NCBI GenBank assembly: GCA_012719415.1
Contig: JAAYAK010000137.1
Span: forward strand, 835-64,834
Origin: Syntrophorhabdus sp.
GTDB lineage: Bacteria > Desulfobacterota > Syntrophorhabdia > Syntrophorhabdales > Syntrophorhabdaceae
DNA length: 64,000 nucleotides
Direction of reading: 5' to 3'
This document shows, in pieces, positions 1 to 64,000 of the stretch (the first letter of the stretch is position 1; every line of letters begins with the position of its first letter). Made by a program: the position numbers and the translations under genes. The notes beneath the pieces are model-generated. The model made no database searches, was not told where the DNA came from, and saw nothing but the letters and a program-made list of their open reading frames with translations.

Positions 1-149
1 TCGTCCTTCTCTATGGCCTCGATGATCTCATAGACCTCTTCGAGCATGAAGGTTTTGAAGGCCGAGATCTTCTGCTTGCGGTCCCAGGGGCATCCCTCGT
101 CGCTTCTCAACCTCTCCATGAGCCATACAAGCCTGTCAAAGGATTCCAT
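1..149 (-). CDS. mazG: MazG-family nucleoside triphosphate pyrophosphohydrolase, first 49 codons only (gene runs off the left edge)
   Basis: My own minus-strand translation from the ATG at 149..147 reads MESFDRLVWLMERLRSDEGCPWDRKQKISAFKTFMLEEVYEIIEAIEKD. The GCPWD..Q and LEE.YE..EAI motifs are the MazG N-terminal signature. It is absent from the ORF track because it is too short in-window. It starts 2 nt after the waaA stop. Confidence 0.7.
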   Translation of the reverse strand, partial: MESFDRLVWLMERLRSDEGCPWDRKQKISAFKTFMLEEVYEIIEAIEKD

Positions 150-151
150 TC

Positions 152-1414
152 TCAGTCCGTTCTCCTGTTTCGAGGCCCGGCGAGGCCTTTTATGATCCTC
201 GCCGTTTCGTCCATGACGTGCTTCTGGTCGGCAATGATCGCGTAGCCGGCCCGCTGCACGGAATCGTACAGGTCATTGTCGGCAAGGAGCCTCATCACGG
301 TGCGGTGTATGTCGTCGGCCGTCTCAACGAGGAAGCCGGCCTTTCTTTCAAGGATGGAGGCGGCGATGTCATGGAAGTTCTCGGTGTGGGGGCCGAACAA
401 CACGGGCGTGCCCACGAAGAGAGGTTCGAGCATGTTCTGCCCCCCGTAGGGCGCAAGGGAACCGCCGACGAAGGCGGCCATGCTTCTCGCGTAGATCCCC
501 AGGAGGTCACCCACGGTATCGACGATCACGATATCGGCGCCGTCGTCTCCTTTGCCCTCTTTCATGCGGGAGTACCGGGCAGTCCTGAAGGTTTTTGAAA
601 ACTCCTCCTCGATCGCAGCGGCCAGGTGGAGTTCCCTGGGTGCTATGAATATCCTGTGATCGGGGAGATCGGACTTGAGGAGCTTGACCGCCCTGTATAC
701 CTCGGCAAGCTCCTTTTCCTTCACGCTGCCGATGACGATGGTCCTGTCTCGCGCTTCCCTGCCCGGGATGTCCTCCGGGACCGGCCGGTAATACTTGATG
801 TTCCCCGTGGTGAAAACGCGCTCCGGGGACATGCCGATGGAGATGAAACGCCGCCTGTGCTCCGCGGATTGAGCGACGACGGTGTCCACCGCCGCCAGGG
901 CCGATCTCATGAACACAGACAATCTCCGGTATGTGGCGAGGGTGCTGTCCGATATGCGGCCGTTGACGATGGCGACAGGGATGGCCCGCCTCCTGGCCTC
1001 CCAGATGAGGTTGGGCCAGATCTCCGTCTCCACGATGATGATGACCGAGGGTTTGTGATGGTCGAGAAAGCGGCGCACGGAGAAGCTAAGGTCGAAGGGA
1101 AGGGCGGCCACCCTTCTGCCTTCCCTGGCGCCTTCCTTTCTTTCAAGCATCTCCTGCGCGTAGGACGTGTTGGCGGTGAAGAGAAAGTCTGCCGGGCCAC
1201 CGTTCTTCGCGAGATAGTCGGCCATGCCTTCGGCGATGACGGCCTCTCCTATCGACGCGCCGTGGATCATGCACGATCCTGTTGCCGGTTTACCCTTAAC
1301 CCGCGGGAAAAGGCGTTCGCGAAAATTCTTCCTCATCTTCGCGTTGGCGAGGCCGATGACGATGAAGACGGGCAGGGCGCAGAGGGTGAGCAGATTATAG
1401 ATCACTTTCCACAT
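152..1414 (-). CDS. waaA: 3-deoxy-D-manno-octulosonic acid (Kdo) transferase
   Basis: 420 aa with an N-terminal TM helix. Motifs CMIHGASIGE, IVETEIWPNLI and GGSL..YGGQNMLEP are typical of GT30 KdtA/WaaA. It lies last in the lipid A cluster, and its ATG overlaps the restored DUF374 stop. Confidence 0.9.
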   Translation of the reverse strand: MWKVIYNLLTLCALPVFIVIGLANAKMRKNFRERLFPRVKGKPATGSCMIHGASIGEAVIAEGMADYLAKNGGPADFLFTANTSYAQEMLERKEGAREGRRVAALPFDLSFSVRRFLDHHKPSVIIIVETEIWPNLIWEARRRAIPVAIVNGRISDSTLATYRRLSVFMRSALAAVDTVVAQSAEHRRRFISIGMSPERVFTTGNIKYYRPVPEDIPGREARDRTIVIGSVKEKELAEVYRAVKLLKSDLPDHRIFIAPRELHLAAAIEEEFSKTFRTARYSRMKEGKGDDGADIVIVDTVGDLLGIYARSMAAFVGGSLAPYGGQNMLEPLFVGTPVLFGPHTENFHDIAASILERKAGFLVETADDIHRTVMRLLADNDLYDSVQRAGYAIIADQKHVMDETARIIKGLAGPRNRRTD

Positions 1415-2063
1415 GCCGCTTCTTCCGCTTTTTCGGTCAGTTGGATGAGTGTTGCCTCGAGCTTGAGGCGCGTTCTCTCGGTCTCTTCGGCGCTGAGGTC
1501 ACGTGCTACAGGGATAGGGTCTCCCCAGAGAAAGACAACCCGGGAGAAGGGGTAGGGGAGTATGAAGCGGTCCCAGGAATGAAAGGTTTTTTTTTACCCG
1601 CACCGTAGCTGACGGGGAGGAGTTCCTTGCCGGAGAGCCGTGCAAGCTCGACGATGCCTTTCTTCACGGTAAAGCGCGGCCCCTTGGGGCCGTCAGGGGT
1701 GATGGCGATATCGATGGTGTCCTTAAGGTCCTGGAGGATCTCCCTGAGCGAGGAGACGCTGCCCTTCCTGTAGGAACCCCGGACGGTGCCGATCCCGAAG
1801 TAATTCACTATCCTGGCAATGAACTCCCCGTCCCGGTGGCGGCTGATGAGAACCTTGCCCCCTCCGCCCTTCTTCGCGAAGGGCATCATGAGGAGCCTGC
1901 CGTGCCAGAAACAGACTATGTAGTTGCGGAGGTTCCCCCACGCGTCGTCGGGCGGCCGGTTCACGTGTTCGACGCGCAGTGTTAACCGCAGCGCCGTCAG
2001 GAACACGAATACCATGGGAGGCATGACGTGCAGCATCAGGAAGGATTTGATCCTCTTCTTCAT
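1402..2063 (-). CDS. DUF374-family lysophospholipid-acyltransferase-like protein, reading frame interrupted at a homopolymer
   Basis: The track ORF 1506..2063 (185 aa) has a DUF374-like body (CFWHGRLLMMPF, ISRHRDGE, ITPDGPKGP) but an aberrant Pro/Ser-rich tail after GAGKKK. Shifting frame at the T9 run (1587..1595, A9 on the coding strand) gives TFHSWDRFILPYPFSRVVFLWGDPIPVARDLSAEETERTRLKLEATLIQLTEKAEEAACGK. This is the expected family C-terminus, and its stop falls at 1402..1404, overlapping the waaA ATG. Confidence 0.75.
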
Positions 2064-3817
2064 CAGCGCTTCTTTCCCAGGGGGATGACCTTCTTGCGGG
2101 CCCCTTCACGGAACTGGATCTCGTAGAGCTTCCTGTAGGGTCCTTCCTGCTCGATGAGCGAGCCGTGAGTGCCTTCCTGGACTATCATACCCTTGTCGAT
2201 GACGATGATACGGTGGGCATTGATGATCGTCGAGAGCCTGTGGGCGATGATGATCGTCGTCCTGCCCTTCATCAGGTTCTCGAGGGCCTTCTGGACCTCT
2301 ATTTCCGATTGGGCGTCGAGGGAGCTCGTCGCTTCGTCGAGGATGAGGATGGGGGCGTTCTTGTAAAGCGCCCTGGCTATGGCGATGCGCTGTTTCTGGC
2401 CGCCGGAGAGACGGACCCCTTTCTCGCCGACGACGGTGTCGTATCCTTTTGGAAGCTTGAGGATGAAATCATGGGCGAAGGCCATCCTGGTCGCGGCGTA
2501 GAGCTGCTCTTCATCGGGCTCGACGCCGTAGGCTATGTTGCTCCGTATCGTATCGTTGAAGAGGATGACGTCCTGCGTAACGAGGGCGATGTTCTTTCGG
2601 AGGGAATCGAGGGTGACGTCGCGGATATCGGTGCCGTCGACCCTGATGAGACCCTCGGTGACGTCGTAGAACCGGGGGATCAGGTTGACAAGGGTCGTCT
2701 TTCCCACTCCGCTCTTGCCGACGACGGCGATCACCTCGTTCCTCTCGATCCGGAGGCTCACGTGGTTGAGGACCATCTTCTCGTCGTACCGGAAGGAGAT
2801 GTCCTCGAAGTCTATGACGCCTTCGACCTTCTCGAGCGGGGCGGCGTCCGGCCTCTCCATCACCTCCGGCTGCCTGTCGATGATCTCAAAGACGCGCTGA
2901 CTGGCGGCGAGGCCCTGCTGGACGTTGTGGTTCTCCTTGTTGATCTTTTTGATGGGTTCATAGAGCATGATGAGGGATGCCATGAAGGCGAAGAAGGTGC
3001 CGGGGGTGGAATTTCCCAGGATGACTTCCCTGCCGCCGTACCAGATGACGACACCGACGGCAACCCCGCCGATGACCTCCATCACGGGATGGGACAGTGC
3101 CCGGATCTTCGTGCGTTTCATGGATATCCTGAAGAGCGTTTCGTTCTCCGCCGTGAACCTCTTGTTCTCGTACTCCTCCATGGAGAAGGCCTTGACGATC
3201 CTCTGGCCGGTGATGGTCTCATGGAGAAAACTGGTGAGCCGCGCGAGGTATTGCTGGATATTGAGCCCTATCTTCCTGAGCTTTTTGCCGAAGGCGACGA
3301 TGGGATAGATGGAGAAGGGCAGGATAAGGAAGGCGATGAGCGTCAGCTTCCACTCCATGCGGAAGGCCACAATGACGAGACCGATGATCGTGAAGGCATC
3401 CTTGAGGACCGCCGCAACGGAATCGGAGACGGTGCTCTGGACAAGGGAGACATCGTTCACTATCCGGGAGATGTTGGAGCCCGTGGGCGTCTTGTCGAAA
3501 AAGGAGAGGGGCTGCTTCTGCATGTTGTAGAAGACGAGGTTCCTGATGTCGGTGACCACCCTCTGTCCGACATAGCCCATGAAATAACCCTGAACATACT
3601 CGAAGGCGCCCTTGATCAGAAAGAGAAGGATGACGGCGCCGGGCATGATGTAAAGCTTCGTCATGTCCTTCTCGAAGAATATGGAGTCGAGGACGGGCTT
3701 GACGAGGTAGGCGCTGAAGCTCTGGGCGCCGGAGCACAGCGACATGAAGATCATGGCAATGATAAGCTTTGTCTTATAGGGGTACGCGAATCTCAGCAGT
3801 CTCAGGTAGAGGTTCAT
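2063..3817 (-). CDS. msbA: Lipid A export ABC transporter, fused permease/ATPase
   Basis: 584 aa. The N-terminal half has six TM helices. Walker A is GKSGVGKTT, the ABC signature is LSGGQKQR and Walker B is ILILDEATS. It sits between lpxB and DUF374/waaA, as in many lipid A clusters. Confidence 0.9.
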   Translation of the reverse strand: MNLYLRLLRFAYPYKTKLIIAMIFMSLCSGAQSFSAYLVKPVLDSIFFEKDMTKLYIMPGAVILLFLIKGAFEYVQGYFMGYVGQRVVTDIRNLVFYNMQKQPLSFFDKTPTGSNISRIVNDVSLVQSTVSDSVAAVLKDAFTIIGLVIVAFRMEWKLTLIAFLILPFSIYPIVAFGKKLRKIGLNIQQYLARLTSFLHETITGQRIVKAFSMEEYENKRFTAENETLFRISMKRTKIRALSHPVMEVIGGVAVGVVIWYGGREVILGNSTPGTFFAFMASLIMLYEPIKKINKENHNVQQGLAASQRVFEIIDRQPEVMERPDAAPLEKVEGVIDFEDISFRYDEKMVLNHVSLRIERNEVIAVVGKSGVGKTTLVNLIPRFYDVTEGLIRVDGTDIRDVTLDSLRKNIALVTQDVILFNDTIRSNIAYGVEPDEEQLYAATRMAFAHDFILKLPKGYDTVVGEKGVRLSGGQKQRIAIARALYKNAPILILDEATSSLDAQSEIEVQKALENLMKGRTTIIIAHRLSTIINAHRIIVIDKGMIVQEGTHGSLIEQEGPYRKLYEIQFREGARKKVIPLGKKR

Positions 3818-4956
3818 GTTCTCTCGAAAAAGTGCAATATCGCGTTGGCGGCCAACCGGTAGGAATCCTCTTTCTTGAGTTTATCGACGATCGATCCCAG
3901 TTCGCCCGCAACGCTCTGTCTTCCTTTATCTATCATAGAAAGAACCTTCCTGGCAATGGTTTCAGGGTCGAGGCGCTGAATGAACTCGGGAAAGACCTCC
4001 TTGCCGGCAATGATGTTGGGAAGGCCAATGAAGTCGACGTGGACGATGAGGCGCGCGATGGAGTAGGAGAGCCAGGATATGCGGTAGATGATGGCGGTGG
4101 GTGTCTTGAGAAGGGCCGCCTCCAGGGTCGCGCTGCCGGAGGCCACCACGGCCGCGTCGCAATATGCCAGGGCGTCATGAGAATTCCCCTTCAGGACCGT
4201 GATACCGTGGTCGCCCTGAAGAAAGGGCCTGACATCCGTTTCGTCGATATTGTCCGCGAGGGGCAAAAGGACGGTGAGACCGGGGATGCTCCGGCGCATG
4301 ATGCCCGCCGTCTCCATGAGGACGGGCATGTGCCGTCTTATCTCGTTCCGTCTGCTTCCAGGCATGACGGTGACGATCGGCTTGTCCCCGCGGACCCCCG
4401 TTCTCGTGAGGAACTCGCGACGGGTGAGCGACGGCCGCACGGTCTCGGCAAAAGGGTGGCCGACGTAGACCGCCGGGACCCCCGCCTTCGCGTACAGGTC
4501 TTCCTCGAAGGGAAGGATGCAGATGACCATGTCGACGCACTTCCGGATGTTCCTGAGGCGCCCCTTCTTCCAGGCCCAGACCTGGGGCGGGATGAAGTAT
4601 GCCACGGGCACGCCGAGAGACCGGGCGAAGGCGGCGATCCTCATGTTGAACCCCGGGAAATCGACGAGGACGACGAGATCCGGCCGCTCCTGCCTGATAT
4701 GGGTCTTGACGGTGTCGAAGGCCCTCCGGATATTTCCCGCGTGGGAGAGCACCTCGCTGAGTCCCGTCACGGAGATGTCCCGGTAATCCCGGACAACCGT
4801 GACGCCGGCCGCGGCGAGTCTTTCGGACCCCATGGCGGTTATGCGCAGGCCTTCCGTTTTGTTGAGGGATTCGACGAGATGACAGGCGTGGGTTTCCCCG
4901 GACAGCTCGCCCGTCGATATGAATATCTTCCTATCGATGGCGTGTACCCTGTCCAC
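3814..4956 (-). CDS. lpxB: Lipid-A-disaccharide synthase
   Basis: 380 aa. The N-terminal IFISTGELSGE motif and overall GT19 layout fit LpxB. There is a 4-nt overlap with msbA. Confidence 0.9.
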   Translation of the reverse strand: MDRVHAIDRKIFISTGELSGETHACHLVESLNKTEGLRITAMGSERLAAAGVTVVRDYRDISVTGLSEVLSHAGNIRRAFDTVKTHIRQERPDLVVLVDFPGFNMRIAAFARSLGVPVAYFIPPQVWAWKKGRLRNIRKCVDMVICILPFEEDLYAKAGVPAVYVGHPFAETVRPSLTRREFLTRTGVRGDKPIVTVMPGSRRNEIRRHMPVLMETAGIMRRSIPGLTVLLPLADNIDETDVRPFLQGDHGITVLKGNSHDALAYCDAAVVASGSATLEAALLKTPTAIIYRISWLSYSIARLIVHVDFIGLPNIIAGKEVFPEFIQRLDPETIARKVLSMIDKGRQSVAGELGSIVDKLKKEDSYRLAANAILHFFERT

Positions 4957-5866
4957 CCGCTATGCAGTCCTGGATCCTGCTCGCGAGCTCGAGCGCCCTG
5001 AGGCCGTCCGCTCCGCTGACGCTGGGGGACGAATTGCCCCCCACGGCCGCTACGAACTCGATGAGCTCGTCCCTGACGGGGTCCATCTGCGGGGCGGAAT
5101 ACTCCGTTGTGTCAGCCTGTTCCCCTTCCTTTCTGAGGATGCCCGTGAGCTTCCCCTGCATCAGGTCAAGGGAGAAGTACCTGTCCTCTTCGTAGATGGT
5201 CAGGGAGCGCTCGCGGAACGTCGAGACCCTGCTTGCCGTGATGTTTGCCACGCACCCGCCGGTGAATTCGATACGGGCGCTGGCGACGTCGGAGAGGTTC
5301 GTGAAGAAGGGGACGCCCTCGGCCCTGACGTCGGCAACCTCTTCGCCGACGAGGGACAGGACAAGATCGATGTCGTGGATCATGAGGTCGAGGACGACAT
5401 CGACGTCGGTGGACCTGCCCGTGAAGGGACCGATCCTGCGGGCCTCGATGAACCGCGGCCTTCGAACGAGGGGCAGCGCCTGCCTGAGCGCGGGGTTCAA
5501 CCTTTCGAGATGGCCCACCTGGAGGACGAGTCCCCGCGCGCTTGCCATGTCGACGAGTTCCCGCGCCTCTTCCGGGAGCACGGTGATTGGCTTCTCCAGG
5601 AAGACATGGATGCCCCGTTCGAGACACGCCTTGGCTATGGCGTAGTGGGACTCGGTGGGTGTGGCGATGACGGCGCAGGCCGCGTCGGGCAGCGCATCGG
5701 AATAACGGGAGAACGATGGTACCCTGTATTTTCCGGCATATTCGCCGACGAGAGCGTCATCGACATCCACAACACCGCACACGCGGACGTCCTCGAAGGA
5801 GCAGAGCTTGCCGAGATGGATCCGGCCCATGTGTCCGAGACCGATGAGGGCGACATTTACCGGCAT
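4931..5866 (-). CDS. Gfo/Idh/MocA-family NAD(P)-dependent oxidoreductase embedded in the lpx cluster
   Basis: 311 aa. Rossmann start VALIGLGHMGRIH and the family EKP motif (VFLEKPIT). It overlaps both lpxA (10 nt) and lpxB (26 nt). Confidence 0.85.
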   Translation of the reverse strand: MPVNVALIGLGHMGRIHLGKLCSFEDVRVCGVVDVDDALVGEYAGKYRVPSFSRYSDALPDAACAVIATPTESHYAIAKACLERGIHVFLEKPITVLPEEARELVDMASARGLVLQVGHLERLNPALRQALPLVRRPRFIEARRIGPFTGRSTDVDVVLDLMIHDIDLVLSLVGEEVADVRAEGVPFFTNLSDVASARIEFTGGCVANITASRVSTFRERSLTIYEEDRYFSLDLMQGKLTGILRKEGEQADTTEYSAPQMDPVRDELIEFVAAVGGNSSPSVSGADGLRALELASRIQDCIAGGQGTRHR

Positions 5867-6639
5867 ATTCCCCTCGTTGACGATTCTATGAACTCGATGA
5901 GATACCCGATGTTGTCCCCGTCCAGTTCCTCCCGGATGATCTTGAGGGATGTCTTGAGAGGGAGAGCGGACCTGAAGAGAATGCGGTATGCCTTCTTCAG
6001 TTTCACTATCTCTTCCTTGGGGAAATTGCGCCTTTCGAGGCCCACGAGATTAAGACCGTAGAGCTTTGCCCTGTCACCGGCGGCAATGACGAAAGGGGGC
6101 ACGTCCTTGGGAATCCCCGTGAGGCCGCTGATGAACGCGTACTTGCCGACCCTGCAGAATTGGTGGACGGCGCAGAGGCCGCTGAAGATGACGAAATCCG
6201 AGACCTCCACATGGCCCGCCAGGGTCGCCCCGTTCGCCATGATGATATTGTTCCCCACCTTGCAGTCATGGGCGATGTGGGCGTACGCCATGATGAAGTT
6301 GTTGTCCCCCACCTCGGTGACGCCGCCTCCCTTCATGGTTCCCCGGTTGATGGTGACGTATTCCTTTATGGTGTTGTTCCGGCCTATGACCACCCGGGTG
6401 GGCTCGTACTTGTACCCGATGTCCTGGGGAGGCCCCCCGATGGACGCGAAAGGGCTCACGGTGCAGCCTTCGCCTATGAACGTGTTCCCCTGAACGACGA
6501 CGTGGCTTTCAAGTCGGCTGCCCGCCCCGATCCGCACGCCCCCTTCCACTATGCAATAGGGGCCGATCTGTACGTCCTCTGCGATCTCGGCTTTGTTGTC
6601 GACGATGGCGGTTTGATGTATCACGTGGATCTCCCTCAC
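5857..6639 (-). CDS. lpxA: Acyl-ACP--UDP-N-acetylglucosamine O-acyltransferase
   Basis: 260 aa. Left-handed beta-helix hexapeptide repeats are followed by the helical C-terminal domain. Typical IHQTAIV start and [10 protein letters not shown] motif. Confidence 0.92.
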
Positions 6640-7064
6640 TCCTGTTTGAGCATTGCCATTATGCGTGCCTCGGCCACGACGTCGTCCCCGACGAAGGCCT
6701 TCGCATCGAATACCCAGATCTCCCGTCTGTGCTTCACGACGTCGACCACGAACCTGAGCTGGTCCCCGGGAACCACCGGTTTGCGGAAGCGTGCCTCGTC
6801 GATGCCGGTAAAGAAGACGGAACCCTTCATACCGGGGAAGGACTTGAAGGCAAGGACGCCGCCTGCCTGTGCCATCGCTTCCAGGATGAGAACGCCGGGC
6901 ATGATGGGCCTTCCCGGGAAATGACCCTGAAAGAAAGGCTCGTTGATGGTCACATTCTTTATGGCGACTATCCTCTTCGTCTCCTCGAATTCGATGACAC
7001 GGTCCACGAGGAGAAAGGGATATCTGTGGGGCATCAGGCTCAGTATCTCATTTATGTCGACCAT
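6636..7064 (-). CDS. fabZ: 3-hydroxyacyl-ACP dehydratase
   Basis: Motifs [14 protein letters not shown] and [23 protein letters not shown]. The track ORF starts at 7112, but the internal ATG at 7064 (MVDINEIL) is preceded by a GGAGG Shine-Dalgarno and removes a non-conserved basic leader. Confidence 0.92.
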
Positions 7065-8088
7065 CGTCTTCCTCCGGTGAGAGTCGCTTTTCCAGCTCCC
7101 TGATCTTTTCAAAAAGGGCGGGGAGCTTCTTTATGTACATCTGGAGTCTCATGTATTCCTTGTGGGGCATGTGCGGGGTCCCCCATATGAGGGACCCGGC
7201 GGGAACGTCCTTCGTGATGCCCGTTCGTCCCCCGGCCATGACCTGGTCGCCCACGCTGACGTGGTCCTTGACCCCCGTTTGACCGGCAAGGACGACATTG
7301 TTCCCTATGCGCGCGCTGCCCGCTATACCGACCTGGGAGACGATGATGGAATTCTGTCCTATCGTAACGTTGTGGGCGACCTGAACCAGGTTGTCGATCT
7401 TGGTCCCCCTGCCCACCACCGTGGCGTCGAGCGCGGCACGGTCAATGTCGGTGTTCGCCCCGATCTCGACATCGTCCTCGATGATGACGGAACCGACCTG
7501 GGGGATCTTCGCGTGTCTCTTGCCGTCCCAGGTGTAGCTGAACCCGTCGGCGGCTATGACCGTGTTCGCGTGGATGATGACATTTCTCCCCACCGTCGTG
7601 TCCCGGTAGATGGTGACATGGGGGTATATGGTGCTGCCCTCGCCGACGGTGACGTTGGGGCCGATGTAGCAGAAAGGATAGACCACCACCCTCTCCCCGA
7701 TCTTCGCCTGACCCTCTATGCAGGCGAAGGGACCGACGGAAGCACTGGGGGCGACCTCGGCCTCGGGGCTCACGGCGGCTCGCGGGTCGATGCCGGCGGG
7801 CGGGGAGGGTTCCTTCCTAAACATGCCCACGACCTCTATGTACGCGAGGTCGGGATTGTCAACAACGACAACGTTCATTCCCCGGACGTCTTCAAGGGGT
7901 GTTTTCTTACCGATGATAACGGCGGAGGCGCTGCACCCGGCGACATACTTGATGTAGCTCGCGTGGGAGAGAAAGGTGATCTGCCCTTCCCGGGCGCTCT
8001 GAATGCCGGCAATGCCGTCGATCGGGATATCCCCGTCACCAATCAGATCTCCCTTGACCGCGGCAGCGATATCCCTCAGCCTGACCAT
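7048..8088 (-). CDS. lpxD: UDP-3-O-acylglucosamine N-acyltransferase
   Basis: 346 aa. N-terminal uridine-binding-type domain, long hexapeptide-repeat core and C-terminal helix. Conserved lpxD-fabZ-lpxA order. Confidence 0.92.
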
Positions 8089-8621
8089 TACTTGACAGGT
8101 TTCTTTTTGGCCGCCTCGTTGAAGAGTGTAATGACCTTGCCCGTGATGTCTATGGCGGGGGTGGCGTAAAGGATGCCGGCCTGGCTCTTTTCGAGTATGA
8201 GGGAGTACTTCTCCTTCTCACCGAGGGCGCGCACCACCTCTTCGACCTCCTTGAGGACCCTCTGGGTGTATTCCATGTCCTTCTGCTGGAGTTCGGTCTG
8301 GTAGTCGTTGTACAGCCTCTGGTAATCCTTGAGCTTTGCCTGGTACTGTTTCTCCTTGTCGGCCCTGGCTTCCGGCGTGATGGTGGCGCCCTGCTTCTCA
8401 AAGGCGTCCTTGAGCCTCTGGAGTTCGGCCTGCCTGCCATCGAGGTTCTTCTTCAGCCTCTCGGCATCCTGTGTGAGAATGGCCCGTATCTGTTTGCCCT
8501 GATCCGATTCAAGCATGACTTTTTGCAGGTCTATGTACGCGACGCTGACCGACTGGCTCATCGCCGCAAGGGGTGTCAAAAGAACGGCTACGACAAAAAA
8601 GACCGTGATAAAGCGTTTCAT
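8088..8621 (-). CDS. skp: Periplasmic chaperone Skp/OmpH
   Basis: 177 aa. Signal peptide ([22 protein letters not shown]) followed by a K/E/Q-rich coiled-coil body. Canonical position between bamA and lpxD. Confidence 0.8.
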
Positions 8622-8633
8622 AAAACCTCCTGA

Positions 8634-10883
8634 CTAATATTGGGTGCCGATGGCAAAATCGAAGAGACTTTTCCTCTCGTTTTCCTTGGGGTTGAGGTTG
8701 AATCCGAGTTCCAGGCGGATGGGACCCATGGGGGAGAACCAACGTATGCCGAAGCCTGCCGACGACCGCATCCGCAGGCTGTCGAAATTGTCGAAACCGG
8801 CGCCGGTATCGGTGAAGAGGACCCCCTTCACACCTGCCGGCTTGTAGATGGGGAATATCCATTCGAAGTTGAAATACAACTGGTTCTTCGCGCCGATGGG
8901 TTCGTCGTTCTCGTCCATGGGACCGGCCTCACCGTACCTGAAACCGCGGATGGAGCTGATGCCGCCGACGTAGTACTTTTCGGTGATGGGCACCTGGTCG
9001 CCGCCGTAGCCCCTGATCGCTCCCGCGGTGCCTTTGACGAAGAACGAGCTGTCCCAGAACTTGATGGGGAAGTACCTGCCGTAGAAACCGGTGAGGGACC
9101 AGAACTTATTGTCGGCGCCGAAGGGGCCGCCGGCTATTTCCGTGGATATGCCGCTGTTGATTCCCTTCGTGGGGTTCATGACATCGTCGATGGTGTTCTT
9201 GTTGAGGCTGAAGGTCATGCTGCTTGTCAGGCTCGAACCGGACTGCTCCTTGATATAGGTGCTGGCGTCGTCCGTGACGTTCGTGACGTCGATCTCCTCG
9301 AGGCGGTACATGACGGTTCCCTTCACGTCATCGGTGAGGGGCTTGATGAGAGATACGTTGCCACCCGTTCTCTTGTAGTCGTACGTATCCATGTAGCGCT
9401 TGAAATTGAAGAGACTGATCCCTGCCGAGAGCTTCTTGTCGAAGATGTACGGTTCAAGGTAGCTCAAGCGGAACTCGTTGGTGTAGCTGCTGAGAGCGGC
9501 TTCGAGGACGATCCTCCGGCCGGTGCCGAGGAAGTTCTCCTCCGAGACCGCCCCGGAGACGATCACCTTTTCAGCCGTGCTGTAGCCGGCGCCGACACTG
9601 AAGGTGCCCGTGGGTTTCTCCTCGATGCCGAGGTCGATATTGACCTTCCTGGGATCGTCGGTCTTGACGACCTTGAAATCGGTGTCCTTGAAGAAGGTGG
9701 TGTTCTTCAGCTTTTTCTTGCTGTCCTTGATGGTGGTGATGGAGAAGCGGTCACCCTCGGCGAATTTCAGCTCCCTGCGCACGACCTTGTCACGGGTCCT
9801 CGTGTTCCCGATGATGTTTATCCTGTTGAAGTACACCTCCTGGTTCTTCGTGACCTGGAAGGTGACATTGACCACATGGTTGGCATCGTCGATGGTGGTG
9901 AGCGGAGCGACGTCGGCAAAGGCGTACCCCTTGTCCTGATAGAGGTCCGTCACCGTGAGGACGTCCTCGTAAAAAACGGTGGTCCTGAAGAGCTTGCCCT
10001 GTTTGGTCTTGATCTTGTCGAGGAGCTCTTCCCGGGGGAAGATGATGTCTCCCGCGAAATCGATGGTCCCGACGGTGTGTTTGACGCCTTCCTCGACGGG
10101 TATCATGATGGAGATGCTCTTGCCGTCCTTGGAGAGTTGGATATCGGGCGCGCCCACGTGGACCTTGGTGTAGCCGTTGTCGTGGTAGAAGGCCTCGAGG
10201 TTTCGGCGATCTTCCTGGAGGACATCCTCGTCGAGTATGCCCGATCCCGTGAACCACGAAAGCCAGCCTTTTTCCCTGGTTTGCATGTAACCCTGCAGCT
10301 TGCTGTCCTTGAAGTTCTTGTTGCCCGTAAAGGCGATCTTCCTCACGTAGGATATCTGCGGTTCGTCGATCACGAAGTTCACCGTGGCCTCGTACTTCTC
10401 GCCGTAGTCTATTTCGTAGGTGATCTTCGCGGCGTAGTACCCTTTGCTGGCATAGAACTTCCGGATCTCGTCCATGCTCTCTTTGACCTTTTCGATGTTG
10501 AGGACGGTACCGGTCTTGATCTTCAGCTTTTCCGTGAGATCATCGGTCTTGATCTTCTTGTTGCCTGTCATCAGGATGCTCTTGACGGGGGGCCTTTCGA
10601 TGACGACGAAGGTGACGTTCTTGCCCTTGTCGGTGTCCTTTACGTCTATCTGGACATCGCTGAAAAAACCCGTCTTGTATATGCTCTTCATGTCCTCGCG
10701 GAGCTTGTCGAGGTTGTATGCGTCGCCTTCCTTCGTCTTGATGTTGGCGGATATGACGGCGGTGTCGACGCGTTCGTTGCCGGTGATCTCTATCTTGGCA
10801 ACCCTTTCGGCTTCCTGGGCCTCTATCAGGAGGGGCAGGCACAGTATCAGGAGGAGGAGGATGACGCACTTCAATTTTTTCAT
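8634..10883 (-). CDS. bamA: Outer membrane protein assembly factor BamA
   Basis: About 750 aa. Signal peptide, POTRA-type repeats, and a C-terminal Omp85 barrel with VGGISSIRGF and a terminal aromatic residue (..AIGTQY). The track ORF starts at a TTG (10904). The ATG at 10883 (MKKLKCVILL) is the likelier start. Confidence 0.92.
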   Translation of the reverse strand: MKKLKCVILLLLILCLPLLIEAQEAERVAKIEITGNERVDTAVISANIKTKEGDAYNLDKLREDMKSIYKTGFFSDVQIDVKDTDKGKNVTFVVIERPPVKSILMTGNKKIKTDDLTEKLKIKTGTVLNIEKVKESMDEIRKFYASKGYYAAKITYEIDYGEKYEATVNFVIDEPQISYVRKIAFTGNKNFKDSKLQGYMQTREKGWLSWFTGSGILDEDVLQEDRRNLEAFYHDNGYTKVHVGAPDIQLSKDGKSISIMIPVEEGVKHTVGTIDFAGDIIFPREELLDKIKTKQGKLFRTTVFYEDVLTVTDLYQDKGYAFADVAPLTTIDDANHVVNVTFQVTKNQEVYFNRINIIGNTRTRDKVVRRELKFAEGDRFSITTIKDSKKKLKNTTFFKDTDFKVVKTDDPRKVNIDLGIEEKPTGTFSVGAGYSTAEKVIVSGAVSEENFLGTGRRIVLEAALSSYTNEFRLSYLEPYIFDKKLSAGISLFNFKRYMDTYDYKRTGGNVSLIKPLTDDVKGTVMYRLEEIDVTNVTDDASTYIKEQSGSSLTSSMTFSLNKNTIDDVMNPTKGINSGISTEIAGGPFGADNKFWSLTGFYGRYFPIKFWDSSFFVKGTAGAIRGYGGDQVPITEKYYVGGISSIRGFRYGEAGPMDENDEPIGAKNQLYFNFEWIFPIYKPAGVKGVLFTDTGAGFDNFDSLRMRSSAGFGIRWFSPMGPIRLELGFNLNPKENERKSLFDFAIGTQY

Positions 10884-10939
10884 AATGTTTTGCAAAATTA
10901 CCAAATAAACCTACTCTTTGTAAAGGTAAAAAATGATGG

Positions 10940-12361
10940 TCACCACGATTCGGTCCTGAGCCCTTCCATTCCCTGGTAGACGATCTCTCGTCCGGCGGAG
11001 TCCCGGACCACTCTCTCCAGCAGCTGCCTCCTGTCGATGCCCGATGAAGACGTGAGCCTGGCAAGGAATCTCAGCCTGTCCCGCGGCCCGATCCTCTTCG
11101 GCAGCGTGGTGTTGAGCTGGAGGAGCATCCTGTGGAGGACGTCCCCGTCGGCTTCGTGGAAGGTGATATCCTCGACATCGAGGAAACGGAAAGTGCCGTC
11201 GTCCAGCCTGAAGACGTTGCAGGCCTTCAGATCGCGGTGGACGACCCCTGTTTTCATCGCCCCCTTCAGGAAGAGGGCGAGGGAGTCCGCCAGGGCCTTC
11301 CTCTGCCCGACGGAGGCCCCGTCATATACCCTGTCCACGTGGCGGTCCAGTTCCTCGCCCTTTCCGCCAAGATCCTCCATGGCAATGTACCCGCGCCGGA
11401 AGAGGGCGGGCAGGGAGAGGCGGAACGTCTCCGGGATCAGGGGAAGGTTCAGGTAGGCGAGGGCGATGTGTGCCTTCCACGCACGTCTCAGCCTCCTCCT
11501 GCCGCGGTATATCTTCCTCACGTGGTCGGTGTACCTCTCGACGACGACCTTCGCGTCCTTCTTGATGGTCTCGAGGTAGGTCCCGCGGCCGCTGTCCTCT
11601 CTGCCTACGATCAAGAGGTGCCTGCCCTCCCGCCGTGTCTTCGACGTGTTTTCGAAGGCGCGGCGCTGCTTTCTCAGGATCCATCGCATGTGCATGGCCC
11701 GGAGAGTCTGCTCCGTTTCATCCCGTATTCCATCTTTTCCGTAGCACCGGAAGAACGTCTCCTTTTCATCGGGGGTCATTGTCCAGTAGGCCATGGCAAG
11801 GGCGTGGGAGAGGTTCGAGATCTCGTCGCCGCCGGTGAAGGACCCTTTTATCTTCATCTTGTGGAGGTCTATGAGGTAGAGCCGGCCGTTGGCGACGAGC
11901 ACGTTGTGCAGGTGGAGGTCGTTGTGAAGGACATGGTGCCTTTCCAGCGTCTTGAGCAGCTCCGCGAGGGCCGCGATGAGCTTTCCCCGGTCACCGGACC
12001 TGTGGAAGACATCTATGAAGCTCTCCCCCTCGATGTACTCGTGAACGACGCATGAGGTCCCCGGTCCCGATCCATAGCCGTAGGAGACCGGTGTCGATAT
12101 CCCGAGAGAGGCGAGTCTCCGGCTCATGAGATACTCGACCCGTCCCCGGGGATGCACCCTGTTCCGTATCGCCCCGAGGAGGCCCTTCTCCAGGAAGGAC
12201 TTGACGAACACCCTGCCGGCCCTGAAGGGATAGGCGCCATAGGCTCTTCGTTCCCCTCCCCGGTGGGAGAAGGGCCGCAGGACCTCGATGAGCCCCCTGT
12301 CGTCGAGGTGCCACTCGATGCCGTTCATGCTGGCGACCGTCAATCCATCAGGGTCTTTCAT
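10940..12361 (-). CDS. Tandem Kdo/WaaP-family lipopolysaccharide kinase-like protein (two kinase-fold halves)
   Basis: There are two catalytic-loop signatures, HHVLHNDLHLHNVLV..LIDLH in the N-half and VVHRDLKACNVF..FLDVED in the C-half. The track ORF (to 12499) overlaps the upstream gene. The ATG at 12361 (MKDPDG) forms an ATGA overlap with the glycosyltransferase stop. Confidence 0.7.
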   Translation of the reverse strand: MKDPDGLTVASMNGIEWHLDDRGLIEVLRPFSHRGGERRAYGAYPFRAGRVFVKSFLEKGLLGAIRNRVHPRGRVEYLMSRRLASLGISTPVSYGYGSGPGTSCVVHEYIEGESFIDVFHRSGDRGKLIAALAELLKTLERHHVLHNDLHLHNVLVANGRLYLIDLHKMKIKGSFTGGDEISNLSHALAMAYWTMTPDEKETFFRCYGKDGIRDETEQTLRAMHMRWILRKQRRAFENTSKTRREGRHLLIVGREDSGRGTYLETIKKDAKVVVERYTDHVRKIYRGRRRLRRAWKAHIALAYLNLPLIPETFRLSLPALFRRGYIAMEDLGGKGEELDRHVDRVYDGASVGQRKALADSLALFLKGAMKTGVVHRDLKACNVFRLDDGTFRFLDVEDITFHEADGDVLHRMLLQLNTTLPKRIGPRDRLRFLARLTSSSGIDRRQLLERVVRDSAGREIVYQGMEGLRTESW

Positions 12362-13326
12362 AGGGTGTCCATGATCTCGGCAAACCTTTTGCCCCAGGTC
12401 TGCAGGGAATACCTTTCCACCGCTGTCTGCCGCGCCGCCGCGCCGATCTGCCGGCGAAGGGCCACGTCGGAGCCGAGCGCCCCTATGGCCTCTTCCCATC
12501 CCCTCATGTCGGCCCTCAGGAACCCGTTAACGCCGTCCGCGACGATCTCCTTCGAGACGCCGACGGGGTTTGTGACCGAAGGGAGCCCCATCGCCATGTA
12601 CTGGATCAGTTTCAGACCGCATTTTCCCCGGGACCAGAGGTCGTCCTCGGCGGGCATGATGCCCATGTCGAGATCGAGGAGCATCGCCTTTTCCCTTTCC
12701 TTGTTCCATCTTTGAAAGGTTATTCCCCGTTTCTCGACGCCGAAGGGCTTGTCGGCGATAACCCTGAACTCGAGCCCCTCCCTGTCGGTGATGGAAAGGA
12801 TAAGCTCCCTGATGCTGTCGAGATACCTGAGCGTCGAACTTGTCCCGATCCACCCCACGACGAAGATTTTCCGCTCTTCGTGGACCTTCACCGGGTATTC
12901 GTCGATGTCCACGGTCGTGGGCATGTAGTGGATGCCGGAATCCCTGTATCTGCCGGCCTCCTCCATGAGAAAGGAGTTTCCGCAGAGGACAGCCTTCGAG
13001 GCCCTGACGATGGCGGAGAACCTCTTTCTTCTTGTCGCGCTCTCGCCCTTGTTTCCATGCATGACGGCGTCATCGAAATCGTAGACCATCTTCTTCGCGA
13101 ACACCTTCAGGAGGGAGAGTTTCATGGGGCTCGGGAGGAGCCTCTGGACAACGACGACATCGGACCGCGACGCGGTCCTCAGCACGGTGCCGAAATCCGC
13201 CTTCGTTGTCAGGAGGGAGACCTTGAAACCTCTTTCCTGGAGATACGGAAAGTACTGCTGGATCCTGTATCCTACAGGGTTCTCCTTCGTGAATATGTTG
13301 TGGGTGTAGAAAAGTATCTTTTTCAT
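12358..13326 (-). CDS. Glycosyltransferase (GT-B fold, GT1/GT4-like)
   Basis: 322 aa. The N-terminal MKKILFYTHN..NPVGYR and C-terminal E..GLK..YMAMGLPSV..VG..EIV.DG.NG pattern are typical of GT4-type enzymes. It is the first gene of the envelope operon. Confidence 0.8.
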   Translation of the reverse strand: MKKILFYTHNIFTKENPVGYRIQQYFPYLQERGFKVSLLTTKADFGTVLRTASRSDVVVVQRLLPSPMKLSLLKVFAKKMVYDFDDAVMHGNKGESATRRKRFSAIVRASKAVLCGNSFLMEEAGRYRDSGIHYMPTTVDIDEYPVKVHEERKIFVVGWIGTSSTLRYLDSIRELILSITDREGLEFRVIADKPFGVEKRGITFQRWNKEREKAMLLDLDMGIMPAEDDLWSRGKCGLKLIQYMAMGLPSVTNPVGVSKEIVADGVNGFLRADMRGWEEAIGALGSDVALRRQIGAAARQTAVERYSLQTWGKRFAEIMDTL

Positions 13327-13362
13327 GGGGTACGGCGCGCCATCGCCTTTAAGGACATGTTG

Positions 13363-13391
13363 AATATATCATCGCCGTATCGGGCTGTCAA
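13363..13391 (-). promoter_or_regulatory. Sigma70-type promoter of the envelope/lipid A operon
   Basis: The minus strand reads TTGACA (13391..13386), a 17-nt spacer ending in TGa, then TATATT (13368..13363). It lies about 37 nt upstream of the glycosyltransferase ATG. Confidence 0.5.
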
Positions 13392-13434
13392 CGGCGGGGA
13401 CGGGCAGGGGCTGATCGTTGCGACGGCTGCCCCC

Positions 13435-14070
13435 CTATCTCGACCTCGTCACCCCATTCCTCGGGCAGAGGTCTTCAATGGGGCACTCACTGCATTTCGG
13501 CGACAGGGGAGTGCATATCCGCTTGCCGAAGGTCACGAGCAGGGAGTTGTAGACGATCCAGTATCGCCCGGGCAGGACCTGTCTCAGGGCGTCTTCGGTA
13601 GCGTGGGGGTTCTTCGTCGAGACGATACCGAGCCTGTTGGATATCCTGTGCACGTGTGTATCCACGCAGATTCCCGGCTTCCCGTATCCTTCGGTGACGA
13701 CGAGGTTCGCCGTCTTGCGGCCTATTCCCCGCATGGAAAGAAGCTCCTCGATCGTGTCGGGGACCCTCCCGCCGTACTTGTCGATGATGGTTCGGGCGAC
13801 CTCCTTGAGGACCTTCGCCTTGTTCCGGTAGAAACCAACGGGATAGATCATCCTCTCCAGCTCCCCGTCGGGGATGCCGAGGAGTTCCCGGGGGGTCCCG
13901 GCGCGAGGTGTCAGGGCCTCCATCACCTTCTCCGTCGTCTCGTCCTTCGTCCGAAGGCTGAGGAGCGTCCCGACGAGCACGACGAAGGGGTCTGACGTCT
14001 CCCCCCGGGAAATGCGGGTGATGATCGGTGCCGCATCCTCGGGGAAGACATCCTTGAGGGTCTTCATCAT
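13435..14070 (-). CDS. nth: Endonuclease III (DNA glycosylase/AP lyase)
   Basis: HhH-GPD core (LLSMRGIGRKTANLV, VDTHVHRISNRLG) and a C-terminal 4Fe-4S loop C.x6.C.x2.C.x5.C (CTPLSPKCSECPIEDLC). The track ORF extends to 14319 but overlaps the upstream gene with an Arg/Ser/Thr-rich non-family leader. Start taken at the MMKTLKD ATG. Confidence 0.85.
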   Translation of the reverse strand: MMKTLKDVFPEDAAPIITRISRGETSDPFVVLVGTLLSLRTKDETTEKVMEALTPRAGTPRELLGIPDGELERMIYPVGFYRNKAKVLKEVARTIIDKYGGRVPDTIEELLSMRGIGRKTANLVVTEGYGKPGICVDTHVHRISNRLGIVSTKNPHATEDALRQVLPGRYWIVYNSLLVTFGKRICTPLSPKCSECPIEDLCPRNGVTRSR

Positions 14071-14131
14071 TTTGTCGAAGGGGAATCCTCTTTTCAACGC
14101 TTGTACCTCGTATACCCCCGTGCCCGTCGGC

Positions 14132-14587
14132 TCATCGACCGGCACGGTCGATGAGCTTCTCAACCCACTCAAGCATTTCTTCCGCGTGCGAGCCCTCCCA
14201 GTAAACCTTTTTGCAGGACGGGCAGGTTCTGAACCGGTCGTGATGGTGGTATATGTATTCCGGGACGAAGGGCTCGATCTCCTCCCTGGGCGTGTCGATG
14301 AGCGGTACGTTGCATTCAAGGCAGCGCGACATGAACGCCTTCGGGTCGATGTATCTCTCTATGATCTCTTTTATCTCGAGGATCTGTTTCATGGGGTCGT
14401 TCTCATGGATGACCACCGTGTGGGGACGGCCCGTCCTGTCCTGTCTTCTCGTGAGGAAGACGCACCTGTCGGAAGGCGCGGGAAAGGACGCCGGGTCCTC
14501 TCCCTGGCGGATGTACGGGGCGTCGAAGCCCAGGGTCCTCAGGTACCGGGCAAGCTTTCCCAGCATGACGTCGCAGACGAATATCAT
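14132..14587 (-). CDS. Mut7-C RNase domain (DUF82) protein, PIN-like with C-terminal zinc ribbon
   Basis: 151 aa. The start MIFVCDVMLGKLARYLRTLGFD and the CLECN..x..CPSCKKVYWEGSH zinc-ribbon end are the family hallmarks. Confidence 0.75.
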   Translation of the reverse strand: MIFVCDVMLGKLARYLRTLGFDAPYIRQGEDPASFPAPSDRCVFLTRRQDRTGRPHTVVIHENDPMKQILEIKEIIERYIDPKAFMSRCLECNVPLIDTPREEIEPFVPEYIYHHHDRFRTCPSCKKVYWEGSHAEEMLEWVEKLIDRAGR

Positions 14588-15840
14588 CTCATGACGAGGG
14601 CGCGGGCCGTCTCGGCGGCCTTTGCCATGATCTCCTCTTCACCGGGAACGATCCGGTTCTCCATGAGAACCTCTCCCAGGCAGATGACCGTGTCCACGGC
14701 CGAGCTGTTGGCCGCGTAGACCATATCGGAATAGATGTCGAAATTGGGGACGAACTCGGGTCTCGCCAGGTCGATGAGGATGATGTCGGGGCTTAAGCCT
14801 TCCCTGATCGACCACTCGCCTAGGCGGAAGATCTCCGCGGCGGTCCGGGTGGCCATGTCGAATGTCTGCCTCGCCGGGAGCATGGTCGGGTCCGATGCGT
14901 GGAACTTGGCGAGCAGGGAGGCGAACTTCATTGTTTCCAGAACGTCGAGATGGTTGTTCGAGGCGCATCCGTCTGTCCCGAAGCAATAGGGTATCCCGGC
15001 CTTCCCGACAAGGCGGTGGGGAAAGACCCTTCCCACGGCGAGCTTGAGATTGGAGACGGGCACGTGGACGAGGCGGGCGTGCCGCTCGCTGAGCACGCGG
15101 GCGTCGGCCTCCTCGAGGGCGCAGCCGTGGCAGCCGATGTAGCGCTCGGAAAGGATGCCGATGGAGTCAAGGAAGTCCACGGGGGACATTCCATACTTCT
15201 CCTGAGAGAAACGTATCTCGTCGGCGGTCTCCGCGAGGTGCATGTGGATGAGGATGTCCTTGTCGATGGAGAAATCGCGCATCCATTCGAGGCTTGCCTT
15301 CGATACCGTATAGAGCGCGTGGGGGCCGAAGGTAAAGGTGGCGTAGGGCTCGTACTTCTTCGAGAGGGCGTAGAGTTCACGGTTGAGCGCTATCTGCTCC
15401 CGGGCCTTGCCGTCCTCGAACATGTCGATGAAGACGGCGCTGATGAAACCCCGTATCTTCATATCAGTGACGGCACGGGCCGTTGCTTCCCAGTGCCAGT
15501 ACATGTCGTTGAAGGCGGTGACGCCGTTCCTGATCATCTCCAGGCAGGCAAGCTTCGCGCCCCAGTACACGTCCTCTTCGGTCAGCTTCGATTCGAGGAC
15601 CCATATCTTCTCTTCGAGCCAGGTTTTCAGGGGCATGTCGTCGGCATAACCCCGGAAGAGGGTCATGGCGGCGTGGGTGTGTCCGTTGATGAGAGAGGGC
15701 AGCGCGGCCTTGCCCGTGCCGTCTATCACCCTGTCGGCCGGGCGGGTGCATGACGGGGAGATCTCGAGGATGACACCGTTGTCGATGAAGATGTCCCTGA
15801 CGGCGCCGTCGAGGAGGACGCCCGTGATGAGGATCGTCAC
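14584..15840 (-). CDS. mtaD: 5-methylthioadenosine/S-adenosylhomocysteine deaminase (amidohydrolase superfamily)
   Basis: 418 aa. Metal-binding LINGHTHAAMT, plus HLAE.. and GTDG.ASNN motifs. Start and stop overlap both neighbours by 4 nt. Confidence 0.85.
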   Translation of the reverse strand: MTILITGVLLDGAVRDIFIDNGVILEISPSCTRPADRVIDGTGKAALPSLINGHTHAAMTLFRGYADDMPLKTWLEEKIWVLESKLTEEDVYWGAKLACLEMIRNGVTAFNDMYWHWEATARAVTDMKIRGFISAVFIDMFEDGKAREQIALNRELYALSKKYEPYATFTFGPHALYTVSKASLEWMRDFSIDKDILIHMHLAETADEIRFSQEKYGMSPVDFLDSIGILSERYIGCHGCALEEADARVLSERHARLVHVPVSNLKLAVGRVFPHRLVGKAGIPYCFGTDGCASNNHLDVLETMKFASLLAKFHASDPTMLPARQTFDMATRTAAEIFRLGEWSIREGLSPDIILIDLARPEFVPNFDIYSDMVYAANSSAVDTVICLGEVLMENRIVPGEEEIMAKAAETARALVMR

Positions 15841-16532
15841 GAGAGGCCCCGCGTGATGAGGGTGTCAAGCACGCTCTCGATGGTTGAGAGGTTCCGTGTC
15901 ACGTTCGCCCGGATCTCGTCCATCGTCAGGGGCACCTCGACTATGCCATGGCAATAATTGTCGATGGAACAGATGCTGGCGTAGGGCAGGTCCATCTCCA
16001 TGGCGAGGGTCGCCTCGGAGGCGAGCGTCATGCCGACGATGTCCCCGAAGCCCTTGAGGATGTTGATCTCTGCCCGTGTCTCCAGTCTCGGCCCGATGGT
16101 CTGGACATAGATGCCTCCCATCCGCACCGCCATTGTGTGTTCCCTGCATGCCACGAACACCTCGTGGGCGAAGTTCCCGTCCATCACGGGTATCATGAAA
16201 CGCATCTCATCGTCGAAGAAGGTTTCGATGTGCCAGGGAGAGACGAAATCGTCGGGAACGAGGAGGGTGCCGGGCTCAAGGGAGAACGTGAGGCTCCCCA
16301 CGGAATTGACGGCCACTATCTTGTGGACGCCCAGTTCCTTGAGGGCCGCGATGTTGGCGCGGTGCCGTATCCTGTGCGGAGGTAGAGGGGGGCTGCCGTG
16401 TCTCTGGAGAAACACAACCCCATCTCCCCTCTTCACGGTGACGGTGCCGAAAGGGGTTTCCACGGTTTCCTCGGTCCAGCCGGAGAAGATCCGGCAGTCG
16501 AGCAGCGATGTTCCTCCAATTATCGCGAACAT
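15837..16532 (-). CDS. MTAP-family purine nucleoside phosphorylase (probable methylthioinosine/methylthioadenosine phosphorylase)
   Basis: 231 aa. MFAIIGGTS start, RHG...PPH.I.HRANI.ALKELGV, VGMT...E..LA.E motifs. Translationally coupled to mtaD. Confidence 0.8.
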   Translation of the reverse strand: MFAIIGGTSLLDCRIFSGWTEETVETPFGTVTVKRGDGVVFLQRHGSPPLPPHRIRHRANIAALKELGVHKIVAVNSVGSLTFSLEPGTLLVPDDFVSPWHIETFFDDEMRFMIPVMDGNFAHEVFVACREHTMAVRMGGIYVQTIGPRLETRAEINILKGFGDIVGMTLASEATLAMEMDLPYASICSIDNYCHGIVEVPLTMDEIRANVTRNLSTIESVLDTLITRGLS

Positions 16533-16600
16533 GGTTTTCAGATAATCTTCTACAGGGAATGAGGCGACGAGTCAATAGAATTGTTGGAAACCACCCCGGC

Positions 16601-17089
16601 TCACCATGTAAGGGTGATGGCGGGGGAATCGCTGTACCCGCCGCTCGATGTGGGCTGATCTGGATCTATCCTGCCGTAGACGGGAACATACACCTCTTCA
16701 TTCGCGCTCACCCCAACCGTCACCATTGCTCCGGTGGTGCCGTCACCCCACAACCGTTTACGTGCCGGGTCCGTGTAAAGGTTATATCTCAGGGGATTCG
16801 CTCCTGTCATTGTCATCGTTCTGTTGACTGTATTCCCCGATGCACCGGGGCCAATGGCAATGGTCACCGTTGCGGGTGCATCGCATTTCACGGTGATCCA
16901 TCCGTCCATATAGGCATATCCTTCATCGAGGGCGTTGTATTCGGAGCAGTGGATGCCGGCCCCGAGCACGTTGCAAGCGCCGGTGCCCTGGGCATCCGCG
17001 GCGAGGGGAAGCAACAGGAGGCATAGTGAAAGGAGAAGCAGCAACGGCCTCACCGGCGGTTTCTTCGGGTCAATGGAGGTCTTCGGCAA
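16601..17089 (-). CDS. Spore-coat-protein-U (SCPU) domain pilin, minor/tip-type subunit of a Csu-like pilus
   Basis: 162 aa. Signal peptide, Cys pair near the N-terminus, LRYNLYTD and the closing SDS..ITLTW strand are typical of SCPU subunits. Last gene of the pilus operon. Confidence 0.75.
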   Translation of the reverse strand: MPKTSIDPKKPPVRPLLLLLSLCLLLLPLAADAQGTGACNVLGAGIHCSEYNALDEGYAYMDGWITVKCDAPATVTIAIGPGASGNTVNRTMTMTGANPLRYNLYTDPARKRLWGDGTTGAMVTVGVSANEEVYVPVYGRIDPDQPTSSGGYSDSPAITLTW

Positions 17090-19451
17090 GGATACCTCCC
17101 AGATCTACGGTCATGTCGTCGGAGGACGGAATGACCAGGGTAAATGAATACGTCCGGCGGGCGTCGCGGAGCGTGCCGGTGTACCGGCCGGCGGGAATGT
17201 TCTCGAGATAGAACTCACCGTTTCTGCCGGTGACGAAGGAGACCTCTTTTCCGTTCAGCGTGAATGCGGCGTGCCCGAGGGCCACGGGGACGGATCGCCC
17301 TGCCGGTCTTGTTTCCATCCGACCGGTGAGAGCCCTGGTCTTCACGGCGTCGAAGGTCAGGAATGTACCACTTCTGAAGGGGGGCGAAACGTATTTCCCC
17401 ACCTTCTCCAGGGAGTACTCCACGGGTATGTCCCTGTCGTCAATAGAGACATAGTTGTCCGCGTAAGAGATCATATTCGGTATGAAGAGCCGGCCGGAAC
17501 GGTCTGTGCGGCCCAGTAGATGGTTGTTGTGATATACCCCGACACCCTCGAGGTCCCCCACCCTGACCACGCCGTAACTGTCGCTCACGGGGCGTCCGAA
17601 GTGCAGCTTCCTCCCCACGTACGCAATGCTCCCTGAGGCGCCGATCGACATGGACTGCCGGGAATCCGCAGACCCCGCGCCGTAGTCTCCGCGGAACTCA
17701 GCGCTATAGGTCCCGTATGTTCCTTTGTACTGGACAAAGGGATCGATGGAAGAGGTTTCGCTTCCCGACGTGCGCGTCCGTGATGCCGTCACCCTGTAAC
17801 CGCAACCTTCACCCGCGGGGGTACTCTTCTGCAGCTGAACGGTCTGGTAGTCGCTGCCATCGCCCTTTTGCAGACTCGCCGAGAGCGTGACATCCTTCCA
17901 GGGGTAGAAAATAAGGCCAAGATCGAATCGGGTGTCCGAGCAGCCGTTCTTCATGCGCGTCACTGAAAAATGGAGGTTCGCATTTCGCGTGATGCCTCGT
18001 GAGTATCTCAGGGTGTACCTCTCGCTGTCAGTGGCGGTGTACCTGCCGATGGCCACGAAGTCGAGGGAGACCGAACCAAGCCGGGGCGTTCCGTATCCAA
18101 TACCCGCTCCCAGTTCCGTCCGTGTTCTGTCGTCCGTGGTCTGTGTCGAGATCGTCGAGTATTCCCTGGTGTACCTGGTGAAAAGGAGCCTGAGGCTCGC
18201 GTTGCGTGCCTGATAGGTATAGCCCAGGGAAGCCGCATAGCCGGCCTGTTTCCCCCGTGAGAGGCTGACACCCGCGCCGAGACCAAGGGTGCCGTAGCGC
18301 CTGACAAGGCAGGACATTCTGGGGCCCACGTTGACGTGATCGCTCAAGCCCTCACCTCTTACGCCGATGGTGAGGGAGTCGGTCAGGCCGTAGTTGTGGA
18401 AGAAAGACGCGGCGAACCTCCCGTAGTCGCTGCTCTCAGTTCCGTAGTTTCTCCTCAGGAAACCGGTGTTGTAGCTGAACTCATGCAGGCCGCCGCGCAA
18501 CAGCGTGTCCGCGGAGTAGAAGGGATAGCGAACCGTTTCCTCTCTGCCGAAGGCGTCCCTGACGGTGATCGTGAGATCGTGGACCCCGTTGAAGGAGAGG
18601 ATGTTCCTGAGATCGAAAGGGCCGGGACCCAGCTTTTCCGATCGGATCTGTGCGCCGTCCATGGAGACCCTGATCTCCGAGGGCAGCGTCGCGAACCCCG
18701 TGTAGTCCACCATCGGTTGCTTTATGAAATAGGGATCGATGCCGAAGTTTCGGGAGAAGCTGATACCGCCCATGTTCACGGTGCTGCCGAGGTGACCGGA
18801 GGTGGCATAGAGGTCACCGAGTACGGCGCGATCGAGGTTAAGCCGTGACTCATGGATCATGTTCGTCGACAGCCGGACAAACCTTTCATCGTCGCCGCTA
18901 TTGGTGTAGGTTGAATCACCCAGGAAGAGGAAATCGCCGGCACGCACACCGACCTGAGTCGTCCCCGTAAAGGCTGTGTGGCCGAGGGGCTGCCGGCCGG
19001 CATAGTTCAGGCCGTAGTTGAAAAAGGCGCCGGTGTCTCTCGGGTAATAGACTTCGGGCCTTCTTGCGGGCCTGAGATCAATGGAGTTTCTCCTCAGGAG
19101 ATGGGGTGCGGCTGTGATATGCAGCGATACCGTTTCCTCGTCGAGGTGATACGTCACGTCCTTCATCGATCTCAGGGATATGAACGTCTTTCCTCCTATC
19201 CGCGATGTGGTGCCCGCGGGGGCCTCGAAGCCAATGGCGACAAGGTCTTCCCTATCTATGAGGGAGTCCCCGTCATGCGTAAGATAGACAAAGAAATCGC
19301 CCTTCGTCTCCGTGTTGAGGGCCACCTCCAGGACAACGTGTTCCCAGGCCCGGCATTGTGAGGGGGTCGCGAAGATGAAAGGAAGCATCAGGACAACCAG
19401 CATTGCTTCCGCGCGGATCCGGAACAGGATCATTTGACGGGCGGTCCACAC
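17070..19451 (-). CDS. Fimbrial usher (outer-membrane PapC/CsuD-like)
   Basis: 793 aa. Signal peptide and a long beta-rich body rich in G/S/T/Y/R. It sits between the chaperone and the second SCPU pilin. Confidence 0.8.
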   Translation of the reverse strand: MWTARQMILFRIRAEAMLVVLMLPFIFATPSQCRAWEHVVLEVALNTETKGDFFVYLTHDGDSLIDREDLVAIGFEAPAGTTSRIGGKTFISLRSMKDVTYHLDEETVSLHITAAPHLLRRNSIDLRPARRPEVYYPRDTGAFFNYGLNYAGRQPLGHTAFTGTTQVGVRAGDFLFLGDSTYTNSGDDERFVRLSTNMIHESRLNLDRAVLGDLYATSGHLGSTVNMGGISFSRNFGIDPYFIKQPMVDYTGFATLPSEIRVSMDGAQIRSEKLGPGPFDLRNILSFNGVHDLTITVRDAFGREETVRYPFYSADTLLRGGLHEFSYNTGFLRRNYGTESSDYGRFAASFFHNYGLTDSLTIGVRGEGLSDHVNVGPRMSCLVRRYGTLGLGAGVSLSRGKQAGYAASLGYTYQARNASLRLLFTRYTREYSTISTQTTDDRTRTELGAGIGYGTPRLGSVSLDFVAIGRYTATDSERYTLRYSRGITRNANLHFSVTRMKNGCSDTRFDLGLIFYPWKDVTLSASLQKGDGSDYQTVQLQKSTPAGEGCGYRVTASRTRTSGSETSSIDPFVQYKGTYGTYSAEFRGDYGAGSADSRQSMSIGASGSIAYVGRKLHFGRPVSDSYGVVRVGDLEGVGVYHNNHLLGRTDRSGRLFIPNMISYADNYVSIDDRDIPVEYSLEKVGKYVSPPFRSGTFLTFDAVKTRALTGRMETRPAGRSVPVALGHAAFTLNGKEVSFVTGRNGEFYLENIPAGRYTGTLRDARRTYSFTLVIPSSDDMTVDLGGILAEDLH

Positions 19452-20233
19452 ATGCTCCCTGTCACCTCCACCACGTCCTCAAAGGAATTCCTCTCCGTCC
19501 TGACAACCGCGCGGAGTCTTGTAAGCCTGGCGCAGAGCGCCTGCGGAATATCGGCCTCATAGGTCCTGGATGAGCCGCTCAGGATATACCAGCCGGTGAG
19601 GCTCTTCGAGAATACCTCTTTCTCCCGGGAATCCTGACCGATCATGCTCACGGATTCAATGGTGGTGTGGGCATTGTCGTTGTTCAGAGCGCTGACGAGG
19701 ACCTTTCCCTTTTCGACCGCCAGGGAGACGCTGAGCTGCTCCCGGGAGTTCTGAAGGGGGCTGAGGAATACGGGTATCCCCACCTTGAACACAAGATCGA
19801 TCCCTGAGCGCGGCGTTTTCGGGTCTCTGACGGGCAACTCTTCCACGAAGACCCTGTAGGCACGTTCCCGCGACGCGGGGCCGGGCGTTGTTCCCAGGCG
19901 CACAAGCCTCTGTTCTCCCTTCCTGACCGTGAAGATCCTGGGGAAGATGACGATGTCGGAGGTATCCTCGTATATGTCTCTGCCGTCCTTATCCTGGGAC
20001 CATTTGCAGACGCCCGCCTGGAGGGAAAGGTCATGAGCGCTCCTATTCCTTATGACCAGCTTTTGCGCCTTCGTGTTCCTGTCGAACGATACCTTTGTGG
20101 GCTGTACGCTGAAACTCTGCGCGCAGGCCGGTGCACAGGAAAACAGAACGATGGCGATAAGCAGGATGAAAGGCGGAACAGGACGATGGCCGGTTTTCTC
20201 AACCGGCCATGCCAGGGTGTCTCTCTTCGACAT
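19430..20233 (-). CDS. Periplasmic pilus chaperone (PapD/CsuC-like)
   Basis: 267 aa. Signal peptide, then a two-Ig-domain pattern (FSVQPTKVSF...LVIRNRS, YRVFVEELP). Confidence 0.75.
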   Translation of the reverse strand: MSKRDTLAWPVEKTGHRPVPPFILLIAIVLFSCAPACAQSFSVQPTKVSFDRNTKAQKLVIRNRSAHDLSLQAGVCKWSQDKDGRDIYEDTSDIVIFPRIFTVRKGEQRLVRLGTTPGPASRERAYRVFVEELPVRDPKTPRSGIDLVFKVGIPVFLSPLQNSREQLSVSLAVEKGKVLVSALNNDNAHTTIESVSMIGQDSREKEVFSKSLTGWYILSGSSRTYEADIPQALCARLTRLRAVVRTERNSFEDVVEVTGSMCGPPVK

Positions 20234-20239
20234 GTTGTT

Positions 20240-20740
20240 CTAGTACAGCAGTGTGACCGTCAGGGTCTTGCTGTAAGAGCCTGCCTTCAGGGACTGACCG
20301 TCTCCCGCCGATATCTTCCCGTTGATCGTGAAGGGGACCTCTGCGTTTGACGCGGCTTCCAGTTCCCCGGCGGTCGACTCCGATTCAGGAAAGACCGTCG
20401 AGTAGTCGTCCTTGTAAAGCTGGAACGCGAGCTTGTTGGTCTCGTCCGTGCCGTCGAGCAACATCTGCCGTTCTCCTTCTATGTAAAGCCTGTATTTTGT
20501 TCCTGTGACACACCTGTAACTCCACGACGCCTGCGCTATGGTTTCGGTGTTGCTCAGCGGGTCGTGCGGGCCGAATGCGAGATTCGTCCCCTGTGTCAGG
20601 AACTCACAGCTTGCGGAACACGTGGCGGATACTTGCAGGTTTGCGGTCTGCGATCCGGCCATGGCGTTCGCGCAGAACCCCGCCCCGACGACGATGAGTG
20701 CGAGACAGAACAACCCGGAAAGACTGGTAATGCGTTTCAT
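20240..20740 (-). CDS. SCPU-domain major pilin (CsuA/B-like)
   Basis: 166 aa. Signal peptide, ATCSASC..F Cys pair, LAFQLYKD, and terminal TLTVTLLY strand. AAGGAGG Shine-Dalgarno upstream. Confidence 0.8.
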   Translation of the reverse strand: MKRITSLSGLFCLALIVVGAGFCANAMAGSQTANLQVSATCSASCEFLTQGTNLAFGPHDPLSNTETIAQASWSYRCVTGTKYRLYIEGERQMLLDGTDETNKLAFQLYKDDYSTVFPESESTAGELEAASNAEVPFTINGKISAGDGQSLKAGSYSKTLTVTLLY

Positions 20741-20865
20741 TGCATCCTCCTTGCTGTTTATTTGTCTCTATTAATGTACGCAAACAGGGTCGAAGGGTTT
20801 GTTGACGTGCCCAATCAGACCTGAGAAGTGACGAATCGTTGGGATGTGGAGGGTTTTTGAACTGG

Positions 20866-22923
<2,058 letters not shown>

Positions 22924-23087
22924 CTATCATATCGCAGGTGTCAATTTGGCGTCCACATATTTGCGGCGATGGTGTACCCGGGTGGTTTGAACGTGCGATA
23001 TTCGGAGGAATATGGTAAACGATTTCAAAGACGTGCCGATAAGCCAGTTATACGGTGGCCGGCAGCGGCACCGAAGAAGGGACATCT

Positions 23088-25136
23088 ATGAACCACAACA
23101 GGGCTGTTGAGGGGCCCAGAGACCGACAGGTCAGGATCGTCACGCTCCGGGTTTTCTTTGTTGTTCTGTTTTCCCTTATCATCGCGCCTGCCTTCGCGGT
23201 GGCCGAAGGGGAGGGCAGGGAGCCGTCGGGACTCGCCGCGATGCCCATCGAAGAGTTGATGGGGGTGGAGGTATCGACGGTACTCGGCGCGTCGCGGTAC
23301 GAGCAGAGGATATCGGATGCTCCCGCCTCCATCAGCATCATCACCTCCCAGGACATAAAGCGCTACGGATACAGGACCATGGCGGACGTTCTCAACAGCG
23401 TGCCGGGGTTGTACGTCACGTCCGACAGGAATTACGGGTACCTGGGCGCGGGCGGTTTCCTGAGGCAGGGCGACTACAATACGCGAATGCTGCTGCTTGT
23501 CGACGGCCACAGGATGAACAACAACATTTACGATACCGCGGCGGTGGGCAACGATCTCATCCTTGACCTCGACCTCGTGGACCGCATCGAGGTGATACGG
23601 GGGCCGGGGTCGTCGCTCTACGGGAGCAACGCCTTCTTCGGTGTCATCAACGTCATAACGAAGGGTGCGGGCCACGTGAGCGGTCTGGAACTATCGGCCG
23701 AAGCGGGCAGCTCGGATGCGAACAAGCAGAGGGCCACCTTCGGCCGCGCCTTCGGCAGGGGATTGGAGATGGTGCTGTCGGCGACCCGCTACAGCAGCAG
23801 GGGACAGAGCCTGTACTACAAGGAATATGACAGTCCGGCGACGAATTCGGGGCGGTCCGACGGCAATGACCACGAGGGATACTCATCGTTCTTCACCAAC
23901 CTCAGGATCCACGGCCTCGACGTTCAGGCCGCCTATGGTTCCCGCGCCAAGGGCATCCCCACGGGGGCCTGGGGAACCGTTTTCAATGACGACAGGACGA
24001 AGTCGACCGATACCCAGGGCTACATAGACGTCAGGTACCGCAGGGCGCTCAAGGACAACCAGGACCTCTCGGTGAGGGTCTTTTACGATTATTACCGCTA
24101 TGACGGGAAATACCTCTTCGACTATCCGCCCCTTACCATGAACAGGGACCTTGCGGTGGGCAAATGGTGGGGAACGGAGGCGTTCTACAAGACCCGGATA
24201 AAAGACCGGCACACCGTGATAGCGGGATTGGAGTACCGGGATAACCTTGTACAACAGCAAAAGAACTATGACGACAGTCCCCATGCGGTCTACCTTGACG
24301 ACGACAGGGGATCGTACAGCCTGGGCGCCTACGCCCAGGGAGAGTTCGTAGTCACCGACAGGGTGCTTGTCAATCTGGGCGCCCGGTACGACCACTACAA
24401 GGATTTTTCGGGGAGGCTGAACCCCAGGGCCGCGCTCATATGGAACCCCATGGAAAAGACGACGGCGAAGCTCATCTATGGTGAGGCCTATCGCATACCC
24501 AACACCTACGAGCTGTACTACACCGACGGGAACGTGACGCAGGGGGCAAACCCCGGCCTCGACCCCGAGACGATCAGGACCTACGAGCTCGTTCTCGAGA
24601 AATACGTGAAAGACTTCCGCCTGTGCCTTTCCGGGTTCTACTATGATGTGGAGAATCTTATAAGCCAGCAGATCGACCCCGCCGGGCTCATGGTCTTTGC
24701 CAACACGGGAAGGGCCGAGGGTAAGGGTATCCAGTTCGAGATGGAGAGGAAGTGGCTTGCTGGTTTTTCGGGACGGTTCTCCTACTCGTTTCAGGAGGTC
24801 TCGAGCGATCAGGACGGCGTTGAGTTTGCGAATTTTCCGAAACATCTCGTCAAGCTCAATGTTTTCGGCCCGGTGATCAGGAACTGGCTCGGCGCGGGAA
24901 TGGAGATACAGTACGCGAGCGCGCAGAAGAACCTCGACGGTACCCGCGACGGGGGTTACACCCTGGTGAACGCCACGCTGCTCAGTGAGAGGATCTTCAG
25001 GGATCTCGACCTCTCTTTCAGCGTTTACAACCTCTTCGATAAGAAGTACAGCAATCCCGGGTCGCGTGAGCATGTCCAGAGCGACATCGAGCAGGATGGC
25101 AGGACCTTCAGGCTGAAGGCGACGTACCGGTTCTAG
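23088..25136 (+). CDS. TonB-dependent-receptor-like outer-membrane beta-barrel (plug + barrel)
   Basis: About 680 aa from the ATG at 23088. Signal peptide, plug-domain motifs (ISIITSQDIKRYGYRTMADVLNSVPG, VDGHRMNN, IEVIRGPGSSLYGSNAF) and a terminal aromatic (..KATYRF). Confidence 0.8.
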   Translation: MNHNRAVEGPRDRQVRIVTLRVFFVVLFSLIIAPAFAVAEGEGREPSGLAAMPIEELMGVEVSTVLGASRYEQRISDAPASISIITSQDIKRYGYRTMADVLNSVPGLYVTSDRNYGYLGAGGFLRQGDYNTRMLLLVDGHRMNNNIYDTAAVGNDLILDLDLVDRIEVIRGPGSSLYGSNAFFGVINVITKGAGHVSGLELSAEAGSSDANKQRATFGRAFGRGLEMVLSATRYSSRGQSLYYKEYDSPATNSGRSDGNDHEGYSSFFTNLRIHGLDVQAAYGSRAKGIPTGAWGTVFNDDRTKSTDTQGYIDVRYRRALKDNQDLSVRVFYDYYRYDGKYLFDYPPLTMNRDLAVGKWWGTEAFYKTRIKDRHTVIAGLEYRDNLVQQQKNYDDSPHAVYLDDDRGSYSLGAYAQGEFVVTDRVLVNLGARYDHYKDFSGRLNPRAALIWNPMEKTTAKLIYGEAYRIPNTYELYYTDGNVTQGANPGLDPETIRTYELVLEKYVKDFRLCLSGFYYDVENLISQQIDPAGLMVFANTGRAEGKGIQFEMERKWLAGFSGRFSYSFQEVSSDQDGVEFANFPKHLVKLNVFGPVIRNWLGAGMEIQYASAQKNLDGTRDGGYTLVNATLLSERIFRDLDLSFSVYNLFDKKYSNPGSREHVQSDIEQDGRTFRLKATYRF

Positions 25137-25140
25137 AAAG

Positions 25141-25671
25141 ATGAAGACCCTGTTGATCATAGCGGTCCTTTGGGGATTCGCACTTACGGTCCAGCCGGAT
25201 TCCCTTCACGCCCAAGTCCGGGAGTTCGGCGAATACGACGTGAAGGCGGTGTTCATGGCGAACTTCTTCAAGTTCGTCGAATGGCCTTCCCCGGTCCGGG
25301 AATACAGGATGTGCATTTACGGTTCGGACCCCTTCGGAGAGAGTATGCGGATCGTGGAAGGCATGACGGTGCGGGGACGGACCCTGGAGGTCAGAAGGCC
25401 GGCGTCCTTACGTTCCCTCGGCGACTGCCACGTGCTTTTCATCTGCTCATCGGAGAGACGGCGCATCCATACCATTCTCGACGCGGTCAGGGGTATGGAC
25501 CTCCTGACCGTGGGAGACACGGAGGGTTATGCGCAGGAAGGGGTCATGGTGAATTTCTACATAGAGGCAAGCAAGGTGAAGTTCGAGATCAATCTCAGGT
25601 CGATACAAAGCTCCCGCATCACGGTCAGCTCCCAACTCCTTAAGCTGGGAAGGGTGGTGGACGGTGAGTAG
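25141..25671 (+). CDS. YfiR-like periplasmic protein (DUF4154)
   Basis: 176 aa. Signal peptide, then the YDVKAVFMANFFKFVEWP start and LLTVGD..GY...G.M.NF...KV.FEIN end characteristic of DUF4154/YfiR. Starts 4 nt after the receptor stop. Confidence 0.75.
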   Translation: MKTLLIIAVLWGFALTVQPDSLHAQVREFGEYDVKAVFMANFFKFVEWPSPVREYRMCIYGSDPFGESMRIVEGMTVRGRTLEVRRPASLRSLGDCHVLFICSSERRRIHTILDAVRGMDLLTVGDTEGYAQEGVMVNFYIEASKVKFEINLRSIQSSRITVSSQLLKLGRVVDGE

Positions 25672-28039
25672 GAGCAGGGACCTGCGCTCCCGGGCAATGG
25701 CTCTTTTCAGGAATCTGCCCCTGAAGCGCAAGCTCATTCTTATCCATCTCATTTCCACGATAGCCATCCTGGCTTTTGTCGGGACGATCATTACCGTCAA
25801 CGAGGTGCTGTCCGCGCGGAAGACCTTCATATCCGATTCGGAAGGGCTCATGGAAGGTCTGGCGAAGAACAGTGCGGCGTCCCTCGTCTTCCGCGATCAG
25901 AAGGACGCCGAGGAGACCCTGAGGGTCCTTCAGGCGTTTCCCGATGTCCGGTACGCCGCTATCATCGACAAGGCTGGGGCCATGCAGGCCGAGTACAGGC
26001 GCGACGCGTCGCCCGGCGAGATTCGCCGGGGGAGGGGACTTGGGAGCGGGTACGGCTTCGGTCTCTCGGAGGCGTGGTTCTCTCGTGCCGTAACGCTGGA
26101 CAGTGAACGGGTAGGATCTGTTTATCTTCTCCGCGACCTGACGAGGCTCTATGGGAACCTCTATCGGAACATCGGGATCCTGGCCCTTGCCGTCATCGCG
26201 TCCCTCGTCATCGGATACTACCTTTCTCTTTACCTCCAGCGGATGGTTACCGACCCCATGACCAGGCTCCTCGGGATGATGAAGACCATCGCCGACAGGC
26301 AGCAGTACGAGTTGAGGGCAGATGCGGCGGGGAAGGACGAGATAGGTGACCTCGCGCGGGGTTTCAATGATATGCTTCAAAAGATAGAGGAAAGGGACAC
26401 GGAACTGACCGCGCACCGCCAGCACCTGGCCGAACTGGTGCGGAAGCGCACGGAGGAGCTCGTCAGGGTGAACGCGGAGTTGACGCGGGAGCTGGAACAG
26501 CGTGAAAGGTTCGAGCAAGCCCTCGGCGAATCGGAGAAACGCTACCGTGCCATCTTCGAGAACACGGGCAATGCGAGCATCATTATCGAAGAGGATTCCA
26601 CGATCTCTCTCGCGAACGCCGAGTTTGCCCGCCTCTCGGGATACGATCTCGATGAGGTGATCGGCAAGAGGTCCTGGACGGAATTCATCCACCCCGACTT
26701 CGTGGAGCAGCTGAAGGAGTACCATGCCCTTCGGAGGATGAGCGGTGACGGCATTCCGAGCGGTTACGACGTCAAGGCCGTCGACAGGTCCGGCAGGACG
26801 CTTGAGGTGCATCTCACGGTGGGTCTCTTGCCTGACTCCAGGAAGACCATCGCGTCGATCCTTGACATAACGGAATGGAAGGCCATGGAAGTCCAGCTTC
26901 TGCAGTCCCGGAAGATGGAGGCCGTGGGACAGCTCGCAGCGGGTGTCGCCCACGATTTCAACAATATCCTGACGGCCATCATCGGCTATGGCAGTGTCCT
27001 GCAGATGAGCCTCAGCGCGGAGAGCCCCGAGAGGACATACGTGGATTCCATACTTCACGCCGGGCAGAAGGCCGCCGCGCTCACACAGGGCCTTCTTGCC
27101 TTCGGCAGGAAGCAGGTAATAGCTCCCCGGGAGATCGATCTCAACGATGCCGTCAGGAACATGGAGGGGCTTCTGCGGAGAATGATCGGTGAGGACGTGG
27201 AGCTGAGGTGCCGTTACCGCCCGGAGGAGACGGTGGTCCTTGCCGACTCCGGGCAGATAGGGCAGGTGCTGATGAACCTGGCGACGAACGCCCGGGACGC
27301 GATGCCGGGCGGTGGTCTCCTGTTGATAGAGACATCGGTCGTTACCGTCGGGAGGGACTCCGGAGGGGAGGACGCGGGCATGGAGCCCGGGAGCTATGCC
27401 CTTCTCACGGTGAGCGACTCGGGGACGGGCATACCGGAGGAGATCGTGGAGCGCATCTTCGAGCCTTTCTTCACCACAAAGGGGGTGGGGCAGGGGACGG
27501 GCCTCGGGCTCTCGATCGTCTACGGGATCGTTACCCAGCACTCCGGGCATGTCCATGTTCGGAGCAAACCGGGAATAGGGACCGTCTTTTCCGTCCATCT
27601 TCCTCTCATCAAAGGCGCTCACGCGGCCGCGGTCGATGTGGATCCCTCCATATCGACGGGACTCACCGACGGGACGGAGACGATCCTCCTTGCCGAAGAT
27701 GACGAAATGGTGCGGAGATTCATCGGGATGGTCCTTACGGAGCGCGGCTACGAGGTCATCGAAGCCCGGGACGGAGAGGAGGCCCTGCGCATCTTCGAAG
27801 ACCGCGGGGACTCTGTCGACCTGCTCCTTCTCGATGTCGTCATGCCGGGGATGAGCGGGAAGGCGTTCTATGACAACGCCGAAAGGATGAGGCCCGGCGT
27901 CAAGGCCATCTTCATGAGCGGCTATACCGCGGACATCATCCACAGGAAGGGCGTGCGGGAGGAAGGGGTACACTTCATCTCGAAGCCCATCATTCAACAG
28001 GAACTGATGAGGAAGATCCGGGAAGTGCTGGACGCATAG
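25664..28039 (+). CDS. Hybrid sensor histidine kinase (periplasmic sensor-HAMP-PAS-HisKA-HATPase-receiver)
   Basis: 791 aa. Two TM helices flank a ~150-aa periplasmic region that I tentatively recall as CHASE8-type. HAMP ([14 protein letters not shown]), PAS ([12 protein letters not shown]), H-box [13 protein letters not shown]-box [11 protein letters not shown]-boxes DSGTGI and GTGLGLS, and a receiver (ILLAEDDE...[13 protein letters not shown]). It overlaps the YfiR-like gene by 8 nt. An ATG at 25697 is an alternative start. Confidence 0.9.
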
Positions 28040-28045
28040 AACGGT

Positions 28046-28097
28046 GTTCAAGGCCAAAGAAGGTTCAAGAGTTCAAGGGTTCAAGGGTTCAAGGGGG
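28046..28097 (+). repeat. GTTCAAG short tandem repeat (five copies, four in an 8-bp-period array)
   Basis: GTTCAAG occurs at 28046, 28063, 28071, 28079 and 28087, reading aGGTTCAAGaGTTCAAGgGTTCAAGgGTTCAAGgggg. It begins 7 nt after the kinase stop. Related arrays lie at 33146..33169 (inverted) and 36382..36395. Confidence 0.8.
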
Positions 28098-28176
28098 TTT
28101 GGGGGGGGATGGGAAGGCGGGGGCAGATTGGTCCCGGAAGTACCTCGCAGGGCGTTGCCTGTTCGTGAAATTTGTC

Positions 28177-28205
28177 TTGACAAACAGGGTGTATGGCTGT
28201 AATTT
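28177..28205 (+). promoter_or_regulatory. Sigma70-type promoter upstream of secDF
   Basis: TTGACA (28177..28182), 17-nt spacer, TAATTT (28200..28205). It lies about 55 nt upstream of the secD GTG, which has a GAGG Shine-Dalgarno. Confidence 0.45.
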
Positions 28206-28259
28206 GGTTGTACTTTTTGAGCTGGAATTTTGCCGAATCCAACCGAATGAGGTTAATAC

Positions 28260-29858
28260 GTGATCAAGTCACTGAAACTGAGATTCATTCTCATTGCTGT
28301 TTTCCTCGTCGTTTCCATCGTTTACTGCCTTCCCAATGTTGTGGAGCTCGAGGGCGTCTGGAAGAAATACCTTCCCAGCGATAAGATCCACCTCGGGCTT
28401 GACCTGAAAGGCGGCATGCACCTGCTCCTCGAGCTCGATACGACAAAGCTCATGGACAACATAACCGACCGGCGGGTGAGCGCCCTCAAGGACGGCATGA
28501 TCTCCGACGGCGTGAGGTTCCTCGGCATAGACAGAAAAGGGAGCAGCATTCACGTCTCTATCAGGCCCGACCAGAAAGAGAAGCTCTTCAATGTTGTGGG
28601 GAACAAGTTCCCGGACCTCAAGGCCGGCACGGCGAAGGCGGAAGGGGATCTTTTGAATATCGAGTTCCTTCTGCCCGAGAAAGAGCTTGCCTCGATCAAG
28701 GAGAACGCCGTCAACCAGGCCCTGGAGACGATACGCAACAGGATCGACCAGTTCGGTGTGTCGGAGCCTGTGATCGTGAAACAGGGAGAGAACCAGATAC
28801 TGGTGCAGCTCCCGGGCGTGAAGGACCCCGACAGGGCGCTCGAGCTCATAGGCAGAACGGCACAGCTGGAATTCAAGCTCGTCGACGAAGAGGCCATGAG
28901 ACAGGGCGGCGAGACCGGGGCAATACCCGCGGGCAGCGAAGTCCTCAAGATCAGGTCCAAGAACAAGGAGACGGGTATTGAGACCACAGCCCCCATCGTT
29001 CTGAAGAAACAGGCCGTCCTGACGGGCGAGCTTTTGACGGACGCACGGGTCCACATGGGCAGCGGGGATATCGGCAGCGAGATATCGGTGGGCCTCGAAT
29101 TCAACAGCGAAGGCGGGAGGATCTTCGACAAGGTGACGGCGGAGAACGTGAACAGGAGACTTGCCATAGTCCTTGACAACACCGTCTATTCGGCACCGCA
29201 GATCCGCGAGAGGATCTCCGGCGGCAAGGCGTCCATCACCGGCGGCTTCACGCTCAATGAGGCAAAGGATCTTGCCATCGTGCTTCGGGCGGGCGCCCTC
29301 CCGGCGCCGGTGAAGGTGGTGCAGAACATCACCATCGGTCCGACGCTCGGTCAGGACTCGATCAATAAGGGCATGCTGGCCACGCTCCTCGCGACCCTCT
29401 TCGTTGTCATATTCATGATCGTCTACTACCGGTATTCGGGCATCATCGCCAATATCGCCCTTGGACTTAACCTCATATATCTGCTCGGTGTGTTCAGCGC
29501 CTTCAAGGCCACGATGACCCTGCCCGGCATAGCAGGTATCGCGCTCACCATCGGCATGGGCGTCGATTCCAATGTCCTCATCTTCGAGAGGATACGCGAA
29601 GAGCTGCGGTTGGGGAAGACGGTCCGGGCGGCGGTTGACGGGGGCTACGCCAAGGCGTGGGTGGCGATATTCGACTCCCACATCACCACGCTCATCACGG
29701 CGGCCGTCCTCTTCATATTCGGAACAGGGCCGATAAAGGGTTTCGCGATAACCCTGATCTTCGGCATGATCATAAATCTCTTTACCGCGGTGTTCGGATC
29801 GAAGACCATCTTCGACTGGATACTCGTGAAATTCAAACCCAGAACACTGAGTATATGA
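28260..29858 (+). CDS. secD: Protein translocase subunit SecD
   Basis: 532 aa. N-terminal TM, large periplasmic domain (GLDLKGG, VSEPVI..QG..QILVQLPG) and a six-TM C-terminal SecDF core. Confidence 0.93.
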   Translation: MIKSLKLRFILIAVFLVVSIVYCLPNVVELEGVWKKYLPSDKIHLGLDLKGGMHLLLELDTTKLMDNITDRRVSALKDGMISDGVRFLGIDRKGSSIHVSIRPDQKEKLFNVVGNKFPDLKAGTAKAEGDLLNIEFLLPEKELASIKENAVNQALETIRNRIDQFGVSEPVIVKQGENQILVQLPGVKDPDRALELIGRTAQLEFKLVDEEAMRQGGETGAIPAGSEVLKIRSKNKETGIETTAPIVLKKQAVLTGELLTDARVHMGSGDIGSEISVGLEFNSEGGRIFDKVTAENVNRRLAIVLDNTVYSAPQIRERISGGKASITGGFTLNEAKDLAIVLRAGALPAPVKVVQNITIGPTLGQDSINKGMLATLLATLFVVIFMIVYYRYSGIIANIALGLNLIYLLGVFSAFKATMTLPGIAGIALTIGMGVDSNVLIFERIREELRLGKTVRAAVDGGYAKAWVAIFDSHITTLITAAVLFIFGTGPIKGFAITLIFGMIINLFTAVFGSKTIFDWILVKFKPRTLSI

Positions 29859-29868
29859 GGCGGCGCCC

Positions 29869-30771
29869 ATGATGGAGCTCATTAAAGATACGAAAATAGA
29901 TTTCATCTCGCTAAGGAAGAAGGCATTTGCCATATCGGCGATACTCGTGGCCGTGGGGATATTCTCTTTTATCATGATCTCTCTCGGCAAGGCCAACCTC
30001 AGCATCGACTTCACGGGCGGCACGAACGTGCAGGTGAGGTTCGCCGAGAAGGTCAATATCGGCGACCTGAGGTCCGCCCTGGAGAAGGGCGGTATTGACG
30101 ATGTGCAGATCCAGGAGGTCAGCGGAACGCGGGATTTTTTCATCAAGACGAAGCTTTCGGACACGGAGAAGGAGTCCCTCACAACGAAGATAACCTCCAT
30201 CCTGTCGACGCAGTTGAAGGGCGCCAAATTCGAAATGCTGGGAAGCAACATGGTCGGTCCCGGCGTAGGCCAGTCGCTGAAGAAATACGCCATCATCGCC
30301 ATCGTTCTGGCCCTGCTCGGGATCATCATCTACATTGCCTGGAGGTTTACCTTCCTATCGGGCATCGCGGCGACCATCGCCACCTTCCACGATGTTCTCG
30401 TTATAGCGGGGGTTTTCTACTTCCTCAACAAGGAGTTCAATCTCCTCATCATCACAGCTCTTTTGACCATAGCGGGATATTCCCTCCAGGACACGGTCGT
30501 TGTCTTTGACCGCATCAGGGAGAACTCGGGCAAGATGAAATCCCGCGAGGATTTTGGCAGTATCATCAACGCGAGCATCAACGAGGTCCTTTCCAGGACG
30601 ATCGTCACGGGTATCAGTACCCTTATCAGTCTAGCCGCCATTATGATCTTCGGCGGGGAAGTGCTCTTCGATTTCGCCTTCGCGCTTTTTCTTGGCCTCA
30701 TTGTGGGCACTTACTCTTCGATCTTCGTGGCGAGCCCGATTCTCTATGCATGGCGCCAAAAGATCCGTTAA
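29869..30771 (+). CDS. secF: Protein translocase subunit SecF
   Basis: 300 aa. IDFTGGT motif and SecDF-type TM core (FHDVLV..G, DTVVVFDRIREN). Confidence 0.93.
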   Translation: MMELIKDTKIDFISLRKKAFAISAILVAVGIFSFIMISLGKANLSIDFTGGTNVQVRFAEKVNIGDLRSALEKGGIDDVQIQEVSGTRDFFIKTKLSDTEKESLTTKITSILSTQLKGAKFEMLGSNMVGPGVGQSLKKYAIIAIVLALLGIIIYIAWRFTFLSGIAATIATFHDVLVIAGVFYFLNKEFNLLIITALLTIAGYSLQDTVVVFDRIRENSGKMKSREDFGSIINASINEVLSRTIVTGISTLISLAAIMIFGGEVLFDFAFALFLGLIVGTYSSIFVASPILYAWRQKIR

Positions 30772-30852
30772 CGGTAACGTTGCCGTTCAGACACCCAGGA
30801 AAGATGTAATGCGGACGATCTGCTGCAGACTCGTGCGGCCGGGGGAGATTGC

Positions 30853-33150
30853 GTGAAGGCGAAGCTGGAAGAGGTCCTGAAGGAGAAGGAGAGGGAACTC
30901 AAGCTCTACCGCAGGTTCCTCGACCTCAGGAGCTATTGCGAGAAAAAGGTCTTCCCGCGGATAGACGCTCCCATCGCGGAGCACGTGGAAACCTTGAAGG
31001 GCATCATCGAGAAACTCATCCCGGACCCCAAGGACCGCACGGAAGAGATGTTCTCGGGCGAGATCTTCGCCCTCCTCGGGACGATCTACCTCCACGATGT
31101 TTCCCTGATGAAGGAGTTCGACTGGCCGCTCAACGGGAACATACTCAACGCCCGGGACATGGATGTGAAGGGCGTCTTCATGAACTACGAGCTGGCGCGG
31201 CGCCTCGAGATCCCGGAGGGTGCCGTGGAGGCCATCAATGCCCTGAGCTATGCGCATCTCGTCAAGAAGGTCCCCCTTGAGACGGAGATAACGGATAACA
31301 CCTCCAAGGCCATAATACGGAACATGAAGGTCTTTGAGTACCTTTTCAACTTCGCCCATCTCCTCGTGGACGTTTTCTTTACCGATCTGTCCCACAACCG
31401 CTTGAAGAGGTACAGTGACCACGAACTGGCCTTGAGGCCGGGAGAGGCGGTGCTCGATGTCGACAGCCGGGAGGGGATCATTTCCATAGAGTACAACAGC
31501 AGGGTCCCTTATGAAGCGCACATGCTCGAGAGTGTGAAACGGTACGTGGAAAGCATGTTCGTAAGGTTCAAGAACCACGTCAACGGGAAACTCGGATTCC
31601 AGTACCGCGAGATCGTGTGGATCATCACCAGCAACTTCTATTACGAACGCGACGTCTTCAGGATACCGAAGGTCTCGCCATACTTCGAATTCGAGGGTGT
31701 GCCCGTGCAGCGCTGGGATGAGGCGTCCATCGTCCTCGACAGGCTCTTTAACGAGCGTTCCGTTGTGGTGGCGGGCGAGGTGTCGGCGGGCAAGACCACA
31801 CTGCTCACGTACTTTGTCCTGCCGCAGCTCACCACTGTACACGAAAACGTCTATTACTGCGAGCTCTGGTCGCAGCCGACAAAGGAATTGCGCGATGTGA
31901 TAGGAAAGCGCCACAGGATCCCGCGGGTGGACGACCTCGACATAACTTCACTGAGCAAGACACTCCTCAAAAGGGGGCCGTGCTTTTTCATCATCGACGG
32001 CCTGGAAAAGATCGTTTTCATGGAACAAGGAGAACGGGAAAAGCTGGTGCGCTTTGTCGAGTTCATGCTCGGGGAGCCGGGGGCCTACTTTGTGCTTTGT
32101 GGTGAGAAGGAGACATTCTTTGACTGGTACCGCGTGTTCCAGGGTATGCAGATATCCTCTCTCTATGAGCTGAAGGCCTTCGAGAGGACATCCTACGGGC
32201 ACAGGCCGGCAAACCCGCGGAGGATAGAAGGCCACGCACGGACCCTTCCCCTCGATGAAGATCTCCCGAGGAGCGCGACCGAGACGGATAGTTTCGTGCG
32301 GGAGGCTTTACAGGGGATCGAGAATGACGGCGACCTTGCCCTTATCATGTCGGTCTTTGTGGACGCCGCCGGCCCTATCATGAAAAGGTACGATGTTGAC
32401 GACATTCACGGCGAGACGGCGATTCCCCACGAGGGGATCATGCCTCTCGTGTCCTCCCTGAAAGAACGCGGGATCCTCCGGGAGGCCGAGTACCAGGGAA
32501 TTTCCTATTATGTTCTCGCCAACAGGGTTCTCAGGGAACCGCTCTGGCGCATCCTCGATCTCGGCCGGTTCGAGGAGAAGAAGATGCTTCGTAACAGCCT
32601 CGGCAATTTTATTGTAAACGAGACCTTTCTTGATGACGAGACCCTGGACCTCGCGGAAAGATGGCAGGACCGGATCGTTATGTCGAAGGAAGAAATGGGT
32701 GTCACCCTCGCAAGTCTCATCGCGCGGGGAAGGGATTGGAGGGTCCTTTTCGAAACCGCGAACAGGTCGGAACGGGGCATCGACATCCAACCCATCCTGA
32801 AGCTTCTCTACAGTGAAGACGTGGAGAAGAGAAAGGATGCCATCAGCATCCTCGTGGAGATCAACGATAAGGATATGATCAACCCCTTGCTGTTGCACCT
32901 CAAGGAAGAGGACGTCCTGGAGATCAAGGACCTTGTCATTCAAGGCATCAGCCAGACGGGCAAGAAGAGGGCCATCATCGCCATCATGAATACCCTGAAG
33001 GAGATAGGGGACAGGGACGTGAAGCTCCGAGCCCTCAGCTTTCTCCAAACCCTCTTCGGCGACAACTCCCACAACATCCTCGCCGAGATCAAAGAGATCG
33101 AAGAAGACCCGCTCATCACGAAAAGGATCAACGAACTCCTCAGAGCCTGA
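30853..33150 (+). CDS. Large STAND-like P-loop NTPase with an HD-like N-terminal region and C-terminal HEAT-type repeats
   Basis: 765 aa, GTG start. The N-terminus has an H(44)...H(81)D(82) pattern (AEHVETL ... IYLHDVS). Walker A is VVAGEVSAGKTTLL and a NACHT-like Walker B is CFFIIDGLEK. The C-terminal ~150 aa are helical repeats (LLYSEDVEKRKDAISILVEI, LLLHLKEEDVLEIKDLVIQGI, DRDVKLRALSFL). Its amino-acid composition is that of a real protein, unlike its antisense shadow ORFs. Confidence 0.7.
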   Translation: MKAKLEEVLKEKERELKLYRRFLDLRSYCEKKVFPRIDAPIAEHVETLKGIIEKLIPDPKDRTEEMFSGEIFALLGTIYLHDVSLMKEFDWPLNGNILNARDMDVKGVFMNYELARRLEIPEGAVEAINALSYAHLVKKVPLETEITDNTSKAIIRNMKVFEYLFNFAHLLVDVFFTDLSHNRLKRYSDHELALRPGEAVLDVDSREGIISIEYNSRVPYEAHMLESVKRYVESMFVRFKNHVNGKLGFQYREIVWIITSNFYYERDVFRIPKVSPYFEFEGVPVQRWDEASIVLDRLFNERSVVVAGEVSAGKTTLLTYFVLPQLTTVHENVYYCELWSQPTKELRDVIGKRHRIPRVDDLDITSLSKTLLKRGPCFFIIDGLEKIVFMEQGEREKLVRFVEFMLGEPGAYFVLCGEKETFFDWYRVFQGMQISSLYELKAFERTSYGHRPANPRRIEGHARTLPLDEDLPRSATETDSFVREALQGIENDGDLALIMSVFVDAAGPIMKRYDVDDIHGETAIPHEGIMPLVSSLKERGILREAEYQGISYYVLANRVLREPLWRILDLGRFEEKKMLRNSLGNFIVNETFLDDETLDLAERWQDRIVMSKEEMGVTLASLIARGRDWRVLFETANRSERGIDIQPILKLLYSEDVEKRKDAISILVEINDKDMINPLLLHLKEEDVLEIKDLVIQGISQTGKKRAIIAIMNTLKEIGDRDVKLRALSFLQTLFGDNSHNILAEIKEIEEDPLITKRINELLRA

Positions 33151-33169
33151 ACCCTTGAACCCTTGAACC
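33146..33169 (-). repeat. GTTCAAG-family repeat, inverted copy (about 3 units)
   Basis: The plus strand reads CCTGAACCCTTGAACCCTTGAACC, which is GGTTCAAGGGTTCAAGGGTTCAGG on the minus strand. It fills the 25-nt gap between the convergent STAND gene and serS, and overlaps the STAND TGA. Confidence 0.75.
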
Positions 33170-33175
33170 GTCTTC

Positions 33176-34444
33176 CTATCCTATTTTCTCCGCGCCGTGC
33201 ATGTACGGTCGTAAGGCCTCGGGGATGGTTATTGTGCCGTCTGCGTTCTGGTAGTTCTCCATGACGGCCATGACCGTCCTGCCTATGGCGAGGCCGGAGC
33301 CGTTCAGGGTGTGGACGAGCTCCGTCTTTCCTCCCTGCCTGCGGAAGCGGATCTTCGCCCGGCGGGCCTGGAAGTCGGTGAAGCAGCTGCATGAGGATAT
33401 CTCACGGTAGATGTCCTGCCCGGGGAGCCAGACCTCGATGTCGTAGGTCTTGGCCGAGGAGAACCCGAGGTCTCCTGTGCACAGGGCGCTGACACGGTAA
33501 TGGATATTGAGCTTCTTGAGAACGTCCTCGGCATCGAGCAGGAGGCCCTCCAGCTCGTCGAAGGAGTTGTCGGGGTGGGCGAACTTGACGAGCTCCACCT
33601 TGTTGAACTGGTGCTGGCGCGTAAGCCCCCGGGTGTCCTTCCCGTGGGCCCCCGCTTCCTTGCGGAAACAGGGGGTGTACGAGACATACTTGACGGGGAG
33701 TTCCTCTTCCTTGAGTATCTCGTCGGCATGGATGTTGGTCACGGGTACCTCGGCGGTGGGTATGAGGAAGTAGTCCACCCCCTCGAGGTGGAAGAGCTCT
33801 TCCTCGAACTTGGGCAACTGGCCCGTGCCCGTCATCGAGGCGCGGTTGACCATGAAGGGAGGCAGCACTTCGGTATATCCGTGCTCCCCGACGTGGAGGT
33901 CGAGCATGAAGTTGATAAGGGCCCGCTCGAGGAGTGCCCCCGGGCCCTTGTAGAGGGTGAAACGCGAACCGGTGATCTTGGCGGCACGCTTGAAATCGAG
34001 TATGTCGAGGCCCTCGCCGAGGTCCCAGTGGGCCTTCGGTGTGAAGGCGAAGGAAGGCTTCTGACCCCAGGTCTTGACGACCGTGTTATCCTCGTCCGTC
34101 GACCCCAGGGGAACCGAGGGGTCCGGTATGTTGGGAATGACGAGGAGAAGCTGCTCCCATTCCTCTTCAACGGCCTTGAGACCGTTCCCTGTCTCCTCGA
34201 TCCTCCTGCCCAGCGAGCGCTGGTACTCTATCTTATCGGCGGCATCGGCACCGGACTTCCTCAGTTTCGCTATCTCGTTGGAGAGGGTGTTCTTCTCGTT
34301 CTTCAACTTCTCCGTTTCCTGGATAAGCCTGCGGCGCTCCCCGTCGAGCTCGACGAGCCTGCCGGCATCGAATGAGGCCTGCCTTTTCGCCAGCGCGGCA
34401 TTCACCGCCTCTATGTTCTCGCGGATCATTCTTGGGTCGATCAT
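33176..34444 (-). CDS. serS: Seryl-tRNA synthetase
   Basis: 422 aa. N-terminal coiled-coil arm, then class II core motifs ([15 protein letters not shown]). Confidence 0.95.
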
Positions 34445-35017
34445 TTAATCCTCCAACATCTGAGAGTTGAACTCTATCGGTTTGTAGGTGTAGACGGTCC
34501 CGCCTATGGTAAAGATGGCCTGGCCCGCGGCGAGGAGCTGAACGTCCTTCGCCTTCGTGAAGTTTGCAAGAAAGGAGTTGACGATGGCATAGACCGTCTG
34601 TATCTCCATCAGCGGATCGAGTTTCAGAAGGGCTATGTCGGGCGTGAAGTTGAGTATCACCGTTCCCTCCATGTCGGCCGCGAAATCGGTAAGGGAGAGG
34701 GTGTCGGGAAGGACCTTGCCCGTCTTGAGGGCCGACATGATGGCATCGGCCTTTTCCCTGTCGGTGAGCGTGTTCTTGACGGGGACGGCTTTCAGGCTCA
34801 GCTTTGCCGCCGGGGAAGGATAATAGATCTTGAGCTCGTTCACTTCCGCTACGACCACCGTCTTCGGGGGCCTCGCCAGCCTGGCGTAGCGGTAGGCGAA
34901 AAAGCCGGCCGCCGCTGCAACTATGACCACCAGGACAACGATGTAGGGAGTGCGGATGAGTTTCCTGCGCGCCGGGGGTCTTCCCCCGATATAGATGTCC
35001 TGCTTCTTCCCTCTCAT
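34445..35017 (-). CDS. Membrane-anchored GerMN-domain protein
   Basis: 190 aa. A single N-terminal TM helix, then a pattern resembling GerMN (YYPS....L..V.V......REKADAIM.AL). Assignment is by resemblance only. Confidence 0.55.
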   Translation of the reverse strand: MRGKKQDIYIGGRPPARRKLIRTPYIVVLVVIVAAAAGFFAYRYARLARPPKTVVVAEVNELKIYYPSPAAKLSLKAVPVKNTLTDREKADAIMSALKTGKVLPDTLSLTDFAADMEGTVILNFTPDIALLKLDPLMEIQTVYAIVNSFLANFTKAKDVQLLAAGQAIFTIGGTVYTYKPIEFNSQMLED

Positions 35018-35580
35018 CGCATGTCTCTTTTGAGCTCCTCGATGAGCTCATTGGAGCTCATTACGCGGAAGATGGGATACAGCACGTTCTTGCGGTAGGC
35101 GTCGAGGAAATTCTCATGGATCTCTCTCTTGTAAGCGGCGCTCATGTCCTCGAGGATGATGGTCGCGAAGTCGTTGCATATGGCATCGAGGGCGGTGGCG
35201 AGCACACAGAAATGGGTGTTGATCCCTCCCACCGCCACGGTGTCGACGCCAAGGGTCCGGAGCGTCTGGTCGAGGTCTGTCTTAAAGAAGGCGCTGAATC
35301 GCCGTTTGTCGAGGACGATGTCCGACGGCTGGGGTTCCAGCTCGGAAAGCGGTTTCGTCCCTTCCGTTCCCCGGATAGCGTGGGGTTTCATGCGGCCTTC
35401 GAAGATGAAATCATTTTCCAGGAAGCTGTCGCAGGCAAAGATGACGGGGATATCGAGGCCCCGGACGATCTTGAGGAAGTCCCGGACGACGGGGACGATC
35501 TTCTCTTCTTCCTTGATGCCCGTGATGGGTTTGGTGTAGTTGCCTTCCAGCATGTCAACGATGATTATGGCGGGTTTCAT
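35014..35580 (-). CDS. Isochorismatase-family cysteine hydrolase (nicotinamidase-like)
   Basis: 188 aa. PAIIIVDM start, DKRRFSAF, and a catalytic Cys context (GGINTHFCVLATALDA). Confidence 0.85.
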   Translation of the reverse strand: MKPAIIIVDMLEGNYTKPITGIKEEEKIVPVVRDFLKIVRGLDIPVIFACDSFLENDFIFEGRMKPHAIRGTEGTKPLSELEPQPSDIVLDKRRFSAFFKTDLDQTLRTLGVDTVAVGGINTHFCVLATALDAICNDFATIILEDMSAAYKREIHENFLDAYRKNVLYPIFRVMSSNELIEELKRDMR

Positions 35581-36359
35581 GATCTGTCCTTTCGTGGATC
35601 CCTGAGAAAGAGGCTGACGAAATTATCTCGCAGGAGTGGCGCCAGTTCACCGGTCTTAACGCCGCGCTCCTTCGCCATGGCCTCGATGGTTATCTTTACA
35701 TGGGAGGGGATGTTCCGTTTTCCCCGGTGCGGTACGGGTGACAGGAAAGGTGCGTCGGTCTCGGCAAGGAGCCGGTCGACGGGAACGAAACGCACGACGT
35801 CCCTCAAGCCTCCGGCGGTCTTGTATGTGACCGTTCCGGGGATGGAGATGAAAAATCCCATGTCCAGGAACTGACGGGCGGCCGGCACGTCGTAGGAGTA
35901 GCAGTGGATCACCCCGTAACCCGAAGGGTACTCCTTCTTCAGGATGTCGAGGGTCCGCTCCTTCGACTCGCGAGAGTGGACGATGATGGGCAGTCCGAGT
36001 TCCTGTGCCAGACCGAGCTGCCTGATGAAGACCTTCTCCTGGACCTCGCGGGGCGAGTGGTTCTTGAAGAAATCGAGGCCGACCTCCCCGTAACCCACTA
36101 TCCTGGGATGCCTCGCCGCCTCGCGGATGACGTCCTCGGTCCTTTCGCTGAAGTCCTTCGCGTTATGAGGGTGGATGCCGATGGCCCCGTAGATGAAAGG
36201 ATACCTCTCGATGAGTCCTCGCACCTTTCCGAAATAAGATTCCTCCGTCCCGACGGTGAGGACATACTCAAGCCCCTCGTCGACACAGTTCCTGACGACA
36301 ACATCCAGGTCCCTGTCAAAATCCTCCATCTCAAGATGGCAGTGAGAATCAACGAACAT
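35577..36359 (-). CDS. tatD: TatD-family metal-dependent hydrolase/DNase
   Basis: 260 aa. MFVDSHCHL start, GIHPH, EVGLD, PIIVHSR and ETDAPFL motifs. Confidence 0.9.
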   Translation of the reverse strand: MFVDSHCHLEMEDFDRDLDVVVRNCVDEGLEYVLTVGTEESYFGKVRGLIERYPFIYGAIGIHPHNAKDFSERTEDVIREAARHPRIVGYGEVGLDFFKNHSPREVQEKVFIRQLGLAQELGLPIIVHSRESKERTLDILKKEYPSGYGVIHCYSYDVPAARQFLDMGFFISIPGTVTYKTAGGLRDVVRFVPVDRLLAETDAPFLSPVPHRGKRNIPSHVKITIEAMAKERGVKTGELAPLLRDNFVSLFLRDPRKDRS

Positions 36360-36364
36360 GTCTG

Positions 36365-36394
36365 TTTATAACATGAAGACCGTTCAAGGTTCAA
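36365..36394 (-). promoter_or_regulatory. Candidate extended -10 promoter abutting the tatD start codon (possible leaderless mRNA)
   Basis: The minus strand reads TTGAAC (36394..36389, part of a GTTCAAG repeat unit), an 18-nt spacer ending in TGt, then TATAAA (36370..36365). Only 5 nt (cagac) follow before the ATG, and there is no Shine-Dalgarno. Confidence 0.3.
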
Positions 36395-36491
36395 GGAAGT
36401 GAAGACCGCGAAGACCGTTTCAGGGTCCGGGGTTGTTCCTGCTTTTAGCTTAAAACGTAAAACCTAAAACCTAAAACCTAAAACGGTCTTC
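36375..36491. repeat. Composite intergenic repeat block: GAAGACCG direct/inverted copies, two GTTCAAG units and five TAAAACC heptamers
   Basis: GAAGACCG occurs at 36375, 36401 and 36410. An inverted AAACGGTCTTC at 36481..36491 pairs with GAAGACCGTTT at 36410..36420. GTTCAAG occurs twice at 36382..36395. The heptamers TAAAAC(G/C) run five times across 36451..36485. Confidence 0.8.
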
Positions 36492-36508
36492 TATCCCTGG
36501 AACCGCTT

Positions 36509-39334
36509 TTACATGTGACACAGGTTTCTTGCCGTGCAGTCCGCGCAGCGGTCGGTGTCGAAGGCCTCGAAGGGGTTGTCCGGGTCGAGCATGTGACTTA
36601 TCACCGTTTCGATGCCTGAAGTGTAAGCGTCGAAAAGGCGTATGTTCTCCTTTTCGTCCTTTCCCTTCAGAAAGACCTCGTCGGTATTGTTGCCGAGCAG
36701 TATCAGTGCGGCGTCAACCCTCTCGACGGGTATGTTCCTCTCCGCCGAGAAGATGTGGATATAGATGGGCAGCTGGAATGAGGGAACGTGATCGTGGATG
36801 GACCGGATGTCGCCAAAATCCGCTTTTTCCATGATCCTTGGCGGATACTGTCTCGTTGTGCCCGTCTTGTAGTCGAAGACGGTGTACCTGGCGGACGTGA
36901 TGTCGCGGTCGACGCGGTCGATGCGTCCGTAGAGAGAGACGGCGGAGCCCCGTATCTCCAGGCGTTTTCTGAAACCCTCCTCCAGGCATTCTATGGCCAC
37001 GGGTTCGTTCAAGGTCCTCATGTGGCGTCTCAGGAAGGAATCCAGCTTGTACGAGGCTATGCGCTGGAAGAGATAGTAGTCTCCCGACCCCGGAATGTCT
37101 TTGAAATTCTTTTCCAGCGCCCTCTGCAGGCTTTCCCGGAGGCCGTCCTCGCTCTTTCTGGTCAGGGTGAGTCCGAGGTAGGGGCTGAAGGTGTCGCTGA
37201 GGATGCGGTGAATGATGGTGCCGCGGTCCGTCGCCTCTATGTCGCCGGAGAAGACCCTGCGTTCCTCGAGGCCCATGAGGCGCGTGAAATAGAAGAGCAG
37301 AGGGCATCGCACGTAGGTGTCGATGGCACTCGGCGACAGAACGCTGTTCGTGAGGGCGCGAAGCACGGTCCGGGTTTTTTCGATGACGGGGGAGGATGCC
37401 TGTCTTCTCAGGTTGACGGGGACCGGTTCCTGCCGAACGGGAATGACATCCAGCCGTCTCTGCCTCTTCTCCTCTTCCCAGAGGATCTCCTCAATGTACC
37501 TGCTTCTCGACCTGTCATCGGAGTTGCGGTATATGAGATGGACCTCCCCGGCGCTTCCCACGAGGCGGTAGAAATTGTACCTGTATATAGCCTCCGTGAA
37601 TTCGGGGGGCGGGATGCCCAGCGTTTCGAAGACACCGGCAGGGATCACGGGGCTTACCTCCCTCGGCCCCGGCAGGACGCCCTCGTTGACATCGAGGATG
37701 ATGACCCTATCGAAAGATATGTTCCTCGATTCGAGCATGCCGATGATCTCGAGCTCCTCCACGGGGTGCGTGTCGAAGGGCAAGGCCGTGCCTTCCAGGT
37801 GATGAAGGGTGAGGTCACAAATGGCGCGCGCGTTCTCAGCCGGCTCGCCGGACAGGGGCAGGGAACTGAAGAGGGAGGCTTTCAGAGAGCCCAGGGCCCC
37901 GAAGATGCTCTCGAAGATCGTCCCTGAGAGTACGTAGGAGCGCACGTCCGTCTTAAAGATTATCGCTTCCAGGGCCTCCTCCAAAGCCACAGCGACGTCT
38001 CCCACGGTGGTGACGTTCTCGAAATTCCGGAAGAAGAGCCGGTGCACCTCAAGGAGCGCTTCGAAATGTCCCTCCTGTCCCGAAGAAGATATGAAGGCCG
38101 CCGCGGCCTTCTCTATATCTCCGAGGCTCACAAGCGACCGGCCCGCCAGCAGGCCTTTTCCGGTCTCGTCCGACAGGGAGCGCTCCACGTGCACGAGGAG
38201 GCTCCTGAGACCCGAGTCGGATTCCAGGTTCTTTATGAAGGGATGGAGGACCACGGCGAGATATCGCGGCGAGGGGTATTGTCCGTCGGTCCTTCTCTCG
38301 ACCCGTGCGGCGAGGATGGCGCGCGTGAGATCAAAGATGGGTGTCCTGTCCACGGGGTAGCCAAGGGAGATGTTGCACCGCAGTTCGGTCCTGTCGGCGA
38401 CGAAACTGAGGAGCGGGAAGAGGGGATCAGCCTCGGGAAGGACGATGGCGGTCTTTTTTCGGGGCGCTTCCTGGAGGATGCGGTATGCCTCGAGGACCTC
38501 TGCGTGCGTGTCGTGGCCAGCGTGAAGGCTGACCGCCGGACGGCCGCCTTCAGCGGCGTGCCCGTATTCCACCTTTGCCTTGAGATGCCCCACGAGGTCC
38601 TTGAGCACCGGCCAGTCCTCCGGGTCGCCGGAGAGGAGAACCGTGGCCTGCCCGGCGTCCCAGAAGGACCTGAGCACGTGTCTCTCCCCCCCCGTGAGGC
38701 CGAAGAGCCCGGCGAAGACCACCCGGCGAAGGTCATCGGGGACACGCTCACCTGTCTCTTCAACCGCTGCTATGCGTTTTGTACCCCTCGTGAACCACCG
38801 GCCATCGGCCAGAACGCGGTGGAATTCTCTCCTGAGCAGAGAGATGTTGGACAGGAGTTCGTTGATGCTTTGAGGCACATCGTAGCCGATGGACGCGTTC
38901 CTCTCCACGTTGACGAGGGCGCTGTTGTCGATCCCCTCCATATCGAGCCTGTCGATGAAACTGAGGAGGTGTCTTCCCCAGTGCAGGAAATCACCAAATT
39001 CCTTCCTGGCGAAGGCGTGGCGGTCGAAGACCCTGAGGGACCGTATCAGGCCGAAGAGGATAAAGACAGCGTCGCTCTGATCGATGTCGGCGAACCCGGG
39101 GTTCCGCCTCCGGGCTATCTCGCCGATGAACTCTTCCAGGGAGAAGCAACGGGGAGGGAAGAAGGTCCTCGGGCCCTTCATGGCTGCCAGTCTGGCCTTG
39201 AGATAAAGGGAAGGGCGCTTCCCCGGAAACACGATGACCCTGTCTTCGCCGCTTGAGACATCGGTCCCGATGATGCTGGCGATCTCTTCGATGATGTCCG
39301 AGGCGAAGGGTATGGAGCGCAGCACACTGCTCAT
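36509..39334 (-). CDS. addB: AddB-like helicase-nuclease subunit (PD-(D/E)XK nuclease with Fe-S cluster)
   Basis: 941 aa. C-terminal nuclease motif RIDRVDRD....YTVFDYKTG. Cys ligands are C(PLLFY)...CADCTARNLC with C-x2-C-x5-C spacing, as in AddB. There is no canonical Walker A (FPGKRPS). It overlaps addA by 4 nt. Confidence 0.8.
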   Translation of the reverse strand: MSSVLRSIPFASDIIEEIASIIGTDVSSGEDRVIVFPGKRPSLYLKARLAAMKGPRTFFPPRCFSLEEFIGEIARRRNPGFADIDQSDAVFILFGLIRSLRVFDRHAFARKEFGDFLHWGRHLLSFIDRLDMEGIDNSALVNVERNASIGYDVPQSINELLSNISLLRREFHRVLADGRWFTRGTKRIAAVEETGERVPDDLRRVVFAGLFGLTGGERHVLRSFWDAGQATVLLSGDPEDWPVLKDLVGHLKAKVEYGHAAEGGRPAVSLHAGHDTHAEVLEAYRILQEAPRKKTAIVLPEADPLFPLLSFVADRTELRCNISLGYPVDRTPIFDLTRAILAARVERRTDGQYPSPRYLAVVLHPFIKNLESDSGLRSLLVHVERSLSDETGKGLLAGRSLVSLGDIEKAAAAFISSSGQEGHFEALLEVHRLFFRNFENVTTVGDVAVALEEALEAIIFKTDVRSYVLSGTIFESIFGALGSLKASLFSSLPLSGEPAENARAICDLTLHHLEGTALPFDTHPVEELEIIGMLESRNISFDRVIILDVNEGVLPGPREVSPVIPAGVFETLGIPPPEFTEAIYRYNFYRLVGSAGEVHLIYRNSDDRSRSRYIEEILWEEEKRQRRLDVIPVRQEPVPVNLRRQASSPVIEKTRTVLRALTNSVLSPSAIDTYVRCPLLFYFTRLMGLEERRVFSGDIEATDRGTIIHRILSDTFSPYLGLTLTRKSEDGLRESLQRALEKNFKDIPGSGDYYLFQRIASYKLDSFLRRHMRTLNEPVAIECLEEGFRKRLEIRGSAVSLYGRIDRVDRDITSARYTVFDYKTGTTRQYPPRIMEKADFGDIRSIHDHVPSFQLPIYIHIFSAERNIPVERVDAALILLGNNTDEVFLKGKDEKENIRLFDAYTSGIETVISHMLDPDNPFEAFDTDRCADCTARNLCHM

Positions 39335-42300
39335 ATCCTGACGACCTCCCCGTCATCGAGGTACAGAAGGAAGCCTCTCACGTCCCGGTCTGGATATACC
39401 TCGGAGAGGAGCCTGCCGTAACGGCTCACCTGGCCAACATGGGTGTCGGAGCGGATCTCCCCGGTCTTGTAATCGATCACCTCCACCAGGCCGGGCCTTA
39501 GGATGATCCGGTCCATTTTGAAGGTGTTGCCGTTCCCGTCCACTATCTCCCTCTCGTTGAAAAAGGAGACGTCCGGTCCGGTCTCGAAGAAGGGCCGGAA
39601 ACGATCGTTTGCAAAGAAGGCCTTCAGCGACCGCCCGACCTCCTGGGCAGCGTCGGGTATGCCTTCATGGACCGCGGCGGTCCTGGCAAAGGCTTCAATG
39701 GTCTCATCGCCGATGGGCAAAAACCCGATCCAGGAGAGGGCCCGGTGTATGGCATTACCTTTCTTTCGCGCCCTGACCGCGTGCCGTGACAGGTGCCCCG
39801 GGTCGGAGATGCTCCCCTTGAGCTTCACGGCCCACGCCGGCTCGCCGGTGAAATCGCTGAAAGAAGCCGGAGAACCGGACCCCGGTGAGGCGGCATCTTC
39901 GTCCCCTCTAGCTGTCATCCTTGCCCGCCCCAGGACGATCACCCCGTCCTTCGCGGCGGACCGGAAGGCCTTCATTCCAAAGATGTGGTCGATGAGGTGG
40001 TTCTTCTGTCTTTTCCTGTCGGTGAGAAGGATATACAGTTCCTCCTCGGCACGCGTGAAGGCGACATAGAGGTTATTGAGCTCGTCGGCGAGATACTCCC
40101 GTTCCTTATTGCTGTACAGGGCGGCAAGCTCGGGTGAGACCCCGGTGTACTCCTTTTTCAGGTAGAAGAGCCTGAGACCGTCATCACCGGATTGGAAACA
40201 CCGCTGCTTGTCCCTGCCCGATGACGCGGAGAAGGACGTCAGGGTCACGAAGGGAAGTATGACAACGGGGAACTGGAGCCCCTTCGCCTTGTGTATGGTG
40301 AGTACCCTCACGGCATTGAGCGAATCAGGGGTACGCAGGAGGAAGGCCTTTTCGCTATCGGAATTGCCGTATGGTGTTCTCCGGGATCCCTCTTCCAGGA
40401 AGTCGATGAAACCGGCAAGGCTGCCGTTCCCGGAGCGCTCCCTTTCCCTGACCAGTTCCAGGAGATGCAGGAGATAGGGCACATCGTCGGGGAAACGGGC
40501 AAGAACCTCCCAGTGCCTGTAGAAGTTCACCAGGAGGTCGTAGAGGGGCATATAGCCGACGCGGGAAAGAAAACCCGCGAATTCCTTCTCGAAGATGGCC
40601 CCGTGATCGGACTTGAACAGGAGGTACAGGAATTGGCCCCGGTCAGCAAGACATCTTTCCGAGAGCCACGCGGACATCGGGCCCGTTCCGGAGCCGGTCC
40701 TGGCTGTGAATATCCGTCCCGTTATGAAGGACGCGAAGGAAAGGTTGTCATCGGGTTTGTCCAGGAACTTGAGAAAAGAGATGACCTCCCGGATAAGGGC
40801 GTTGTTCCTGATACTGACGGTGTGCTCCGACTCAACGCTGAGCCCCATGGACAGGAGGACGGCCACGACGGCGCCGGCCTCTTCCCGCGTCCTCACCAGC
40901 ACGGCGAGGTCGCTCTGGCGAAAGACGCCCCGTGCCATTATTTCACGGACAAGGGCTTTAAGCTTCTCCTCCACGAGTTCACGGGCCTCATCCCCGGTGA
41001 AGACATCCTGGCCGTTCTCGTCATCTCCGTCGGCCGTGATCTGTTCGATGGATACGAACCCCCCGCCTTTCTTTGCCTCCAGGAAGAGCTGACGCGATGT
41101 CCGGTACGGCTTCACCACCTCCTTGACGGTTTCCGGGGGGTGTCCCGCGAGGACAACTCCGGCGAGGACCGCAAGGTTTTCCGCGTCGAAGACCTCGTTG
41201 TTAAAGGTGACGATGTGCTCCAGGCTGCGGTAGTTCGTGTCGAGGTGGAGCTCCCCCACGCGATAGTGGTCCCGGTATCGTTCGGCTATCTCATCGACGA
41301 GCTCGGGCCGCCCTCCGCGCCAGCGGTATATCGCCTGTTTCCTGTCGCCCACGAGGAAAAGGCTTCCGCCGCGGCTCAGGGCCTCCTCCGCCAGGACCTC
41401 GATGTTCTTCCATTGCAGGAGGCTCGTATCCTGGAATTCGTCGAGAAGGAAGTGAATGTACCGTTCCGACAGGGTGTAGTAGATCTCGGGAACAAAATCC
41501 CTGCGGCTGACTATGTCCTGAAGCAGGCGGTTCAGCTCCTCGATGGGGATGACACGCCTGTAGTACGTGACCTCCCGCTGGAACACCTCCTTGAAAAAAC
41601 TGTAGACCTGGAGGTAAGGGACGTACTTCGAGGCCGCCAGTGCCCCCGCGTAGAGCCGGCGCAGATTGACCACCGTGTTCCAGAGATCCTTCTCCGCGGG
41701 GCCGGGCAGGCCGCTCCCCTTCCTCATGCAATCCTCCAGGGGGCGCTGGAAGTACACGCTCTGCGAAAGAGGGTTTTCCCGCGGATCGGCACATCTTTCA
41801 AGGGCGGTGAGCAGGTGGGAGAGAGGTTTCACACCGGTGTCGGCCGCGAGCGCCGCAAGGAGTCGGGACGCGCTGTCAGCCATCTTTTGGCGCAGGTCGG
41901 CTACACCGCCACGCGCTCCCCCGGAGGGCATGATGAACTCCCTGTTCTCCTTGGTCTCTTCATTCCAGAGGGACGAGATCGCGGTTCCGAGGAGCTCCCG
42001 GGGGACCCAGCCCGCGCGGTCACCCTCGAGTTCTATATAGCTATCGAGAAAGGCGTCGAAGATGGCCTGTGCGCGTCCATCCTCCGCCGTCCTCTGCAGG
42101 CACTCCCTGAGAGCGAGATCGATGAGCTCTTTCGTTTCCGTGGATACCTCGAAGTCCGGCGGCAGGTTGAGCTGCATCGCGGAGGCCTTCAGTGTGAGGC
42201 TTACGAAACTGTCGATGGTGCCGACGTTGAAGTGACCGAAGTCCTTGAGCAGCTCCGTGAACCGCCGGTCCATGTCGCTCATGAGGTAATCCCTGAGCTT

Positions 42301-42687
42301 GACGGCTCTGTCCGTAAGTTCCCCTGTCCGGGCGGTGTCCCCGGCCTCCCCCGGGAGGGGGGCGTCAGGCAGGACCGTCGTTATCCCTTTCATGACCGTA
42401 TCAAGCGGCTTGAGAGATGAGTTGGCGAAGGTCAGGTCGAGGATGATGCGCTTCATCCAGTCGAGGATGCGGGTGCGCATCTCCTGCGCCGCCTTGTTGG
42501 TGAAGGTGATGGCGACAATGTTCGCCATGCGCGTGGGGAGGGTGGCGTCCGCCAGGGCGGCGGTAAGGAGGACACTCAGGTAATGTTGTGCCAGGCTGTA
42601 TGTCTTGCCCGAGCCGGCCGAGGACCGGACGGTGATGATCTGGGAAATGGTGTCGGTTGTTCTATTGTCTGTCGTGGATGGCTTCAC
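39331..42687 (-). CDS. addA: AddA-like UvrD/Rep-family helicase with C-terminal PD-(D/E)XK nuclease
   Basis: 1118 aa, GTG start. Walker A is SAGSGKTYSL, DEFQDT is motif II, VGDRKQAIYRWRG, and the C-terminal nuclease is MDRIIL....VEVIDYKTGE. Confidence 0.85.
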   Translation of the reverse strand: MKPSTTDNRTTDTISQIITVRSSAGSGKTYSLAQHYLSVLLTAALADATLPTRMANIVAITFTNKAAQEMRTRILDWMKRIILDLTFANSSLKPLDTVMKGITTVLPDAPLPGEAGDTARTGELTDRAVKLRDYLMSDMDRRFTELLKDFGHFNVGTIDSFVSLTLKASAMQLNLPPDFEVSTETKELIDLALRECLQRTAEDGRAQAIFDAFLDSYIELEGDRAGWVPRELLGTAISSLWNEETKENREFIMPSGGARGGVADLRQKMADSASRLLAALAADTGVKPLSHLLTALERCADPRENPLSQSVYFQRPLEDCMRKGSGLPGPAEKDLWNTVVNLRRLYAGALAASKYVPYLQVYSFFKEVFQREVTYYRRVIPIEELNRLLQDIVSRRDFVPEIYYTLSERYIHFLLDEFQDTSLLQWKNIEVLAEEALSRGGSLFLVGDRKQAIYRWRGGRPELVDEIAERYRDHYRVGELHLDTNYRSLEHIVTFNNEVFDAENLAVLAGVVLAGHPPETVKEVVKPYRTSRQLFLEAKKGGGFVSIEQITADGDDENGQDVFTGDEARELVEEKLKALVREIMARGVFRQSDLAVLVRTREEAGAVVAVLLSMGLSVESEHTVSIRNNALIREVISFLKFLDKPDDNLSFASFITGRIFTARTGSGTGPMSAWLSERCLADRGQFLYLLFKSDHGAIFEKEFAGFLSRVGYMPLYDLLVNFYRHWEVLARFPDDVPYLLHLLELVRERERSGNGSLAGFIDFLEEGSRRTPYGNSDSEKAFLLRTPDSLNAVRVLTIHKAKGLQFPVVILPFVTLTSFSASSGRDKQRCFQSGDDGLRLFYLKKEYTGVSPELAALYSNKEREYLADELNNLYVAFTRAEEELYILLTDRKRQKNHLIDHIFGMKAFRSAAKDGVIVLGRARMTARGDEDAASPGSGSPASFSDFTGEPAWAVKLKGSISDPGHLSRHAVRARKKGNAIHRALSWIGFLPIGDETIEAFARTAAVHEGIPDAAQEVGRSLKAFFANDRFRPFFETGPDVSFFNEREIVDGNGNTFKMDRIILRPGLVEVIDYKTGEIRSDTHVGQVSRYGRLLSEVYPDRDVRGFLLYLDDGEVVRI

Positions 42688-42772
42688 GTGTAAACCTGTG
42701 TGTTGGTGGCGGTCCTGCTCGGACTGGCATGGATCCCCACATGCCTCTGTTTAGAGTGAACTATTGCAGTGA

Positions 42773-42802
42773 AGGATATCACACAGCTTTTCGGGATGTC
42801 AA
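42773..42802 (-). promoter_or_regulatory. Sigma70 extended -10 promoter upstream of addAB (copy A of a conserved 32-nt element)
   Basis: The minus strand reads TTGACA (42802..42797), an 18-nt spacer TCCCGAAAAGCTGTGTGA, then TATCCT (42778..42773), with TGn immediately upstream of the -10. It lies about 85 nt upstream of the addA GTG. Confidence 0.5.
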
Positions 42803-42888
42803 AATGAGAGAAGGGTTCCCGTTTGCGGCAACCATGACAATAGATAACGGGGTCTAAAGAAGAATGTCTGGTCCTTGCATTGCCGTGG

Positions 42889-43785
42889 TCAATGAACGGC
42901 CTGGTCCGGCCTGTTGACGAGCATGTCGATAAAAGAGGTTGCGATCCTCGACAGGTCATTCCTGTTGAGGAAGACGATGTAGGCATCCATCGAAAGCTTA
43001 ACATCACTTACTGTCAATTTTTTCAGCAACCCCTGCGCCAGTTCTTTCTGCACGACGGGTTCGACGATGAACGAGGCGCCTTCTCCCCTCCCGATCAATT
43101 CCTTGGTGAATTCGAGGTTGCTTGCTTCGTAGAGCACGGTTGGCACAAGCCCCTTATTCCTGAACGCTTCCATGACGATCCTTCTTGTCCCGGACCCCTC
43201 CTCCCTCATGATGAGGGGGACCCTGGAGACTTCCTTGAGAGTGACGGTTTCCATTTTGGCCAACGGATGCTCAGGTGAGATGACGAGAAGGATGTTCTCT
43301 TTCCGGAAGGTGATGCTGTTGAGGAACCTGGGATCCCGGTCGCTGGCCACGATGGCAAGTTCGTTCTTCATATGAAGAAGGCTTTGCATCATTTCCCTCG
43401 AACTTCCTTCTCCCAGGTGGATGCTTATGCCCGGATGAAGGGCGTGGAACATGGAGATGTAGTTGGGCATGAGGAAGCGCGCGTATGTTTTTGTCGTCCC
43501 GATGTGCAAGGTGCCTGTCTGCACCTTTCTTATCCTGTCGAGGACTTGTTCGGCCTCATTCTCGAGCTGAAAGATCTTTTGAGCGTAATCGAAAAGCATT
43601 TGACCCGCTTCAGTCAGGTAGGTCCTCCCCCCAACCCTGGTGAAGAGCCTGAGGCGTGTTATAGCCTCCAACTGTTTGATCTGGGAGGAGACAGCGGGCT
43701 GACTGACGCAAAGATGTTCCGCGGCCCTGGTGAAGCTGTGCTGTCGGGCCGACTCATAGAATATTCTCAACTGGTTGAGGTTCAT
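42889..43785 (-). CDS. LysR-family transcriptional regulator
   Basis: The wHTH begins MNLNQLRIFYESARQHSFTRAAEHLCVSQPAVSSQIKQLE and is followed by a LysR substrate-binding domain. It is divergent from the aromatic operon. The ATG at 43785 is preferred over the track start at 43836. Confidence 0.88.
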   Translation of the reverse strand: MNLNQLRIFYESARQHSFTRAAEHLCVSQPAVSSQIKQLEAITRLRLFTRVGGRTYLTEAGQMLFDYAQKIFQLENEAEQVLDRIRKVQTGTLHIGTTKTYARFLMPNYISMFHALHPGISIHLGEGSSREMMQSLLHMKNELAIVASDRDPRFLNSITFRKENILLVISPEHPLAKMETVTLKEVSRVPLIMREEGSGTRRIVMEAFRNKGLVPTVLYEASNLEFTKELIGRGEGASFIVEPVVQKELAQGLLKKLTVSDVKLSMDAYIVFLNRNDLSRIATSFIDMLVNRPDQAVH

Positions 43786-43999
43786 GGCCACCACCCTGCT
43801 TCTCCTGCCGCAAGGCAGAAGAAAAGCATTTGTCAACGCTCAGTCGATCGATGAATGTCCGCCCGTCCGGGATTGCTCCAAGGGCCGATGGTATGGGAAA
43901 TGTTGTTCGCAACGTCAGTTCCTGATGTCTGCTCGTTGCGGGCGGCAACCTCTGTTTAAGGCTATAGGAACAAGTATACATAAGTTTTTCTTATGTGCA

Positions 44000-44045
44000 A
44001 CATAATTTATATGTATTTGACATCATTTCATTATCTTTCGATGAT
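44000..44045 (+). promoter_or_regulatory. Candidate LysR-type dyad plus sigma70 promoter of the aromatic operon
   Basis: An interrupted dyad ACATA-N5-TATGT lies at 44000..44014 in an AT-rich stretch. It is followed directly by TTGACA (44017..44022), a 17-nt spacer and GATGAT (44040..44045). An AGGAGG Shine-Dalgarno sits at 44061 and the ATG at 44074. Confidence 0.4.
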
Positions 44046-44073
44046 TTAAGAAATACGATCAGGAGGGGCACCG

Positions 44074-45480
44074 ATGAAGGACATGAGAGATTTTATCCAT
44101 GATGCCGAAGAGGTGGGTCAGCTCAGGAGAGTAAAGGCAGAGGTGGACTGGAACCTCGAGCTTTCCCACATTGCCAAGCTGAACGAAGAAAAGAGCGGAC
44201 CGGCGCTTCTCTTCGAGAATGTCAAGGGCTACACTTCACCCGTCATAACCAGCGTTTGCACGACGACGCAGAGACTTGCCCTGATCATGGGCGCGCCTTT
44301 GGAATCGAGCCTGGTGGATCTCATGCGCTACTGGGTGGAGAAGGGGAAGACGCTGGTGCCCCCGAAGTTCGTGGACAGGTCGCAGGCGCCCTGCAAAGAG
44401 AATATTATGAAAGGGGACGACATCGATCTTTTCAAGTTCCCGGCACCCCACTACTACCCCAGGGACGGGGGAAGGTTTATGGGTACCGCCCACTTCTTTA
44501 TCACCAAGGATCCGGATTCGGGTTGGGTCAACCTGGGGACGTACCGGGCCCAGCTTCTTGCCAGGGACAAGATAGGTACCCAGTTCATCAAGGGGAAACA
44601 TTCCGATATCATGTTGAAGAAATATGCCGCCCTGAAGAAACCCATGCCCGTTGCGTCTATCGTGGGTTGTGACCCATTGCTCTTTCTCACCGGAGCGGCG
44701 CGCCTTTCCGCCTTCTTGAGCGAATATGACTTCGCCGGGGCCGTGCGGGGCGGACCCATAGAGGTGGTGCGGGGCGAAACGGTCGATCTCCCTATTCCCG
44801 CGACGGCGGAGATCGTCATCGAAGGCTTCGTGGATCCCGAGACCTTCATGGAGGAGGGTCCCTTCGGAGAGTACACCGGCTACTACTCCGGTGTGGGGAC
44901 GGACAAACGGAACTTTGAGCAGGTGACATGTGTGACATACCGGAACAACCCCGTTTTCTGGGGGACCACCGTGGGGCGTGCCGTCACGGACACTCACATG
45001 ACGATGGCCCTTACCTACGGGGCTACCCTCTGGCAGCAATTGACGGATATGAAGATCCCCGGCATAAAGGCTGTATACTGCCCTCCGGAAGGCTCGGGAC
45101 GGTTTCTCGCCATCATATCGATGAAGCAGATGTACCCCGGGCACGCCGACCAGGTCGGGACGGCCGCGATCTCCACAGAGATGGGGGCCTACGGGTTGAA
45201 GACGGTGATTGTCGTTGATGAGGACATAGATCCCTGGGACATCCCCAGAGTGTTGTACGCGCTGAGCTTCCGGTTCCAGCCGAACCGCTGCCAGATCATC
45301 AAACGGGGTCGCTCAACACCTCTTGATCCTTCGCTTCCCATAGAATCCAGGGACATAACGGGGAGGATCATTATGGACGCGACCATTCCCTATGAATGGA
45401 AGGAGAAGCCGATACCCGTGGAACTCGACCCGGAGACGGTGAAGAAGGTCGAAGCAAGGTGGTCGGAGCTCGGACTTTAA
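44074..45480 (+). CDS. UbiD-family prenylated-FMN-dependent (de)carboxylase
   Basis: 468 aa. UbiD-type N-terminus (MRDFI...G.L.RV...VDW.LE......GPALLFENVKGY) and the hallmark GPFGEYTGYY motif. Confidence 0.9.
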   Translation: MKDMRDFIHDAEEVGQLRRVKAEVDWNLELSHIAKLNEEKSGPALLFENVKGYTSPVITSVCTTTQRLALIMGAPLESSLVDLMRYWVEKGKTLVPPKFVDRSQAPCKENIMKGDDIDLFKFPAPHYYPRDGGRFMGTAHFFITKDPDSGWVNLGTYRAQLLARDKIGTQFIKGKHSDIMLKKYAALKKPMPVASIVGCDPLLFLTGAARLSAFLSEYDFAGAVRGGPIEVVRGETVDLPIPATAEIVIEGFVDPETFMEEGPFGEYTGYYSGVGTDKRNFEQVTCVTYRNNPVFWGTTVGRAVTDTHMTMALTYGATLWQQLTDMKIPGIKAVYCPPEGSGRFLAIISMKQMYPGHADQVGTAAISTEMGAYGLKTVIVVDEDIDPWDIPRVLYALSFRFQPNRCQIIKRGRSTPLDPSLPIESRDITGRIIMDATIPYEWKEKPIPVELDPETVKKVEARWSELGL

Positions 45481-45489
45481 AATGTTCTC

Positions 45490-47154
45490 GTGCCAAGGGG
45501 GGTTATCGTGAGACCGATCAGATACACCGATGAGATGATCAACGAATTCAGAAACGACGGGTACTGGACGGAGGAGGTCTTCTCTGATTTCTGGAGGCGA
45601 AACGCCATGGAGCTGGGAGACCGCGAGGCCCTTGTCGACTCCAGATACCGGGTGACATGGAAAGAAGCGTGGAAGATGCTCAACAACCTTGCCAGTGCCT
45701 GGGTCGACATGGGAATACCAAAGGATTCCCGGATAATAATCCAGGCTCCGAACAGCGTCTATGGCTTCATTGCCAGGATAGCGGCCGACAGGGCCGGGAT
45801 CATATCGCTTACCGTCTATCCTTACCTGAGAGAGAAAGAGCTCATCTACATGGTGGAGAGGACGGAGGCGGTAGCCGTGGCCATTCCGCACATCTACCGT
45901 AAGTTCAATTACCTCGAGATGTACAGGGAATTGCAGAAGACCTCACCCTACCTGAAGTATTTCTTCCTTTTTGACGAGGAGGTACCCGAGGGCGCGCCCG
46001 TTGGATCCTACTCACTCTTCAAACTGGCGAACGAAGACGTTGACGGAGCAAAATACACGGCTCTCGACGAGAGAAGGTTCAACGCGTGCCACGATGTGGG
46101 TCTGTTGACGAGCACGACGGGAACAACGGGTCTCCCTAAACTGGTGGAATGGCCCATCGCCTCACGGGTCTGCACGTCAAAAGCGAGGGTCGATATCTGG
46201 CGTCTGACCCGGGACGACATCACGCTGGCCATCGCCCCGCACGCGGGCGGCGCCGCGGGGACCCTCACGTACTTCGCGGCTCCCCTGGTCGGGGCAAAGA
46301 CGGTCATGATGGAAGAGTTCGAACCGGAAGGGGCCCTGAAGCTCATTGAGAAGGAGAAGGCCACGGCCATAGGGGTTGTACCCACCCACCTCGTCCGCAT
46401 GCTCGAGGTGGACGAGACCGGATATGATCTGAGTTCGCTAAGGTTTATTCGAAGCGCCGGCGGTTATCTGCCTCCCCAGGTTGCCGAAGAAGCGGAGAGA
46501 AGGTTCGGGGCGACGATAACGAGCGACCTCGGGACACAGGACGTTGGTTCCGTGTCCGGGTGCACCATCGATGATCCCGGCGAGATACGCCGGAGGACGG
46601 TGGGAAGGATGCTCCCCGGGAACCGAATGAGACTTCTTGACGACGAGGGCAAAGAGGTGTCCGACGGAGAGGCTGGTCAGCTCTGGTTTCGCGGGCCCCA
46701 CGCGCCGGCGGGGTACTATCGCGACCCCGAATCCACGGCACCGGTCTTTGACAGGGACGGGTGGACGACGACGGGTGATATCGTCAAGTATTCCGACGGC
46801 TGCCTGTGGATAATGGGCAGGTCAAAGGACATGATCATACGGGGTGGGCAGAACATATATCCTGCCGAGATAGAAGGCATCCTCAACGAGCACCCCAGGG
46901 TGGCGAACGTGGCCATCGTCGGGTATCCGGACAGGGAAATGGGAGAGCGTGCCTGCGCCTTTGTGGTGCTCAAGGCCGGCGAGACGTTCTCCAAGGAGGA
47001 GATGGTCGCCTTCCTCAAGGAAAAGAAGCTGGCGGCCTTCAAGCTGCCCGAGAGGCTTGAGATAGTCGATGCCCTTCCCACCGTCGGTGATTCCGGCAAG
47101 GTGGATAAAAAGGTGCTTAAGACTGAGATGGAAAAAAGGGTTTCCGGGGGATGA
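45490..47154 (+). CDS. AMP-forming acyl/aryl-CoA ligase (adenylate-forming superfamily)
   Basis: About 550 aa. Core motifs LLTSTTGTTGLPKLV, TGDIV, GRSKDMIIRGGQNIYPAEIE and a C-terminal GKVDKK Lys. The N-terminus resembles aryl-acid (EntE/benzoate-type) ligases. A GTG at 45508, preceded by AAGGGGGG, is an alternative start. Confidence 0.88.
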   Translation: MPRGVIVRPIRYTDEMINEFRNDGYWTEEVFSDFWRRNAMELGDREALVDSRYRVTWKEAWKMLNNLASAWVDMGIPKDSRIIIQAPNSVYGFIARIAADRAGIISLTVYPYLREKELIYMVERTEAVAVAIPHIYRKFNYLEMYRELQKTSPYLKYFFLFDEEVPEGAPVGSYSLFKLANEDVDGAKYTALDERRFNACHDVGLLTSTTGTTGLPKLVEWPIASRVCTSKARVDIWRLTRDDITLAIAPHAGGAAGTLTYFAAPLVGAKTVMMEEFEPEGALKLIEKEKATAIGVVPTHLVRMLEVDETGYDLSSLRFIRSAGGYLPPQVAEEAERRFGATITSDLGTQDVGSVSGCTIDDPGEIRRRTVGRMLPGNRMRLLDDEGKEVSDGEAGQLWFRGPHAPAGYYRDPESTAPVFDRDGWTTTGDIVKYSDGCLWIMGRSKDMIIRGGQNIYPAEIEGILNEHPRVANVAIVGYPDREMGERACAFVVLKAGETFSKEEMVAFLKEKKLAAFKLPERLEIVDALPTVGDSGKVDKKVLKTEMEKRVSGG

Positions 47155-48404
47155 CGATGAAAACGATCCTTATTATCTCCACCTTGAATACCAAGGGAGC
47201 GGAGACGTTCCACCTGCGCGACATGATCAGCCGTTTTGGTGGCTCGCCTGTCGTGCTCGATATCTCCATGCGGCCGGCGGACGGAGAGGCTTCGGCCGAT
47301 ATTTCACCCGACGAGGTGGCGCGGGCTGCGGGAAGCACCATGATGGAGATCCTGGCGTCCGGGGAGAGGGCCAGGAACACCGCCATAATGACAAGGGGGG
47401 CTGCCGCGAAAGCCCTCCAGATGCTCCGGGAGAACAGACTTGACGGAGTCATAGGCATAGGCGGTTCCACCGGGTCCCTGATGGCGACGGACGTGATGCG
47501 TTCGCTGCCTTTCGGTCTTCCCAAGTTGATGGTGTCGTCCACCGCAGCCCTGCCGGGCATGTCGACGAAATACATCGGTACCGGAGATATCGCGCTCATG
47601 CATTCGGTGGTGGAAATAGCAGGACTTGGAGACGCGCTCAGAAACGTTATCGAGAGGGCTGCACGGGGGATATGCGCGATGGCCGAGGCAGCGCCCATCG
47701 TATCGAGAAAGAAGAGCGGTGACAGCAAGGCGGTGGCGATCACCATGCTGGGGCCGTGTGACAGGTGCGCCACGGCTGTAAGGCTTGCCCTCGAGGAGAA
47801 AGGGCACCAGGTGACAGGCTTTTCCGCGGCCGGTATCAGCGATCGGGCGATGGAACTCATGGTGTCACAGGGGCTCTTCGACGCGGTCATCGACCTTGCT
47901 CCGGGTGGAGTGATGGAGCATCTTGTGGGCGGAATGAGGGACGCCGGGCCGAGCAGGATGGAAGCGGCAGGCAAGGCGGGTATACCGCAGGTTATTTCCA
48001 CCTGCGGCGTCAACCACATAACACCACCGAAATCCAAGTACACCGAAGATCACAAGACGCGAAGGAAATACGACATCGACAGGTTCAGAACCTGGCTGAG
48101 GGCTTCACCCGATGAGCTTCGGTCAGCCGCCCGGGCTTTCGCGGAGAAACTGAACGGCGCGGGTGGTCCGGTCAAGGTCATCATACCCATGAGAGGTTGG
48201 TCATCCGTTGATGTGCCGGGTAATGCCACGTATGACCCGGAAGAGGACAGATGTTTCTTGAATGAGCTCAGAAGGCACGCGGCGGCAAGGATCGAAATAG
48301 CGGAGATAGATGCCAACATGGAAGACCCGGTGTTCGCTCGATCCGTGATAAGCGCGGGGATAGAGATCCTGGGCCGGTCGGGCAGGGGGCTTAAATGCGC
48401 GTGA
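47151..48404 (+). CDS. UPF0261 (Tm-1 N-terminal-like, putative ATP-binding) protein, copy 1
   Basis: 417 aa. ILIISTLNTKG start, DGVIGIGGSTGS and RSLPFGLPKLMVSS motifs. ATGA overlap with the ligase stop. Confidence 0.75.
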   Translation: MTMKTILIISTLNTKGAETFHLRDMISRFGGSPVVLDISMRPADGEASADISPDEVARAAGSTMMEILASGERARNTAIMTRGAAAKALQMLRENRLDGVIGIGGSTGSLMATDVMRSLPFGLPKLMVSSTAALPGMSTKYIGTGDIALMHSVVEIAGLGDALRNVIERAARGICAMAEAAPIVSRKKSGDSKAVAITMLGPCDRCATAVRLALEEKGHQVTGFSAAGISDRAMELMVSQGLFDAVIDLAPGGVMEHLVGGMRDAGPSRMEAAGKAGIPQVISTCGVNHITPPKSKYTEDHKTRRKYDIDRFRTWLRASPDELRSAARAFAEKLNGAGGPVKVIIPMRGWSSVDVPGNATYDPEEDRCFLNELRRHAAARIEIAEIDANMEDPVFARSVISAGIEILGRSGRGLKCA

Positions 48405-48482
48405 GGAGGATCGCGGTCTTTGCATTTCCATGTGGGCTGATCCGGGACGATGTGGACGAGAAGAACGAGGAAGGAGGTATCG

Positions 48483-49388
48483 ATGACAAACCTGCTGCCG
48501 AAATTTGACTATTACGAACCCAGGGACATTGCCGGGGCGTGCAGATTGCTCTCCCAGTTCAAGGGATCCGCGAAGATAATAGCCGGAGGCACCGACATCC
48601 TGGTGAACATGAAGAAGGGCCTGATCGCGCCTGAACGGCTGGTGGGCATCGGGAAGATCCCCGGCATCTCGGAGGTGCAGGCTGTGAATGGAGGGATCTC
48701 CATTGGGGCCCACCTCATTGTGGAGAAGCTCGTGGAGTTCGATCTCGTGAGAAGAAGGTTTGGTGTTTTGTCCAGGGCAGCCTCGGTACTCGGCTCTCCC
48801 CTCGTCAGAAATCGGGCGACGATAGGAGGCAACATCGTAAACGCCCGGCCCGCCGCCGACCTTCCGCCTCCCCTCATGGCCATGGATGCCAGGGTGATCC
48901 TGACGGGCATGCGGCGGGAGAGGGAGGTGCCGCTGGACAAGTTCTTCAGAGGACCCGGTCAGACCGTGATAAAACCGTCGGAGGTGTTGACCCGGGTCGT
49001 GATGGACAACCCGCCCCCCTTTACCGGTGGAGATTACATGAAGCTCATGCACCGCAGGTCCCTGGAGATCGCGATAGTGGCCGTGGCCTCGAGGATAACC
49101 CTTGACGGCCCGGACGGGACGATCACGGACGCGAGGATCATTCTGAGTTCTGTGGCGCCGAAAGCCGTGCATGCCCCTCGCGCCGAGAAGAGCCTGCTGG
49201 GGGAGAGGCCCACGGAAAACCTTTTCGCTGAGGCGGCACGGATCGCTTCGACAGAATGCGCGCCGATAGACGATATCCGTGGAGGGGCCGGGTACCGCCG
49301 CAGCATGGTCGAGGTGCTGACGAGGCGAACGTTGCGGGGCGCTCTTGATGAGGCCCTGCGTCAGACCGGAGAAAGGGGTGGACGATGA
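48483..49388 (+). CDS. Xanthine-dehydrogenase-family FAD-binding (medium, CoxM/HcrB-like) subunit
   Basis: About 301 aa from the ATG at 48483. Motifs IIAGGTDILV and ATIGGNI, plus a C-terminal CO-dehydrogenase flavoprotein domain (DIRGGAGYRR). Confidence 0.88.
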   Translation: MTNLLPKFDYYEPRDIAGACRLLSQFKGSAKIIAGGTDILVNMKKGLIAPERLVGIGKIPGISEVQAVNGGISIGAHLIVEKLVEFDLVRRRFGVLSRAASVLGSPLVRNRATIGGNIVNARPAADLPPPLMAMDARVILTGMRREREVPLDKFFRGPGQTVIKPSEVLTRVVMDNPPPFTGGDYMKLMHRRSLEIAIVAVASRITLDGPDGTITDARIILSSVAPKAVHAPRAEKSLLGERPTENLFAEAARIASTECAPIDDIRGGAGYRRSMVEVLTRRTLRGALDEALRQTGERGGR

Positions 49389-49855
49389 AAAGACTGATAA
49401 CCCTTATCGTGAACGGGAGGGCTTGCGAATTGGCGGTTGAGCAGAACAGGACGCTGGCGCAGGTTCTCAGGGAGGATCTTGGCCTGCTGGGGGTAAAAGT
49501 GGGCTGCGGTGTCGGGGATTGTGGTGCCTGCACAGTTGTCCTTGACGGTCGCTGCGTCAATTCCTGCCTCGTGCTTGCCGTTCAGGTGGACGGCAGCGAG
49601 GTTGATACGATAGAAGGCGTGTCCGAAGGTGGGAATTTGCATCCCGTCCAGGAGGCGTTTGTGGAACACGGGGCGATCCAGTGCGGTTTCTGCACCCCGG
49701 GGATGGTCCTGACGGCGAAAAACCTGCTCGAGAGGCGCCCGGACCCTTCCGAGGCGGAGGTAAGGGCGGCGCTGTCGGGGAATCTGTGCAGGTGCACCGG
49801 GTATCAGAAGATCGTCGAGGCGGTCCGCCTGGCGGCGAAGGCGATGAAGAAATAG
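49385..49855 (+). CDS. Xanthine-dehydrogenase-family [2Fe-2S] (small, CoxS/HcrC-like) subunit
   Basis: 156 aa. CGVGDCGACTV, and CGFCTPGM plus CRCTGY, give the two 2Fe-2S sites. ATGA overlap with the FAD subunit. Confidence 0.92.
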   Translation: MKRLITLIVNGRACELAVEQNRTLAQVLREDLGLLGVKVGCGVGDCGACTVVLDGRCVNSCLVLAVQVDGSEVDTIEGVSEGGNLHPVQEAFVEHGAIQCGFCTPGMVLTAKNLLERRPDPSEAEVRAALSGNLCRCTGYQKIVEAVRLAAKAMKK

Positions 49856-49873
49856 GGAAGAGGAGAGCTGACC

Positions 49874-52225
49874 ATGAAGGAGTACAGTGTCATCAACACG
49901 AGATTGCCACGGGTGGACGCCCGTGAGAAGGTGACAGGCTCGGCCCGGTACTCGGACGATCTTTCCATGACGGGAATGCTTTACGGAGCGCTTTTGCAGA
50001 GTCCGGTGGCCCACGCGAGGATAAAGAGGATCGATGCCTCGAAGGCGAGAAAACTGCCCGGAGTGAAGGACGTGGTAACGGCGCAGGAAGCCGGGAACGT
50101 CAGATACGGAGTGAGTCCGGCGCGATACGACGAGACCATTTTCTGCATCGACAAGGTCAGGTATATCGGGGACGAGATCGCGGCAGTTGCCGCTGAAGAC
50201 CTGGACACGGCCATGGAGGCGATCGGACTGATCGAAGTGGAATACGAGGAACTGCCCATCGTCCTTGACCCCTTCGAGGCGATACGTGAGGGCGCCCCGG
50301 TAATACACGAAGACTTTCCGAACAACATCGGGGCCGAAGTCCACCAGGAATTCGGAAACGTGGAAGAAGCTTTCAAGGAATGCGATTACATCAGGACTGA
50401 CAAATTCACGAACAAGAAGCAAGACGGGGCGTTTCTCGAGCCCCAGGCGTGTCTGGCCGTCTATGATTCCGGAGATGGTCTCACGCTCCGCTCGTCAACG
50501 CAGGTACCGCATTACGTCCAGAGGACCCTTGCGATGGTGCTGCGTCTGCCCGTGGGGAAGGTGAGGGTGGCGCAACCGTATGTAGGTGGAGGGTTCGGGC
50601 CGAAAGCTTCGGCCAGCACCCTCGAACTCGCGGCATGCCTCATGGCCATGAGGACGGGAAGACCGGTGAAGATGACCTTCACCAGGGAACAGGTCTTTCT
50701 CCACAGCCGGGCGCGCCACCAATTCTTCCACGAGTTGACAACGGGGGTGAAAAAGGACGGTACCCTGATGGCCCTGAAGAACACCTGCTATCTTGATGGA
50801 GGTGCCTATTCCAGCTTCGGCATCGCCACGGTCTATTACGCCGGTTCGCTTCTGGGAGCGCCTTACAGGCTGCCGAACATGAAATACGACGGATACCGGA
50901 TCTATACCAACAAACCGGCCAACGGCGCGCAAAGGGGACACGGTGGAGTTGCCGCCCGGGCCGCGTGGGAGCAACAGCTTGACGCAATCGCGCAAGAATT
51001 GGGGATGGACCCCATCGAAATGCGTCTCAGAAACATCATGCAAAGGGGAGACGTCACCTGCAACGATTTCAACATGAGCAGCCTGGGGATGAAGGAATGC
51101 CTGGAGGCGGTTCGTGATGGTTCGGGATGGGAACACAAGAAGGGCAAACTCCAAAAGGGGAAGGGGATTGGAGTTGCCTGCGGTTTCTTTGTTTCCGGTG
51201 CCGGTTTTCCCATATATCGGTCCGAGACGTTCCATTCCACCGCTGTGATCAAGCTGTCCGAGGATGGGGGCACGGTGAACCTTTACACCCCGGCGGCGGA
51301 GATCGGACAGGGATCGGACACAATACTCACCCAGATGGCAGCCGAGGCGTTGGGGGTCAGGTATGGCGACGTGAGGATAACTTCCGGTGATACCGATCTT
51401 GGCGTGGATCTCGGTGCCTATTCGTCGAGGCAGACGCTCATGTCCGGCCAGGCGGTCAAGCAGGCGGCGGAAGACGTAAGAAGGCAGGTGCTCGAGGTGT
51501 TGTCGGAGAAGCTGGGTATTCCCGTCGATGACATGGACATCAGGGACGGCCATATTCTTTTCAAGAGGGACGGCGTCGACTTCTCGACCATAAGGACGGG
51601 CTATATCAAGGAACATCGCGGTTGGACCGATCCACCGGCAGGCGACCGGCTCACCTTCGTGGAGGCCGCTCGCGGCGCGTACCTGTCCCGGGGGTCCATA
51701 GTGGGCAGGGGGGCCTACAAGCCCGGAGAACTTGGCGGCAAATACAAAGGAGCGGCCGTGGGAACGTCTCCGGCCTACGGGTGCTCGGCCCAGGTGGTGG
51801 AGGTAACGGTGGACATGGAGACGGGGCAGGTGACCGTGGACAAGATGACCGATGCTCATGACTGCGGCTTTGCCATCAATCGCACCAACGTGGAGGGCCA
51901 GATGCAAGGTTCCCTGTCTATGGGACTCGGTGAGGCCCTTTTCGAGGAGATAAAGTTCGACGGCAGTGGGCGTGTCACGAACCCGACGCTGGGGGAATAC
52001 CGCATACCAACCAGCCTCGATATGCCGAATGTGGAGACCATCATCGTTGAGAGCGATGAACCCAACGGTCCTTTCGGGGCGAAAGAGGTCGGCGAGGGTG
52101 CTATCATGCCCACCATCCCCGCGATACTGAACGCCGTTTACGACGCGACGGGGGTGCGAATATGGGAGTTGCCGGTGACATCGGAACGGATCTTCAAGGC
52201 CTTGAAGAGCAGGGAACGCAAATGA
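49874..52225 (+). CDS. Xanthine-dehydrogenase-family molybdopterin-binding (large, CoxL/HcrA-like) subunit
   Basis: 783 aa. N-terminal a/b-hammerhead (VTGSARYSDD), the VGGGFGPK motif, and C-terminal Mo-cofactor domains (GAKEVGEGAI). Confidence 0.92.
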   Translation: MKEYSVINTRLPRVDAREKVTGSARYSDDLSMTGMLYGALLQSPVAHARIKRIDASKARKLPGVKDVVTAQEAGNVRYGVSPARYDETIFCIDKVRYIGDEIAAVAAEDLDTAMEAIGLIEVEYEELPIVLDPFEAIREGAPVIHEDFPNNIGAEVHQEFGNVEEAFKECDYIRTDKFTNKKQDGAFLEPQACLAVYDSGDGLTLRSSTQVPHYVQRTLAMVLRLPVGKVRVAQPYVGGGFGPKASASTLELAACLMAMRTGRPVKMTFTREQVFLHSRARHQFFHELTTGVKKDGTLMALKNTCYLDGGAYSSFGIATVYYAGSLLGAPYRLPNMKYDGYRIYTNKPANGAQRGHGGVAARAAWEQQLDAIAQELGMDPIEMRLRNIMQRGDVTCNDFNMSSLGMKECLEAVRDGSGWEHKKGKLQKGKGIGVACGFFVSGAGFPIYRSETFHSTAVIKLSEDGGTVNLYTPAAEIGQGSDTILTQMAAEALGVRYGDVRITSGDTDLGVDLGAYSSRQTLMSGQAVKQAAEDVRRQVLEVLSEKLGIPVDDMDIRDGHILFKRDGVDFSTIRTGYIKEHRGWTDPPAGDRLTFVEAARGAYLSRGSIVGRGAYKPGELGGKYKGAAVGTSPAYGCSAQVVEVTVDMETGQVTVDKMTDAHDCGFAINRTNVEGQMQGSLSMGLGEALFEEIKFDGSGRVTNPTLGEYRIPTSLDMPNVETIIVESDEPNGPFGAKEVGEGAIMPTIPAILNAVYDATGVRIWELPVTSERIFKALKSRERK

Positions 52226-52241
52226 AAGGAGGTTGGACGTT

Positions 52242-52889
52242 ATGTCGATCCTGTTTACCCAGCACTGGGACCTGATACCCGGTGCCGAAAGCGAATACAT
52301 GCAGTTCATTGCGGAGAGGTACATACCGGAGACCGAGGAAAAGGGTTTCCATCCCGTGGGAGGCTATTACGTGGAGGTCGGTTTTGGGCCGAGGATCGTT
52401 GCCGTGTATGCGGCCGAAAACCTCGGTCGACTCACGGAGGTTGTAGACACGTCAAAATTCAGGGAGCTGACAGTTGCGCTAAAATCGCTTGTGTACAATT
52501 ATGTCTCCGGTGTCTACGCCCCCACGGGGAACGTGAAACATGAGGATTATTCCATTCAAAAAGGAGTATGGAAGTTCAACCAGTACTATGACCTGAAGCC
52601 GGGGATGAAGAAGGAGTACGCAGATTTTATCATCAACGAGCACGTCCCGACGATGAAGAAGCTCGATTACCTGGAAGTGACGGGCGGGTGGAACGTGCTC
52701 TTTGGCGGTTTTTCGGAGATCATAGCGGAATTCACTTTCAAGGATCCCATCGATATCGCGAGGCTTCTCAACAATGAGGATTTCAGGAAGGTCACCCTGA
52801 AACTGCGCAGTGAATTCGTGATCAACTACAAGAGCAGGATCCTTCGTTGCACGGAACGGTTTGATGAAGCCAGGTGGTTCAGGCTTTAA
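52242..52889 (+). CDS. Orphan protein built from two homologous ~100-aa halves (no family recognised)
   Basis: 215 aa from the ATG at 52242, with an AAGGAGG Shine-Dalgarno at 52227. Half 1 is FTQHWDLIPGAESEYMQFIAERYIPE..VGGYYVEVGFG..FRELTVALKSLVYNYVS. Half 2 is FNQYYDLKPGMKKEYADFIINEHVPT..TGGWNVLFGG..FRKVTLKLRSEFVINYKS. Confidence 0.6.
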   Translation: MSILFTQHWDLIPGAESEYMQFIAERYIPETEEKGFHPVGGYYVEVGFGPRIVAVYAAENLGRLTEVVDTSKFRELTVALKSLVYNYVSGVYAPTGNVKHEDYSIQKGVWKFNQYYDLKPGMKKEYADFIINEHVPTMKKLDYLEVTGGWNVLFGGFSEIIAEFTFKDPIDIARLLNNEDFRKVTLKLRSEFVINYKSRILRCTERFDEARWFRL

Positions 52890-52914
52890 TACAAAACAAG
52901 GGGGAGGAGAAGCT

Positions 52915-54756
52915 ATGGCCGCAACGACATTTATGGATCCCCATGATGTGCCTGTCATCACGGGTACTCAGGGATGGGAAAGGATGTATCCTTACCAGTA
53001 CCAGTTCTCGAAGGACGATCCGGAAAGAGAGTCCTTTGAGAGCAGCCAGATATGGTATTATGACGGTCTTCATTATCCCGAGCCCCATTACCCGTTCGAC
53101 CTTATATGGGACGAGGCGTGGTCCCTCGCGCTGTCGCAGTACAACACGAGACATTTCATAATCCCGCCGGCCATGGGTATCGATCACCGCATCGTCAACG
53201 GCTATGTGTACATAACCCCCGTAGGAATAGCCGATCAGGAGGTGGTGGCGAAAAGGGTGCCCCATTTCCTTGAAAGGGCTGGATACTATTACCAGAACTG
53301 GGACAGACTCTACGAAAACTGGAAGAAGAAAGTTACGGCGCTGATCGAGGAGCTGGATGCTCTCGACTTCAGCGAATTGCCCGAAATGGAAGACATCAGC
53401 GTCGTCACGGAGGGGGTCGGCAGAGGCCGCGGCTTCGACCTGCTCAAAAAGTACGACGATCTGATCAATATGGGTCTTCTCAACTGGCAATACCATTTTG
53501 AGTTCCTCAATCTTGGTTACGCGGCATATGTGACGTTCATCAACACGACGAACCAGATCTTCCCGGGCATCCCCATGTCCACGCTGACCAAAATGGTTTC
53601 CGGCATCGATGTTGTCATGTACAAGCCTGATTCGGAACTGATACGGCTGGCAAGACTTGCCATTGACACGGGGCTCGAAGAGATGTTCATGAAGCCCCTC
53701 AAGGCGGAAGGGTTGATGGGGGAACTGGAGAAGTCCGCGGCGGGCAGGGATTGGCTGGCCGAGATGGAGAAGGCCCGTTATCCATGGTTCTACATATCCA
53801 CCGGAACGGGGTGGTATCATCACCACATCTCCTGGAACGATAATCTTGACATTCCCTTCGACGCCATCAGGATGCATATCACGAGTCTCAAGGAAGGAAA
53901 GGAGGTCGGGCGCCCGACGGAAAAGCTCGTGAAGGAGCGCGACAGGATAGTCGAGGAATACAGGAAACTGATAAAAACTGACGACGACCGGGAGGCCTTC
54001 GAGCAGTCGCTGGCGGTCGCGAGAACCGTTTTCCCCTATGTCGAGGACCATTTGTTCTACATCGAACACTGGTTCCACAGCATCTTCTGGGGGAAGGTGC
54101 GCCAGATCGGGAGGATCCTGCAAAAGGAAGGTTTTATCGGGGACGTCGAGGATATCTGGTACCTGAAAAGGGACGAGATAAAACAGGCCCTGTGGGACTA
54201 CTGCACGGCATGGGCTACCGGTGTCAAGCCAAGGGGACCTTCGTATTGGCCGAAGGAGGTTTCATGGAGGAAGGAGGTCTATAAGAAGTTCAGAGAGTGG
54301 GTTCCTCCACCGGCACTCGGGGTACCGCCCGACGTCGTGACGGAGCCTTTCACCATAGTGCTTTGGGGTGTGACCACGGACGTGTTGGGCGAATGGCTCA
54401 AGGGCGGGAGCGACGGAGAAGAGGAAGTGAGGGAGTTCAAGGGTTCGCCCGGTTCTTCCGGTCTGGTGGAGGGAAGGGCGCGGGTTCTCAGGAACGTTTC
54501 GGAACTCTCCGATCTCAAGGAGGGGGAGATCCTTGTTGCCACCACCACATCGCCAAGCTGGGCGCCGGCCTTCGTGAAGATAGCTGGCGCCGTGACCGAT
54601 GTCGGAGGGCCCATGTGCCACGCGGCGATAGTCTGCAGGGAATACGGTCTTCCCACGGTGGTGGGGACAGGAAAGGCGACCCACCTCATCAAGACGGGAG
54701 ACCTCATCAGGATAGACGGCGACAGCGGTGTTGTGACCATTCTTGAGAAAGCTTGA
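52915..54756 (+). CDS. PEP-utilising-enzyme phosphohistidine (mobile domain) protein, phenylphosphate synthase alpha (PpsA)-like
   Basis: 613 aa from the ATG at 52915, with a GGGGGAGGAG Shine-Dalgarno. The C-terminal swivel domain has GGPMCHAAIVCREYGLPTVVG (catalytic His). The large N-terminal region has no ATP-grasp motifs. Confidence 0.8.
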   Translation: MAATTFMDPHDVPVITGTQGWERMYPYQYQFSKDDPERESFESSQIWYYDGLHYPEPHYPFDLIWDEAWSLALSQYNTRHFIIPPAMGIDHRIVNGYVYITPVGIADQEVVAKRVPHFLERAGYYYQNWDRLYENWKKKVTALIEELDALDFSELPEMEDISVVTEGVGRGRGFDLLKKYDDLINMGLLNWQYHFEFLNLGYAAYVTFINTTNQIFPGIPMSTLTKMVSGIDVVMYKPDSELIRLARLAIDTGLEEMFMKPLKAEGLMGELEKSAAGRDWLAEMEKARYPWFYISTGTGWYHHHISWNDNLDIPFDAIRMHITSLKEGKEVGRPTEKLVKERDRIVEEYRKLIKTDDDREAFEQSLAVARTVFPYVEDHLFYIEHWFHSIFWGKVRQIGRILQKEGFIGDVEDIWYLKRDEIKQALWDYCTAWATGVKPRGPSYWPKEVSWRKEVYKKFREWVPPPALGVPPDVVTEPFTIVLWGVTTDVLGEWLKGGSDGEEEVREFKGSPGSSGLVEGRARVLRNVSELSDLKEGEILVATTTSPSWAPAFVKIAGAVTDVGGPMCHAAIVCREYGLPTVVGTGKATHLIKTGDLIRIDGDSGVVTILEKA

Positions 54757-54853
54757 CGGGCTGATGCCGCTTCCTCTCCTTTGGGATGGGGCGGGCACGG
54801 GCCGTCAGGTTCGTGAACCGCCCCGCGTAAAGGATCTGACAAGGAGGAAAGGG

Positions 54854-55918
54854 ATGTCAGGTAAAGAAACGAGATACACGCTGTGGTATGAGGAAACGCG
54901 GGGTGACGATTTCAACTTCGTGGGAAAAAAGAACGCCAACCTGGGCGAAATGATCAGCGCCGGCATCAGGGTGAGTCCCGGTTTCTGCATCACTATAAAC
55001 GCCAACGACAGGTTCATCACCGACACGGGGATACGGGAGAAGATCGAGACCTATGTGAAAGACATTGGCCCCGTGGCCCTGGAGACGACGAGAAGGGCGA
55101 GTGAATACGCGATCGGTCTCATTGAATCATGCGCGATACCGGCGGAGATCGAGGACGAGATCCTGACGGGCTACCGGAGGCTTTCTCAAATGTCGGGTGG
55201 CACCGATGTGCCCGTCGCGGTGAGGAGCAGCGGGGCGATATCCATGCCGGGTCAGATGGAAACCTACCTGAACATTCGGGGCGAGAAGGATCTCATAGAA
55301 TACGTGAAGAAGTGTTGGAGCAGTGCCTATAACGTGGAAGCCATCATGTACCGGGCCAACAGGGGGATGGGTTTTCTCTTCAACATCGGGGTCGGTATCC
55401 CCAGGATGGTCAATTCCCGGGTGTCCGGTATCATATTCACCATAAACCCCCTCAACGGCGATCCTTCGAAGATCTCCATCGACGCGAGCTACGGGTTGGG
55501 CGAGGCTGTTGTGAGCGGTCTTGTCACTCCCGATACGTTCCTTGTGGACAAGATCACCCTGGATCCGGTGAAGACCACGGTGGGGAGCAAAGAGGTCAGG
55601 TGCGTCTACCGCCAGAATGGCAGCGACATTGTTCAGACAGACGTGCCCGACGACATGCGCCGGAGGCTCTGCGTTTCTCCCGAGGAAGTGCGTGAGCTCT
55701 GCCGTCTTGGCAAGTTGATAGAGGAGTACTATGGAAAGGCCTACGACATCGAGTTTGGGATCGATGCCGATCTGCCGTTTCCGGACAACATCATCATACT
55801 GCAGGTCAGACCCGAATCCGTCTGGAGCAAGAAGGAAGTGGCCGCCAAAACGGAGCGGAAGAAGGATCCCATGGAAAGGATCCTCGGTCAGCTTCTGACG
55901 GGCGTCAGGCTGAAGTGA
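54854..55918 (+). CDS. PPDK_N-type ATP-grasp protein, phenylphosphate synthase beta (PpsB)-like
   Basis: 354 aa from the ATG at 54854, with an AAGGAGG Shine-Dalgarno. FVGKKNANLGEM and VAVRSSG motifs match the PEP-synthase/PPDK nucleotide-binding domain. There is no His domain. Confidence 0.8.
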   Translation: MSGKETRYTLWYEETRGDDFNFVGKKNANLGEMISAGIRVSPGFCITINANDRFITDTGIREKIETYVKDIGPVALETTRRASEYAIGLIESCAIPAEIEDEILTGYRRLSQMSGGTDVPVAVRSSGAISMPGQMETYLNIRGEKDLIEYVKKCWSSAYNVEAIMYRANRGMGFLFNIGVGIPRMVNSRVSGIIFTINPLNGDPSKISIDASYGLGEAVVSGLVTPDTFLVDKITLDPVKTTVGSKEVRCVYRQNGSDIVQTDVPDDMRRRLCVSPEEVRELCRLGKLIEEYYGKAYDIEFGIDADLPFPDNIIILQVRPESVWSKKEVAAKTERKKDPMERILGQLLTGVRLK

Positions 55919-55935
55919 GAGGCAAAAGCCGGGGA

Positions 55936-57195
55936 ATGGTTAAAAGGACCCTGCTTATAGTAGCCACGTTGGACACGAAGGGCAAAGAGGCCGCCTACGT
56001 GAAGGAGTGCGTCGAGTCTCTGGGTGTGGATGTCCTCGTAATGAACGTGGGAACGATGTCTGAACCCTCAATGGGGGCCGACTTTTCCCTTGAGAACGTC
56101 TTGAAGGCGGCGGGCCGGGGTCCGTTCCCGGGCACATCGGGTGTGCTTCGCCGCTCCGAAGCGGTTGAAGCGGTGCAAGAGGGTGGGATTGCCATCGCGC
56201 GGAGGCTGTTGAGCGAAGGACGTGTGGACGGCATACTCGGTCTTGGTGGAGGCACCGGTACCTCAATTGCCGCCGCTGTCATGCGGTCTTTGCCCTTCGG
56301 AATACCGAAGGTGATGGTCTCCACGGTGGCCTCACGGGATGTCAGGCAGTACGTCGGAACAAAGGACATCGTCATGTTCCACAGCGTGGCGGACCTTTTG
56401 GGATGGAACCATTTTGTCGGTCGGGTCCTTCAACAGGCGGCCCATGCCGTTTATGCCATGATGGAGGTCGGTGTCACAGGAAAAGAGGGGAGGCCGATGG
56501 TGGCCGTCACAGCCTACGGGATAAACTCGCGCTGCGCCATGAATGTGGAACCCCTGCTTGAGGAGAGGGGATACGAGATGATCGGTTTCCACGCAAACGG
56601 CGTCGGTGGAATGGCAATGGAGGAGATGACGGGTGAAGGGCTCATAGAGGGTGTGCTCGATCTCACGGTCCACGAGGTGGCGGACGAGATGTTCGGGGGT
56701 TATTGCAGGGGGATCGGGCAAAGAAGGTTCAGGGCTGCGGGCGAAGTCGGGATACCCCTCCTTGTGGCCCCCGGAGGTCTTGACAACGCGGTCTTCAGCC
56801 CGTTCTATCCGATGCCGGACAGGCTGAAAGGCAGAAGGCGGCGCGATCATGACGACAGGTTCTGTGTTCGCATGGAGCGTGAAGAGATGATCGTCTTCGC
56901 GAGGATCATCGCTGAAAGGCTGAATGATTCCCGAGGACAGGTCTTTGTGCTCATACCATCGCGGGGCTTCTCAGAGGCCGACAGACAGGGCGAGGAGCTT
57001 TACGACCCCGAGACGGACCGGGTTTTCACCGAGGAGTTGAAAGGGTTGCTCAGGGAAGACATTGCCCTTGAAGAGATGGATGCGCACATAAGCGACCCCG
57101 AGTTTGCGAGCCGCGCGGTGTATGTCATCGACACGATGATCCGGGCGAGACGTCAGGCCGGGACAGAGAAGCCTGAAGCGGGACGTCAAGCATGA
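55936..57195 (+). CDS. UPF0261 (Tm-1 N-terminal-like) protein, copy 2
   Basis: About 419 aa. LLIVATLDTKG, DGILGLGGGTGT and RSLPFGIPKVMVST are colinear with copy 1. The stop overlaps the next gene (ATGA). Confidence 0.75.
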   Translation: MVKRTLLIVATLDTKGKEAAYVKECVESLGVDVLVMNVGTMSEPSMGADFSLENVLKAAGRGPFPGTSGVLRRSEAVEAVQEGGIAIARRLLSEGRVDGILGLGGGTGTSIAAAVMRSLPFGIPKVMVSTVASRDVRQYVGTKDIVMFHSVADLLGWNHFVGRVLQQAAHAVYAMMEVGVTGKEGRPMVAVTAYGINSRCAMNVEPLLEERGYEMIGFHANGVGGMAMEEMTGEGLIEGVLDLTVHEVADEMFGGYCRGIGQRRFRAAGEVGIPLLVAPGGLDNAVFSPFYPMPDRLKGRRRRDHDDRFCVRMEREEMIVFARIIAERLNDSRGQVFVLIPSRGFSEADRQGEELYDPETDRVFTEELKGLLREDIALEEMDAHISDPEFASRAVYVIDTMIRARRQAGTEKPEAGRQA

Positions 57196-57578
57196 GAGAT
57201 GCGTTATTGACGGATCTGGTAGAGGAGAAGGGGGCATTCAGGATATCGGCCGTCCTGCACGTCATGGGCGACGACCTGGTAGTGGTCCTTCAGGGAGGGA
57301 AAGGACATATCGGGGCCGTGGGCATCGCGCAGCCGAGGCCGGGCCTTTCTGATGCTGGCAGGACGAGTGCCACCTCTTCGGTCTACACCTTCCTGGGACA
57401 CAAGGAGGATGACATAGCAAAGACAATGGCGCAGGTGCTGGCAAGCGGTCTTCAACGCAGGGTCGTCGTCGTGGCCGGTCTGCACTGGGACGGGATAAGT
57501 CCCGAGGGGATCGATGAAGTCGTTGCCATGTGCCGAACGCTGACGACCAGGATCATGGAGGGGGCGGGAAGGAAATGA
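57192..57578 (+). CDS. Small LpdD-like protein (accessory subunit of UbiD-type decarboxylases), tentative
   Basis: 128 aa. The pattern L.V.GDDL.VVL.GG.GHIGAV.....HKEDDIAK.MA....SGL...VVVVAGLHWD.I...I matches my recollection of Lactiplantibacillus plantarum LpdD. ATGA overlaps on both sides. Confidence 0.45.
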   Translation: MRDALLTDLVEEKGAFRISAVLHVMGDDLVVVLQGGKGHIGAVGIAQPRPGLSDAGRTSATSSVYTFLGHKEDDIAKTMAQVLASGLQRRVVVVAGLHWDGISPEGIDEVVAMCRTLTTRIMEGAGRK

Positions 57579-58135
57579 AGAAGATCATTGTGGCAATCAC
57601 CGGGGCGACGGGCGTCATCTATGGGATAAGGCTCCTTGAAGTCCTGAGGGATTTCGATGTGGAAAGCCACCTGATCCTGTCCACACAGGCGAAGGCGAAC
57701 ATAGAGTGCGAGACGGACCGAAGCGCACAGGACGTGGAACAGCTTGCCTCAAAGGTGCACGATGTGAACAACCTCGCGGCACCAGTGTCGAGCGGTTCCT
57801 TCAGGACAGACGGGATGATCATTGCCCCCTGCACAATAAAGACCCTGTCCGCCATAGCCAATTCATATGACGACAATCTTGTTGTCAGGGCCGCGGACGT
57901 GGTTCTCAAGGAGCGCAGGAGGCTTATTGTAGCGGTGCGGGAGACCCCGCTCCACAAGGGGCATCTTGAATTGATGGCCAGGGTTGCCGATCTCGGAGGG
58001 ATCGTCCTGCCTCCCGTGCCCGCCTTCTATTTTCATCCCCGAACCATCGAAGACATCGTAGACCACGCCGTGGGGAAAATGCTGGACCTCATGGACATTG
58101 ACCATTCGCTGTTCAAGAGATGGCAAGGGGAATAG
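57575..58135 (+). CDS. ubiX: Flavin prenyltransferase UbiX
   Basis: 186 aa from the ATG at 57575. KIIVAITGATGVIYGIRLLEVL, MIIAPCTIKTLSAIANS and ERRRLIV..RETPL motifs. Confidence 0.92.
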   Translation: MKKIIVAITGATGVIYGIRLLEVLRDFDVESHLILSTQAKANIECETDRSAQDVEQLASKVHDVNNLAAPVSSGSFRTDGMIIAPCTIKTLSAIANSYDDNLVVRAADVVLKERRRLIVAVRETPLHKGHLELMARVADLGGIVLPPVPAFYFHPRTIEDIVDHAVGKMLDLMDIDHSLFKRWQGE

Positions 58136-58201
58136 AACGGGTAGGCCGTCATGCCCGCGTAAAGTGTTCCTCCAGTCCTTCGACGTTCGTCATGAAAGGC
58201 G

Positions 58202-59197
58202 TCAGCGGTGATCCTGCTCCTGGGTGATGGCGGCGAGCTTCCAGCCGCGTTCGCCTACCTTGCGCGCATAGGTCCAGTATTCGAGGAACTTCACCGGGTC
58301 CGTGGCACTGCCCGCAAGGACGGTGCCCGCCTCATCGGTGGTGAAGTCGAGCAGGCTCGCCGTGTACCGGACGGTGATGAACTCCTCTCCCTCGTCCTGC
58401 ACGGCATCGACGATCTCCACCTGCCGCACCGCTATGTTCTCGAGGCGGTTCACCTTTTTTTCCTCCAGGTAACGGTTGATATCTCCCTGGAAGATGTCCC
58501 GCATCTGCGGTGTCAGGAGGCTGGCGATGCCGCTGATGTCGCGGCGCGTCCAGCCGCCCTGGATATTGAAAAAGAGGTCCTCGGCCGTGTCCCGGAAGGA
58601 CTGTTCGTTGAATGCCGGGTCCATTTCGGCGATGTGGCGAAGACCGTCGGATACGGAGCCGCCGGCAGGCTGAGACGTGTAAGAATTGTCATAAGCCGGC
58701 TCGTTGTACGCGTAGGAGTTATAGCCTGACGGGGAGGCGGTGCTCATCTGCATCTGCCTCATTGCCTTGTAGCGCTTGTAGACGTAGTAGATGATCCCAG
58801 CTATGATAAGGAGGATGATGATGTCCCCGAAACCGAACCCTCCGCCGCCGTAGCCTCCCGTTCCACCATAACCGGACCTGCCGAAAAGCATGTTGCCGAT
58901 CATCCCGCCCATGAGGCCCCCGCCGAGGCCGTAGAGGAAGCTCCTTCGCGGGCTGTAAGGATTCGGCTGTTGCGGGTTGGCCGCCTGCTGGCGGGTCGGG
59001 TTTGTCGTGTTGTAGGGAGTGGACCGGTTATAGGAACCACCGGAGCTCCTGCTCCCCGAACTGAAACCCCGGGACCCCATGCTCCGTCCGCCGCCGGCCC
59101 GCGCCTCGGCGGCCGTTTCGAGGACAATGCAGGAGAGAAAGAACATCGCCACACCAATGATAAGGAATCCCGCTATTCTTTTCAGCCTCTGGTCCAT
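58202..59197 (-). CDS. Membrane protein with Gly-rich linker and C-terminal Tim44-like domain
   Basis: 331 aa. N-terminal TM, a low-complexity G/S/Y/N/P region, a second TM (IIILLIIAGIIYYVY), then a Tim44-like domain (FNEQSFRDTAEDLFFNIQGGW...EYWTYAR....WKLAAI). Confidence 0.7.
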   Translation of the reverse strand: MDQRLKRIAGFLIIGVAMFFLSCIVLETAAEARAGGGRSMGSRGFSSGSRSSGGSYNRSTPYNTTNPTRQQAANPQQPNPYSPRRSFLYGLGGGLMGGMIGNMLFGRSGYGGTGGYGGGGFGFGDIIILLIIAGIIYYVYKRYKAMRQMQMSTASPSGYNSYAYNEPAYDNSYTSQPAGGSVSDGLRHIAEMDPAFNEQSFRDTAEDLFFNIQGGWTRRDISGIASLLTPQMRDIFQGDINRYLEEKKVNRLENIAVRQVEIVDAVQDEGEEFITVRYTASLLDFTTDEAGTVLAGSATDPVKFLEYWTYARKVGERGWKLAAITQEQDHR

Positions 59198-59243
59198 ATT
59201 CTATTCAGTACCCCCTATTGATAGTGGAATCCTGTAAAGCCCA

Positions 59244-59273
59244 AGGATATCATATAGCTTTCCGGGATGTCAA
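59244..59273 (-). promoter_or_regulatory. Sigma70 extended -10 promoter upstream of the Tim44-like gene (copy B of the conserved 32-nt element)
   Basis: The minus strand reads TTGACA (59273..59268), an 18-nt spacer TCCCGGAAAGCTATATGA, then TATCCT (59249..59244). It lies about 47 nt upstream of the ATG at 59197. Confidence 0.5.
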
Positions 59274-59280
59274 AGAGTAG

Positions 59281-59293
59281 CGCCCTTCGGGCG
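59281..59293 (-). terminator. Small GC hairpin, possible intrinsic terminator remnant
   Basis: CGCCC-GAA-GGGCG on the minus strand, followed by CUACUCUUU. It sits between the long hairpin and promoter B. The U-tract is weak. Confidence 0.3.
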
Positions 59294-59302
59294 AACGAGC
59301 AC

Positions 59303-59446
59303 ACGGGTCGGCGCTCACGCGCCTCATGGGTCTGTCTGTAAGGGCAAACGGGGAAAGGCAAAGGGATGGATCCGAATAAGGTCTCCAACGCATGTGCCCG
59401 TTTGCGCGCTTGCGCGCAGACCCGTAGGCGCAAAGCGCCGACCCGT
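59303..59446 (-). other. About 144-nt imperfect rod-like inverted repeat directly after the UPF0016 stop codon
   Basis: Nested complementary segments are: ACGGGTCGGCGCT (59303..59315) with AGCGCCGACCCGT (59434..59446); GCGCCT with AGGCGC; GGGTCTG with CAGACCC; and GGCAAACGG with CCGTTTGCC-like (9 bp). That is about 35 bp in total around a ~44-nt loop. Confidence 0.6.
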
Positions 59447-60097
59447 TCACGCCTTTGCGTTGTTCCGGCGGGCGATGAGGACGGTCAGAAGGACAATGAG
59501 GGCGAGCCCCACCATTATTGCGGGCGGTGTGAGCAGACTTTTCGGCAGGTACTGATAGAGACCGACGGCGCCGAAGAGCATGAAGATGATGGCGGCGAAC
59601 CATTTGACGAAACGCTCGGGGATCTTCTTGCCCATGACGATCCCGATGATGATGCCGATGGCGTCGGCGATGATCATCGCCGTCGTGGTGCCGAGCCAGA
59701 CGACGATGATGTTGCTGTATTTCGTTGCGAGGGCCACGGTGGCGAGTTGGGTCTTGTCTCCCATCTCGGCGAAGAAAAAGGCCACGGCGACGGTCCAGAA
59801 GGGGCTGAAGTTGAACCGTTTGTCTTCCCCTTCCAGGGTGTCTCCCCGGATGGTCCAGAGGCCAAAGAGTATGAAAGAGGCGGAAGCCGCTATCTGGATG
59901 TACTGTATGGGGACGAACTTCGTGAGATAGCTCCCGGCGACGACGGCGAGGAAATGGTTGACGAGGGTCGCGACGAACACCCCCCACAGCACCGTCTGCC
60001 AGCGATACCGTGAAGCGAAGGCCATTGCGAGAAGCTGGGTCTTGTCACCCATCTCGGCGAGAACGACGAAGATGACCGATGCCAGGTATACACCCAC
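59447..60097 (-). CDS. UPF0016 (TMEM165/GDT1-family) cation transporter, probable Mn2+/Ca2+ exporter
   Basis: 216 aa, GTG start. There are two copies of the E-x-G-D-K-[TS] motif (LAEMGDKTQLLAM and FAEMGDKTQLATV) in a 6-TM duplicated topology. Confidence 0.85.
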   Translation of the reverse strand: MGVYLASVIFVVLAEMGDKTQLLAMAFASRYRWQTVLWGVFVATLVNHFLAVVAGSYLTKFVPIQYIQIAASASFILFGLWTIRGDTLEGEDKRFNFSPFWTVAVAFFFAEMGDKTQLATVALATKYSNIIVVWLGTTTAMIIADAIGIIIGIVMGKKIPERFVKWFAAIIFMLFGAVGLYQYLPKSLLTPPAIMVGLALIVLLTVLIARRNNAKA

Positions 60098-60120
60098 GGG
60101 AACCCTCCGGAATCCTGAGG

Positions 60121-60255
60121 CACAAAAAAACGAGACTCCTCAGCATGCAGCACATCGCACACCGAAGGTCTCGCTAATTGGCTTGTGCCGGCCAACGGCA
60201 GGACCAGGGTCGCCCCAGCATGTTGATCCTGCCTGTCTAGCTACTCCCCTTCAAC
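60121..60255 (-). promoter_or_regulatory. yybP-ykoY (Mn2+) riboswitch with terminator-type expression platform
   Basis: The minus strand reads GAAGGGGAGUAGCUAGACAGGCAGG...CCUGCCGUUGGCCGGCACAAGCCAAUUAGCGAGACCUUC. It has the conserved GGGGAGUAG 5' element (60249..60241) and the AUUAGCGAGACCUU 3' element, closed by GAAGG/CCUUC. Downstream, GUCUCG plus U7 (60136..60124) can pair with the aptamer CGAGAC to form a terminator. Confidence 0.85.
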
Positions 60256-60269
60256 AACAACGTAGCGTC

Positions 60270-60299
60270 AGTATACACCAGGATAAGGGAGGGAATCAA
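60270..60299 (-). promoter_or_regulatory. Sigma70-type promoter driving the riboswitch/UPF0016 transcript
   Basis: The minus strand reads TTGATT (60299..60294), an 18-nt spacer, then TATACT (60275..60270). It lies about 15-20 nt upstream of the aptamer 5' end. Confidence 0.45.
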
Positions 60300-60422
60300 G
60301 AATTCGGAGAAAGTGGCGCACGCTTTGCTCAACGGGACTGGACAGGATTGTGCCTTGTAAATTGACGCAATTTGCTGCACAATAGAGAAAAACCCGAGAT
60401 TGATCGTTAGAGGGGGCTCACG

Positions 60423-61100
60423 TTGGATAGAGAACGCATCGAGCGCATTGTCGAGAACAAGTATTCCCTTCTTCTCTTCTTCCTGGTCACGCTGCTTCTG
60501 GCCTCTCTTCTGACCGTTCACCATAATGTGCTGCACTTCACTGTCGGTTCCCTCTTCGCCATTGTGGTCTTCATTATCATGCTGAAGATATTGAAGGCCT
60601 CCCGCCTCCTCTTCGCGGTATACATAGTCCTCTCCGTCGTGGCGCTCCTTCTGCACTACCTGGCCGTTTTCGCCATTCGCAGCAAGCCCCTGGTGATCGT
60701 CACCCTCGTTGTCTATATTGTGATGATCGGGATACTCATCGTGTTTGTGATCCGCCGAATGTTCTCGGAGAAGCTGGTCACCGGCGACACCATAAAAGGC
60801 GGCATTTCCGTGTACATTATGATAGGAACGTGGTGGCAGATGGTCTACCAGCTACTCTGGCTGCACGATCCCCGGTCCTTCCTGTTCCCCGGTAACGTCT
60901 TTTTGCAGGGGGATCTCCTCTATTACAGCTTCAGCACGATGACATGCCTGGGGTTCGGCGACATCCTGCCCAGGTCCTATCCCGCGAAAATGTGTTCCAT
61001 GATACAGGCCCTGGTGGGACAGCTCTATGTGGCTGTCTTCGTAGCCCGTCTTGTGGGTTTGCACGTGGCAGTGCATTCCCGGAAACATGAGAAGCAGTAG
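60423..61100 (+). CDS. Two-TM-type potassium-channel-like membrane protein (Ion_trans_2)
   Basis: 225 aa, TTG start with a GAGGGGG Shine-Dalgarno. Several TM helices and a pore signature (YYSFSTMTCLGFGDILP). Confidence 0.7.
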   Translation: MDRERIERIVENKYSLLLFFLVTLLLASLLTVHHNVLHFTVGSLFAIVVFIIMLKILKASRLLFAVYIVLSVVALLLHYLAVFAIRSKPLVIVTLVVYIVMIGILIVFVIRRMFSEKLVTGDTIKGGISVYIMIGTWWQMVYQLLWLHDPRSFLFPGNVFLQGDLLYYSFSTMTCLGFGDILPRSYPAKMCSMIQALVGQLYVAVFVARLVGLHVAVHSRKHEKQ

Positions 61101-61107
61101 GCCTGAC

Positions 61108-61350
61108 TCAGTGTTTCCTGATCTCCTCGTGCCAGACTTTGTCCGGGTGGTACTTAAAGGAGATGTTGAGCCTCACGCGGTAGCTTACCACCTTCCCGTT
61201 CTCCAGGGTCACATCCTGGGTCACGACCTCACCGACGCGCAGGTCATGGACACTCTTCGCGGCGGTCTCTATGGCCGACCTTGCCGCGTCTTCCCATGAT
61301 GTCGTGCTGGTGCCCACGATCTCATTGACGACGTACACACTCTCTCCCAT
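61108..61350 (-). CDS. Dodecin-family flavin-binding protein
   Basis: 80 aa. VYVVNEIVGTSTTSWEDAARSAIETAAKSVHDLRVGEV....V.LENGKVVSYRVRLNISF matches the dodecin pattern. Confidence 0.8.
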   Translation of the reverse strand: MGESVYVVNEIVGTSTTSWEDAARSAIETAAKSVHDLRVGEVVTQDVTLENGKVVSYRVRLNISFKYHPDKVWHEEIRKH

Positions 61351-61475
61351 GGCGACCTCCTTGCCGTTCCTGAGCGTTATAAGGTGTTAATAGCACAAAT
61401 GAAAGGCGTGTCAAGGAGCGCTGGCTTCAGGTCGGCCCGAAAATGGCGATAATATTGCATTGAGGAGAGGATGAG

Positions 61476-61955
61476 ATGGAGATCGGACGTGCCATAAGGG
61501 AGCGGGCGGAGATGCTCGAGAACACGTCGCTCAGCATGGACTTCTCGTACGAGGAGCTTGTCACCCTTGCAGGTTACATGGGCACCATGACCTACAGGAA
61601 GGGAACGACTATCTTTGAGGAGGGCGACAGGGAGATCTTCATGTGTGTCGTGGTGAAGGGCGGCGTCATCATCCTGAAGAGGGACGAGCGCATGGACCCC
61701 AAGCGCGTGACTGCAATAGGCGTGGGGAAGGTCATAGGCGAGATGTCCATGATAGACGGCAGTCCCCGCTCCGCCACGGCAACGGCGGCCGCCGACACCA
61801 TCCTCGTTGTCCTCTCGAAGGAAAGCATGGACCGCCTTTTCAGGGAAAAGCCCTACGTTGGCCTCAAACTGCTCAAGAAGATCGCGTACTCCATGAGTCA
61901 GAGGCTGCGCCGGACAACGGGTGTGCTCGTGGATTACCTTGAAAGAAATAACTGA
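61476..61955 (+). CDS. Stand-alone cyclic-nucleotide-binding (cNMP/CAP effector) domain protein
   Basis: 159 aa. FEEGD......VVVKG....K..........G.GKVIGEMSMIDG.PRSATA.A. It has no DNA-binding HTH. Confidence 0.8.
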   Translation: MEIGRAIRERAEMLENTSLSMDFSYEELVTLAGYMGTMTYRKGTTIFEEGDREIFMCVVVKGGVIILKRDERMDPKRVTAIGVGKVIGEMSMIDGSPRSATATAAADTILVVLSKESMDRLFREKPYVGLKLLKKIAYSMSQRLRRTTGVLVDYLERNN

Positions 61956-62016
61956 ATCATCTCACCTGTCAACGCGGCATCGGGGACGAACCGGCAGCGG
62001 TCCGCACGCTCCCCGG

Positions 62017-63807
62017 TCAGGTTGCCCCTTTCTTCTTTGAGAAGAGTTTGCCGAGCCACTGCTTCTGCCGGATATCGACGGCCTTGAGCTTGTTCTCATC
62101 GATAACGGGTCCGTGGACGAGTTCCTTCGGTCCTGTCGCCTCGATGAGGTAGTCCTCTATGATAAGGTAGTCCATCTCCGTCGACATGAAGCATTTCAGG
62201 GCATCCCCGGGTGTTTCGACGATCGGTTCCCCGGCGATGTTGTACGATGTGTTGAGGATGACGGGCACGTCGGTGATGCGACCGAATTCCCTGATGAGAT
62301 CGTAGTACCTGCCGTTGTCCTCCCTTGTGACGGTCTGGACCCTGGCGGTGCCGTCTATGTGCGTGATGGCGGGCACGAGACGCCGCTTGTCCTCTCTCAC
62401 GTCGGCGATGAGGAGCATGTAGGGGCTTTCGCAGTCGAGGGCGAAATACTCGGATACCTTTTCGAGGAGGACCGACGGGGCGAAAGGCCGGAACCCTTCC
62501 CGGTGTTTCACCCTTGCATTGAGAGTATCCTTCATCTCCGGCTTTCTCGGGTCGCAGATGATGCTCCTGTGACCAAGGGCGCGCGGGCCTATCTCGCTGC
62601 CGCCCTCGAACCAGCCGAGGATCTTGCCCTCGGCCAGGAGTTCCGCGGCCTTAAGCGCCACATCCTGTTCTTTCCTGAAGCTGATGTTCTTGACACCGGC
62701 AAGGTCGGCGAGGATCTCTTCCTCGCTGTACGTTCGACCCAGGTAGGCATTGCGGAGGCGATACTTTCCGGGCGGTTCCCGATGGATAATGTGGGCGCCG
62801 TGAAGGACGCACCCCAGGGCGATCCCCGAATCGCAGGCTCCGGGCTGGATGAATATCCTTTCAAAGGGCGTGTTGTCGAGTATCTTCTTGTTCGCCACGC
62901 TGTTGAGGCCCACACCGCCGGCATAGCACAGGTTCTTCGACGGGCTTATGCGGTATAGGTGACGGGCCATTTCGATGAGGGTGTTTTCCGTCGCCGTCTG
63001 GACGGCGTAGGCGATCTCGGTGTAGACGTCGTCGGGGAGCCTTTCCTGCTCCCTCGGGGGTATGTTCGGAAAGTAGCGTTTGCGGTACAGGTCGTTGTGA
63101 CGGACGAAGTTCTTTTCGCTGCTTGCCAGGGCGACACCATCGACGATCTCCACAAAGGGCTCGCCTATCGTCTTTCCCGGCTGTCCCCCATAGGGGGCGA
63201 GGCCCATGACCTTGCCGGAGCCGAAGTCGCCGAAGTTGAGAAACACCGACGTGCCCATGTAGACAAGTCCGATGCCGTTCATGTACCCGGGAACGGTGTA
63301 GTCCTTCCTGATGCCCGTTATCTCGTTTCCCCGGGCCCGGTAGAAGGACTGGACCTCCTCGTAGTTCTTGACATCCTTGAACGGGAGCCCGCGCAGCATG
63401 AAGGGAAGCTGTTTCTCCGTTTCAATTTCCAGGGCGCTGCTTCCCAGCCCGTCGACGACCATCACGGCCGCTTCATCGAAGGGTGACGCGAAAAAGGCGC
63501 TCGCGGCATGGGCCTCGTGGTGGGAGATCGTATGGATCCTTCCCGAATAGCCCAGTTTCTCCCGGATGCTGTCACCCGTCTTGTCTCTGCCGTCCTTGCC
63601 ATAGCGGGTGACGCCCACGACGAGGTCGACATCGTTGATGTTCTTGAGTCCCATTGCCTTCAGGAGATAGTTGACGGACAACACGGGGAAATTCCCGGAG
63701 TGCTTTCGCCTGTCGACCCTCTCCTCGCCAATGGCCATCAGTTTCCCTTCCGATATGAGCGCCGCCCCGGTGTCGTGGCCGAATATGTGAAGACCCAGAA
63801 TGTTCAT
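62017..63807 (-). CDS. Carbamoyltransferase (NodU/CmcH/TobZ family)
   Basis: 596 aa. MNILGLHIFGHDTGAALI start, HHEAHAASAF, GPRALGHRSI and the C-terminal carbamoyltransferase domain. Confidence 0.9.
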   Translation of the reverse strand: MNILGLHIFGHDTGAALISEGKLMAIGEERVDRRKHSGNFPVLSVNYLLKAMGLKNINDVDLVVGVTRYGKDGRDKTGDSIREKLGYSGRIHTISHHEAHAASAFFASPFDEAAVMVVDGLGSSALEIETEKQLPFMLRGLPFKDVKNYEEVQSFYRARGNEITGIRKDYTVPGYMNGIGLVYMGTSVFLNFGDFGSGKVMGLAPYGGQPGKTIGEPFVEIVDGVALASSEKNFVRHNDLYRKRYFPNIPPREQERLPDDVYTEIAYAVQTATENTLIEMARHLYRISPSKNLCYAGGVGLNSVANKKILDNTPFERIFIQPGACDSGIALGCVLHGAHIIHREPPGKYRLRNAYLGRTYSEEEILADLAGVKNISFRKEQDVALKAAELLAEGKILGWFEGGSEIGPRALGHRSIICDPRKPEMKDTLNARVKHREGFRPFAPSVLLEKVSEYFALDCESPYMLLIADVREDKRRLVPAITHIDGTARVQTVTREDNGRYYDLIREFGRITDVPVILNTSYNIAGEPIVETPGDALKCFMSTEMDYLIIEDYLIEATGPKELVHGPVIDENKLKAVDIRQKQWLGKLFSKKKGAT

Positions 63808-63841
63808 AACCTCTCCTGACCGATCTTTGTGATGCTTGTTG

Positions 63842-63870
63842 ACTATAACAGAGCGGTTTCATACAGTCAA
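63842..63870 (-). promoter_or_regulatory. Sigma70-type promoter of the carbamoyltransferase gene
   Basis: The minus strand reads TTGACT (63870..63865), a 17-nt spacer, then TATAGT (63847..63842). It lies about 35 nt upstream of the ATG, which has a GGAGAGG Shine-Dalgarno. Confidence 0.5.
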
Positions 63871-64000
63871 CGGCAAATGGGTAAGGTGGGTAAGGCGACA
63901 ACGAAAAGGAAGGCGCCGGGCAGAGTTTTCACATTTCGGTGCGTACGCCTTTTTCCTTACCCCGTGTCCTCCTCGGTGCCGCGGTCCTCGGCAGGGTGGC

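What the first reader, a model, noticed from the sequence alone, without database searches (positions are those of the whole stretch)
42889..58135. LysR-flanked 12-gene operon mixing four anaerobic-aromatic enzyme types in a combination that fits no described pathway
What the sequence shows:
- Twelve plus-strand genes run from 44074 to 58135.
- Gaps range from 9 to 97 nt, or the genes overlap by ATGA (47151, 49385, 57192, 57575).
- The operon is divergent from a LysR gene and sits behind a dyad plus TTGACA promoter.
- Gene order is: UbiD-family (de)carboxylase, aryl-CoA ligase, UPF0261, FAD/2Fe-2S/Mo subunits of a xanthine-dehydrogenase-family enzyme, internally duplicated orphan, PpsA-like His-domain protein, PpsB-like ATP-grasp protein, UPF0261, LpdD-like protein, UbiX.

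Established knowledge:
- Anaerobic phenol degradation (Thauera aromatica, Geobacter metallireducens) uses phenylphosphate synthase PpsABC and the UbiD-family phenylphosphate carboxylase PpcABCD. It then uses 4-hydroxybenzoate-CoA ligase and the XDH-family 4-hydroxybenzoyl-CoA reductase.
- Anaerobic phthalate/isophthalate degradation (Thauera/Aromatoleum, Desulfosarcina, Syntrophorhabdus) uses CoA activation followed by a UbiD-family (iso)phthaloyl-CoA decarboxylase plus UbiX.

Inference:
- This locus has one representative of every enzyme type of the phenol route, and also the adjacent UbiD-ligase pair typical of the phthalate-type route.
- Several canonical parts are missing: there is only one UbiD paralog, no PpcC/PpcD-like genes, and no CBS-domain PpsC.
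- The FAD subunit also lacks the Cys-rich insert described in the finding for 48483-52225.
- Three proteins of unknown role are added.
- The substrate therefore cannot be assigned, and this may be an undescribed variant pathway for a phenolic or carboxylated aromatic compound.
Basis: partly seen in the sequence, partly recalled or inferred. Interest (0 to 1): 0.75.

Follow-up and report, generated by a model that had tools for sequence, protein, structure and literature searches.

The report
Anaerobic phenol-to-benzoyl-CoA operon, Syntrophorhabdus type
This is a real 12-gene operon, but it is not an unknown pathway: it matches, gene for gene, the phenol-induced cluster of the sulfate reducer Desulfatiglans anilini, and its main value is that it points to which unassigned proteins to test for how strict anaerobes carboxylate phenol.

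Summary
In detail: 12 tightly packed + strand genes (44074-58135) lie divergent from a LysR gene, with the stated domain content.

The claim that the combination "fits no described pathway" is not supported.
- The locus is collinear with the phenol-induced phe cluster of Desulfatiglans anilini. Identities are UbiD 79%, ligase 72%, UPF0261 59%, Mo subunit 76%, FeS 67%, FAD 50%, UbiX 58%.
- The D. anilini counterparts of the UbiD, ligase and UPF0261 proteins rise 12- to 50-fold on phenol.
- The full 12-gene set recurs in four other Syntrophorhabdus or Syntrophorhabdaceae genomes.
- The core PpsAB + single PpcB-type UbiD + DhbE-type ligase + UPF0261 recurs in about 25 Desulfobacterota-type genomes.

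Most likely function: phenol is converted to phenylphosphate, then 4-hydroxybenzoate, then 4-hydroxybenzoyl-CoA, then benzoyl-CoA.

New inferences from this work:
- The orphan is a tandem ferredoxin-like protein that always sits upstream of PpsA. It is mutually exclusive with the CBS protein PpsC.
- The UPF0261 genes belong to the MarK family of phenol-OH kinases. One copy keeps the phenol-binding residues; the ligase-linked copy has lost them.
- UPF0261 next to the UbiD gene is anticorrelated with PpcC/PpcD.

I class this as a new member of a known kind, of moderate interest.

The parts
42889..43785 (-). LysR-family transcriptional regulator, divergent from the operon
   Evidence: Pfam HTH_1 + LysR_substrate. 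41% identical to the LysR gene divergent from ppcB in D. anilini. A LysR gene is divergent in most related loci.
43978..44045 (+). Regulatory region: dyad ACATAAG-N5-CTTATGT (43978-43996, contains T-N11-A) and sigma-70-like TTGACA-17-GATGAT (44017-44045)
   Evidence: Read from the sequence and the promoter scan. Function is inferred, not shown.
44074..45480 (+). Single PpcB-type UbiD (prFMN-dependent) carboxylase
   Evidence: TIGR02724 PpcB 491 bits, above the cutoff of 469. 79% identical to the phenol-induced D. anilini H567DRAFT_02059. Falls in the same NJ clade.
45508..47154 (+). Aryl-acid adenylating enzyme / CoA ligase (DhbE-type). Proposed 4-hydroxybenzoate-CoA ligase.
   Evidence: Pfam AMP-binding. 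Best solved relatives are salicylate- and 2,3-DHB-AMP ligases. 72% identical to the phenol-induced D. anilini 02058.
47151..48404 (+). UPF0261 paralogue a (MarK family) with a remodelled phenol pocket (N-T-K; MarK H219 replaced by Ser, H304 by Ile)
   Evidence: Pfam UPF0261 N- and C-terminal domains. PDB 9MPY MarK, E = 1.6e-53. 59% identical to the phenol-induced D. anilini 02057. Motif table.
48483..49388 (+). FAD subunit of an XDH-family molybdoenzyme, without the [4Fe-4S] insert
   Evidence: Pfam FAD_binding_5 + CO_deh_flav_C. Full-length match to CutM, but matches HcrB only over residues 3-119. Only 2 Cys.
49385..49855 (+). 2x[2Fe-2S] subunit
   Evidence: Pfam Fer2 + Fer2_2. 67% identical to the D. 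anilini counterpart.
49874..52225 (+). Molybdopterin subunit, HcrA-like. Proposed 4-hydroxybenzoyl-CoA reductase alpha subunit.
   Evidence: TIGR03194 902 bits, below the cutoff of 995. Best PDB hit is 1RM6_A HcrA at 1e-172, against 1e-87 for the next family. 76% identical to D. anilini 02053, which is also 783 aa.
52242..52889 (+). Orphan: tandem ferredoxin-like (dimeric alpha/beta-barrel) protein. Proposed accessory subunit of phenylphosphate synthase that takes the place of PpsC.
   Evidence: No Pfam or NCBIfam hit above threshold. AF2 pLDDT 86. Foldseek hits 3F44, 3MCS and coproheme decarboxylase, TM 0.57-0.66. Always directly upstream of PpsA and never found with PpsC.
52915..54756 (+). 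PpsA: phenylphosphate synthase His-domain subunit
   Evidence: NF006152 913 bits, above the cutoff of 723. Aromatoleum PpsA meets the same equivalog model. 58% identical to Aromatoleum PpsA. The GGPMCHAAIV phospho-His motif is present.
54854..55918 (+). PpsB: ATP-grasp / PPDK_N subunit
   Evidence: Pfam PPDK_N, 2e-88. Adjacent to PpsA in nearly all related loci that extend past PpsA.
55915..57195 (+). UPF0261 paralogue b (MarK family) that keeps the residues matching MarK D14, T15, K16, G195, H219 and H304. Proposed ATP-dependent phenolic kinase. The start codon is uncertain (GTG 55915 or ATG 55936).
   Evidence: MarK biochemistry and structure are in PMC12624787.
57192..57578 (+). LpdD-like prFMNH2-binding chaperone
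   Evidence: Pfam PAC_bac, 3.6e-33. PDB LpdD 8PZH, E = 2e-4 over the full length. LpdD function is described in PMC10865409.
57575..58135 (+). UbiX flavin prenyltransferase (makes prFMNH2 for the UbiD enzyme)
   Evidence: NF004685 264 bits, above the cutoff of 188.

Best explanation
The locus is a LysR-controlled catabolic operon of a Syntrophorhabdus-like bacterium. It converts phenol, or a very close phenolic analogue, to benzoyl-CoA without oxygen. It is the counterpart of the phenol-induced phe cluster of Desulfatiglans anilini.

**Proposed steps**
1. PpsA and PpsB phosphorylate phenol to phenylphosphate, using ATP and releasing AMP + Pi. The tandem ferredoxin-like orphan acts as the accessory subunit in place of the CBS protein PpsC.
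2. The single PpcB-type UbiD enzyme para-carboxylates phenylphosphate to 4-hydroxybenzoate. UbiX makes its prFMN cofactor and the LpdD-like chaperone delivers it.
3. The DhbE-type ligase forms 4-hydroxybenzoyl-CoA.
4. The HcrA-like Mo/FeS/FAD enzyme removes the 4-hydroxyl group to give benzoyl-CoA. Its electron-input route differs from that of the Thauera enzyme, because the [4Fe-4S] insert is absent.

**The two UPF0261 proteins** are MarK-family phosphotransferases.
- Copy b keeps the ATP- and phenol-binding residues, so it is probably an ADP-forming phenolic kinase.
- Copy a is always linked to the UbiD-ligase pair and has a remodelled pocket. It probably works with the single UbiD enzyme in place of the missing PpcA, PpcC and PpcD subunits.

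**Shown:** gene content, collinearity and sequence relatedness to phenol-induced proteins.
**Inferred:** every catalytic step in this organism, and the roles of the orphan and of both UPF0261 proteins.
For: **Match to the D. anilini phe locus**
- L087 is collinear with the window. Identities are UbiD 79%, ligase 72%, UPF0261 59%, FAD 50%, FeS 67%, Mo 76%, UbiX 58%, LysR 41%.
- Proteome areas in D. anilini (4-aminobenzoate / aniline / benzoate / phenol): PpcB 02059 = 1.5e9 / 8.8e8 / 8.8e8 / 1.8e10; ligase 02058 = 8.5e8 / 8.0e8 / 6.6e8 / 1.26e10; UPF0261 02057 = 0 / 5e7 / 5e7 / 2.5e9 (PMC7500099 Table S1).
- Phenylphosphate synthase activity was measured in phenol-grown D. anilini extracts (PMC6114531).

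**Family placement**
- The window PpsA meets the same NCBIfam equivalog as Aromatoleum PpsA.
- The UbiD protein exceeds the PpcB equivalog cutoff, with a score like that of D. anilini PpcB (491 against 507).
- The Mo subunit is far closer to HcrA than to any other solved family.
- The ligase is nearest to hydroxybenzoate-adenylating enzymes.

**Conservation**
- The full 12-gene set is conserved in L007, L008, L009 and L011. The core is conserved in about 25 further genomes.

**Accessory proteins**
- Orphan against PpsC: 13 loci have only the orphan, 38 only PpsC, 0 both and 6 neither (Fisher p = 1e-8).
- UPF0261 against PpcC/PpcD: 40 of 44 single-UbiD loci have UPF0261, against 3 of 13 multi-subunit loci (p = 5e-6).
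- MarK is a demonstrated ATP-to-ADP kinase of phenolic OH groups (PMC12624787).
- Residue conservation in the two UPF0261 copies is tabulated.
- LpdD function is described in PMC10865409.
Against: - There are no expression or enzyme data for this organism.
- Phenylphosphate carboxylase activity was never detected in D. anilini extracts, so step 2 is unproven even in the reference system.
- In D. anilini a second UbiD protein (03563), encoded elsewhere, is also phenol-induced. Two PpcB-like subunits were needed in vitro for the aniline route. 'Single UbiD' may therefore only describe the cluster, not the enzyme; only 64 kb of this genome is visible.
- The Mo and FeS subunits score below the HcrA and HcrC equivalog cutoffs, and the FAD subunit lacks the HcrB cluster.
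- The co-occurrence statistics are not corrected for phylogeny. The orphan-linked PpsA proteins form one clade.
- Other Syntrophorhabdaceae carry a different pps-ppc cluster with three UbiD genes (L010, L014, L018). This type could therefore serve a different phenolic substrate.
Confidence: 0.75

Rival explanations
1. The enzyme logic is the same (phosphorylation, para-carboxylation, CoA ligation, reductive removal of the substituent), but the substrate is a different phenolic or aromatic-amine compound, such as a cresol, catechol, hydroquinone or aniline.
For: - Other Syntrophorhabdaceae carry a canonical-like three-UbiD pps-ppc cluster (L010, L014, L018), so this type could be a paralogous system.
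- D. anilini uses a parallel cluster of the same gene types for aniline.
- The UbiD and Mo subunits sit at or below the curated equivalog cutoffs.
- The ligase resembles ortho-hydroxybenzoate-adenylating enzymes.
Against: - The closest experimentally studied relatives (79%, 72%, 59% and 76% identity) are induced by phenol, not by aniline, 4-aminobenzoate or benzoate.
- The window PpsA is 58% identical to Aromatoleum PpsA and meets its equivalog model. The aniline-specific Pas-alpha is only about 27% identical to D. anilini Pps-alpha.
- No second PpsA locus from the four genomes with the 12-gene set appeared among the best 80 hits.
Confidence: 0.15
2. One reading: an undescribed hybrid pathway in which the adjacent UbiD-ligase pair works as in the phthalate or isophthalate routes (CoA activation, then UbiD decarboxylation), joined to phenol-type modules.
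For: - The UbiD and ligase genes are adjacent, 27 nt apart.
- Syntrophorhabdus is known to degrade isophthalate through a ligase and a UbiD decarboxylase.
Against: - Isophthalate-CoA ligase is of the PaaK type, whereas this ligase is of the DhbE type.
- The UbiD protein exceeds the PpcB equivalog cutoff.
- The related UbiD-ligase-UPF0261 triad of D. anilini is phenol-induced.
- Across about 25 genomes the triad sits next to PpsAB.
Confidence: 0.04
3. This is not one functional unit but two or three independently transcribed modules that happen to be adjacent: UbiD-ligase-UPF0261, the Mo enzyme, and Pps-UPF0261-LpdD-UbiX.
For: - There are gaps of 78 nt before the FAD gene and 97 nt before PpsB.
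- The modules occur in different orders in other genomes, for example L084, L036 and L087.
- The Pps module belongs to a different subfamily from that of D. anilini (45% identity).
Against: - There are five 4-nt overlaps and all other gaps are short.
- The scan found no terminator-like site on the + strand between 45000 and 58600.
- GC3 is uniform at 0.69-0.75.
- The identical order is kept in five species at 82-100% PpsA identity.
- All modules serve one pathway.
Confidence: 0.05

Closest known systems
phe (pps-ppc) phenol-degradation cluster of Desulfatiglans anilini DSM 4660, H567DRAFT_02049-02061 (Xie & Müller 2018, PMC6114531; Xie et al. 2020, PMC7500099)
   Same: - A divergent LysR gene, followed by PpcB-type UbiD, DhbE-type ligase, UPF0261, the FAD, FeS and Mo subunits, PpsA and PpsB in the same order.
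- Identities of 50-79% for the carboxylase, ligase and reductase modules.
- No PpcA, PpcC, PpcD or PpsC in the cluster.
- The FAD subunit is short (293 aa against 301 aa here, compared with 324 aa for HcrB).
   Different: - The window has the tandem ferredoxin-like orphan upstream of PpsA.
- Its PpsA is of the Aromatoleum-like subfamily (58% identity, against 45% to D. anilini).
- It has a second UPF0261 inside the operon that keeps the MarK pocket, and an LpdD-like chaperone.
- UbiX lies at the end instead of after the first UPF0261.
- It has no response-regulator gene and no PaaK-type ligase gene.
Canonical phenylphosphate synthase PpsABC, phenylphosphate carboxylase PpcABCD and 4-hydroxybenzoyl-CoA reductase HcrABC of Thauera and Aromatoleum
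   Same: - PpsA (same NCBIfam equivalog) and PpsB.
- A PpcB homologue (48-50% identity) and UbiX.
- An HcrA-like Mo subunit.
- The same overall chemistry is expected.
   Different: - No PpsC, PpcA, PpcC or PpcD.
- No [4Fe-4S] insert in the FAD subunit.
- A DhbE-type ligase.
- Two UPF0261 proteins, an LpdD-like protein and the orphan are added.
Pps-Ppc operon of the Syntrophorhabdus aromaticivorans type (loci L010, L014, L018; discussed in PMC5946492)
   Same: The orphan-PpsA-PpsB-UPF0261(b)-LpdD module, at 57-83% identity.
   Different: Those loci carry PpcB, PpcD, PpcA, PpcC and a third UbiD gene. They have no adjacent DhbE-type ligase, no UPF0261(a) and no Mo enzyme.
MarK (Saro_1862) of Novosphingobium aromaticivorans, UPF0261 family, PDB 9MPY (PMC12624787)
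   Same: - Both window UPF0261 proteins align over the full length, at 31-33% identity.
- Copy b keeps the residues matching MarK D14, T15, K16, G195, H219 and H304.
   Different: - MarK acts aerobically on acetovanillone-type ketones, ahead of a biotin carboxylase.
- Copy a has Ser and Ile at the positions of the phenol-binding His residues.
- Neither copy keeps H348, which binds the ketone group.
ani (aniline) cluster of D. anilini, H567DRAFT_03866-03876
   Same: The same set of gene types: Pas-alpha/beta dikinase, PpcB-like UbiD, acyl-CoA synthetase, UPF0261 and an HCR-like Mo enzyme.
   Different: The ani Ppc-beta is only about 52% identical to the phe PpcB. Pas-alpha is only about 27% identical to Pps-alpha. 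The window proteins group with the phe and canonical Pps types.
Isophthalate-CoA ligase and UbiD-type isophthalyl-CoA decarboxylase cluster of S. aromaticivorans (PMC9516798)
   Same: A ligase lies next to a UbiD-family gene, with UbiX, in the same bacterial lineage.
   Different: The ligase there is of the PaaK type. There is no PpsAB, Mo enzyme or UPF0261. The reaction runs as a decarboxylation of a CoA ester.

Membership tests
D. anilini-type anaerobic phenol cluster (single PpcB + DhbE-type ligase + UPF0261 + HCR-like + PpsAB) | Collinear gene order with a divergent LysR gene | tested here: met
   L087 against the window.
D. anilini-type anaerobic phenol cluster (single PpcB + DhbE-type ligase + UPF0261 + HCR-like + PpsAB) | Close sequence relatedness of the UbiD, ligase, UPF0261 and Mo subunit | tested here: met
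   79%, 72%, 59% and 76% identity over the full length. Same UbiD clade in the NJ tree.
D. anilini-type anaerobic phenol cluster (single PpcB + DhbE-type ligase + UPF0261 + HCR-like + PpsAB) | Induction by phenol | not testable with these tools
   Known only for D. anilini. No expression data exist for this organism.
Phenylphosphate synthase PpsABC | PpsA with a PEP-utilizer mobile His domain, meeting the PpsA equivalog model | tested here: met
   NF006152 913 bits, above the cutoff of 723. Aromatoleum PpsA scores 1313 on the same model. His motif present.
Phenylphosphate synthase PpsABC | PpsB ATP-binding PPDK_N subunit adjacent to PpsA | tested here: met
   Pfam PPDK_N, 2e-88.
Phenylphosphate synthase PpsABC | PpsC (tandem CBS) stimulatory subunit | tested here: not met
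   No tblastn hit to Aromatoleum PpsC in the window. The orphan occupies the accessory position.
Phenylphosphate carboxylase PpcABCD | PpcB (beta) subunit | tested here: met
   TIGR02724 491 bits, above the cutoff of 469, but far below the canonical score of 1094.
Phenylphosphate carboxylase PpcABCD | PpcA (alpha), PpcC (gamma) and PpcD (delta phosphatase) subunits | tested here: not met
   None is present in the 64-kb window. The rest of the genome was not visible.
4-hydroxybenzoyl-CoA reductase HcrABC | Alpha subunit meeting the HcrA equivalog | tested here: inconclusive
   TIGR03194 902 bits, below the cutoff of 995. 1RM6_A is nevertheless by far the best solved relative (1e-172).
4-hydroxybenzoyl-CoA reductase HcrABC | Beta (FAD) subunit with the extra [4Fe-4S]-binding insert | tested here: not met
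   301 aa with 2 Cys. Aligns with HcrB only over residues 3-119.
4-hydroxybenzoyl-CoA reductase HcrABC | Gamma 2x[2Fe-2S] subunit meeting the equivalog | tested here: not met
   TIGR03193 185 bits, below the cutoff of 258. The Fer2 and Fer2_2 domains are present.
MarK / UPF0261 aromatic kinases | UPF0261 N- and C-terminal domains | tested here: met
   Both copies. PDB 9MPY at E = 1.6e-53 and 2.2e-55.
MarK / UPF0261 aromatic kinases | ATP-site D14-T15-K16 and phenol-site G195, H219 and H304 | tested here: met
   Met for copy b (55915-57195): DTK, G, H, H.
MarK / UPF0261 aromatic kinases | The same residues in copy a (47151-48404) | tested here: not met
   NTK, G, Ser, Ile. Ser at the H219 position is shared by nearly all ligase-adjacent relatives, the exceptions being L036 and L045, which keep His.
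MarK / UPF0261 aromatic kinases | ATP-dependent phosphorylation of a phenolic OH | not testable with these tools
   Needs an enzyme assay.
Phthaloyl- / isophthalyl-CoA decarboxylase route | PaaK-type CoA ligase or a CoA transferase partnered with the UbiD enzyme | tested here: not met
   The ligase is of the DhbE/salicylate-AMP-ligase type. IPCL is of the PaaK type.
LpdD prFMNH2 chaperone | Sequence homology to LpdD, adjacent to UbiX | tested here: met
   PAC_bac, 3.6e-33. LpdD 8PZH, E = 2e-4. Overlaps the ubiX start by 4 nt.

The most novel reading that the evidence does not exclude
In strict anaerobes the 'single-PpcB' phenylphosphate carboxylase may be a different machine from the Thauera PpcABCD enzyme. 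A MarK-derived UPF0261 protein (copy a) would handle the phosphoryl group of phenylphosphate. It might pass it to ADP, or it might couple its release to carboxylation and to immediate adenylation by the co-conserved DhbE-type ligase. This would lower the ATP cost of phenol activation. It would also explain why phenylphosphate carboxylase assays that contained no nucleotide or CoA failed in D. anilini. In parallel, the pocket-intact copy b would be an ADP-forming phenol kinase that can bypass the AMP-forming PpsAB, and the tandem ferredoxin-like orphan would be a new third subunit of phenylphosphate synthase.
Probability: 0.22. Interest if true: 0.75.

Novelty: new member of a known kind. Interest (0 to 1): 0.42.

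Why it matters
Phenol is a major pollutant and a central intermediate in the anaerobic breakdown of aromatic compounds. Two questions have stayed open since the Geobacter (2009) and Desulfatiglans (2018) studies: how energy-limited sulfate reducers, iron reducers and syntrophs carboxylate phenylphosphate with only a PpcB homologue, and how they afford up to four ATP equivalents for the upper pathway.

This locus does not reveal a new pathway. The comparison across about 80 loci does sharpen the question into testable candidates:
- a MarK-family UPF0261 protein and a DhbE-type ligase that co-occur with the single UbiD gene, wherever PpcC and PpcD are absent;
- a second UPF0261 protein that looks like an intact phenolic kinase;
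- an orphan that takes the place of PpsC.

It also corrects the annotation of the 'CO dehydrogenase' subunits, the '2,3-dihydroxybenzoate-AMP ligase' and the 'hypothetical' genes in many metagenome-assembled genomes (MAGs).

Tried and rejected
- **Phthalate or isophthalate reading.** Rejected on ligase type and on the phenol induction of the D. anilini counterparts.
- **Aniline (Pas) reading.** Rejected because the window PpsA is canonical-like and the UbiD protein groups with the phe PpcB, not the ani one.
- **UbiD-UPF0261 fusion proteins as Rosetta-stone evidence.** The long ORFs in L056, L061, L063 and L077 are out-of-frame upstream extensions produced by my ORF rule, not fusions.
- **Compositional mosaic.** GC3 is uniform at 0.69-0.75, so there is no sign of recent patchwork.
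- **RNA elements.** No Rfam family and no tRNA in the window.
- **Inverted-repeat tool.** It found nothing in the intergenic region at a minimum arm of 8. The 7-bp dyad was read by eye.
- **Literature dead ends.** No paper links 'UPF0261' with 'UbiD'. A search for 'Tm-1-like ATP-binding' gave nothing. The Geobacter phenol paper PMC2698347 is not held. The ORM2 benzene paper was checked and is not relevant.
- **PDB.** There is no solved PpcB. The nearest solved structures are PhdA (7PDA) and VdcC, which say nothing about substrate.
- **CO-dehydrogenase or carbonylation idea** from the 2018 paper. Not favoured, because the Mo subunit is HcrA-like.

Full report
**Observation.**
The ORF table and independent gene calls on identical metagenome contigs show twelve + strand genes from 44074 to 58135. 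Gaps are 16-97 nt, and there are 4-nt overlaps at 47151, 49385, 55915, 57192 and 57575. A LysR gene (42889-43785, - strand) is divergent.

The 288-nt intergenic region contains the dyad ACATAAG-N5-CTTATGT (43978-43996, with a T-N11-A core) and a TTGACA-17-GATGAT match. Promoter-like matches are not enriched over shuffles, so the promoter is only plausible.

Pfam and NCBIfam give the following, in order:
- UbiD (TIGR02724 PpcB, 491 bits against a cutoff of 469);
- an AMP-ligase;
- UPF0261;
- XDH-family (xanthine-dehydrogenase-family) FAD, 2x[2Fe-2S] and Mo subunits (HcrA model 902 bits against a cutoff of 995);
- a 215-aa orphan;
- PpsA-like (NF006152, 913 bits against a cutoff of 723);
- PpsB-like (PPDK_N);
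- UPF0261;
- PAC_bac/LpdD-like;
- UbiX.

The FAD subunit has two cysteines and matches HcrB only up to residue 119. The orphan's halves are 30% identical. tblastn with Aromatoleum PpsC, PpcC and PpcD finds nothing in the window.

**Organism and conservation.**
The nearest PpsA and UbiD relatives are from Syntrophorhabdus and Syntrophorhabdaceae MAGs. I scanned one genome per species with a PpsA alignment and mapped the 13 window proteins onto the 80 loci returned. The loci fall into four groups.
- The complete 12-gene arrangement occurs in four further species (L007, L008, L009, L011; PpsA 82-92% identical).
- A widespread type, found mainly in MAGs labelled Deltaproteobacteria, Thermodesulfobacteriota, Desulfomonilaceae, Syntrophaceae or Syntrophobacteraceae, has a divergent LysR gene, PpsA, PpsB, UbiD (76-83% identical to the window protein in most of them), ligase (63-73%), UPF0261 (50-59%) and, variably, LpdD, UbiX and a second UPF0261. 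One such locus (L084) also carries the Mo enzyme (68%).
- Other Syntrophorhabdaceae (L010, L014, L018) have the orphan-PpsA-PpsB-UPF0261-LpdD module, but with a PpcB/PpcD/PpcA/PpcC set.
- The Aromatoleum loci show the canonical PpsABC-PpcBDAC-UbiX order.

**The decisive comparison.**
The UbiD search returned a protein named phenylphosphate carboxylase subunit beta of Desulfatiglans anilini (79% identity). Its contig (L087, GCA_000422285.1) reads as follows: UPF0261, LysR (divergent), UbiD, AMP-ligase, UPF0261, UbiX, FAD, FeS, Mo (783 aa, as here), PpsA, PpsB.

Identities to the window proteins are:

| Protein | Identity |
|---|---|
| UbiD | 79% |
| ligase | 72% |
| UPF0261 (copy a) | 59% |
| UbiX | 58% |
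| FAD | 50% |
| FeS | 67% |
| Mo | 76% |
| PpsA | 45% |
| LysR | 41% |

This is the 14.4-kb phe cluster H567DRAFT_02049-02059, described in 2018 as the phenol-degradation cluster (PMC6114531). It was quantified again in 2020 (PMC7500099). In replicate 1 of Table S1 the proteome areas for 4-aminobenzoate / aniline / benzoate / phenol are:
- PpcB 02059: 1.5e9 / 8.8e8 / 8.8e8 / 1.8e10
- '2,3-dihydroxybenzoate-AMP ligase' 02058: 8.5e8 / 8.0e8 / 6.6e8 / 1.26e10
- UPF0261 02057: 0 / 5e7 / 5e7 / 2.5e9
- UbiX 02056: detected on phenol only

Its authors left the ligase 'function unknown', never discussed the UPF0261 genes, and read the Mo-enzyme subunits partly as CO dehydrogenase.

**Assignment of steps.**
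- *PpsA and PpsB.* The window PpsA meets the same NCBIfam equivalog as Aromatoleum PpsA (913 and 1313 bits), whereas D. anilini Pps-alpha does not (577 bits). It keeps the phospho-His motif.
- *UbiD.* It scores like D. anilini PpcB on the PpcB model (491 against 507 bits, canonical 1094). In an NJ tree it sits in the D. anilini clade, as sister to the canonical PpcB group and to a third single-UbiD group.
- *Ligase.* Its nearest solved relatives adenylate hydroxybenzoates (salicylate-AMP ligase and DhbE). The window operon has no PaaK-type ligase, so this is the only candidate for 4-hydroxybenzoate-CoA ligase. In D. anilini it is much more abundant than the PaaK-type ligase that the authors nominated (coverage 85% against 9%).
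- *Mo subunit.* It is far closer to HcrA (1RM6_A, 1e-172) than to any other solved family (the next is 1e-87).
- *UbiX and the LpdD-like protein* (8PZH, E = 2e-4; PAC_bac 3.6e-33). They fit prFMN synthesis and delivery.
- *Isophthalate-CoA ligase* of Syntrophorhabdus is of the PaaK type, so the phthalate-type reading of the UbiD-ligase pair is not supported.

**The unassigned proteins.**

*(a) UPF0261.* The family's first reported activity came in 2025. MarK of Novosphingobium is an ATP-to-ADP kinase of phenolic hydroxyl groups. Its crystal structure (9MPY) shows the phenolic oxygen bonded to the Gly195 backbone N and His219, and His304 stacking on the ring. D14, T15 and K16 form the nucleotide site (PMC12624787). 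That paper does not mention anaerobic phenol clusters.

I aligned 74 UPF0261 ORFs from the loci with MarK:
- Copy b (55915-57195) and its Syntrophorhabdaceae relatives keep DTK, G, H and H.
- Copy a (47151-48404) and nearly all ligase-adjacent relatives, including the phenol-induced D. anilini 02057, have Ser at the H219 position and Leu or Ile at the H304 position. Only L036 and L045 keep His at the H219 position.
- A third clade (D-T-R ... H-Q-L) follows the single UbiD gene in Proteobacteria and Desulfuromonadaceae MAGs.

In loci with enough flanking sequence, UPF0261 is present in 40 of 44 clusters lacking PpcC/PpcD, and in 3 of 13 clusters that have them (Fisher p = 5e-6). Those three carry only the copy-b type.

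*(b) The orphan.* The family has 436 clusters at 90% identity, all named 'hypothetical' and none with a Pfam domain. The AF2 model (pLDDT 86) shows two ferredoxin-like beta-alpha-beta-beta-alpha(alpha)-beta repeats. The best structural matches are two-domain alpha+beta-barrel proteins: 3F44, 3MCS, coproheme decarboxylase and chalcone isomerase, at TM 0.57-0.66 and 10-15% identity.

The orphan lies directly upstream of PpsA in nearly every locus whose PpsA is at least 64% identical to the window's and that has enough upstream sequence; L021 is the exception. These loci include MAGs labelled Campylobacterota, Hippea and Dermatophilaceae. It never co-occurs with the CBS protein PpsC: 13 loci have only the orphan, 38 only PpsC, 0 both and 6 neither (p = 1e-8).

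Both statistics ignore phylogeny and should be read as patterns, not proofs.

**Mechanism and what remains open.**
The best-supported reading is the phenylphosphate route to benzoyl-CoA. Two points remain unproven even in the reference organism.
- Phenylphosphate carboxylase activity could not be detected in D. anilini extracts, with either CO2 or CO. The assay contained phenylphosphate, bicarbonate and metals, but no nucleotide or CoA.
- The authors noted that the ATP cost (up to four equivalents) is hard to reconcile with a sulfate reducer's energy budget, and that the lack of PpcC implies a different carboxylase mechanism.

The anticorrelation of UPF0261 with PpcC/PpcD, the remodelled pocket of copy a and its tight linkage to the ligase (4-nt overlap) make it the prime candidate for the missing partner. 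I put about 0.2-0.3 on this. The alternatives are that it is a regulator or a kinase for another intermediate.

Copy b could be an ADP-forming phenol kinase. Less likely, given its neighbours LpdD and UbiX, it could supply the prenyl phosphate that UbiX needs. The prenyl-phosphate requirement of UbiX is from my own knowledge and was not tested here.

Caveats:
- D. anilini also induces a second UbiD protein that is encoded elsewhere.
- Two PpcB-like subunits were needed for the aniline route in vitro.
- Only 64 kb of this genome can be seen.

**Context.**
The neighbouring genes are housekeeping: an AddAB-like helicase/nuclease pair, SerRS, SecDF, LigA and a TonB-dependent receptor. No Rfam family or tRNA is present. 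GC3 is uniform across the operon.

**Verdict.**
This is a real and conserved operon. It is a new member (the Syntrophorhabdus version) of an already described kind of anaerobic phenol cluster. Those gaps line up with specific, testable replacement candidates.

Noticed in passing
window 30853-33150 (+): A 765-aa ORF with no Pfam hit at E <= 1e-5. It lies between the SecDF genes and the seryl-tRNA synthetase gene.
   Followed up: no
L002 7799-9025 (JGI 3300027914 contig): This contig carries the same operon at about 100% identity, but its UPF0261 copy a is split into ORFs of 137 aa and 219 aa. This could be a frameshift, a pseudogene or an assembly error.
   Followed up: no
L025 5666-13900: A delta-proteobacterial MAG carries two PpsA-PpsB pairs in tandem (73/70% and 44/39% identity to the window pair), behind a single copy of the orphan gene. 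This suggests two dikinases with different substrates.
   Followed up: no
L082 5048-7500: Two tandem UbiD genes of the window/D. anilini clade (81% and 71% identity) lie ahead of the ligase. This could be relevant to whether the 'single' UbiD enzyme really works as a homo-oligomer.
   Followed up: no
L034, L037, L061, L063, L066, L068, L072, L074, L077, L083: A third UPF0261 clade (motif D-T-R ... H-Q-L) lies immediately after the single PpcB-type UbiD gene, with no ligase, in MAGs labelled Alpha-, Beta- or Gammaproteobacteria and Desulfuromonadaceae. These loci also carry PpsC.
   Followed up: partly
window 36509-42687 (-): An AddAB-like pair (a 941-aa PD-(D/E)XK nuclease and a 1118-aa UvrD-type helicase-nuclease) lies directly upstream of the LysR gene. 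The same neighbours appear on the identical metagenome contigs, so the operon sits in a housekeeping context rather than in a catabolic island.
   Followed up: partly
L087 6952-8166 (D. anilini H567DRAFT_02061): A second UPF0261 gene lies beyond the LysR gene of the D. anilini phe cluster. It has the motif D-S-K ... H-Y and is 40% identical to window copy b. It is not phenol-induced in the published proteome (areas 2.7e8 / 8.8e7 / 1.3e8 / 1.2e8).
   Followed up: partly
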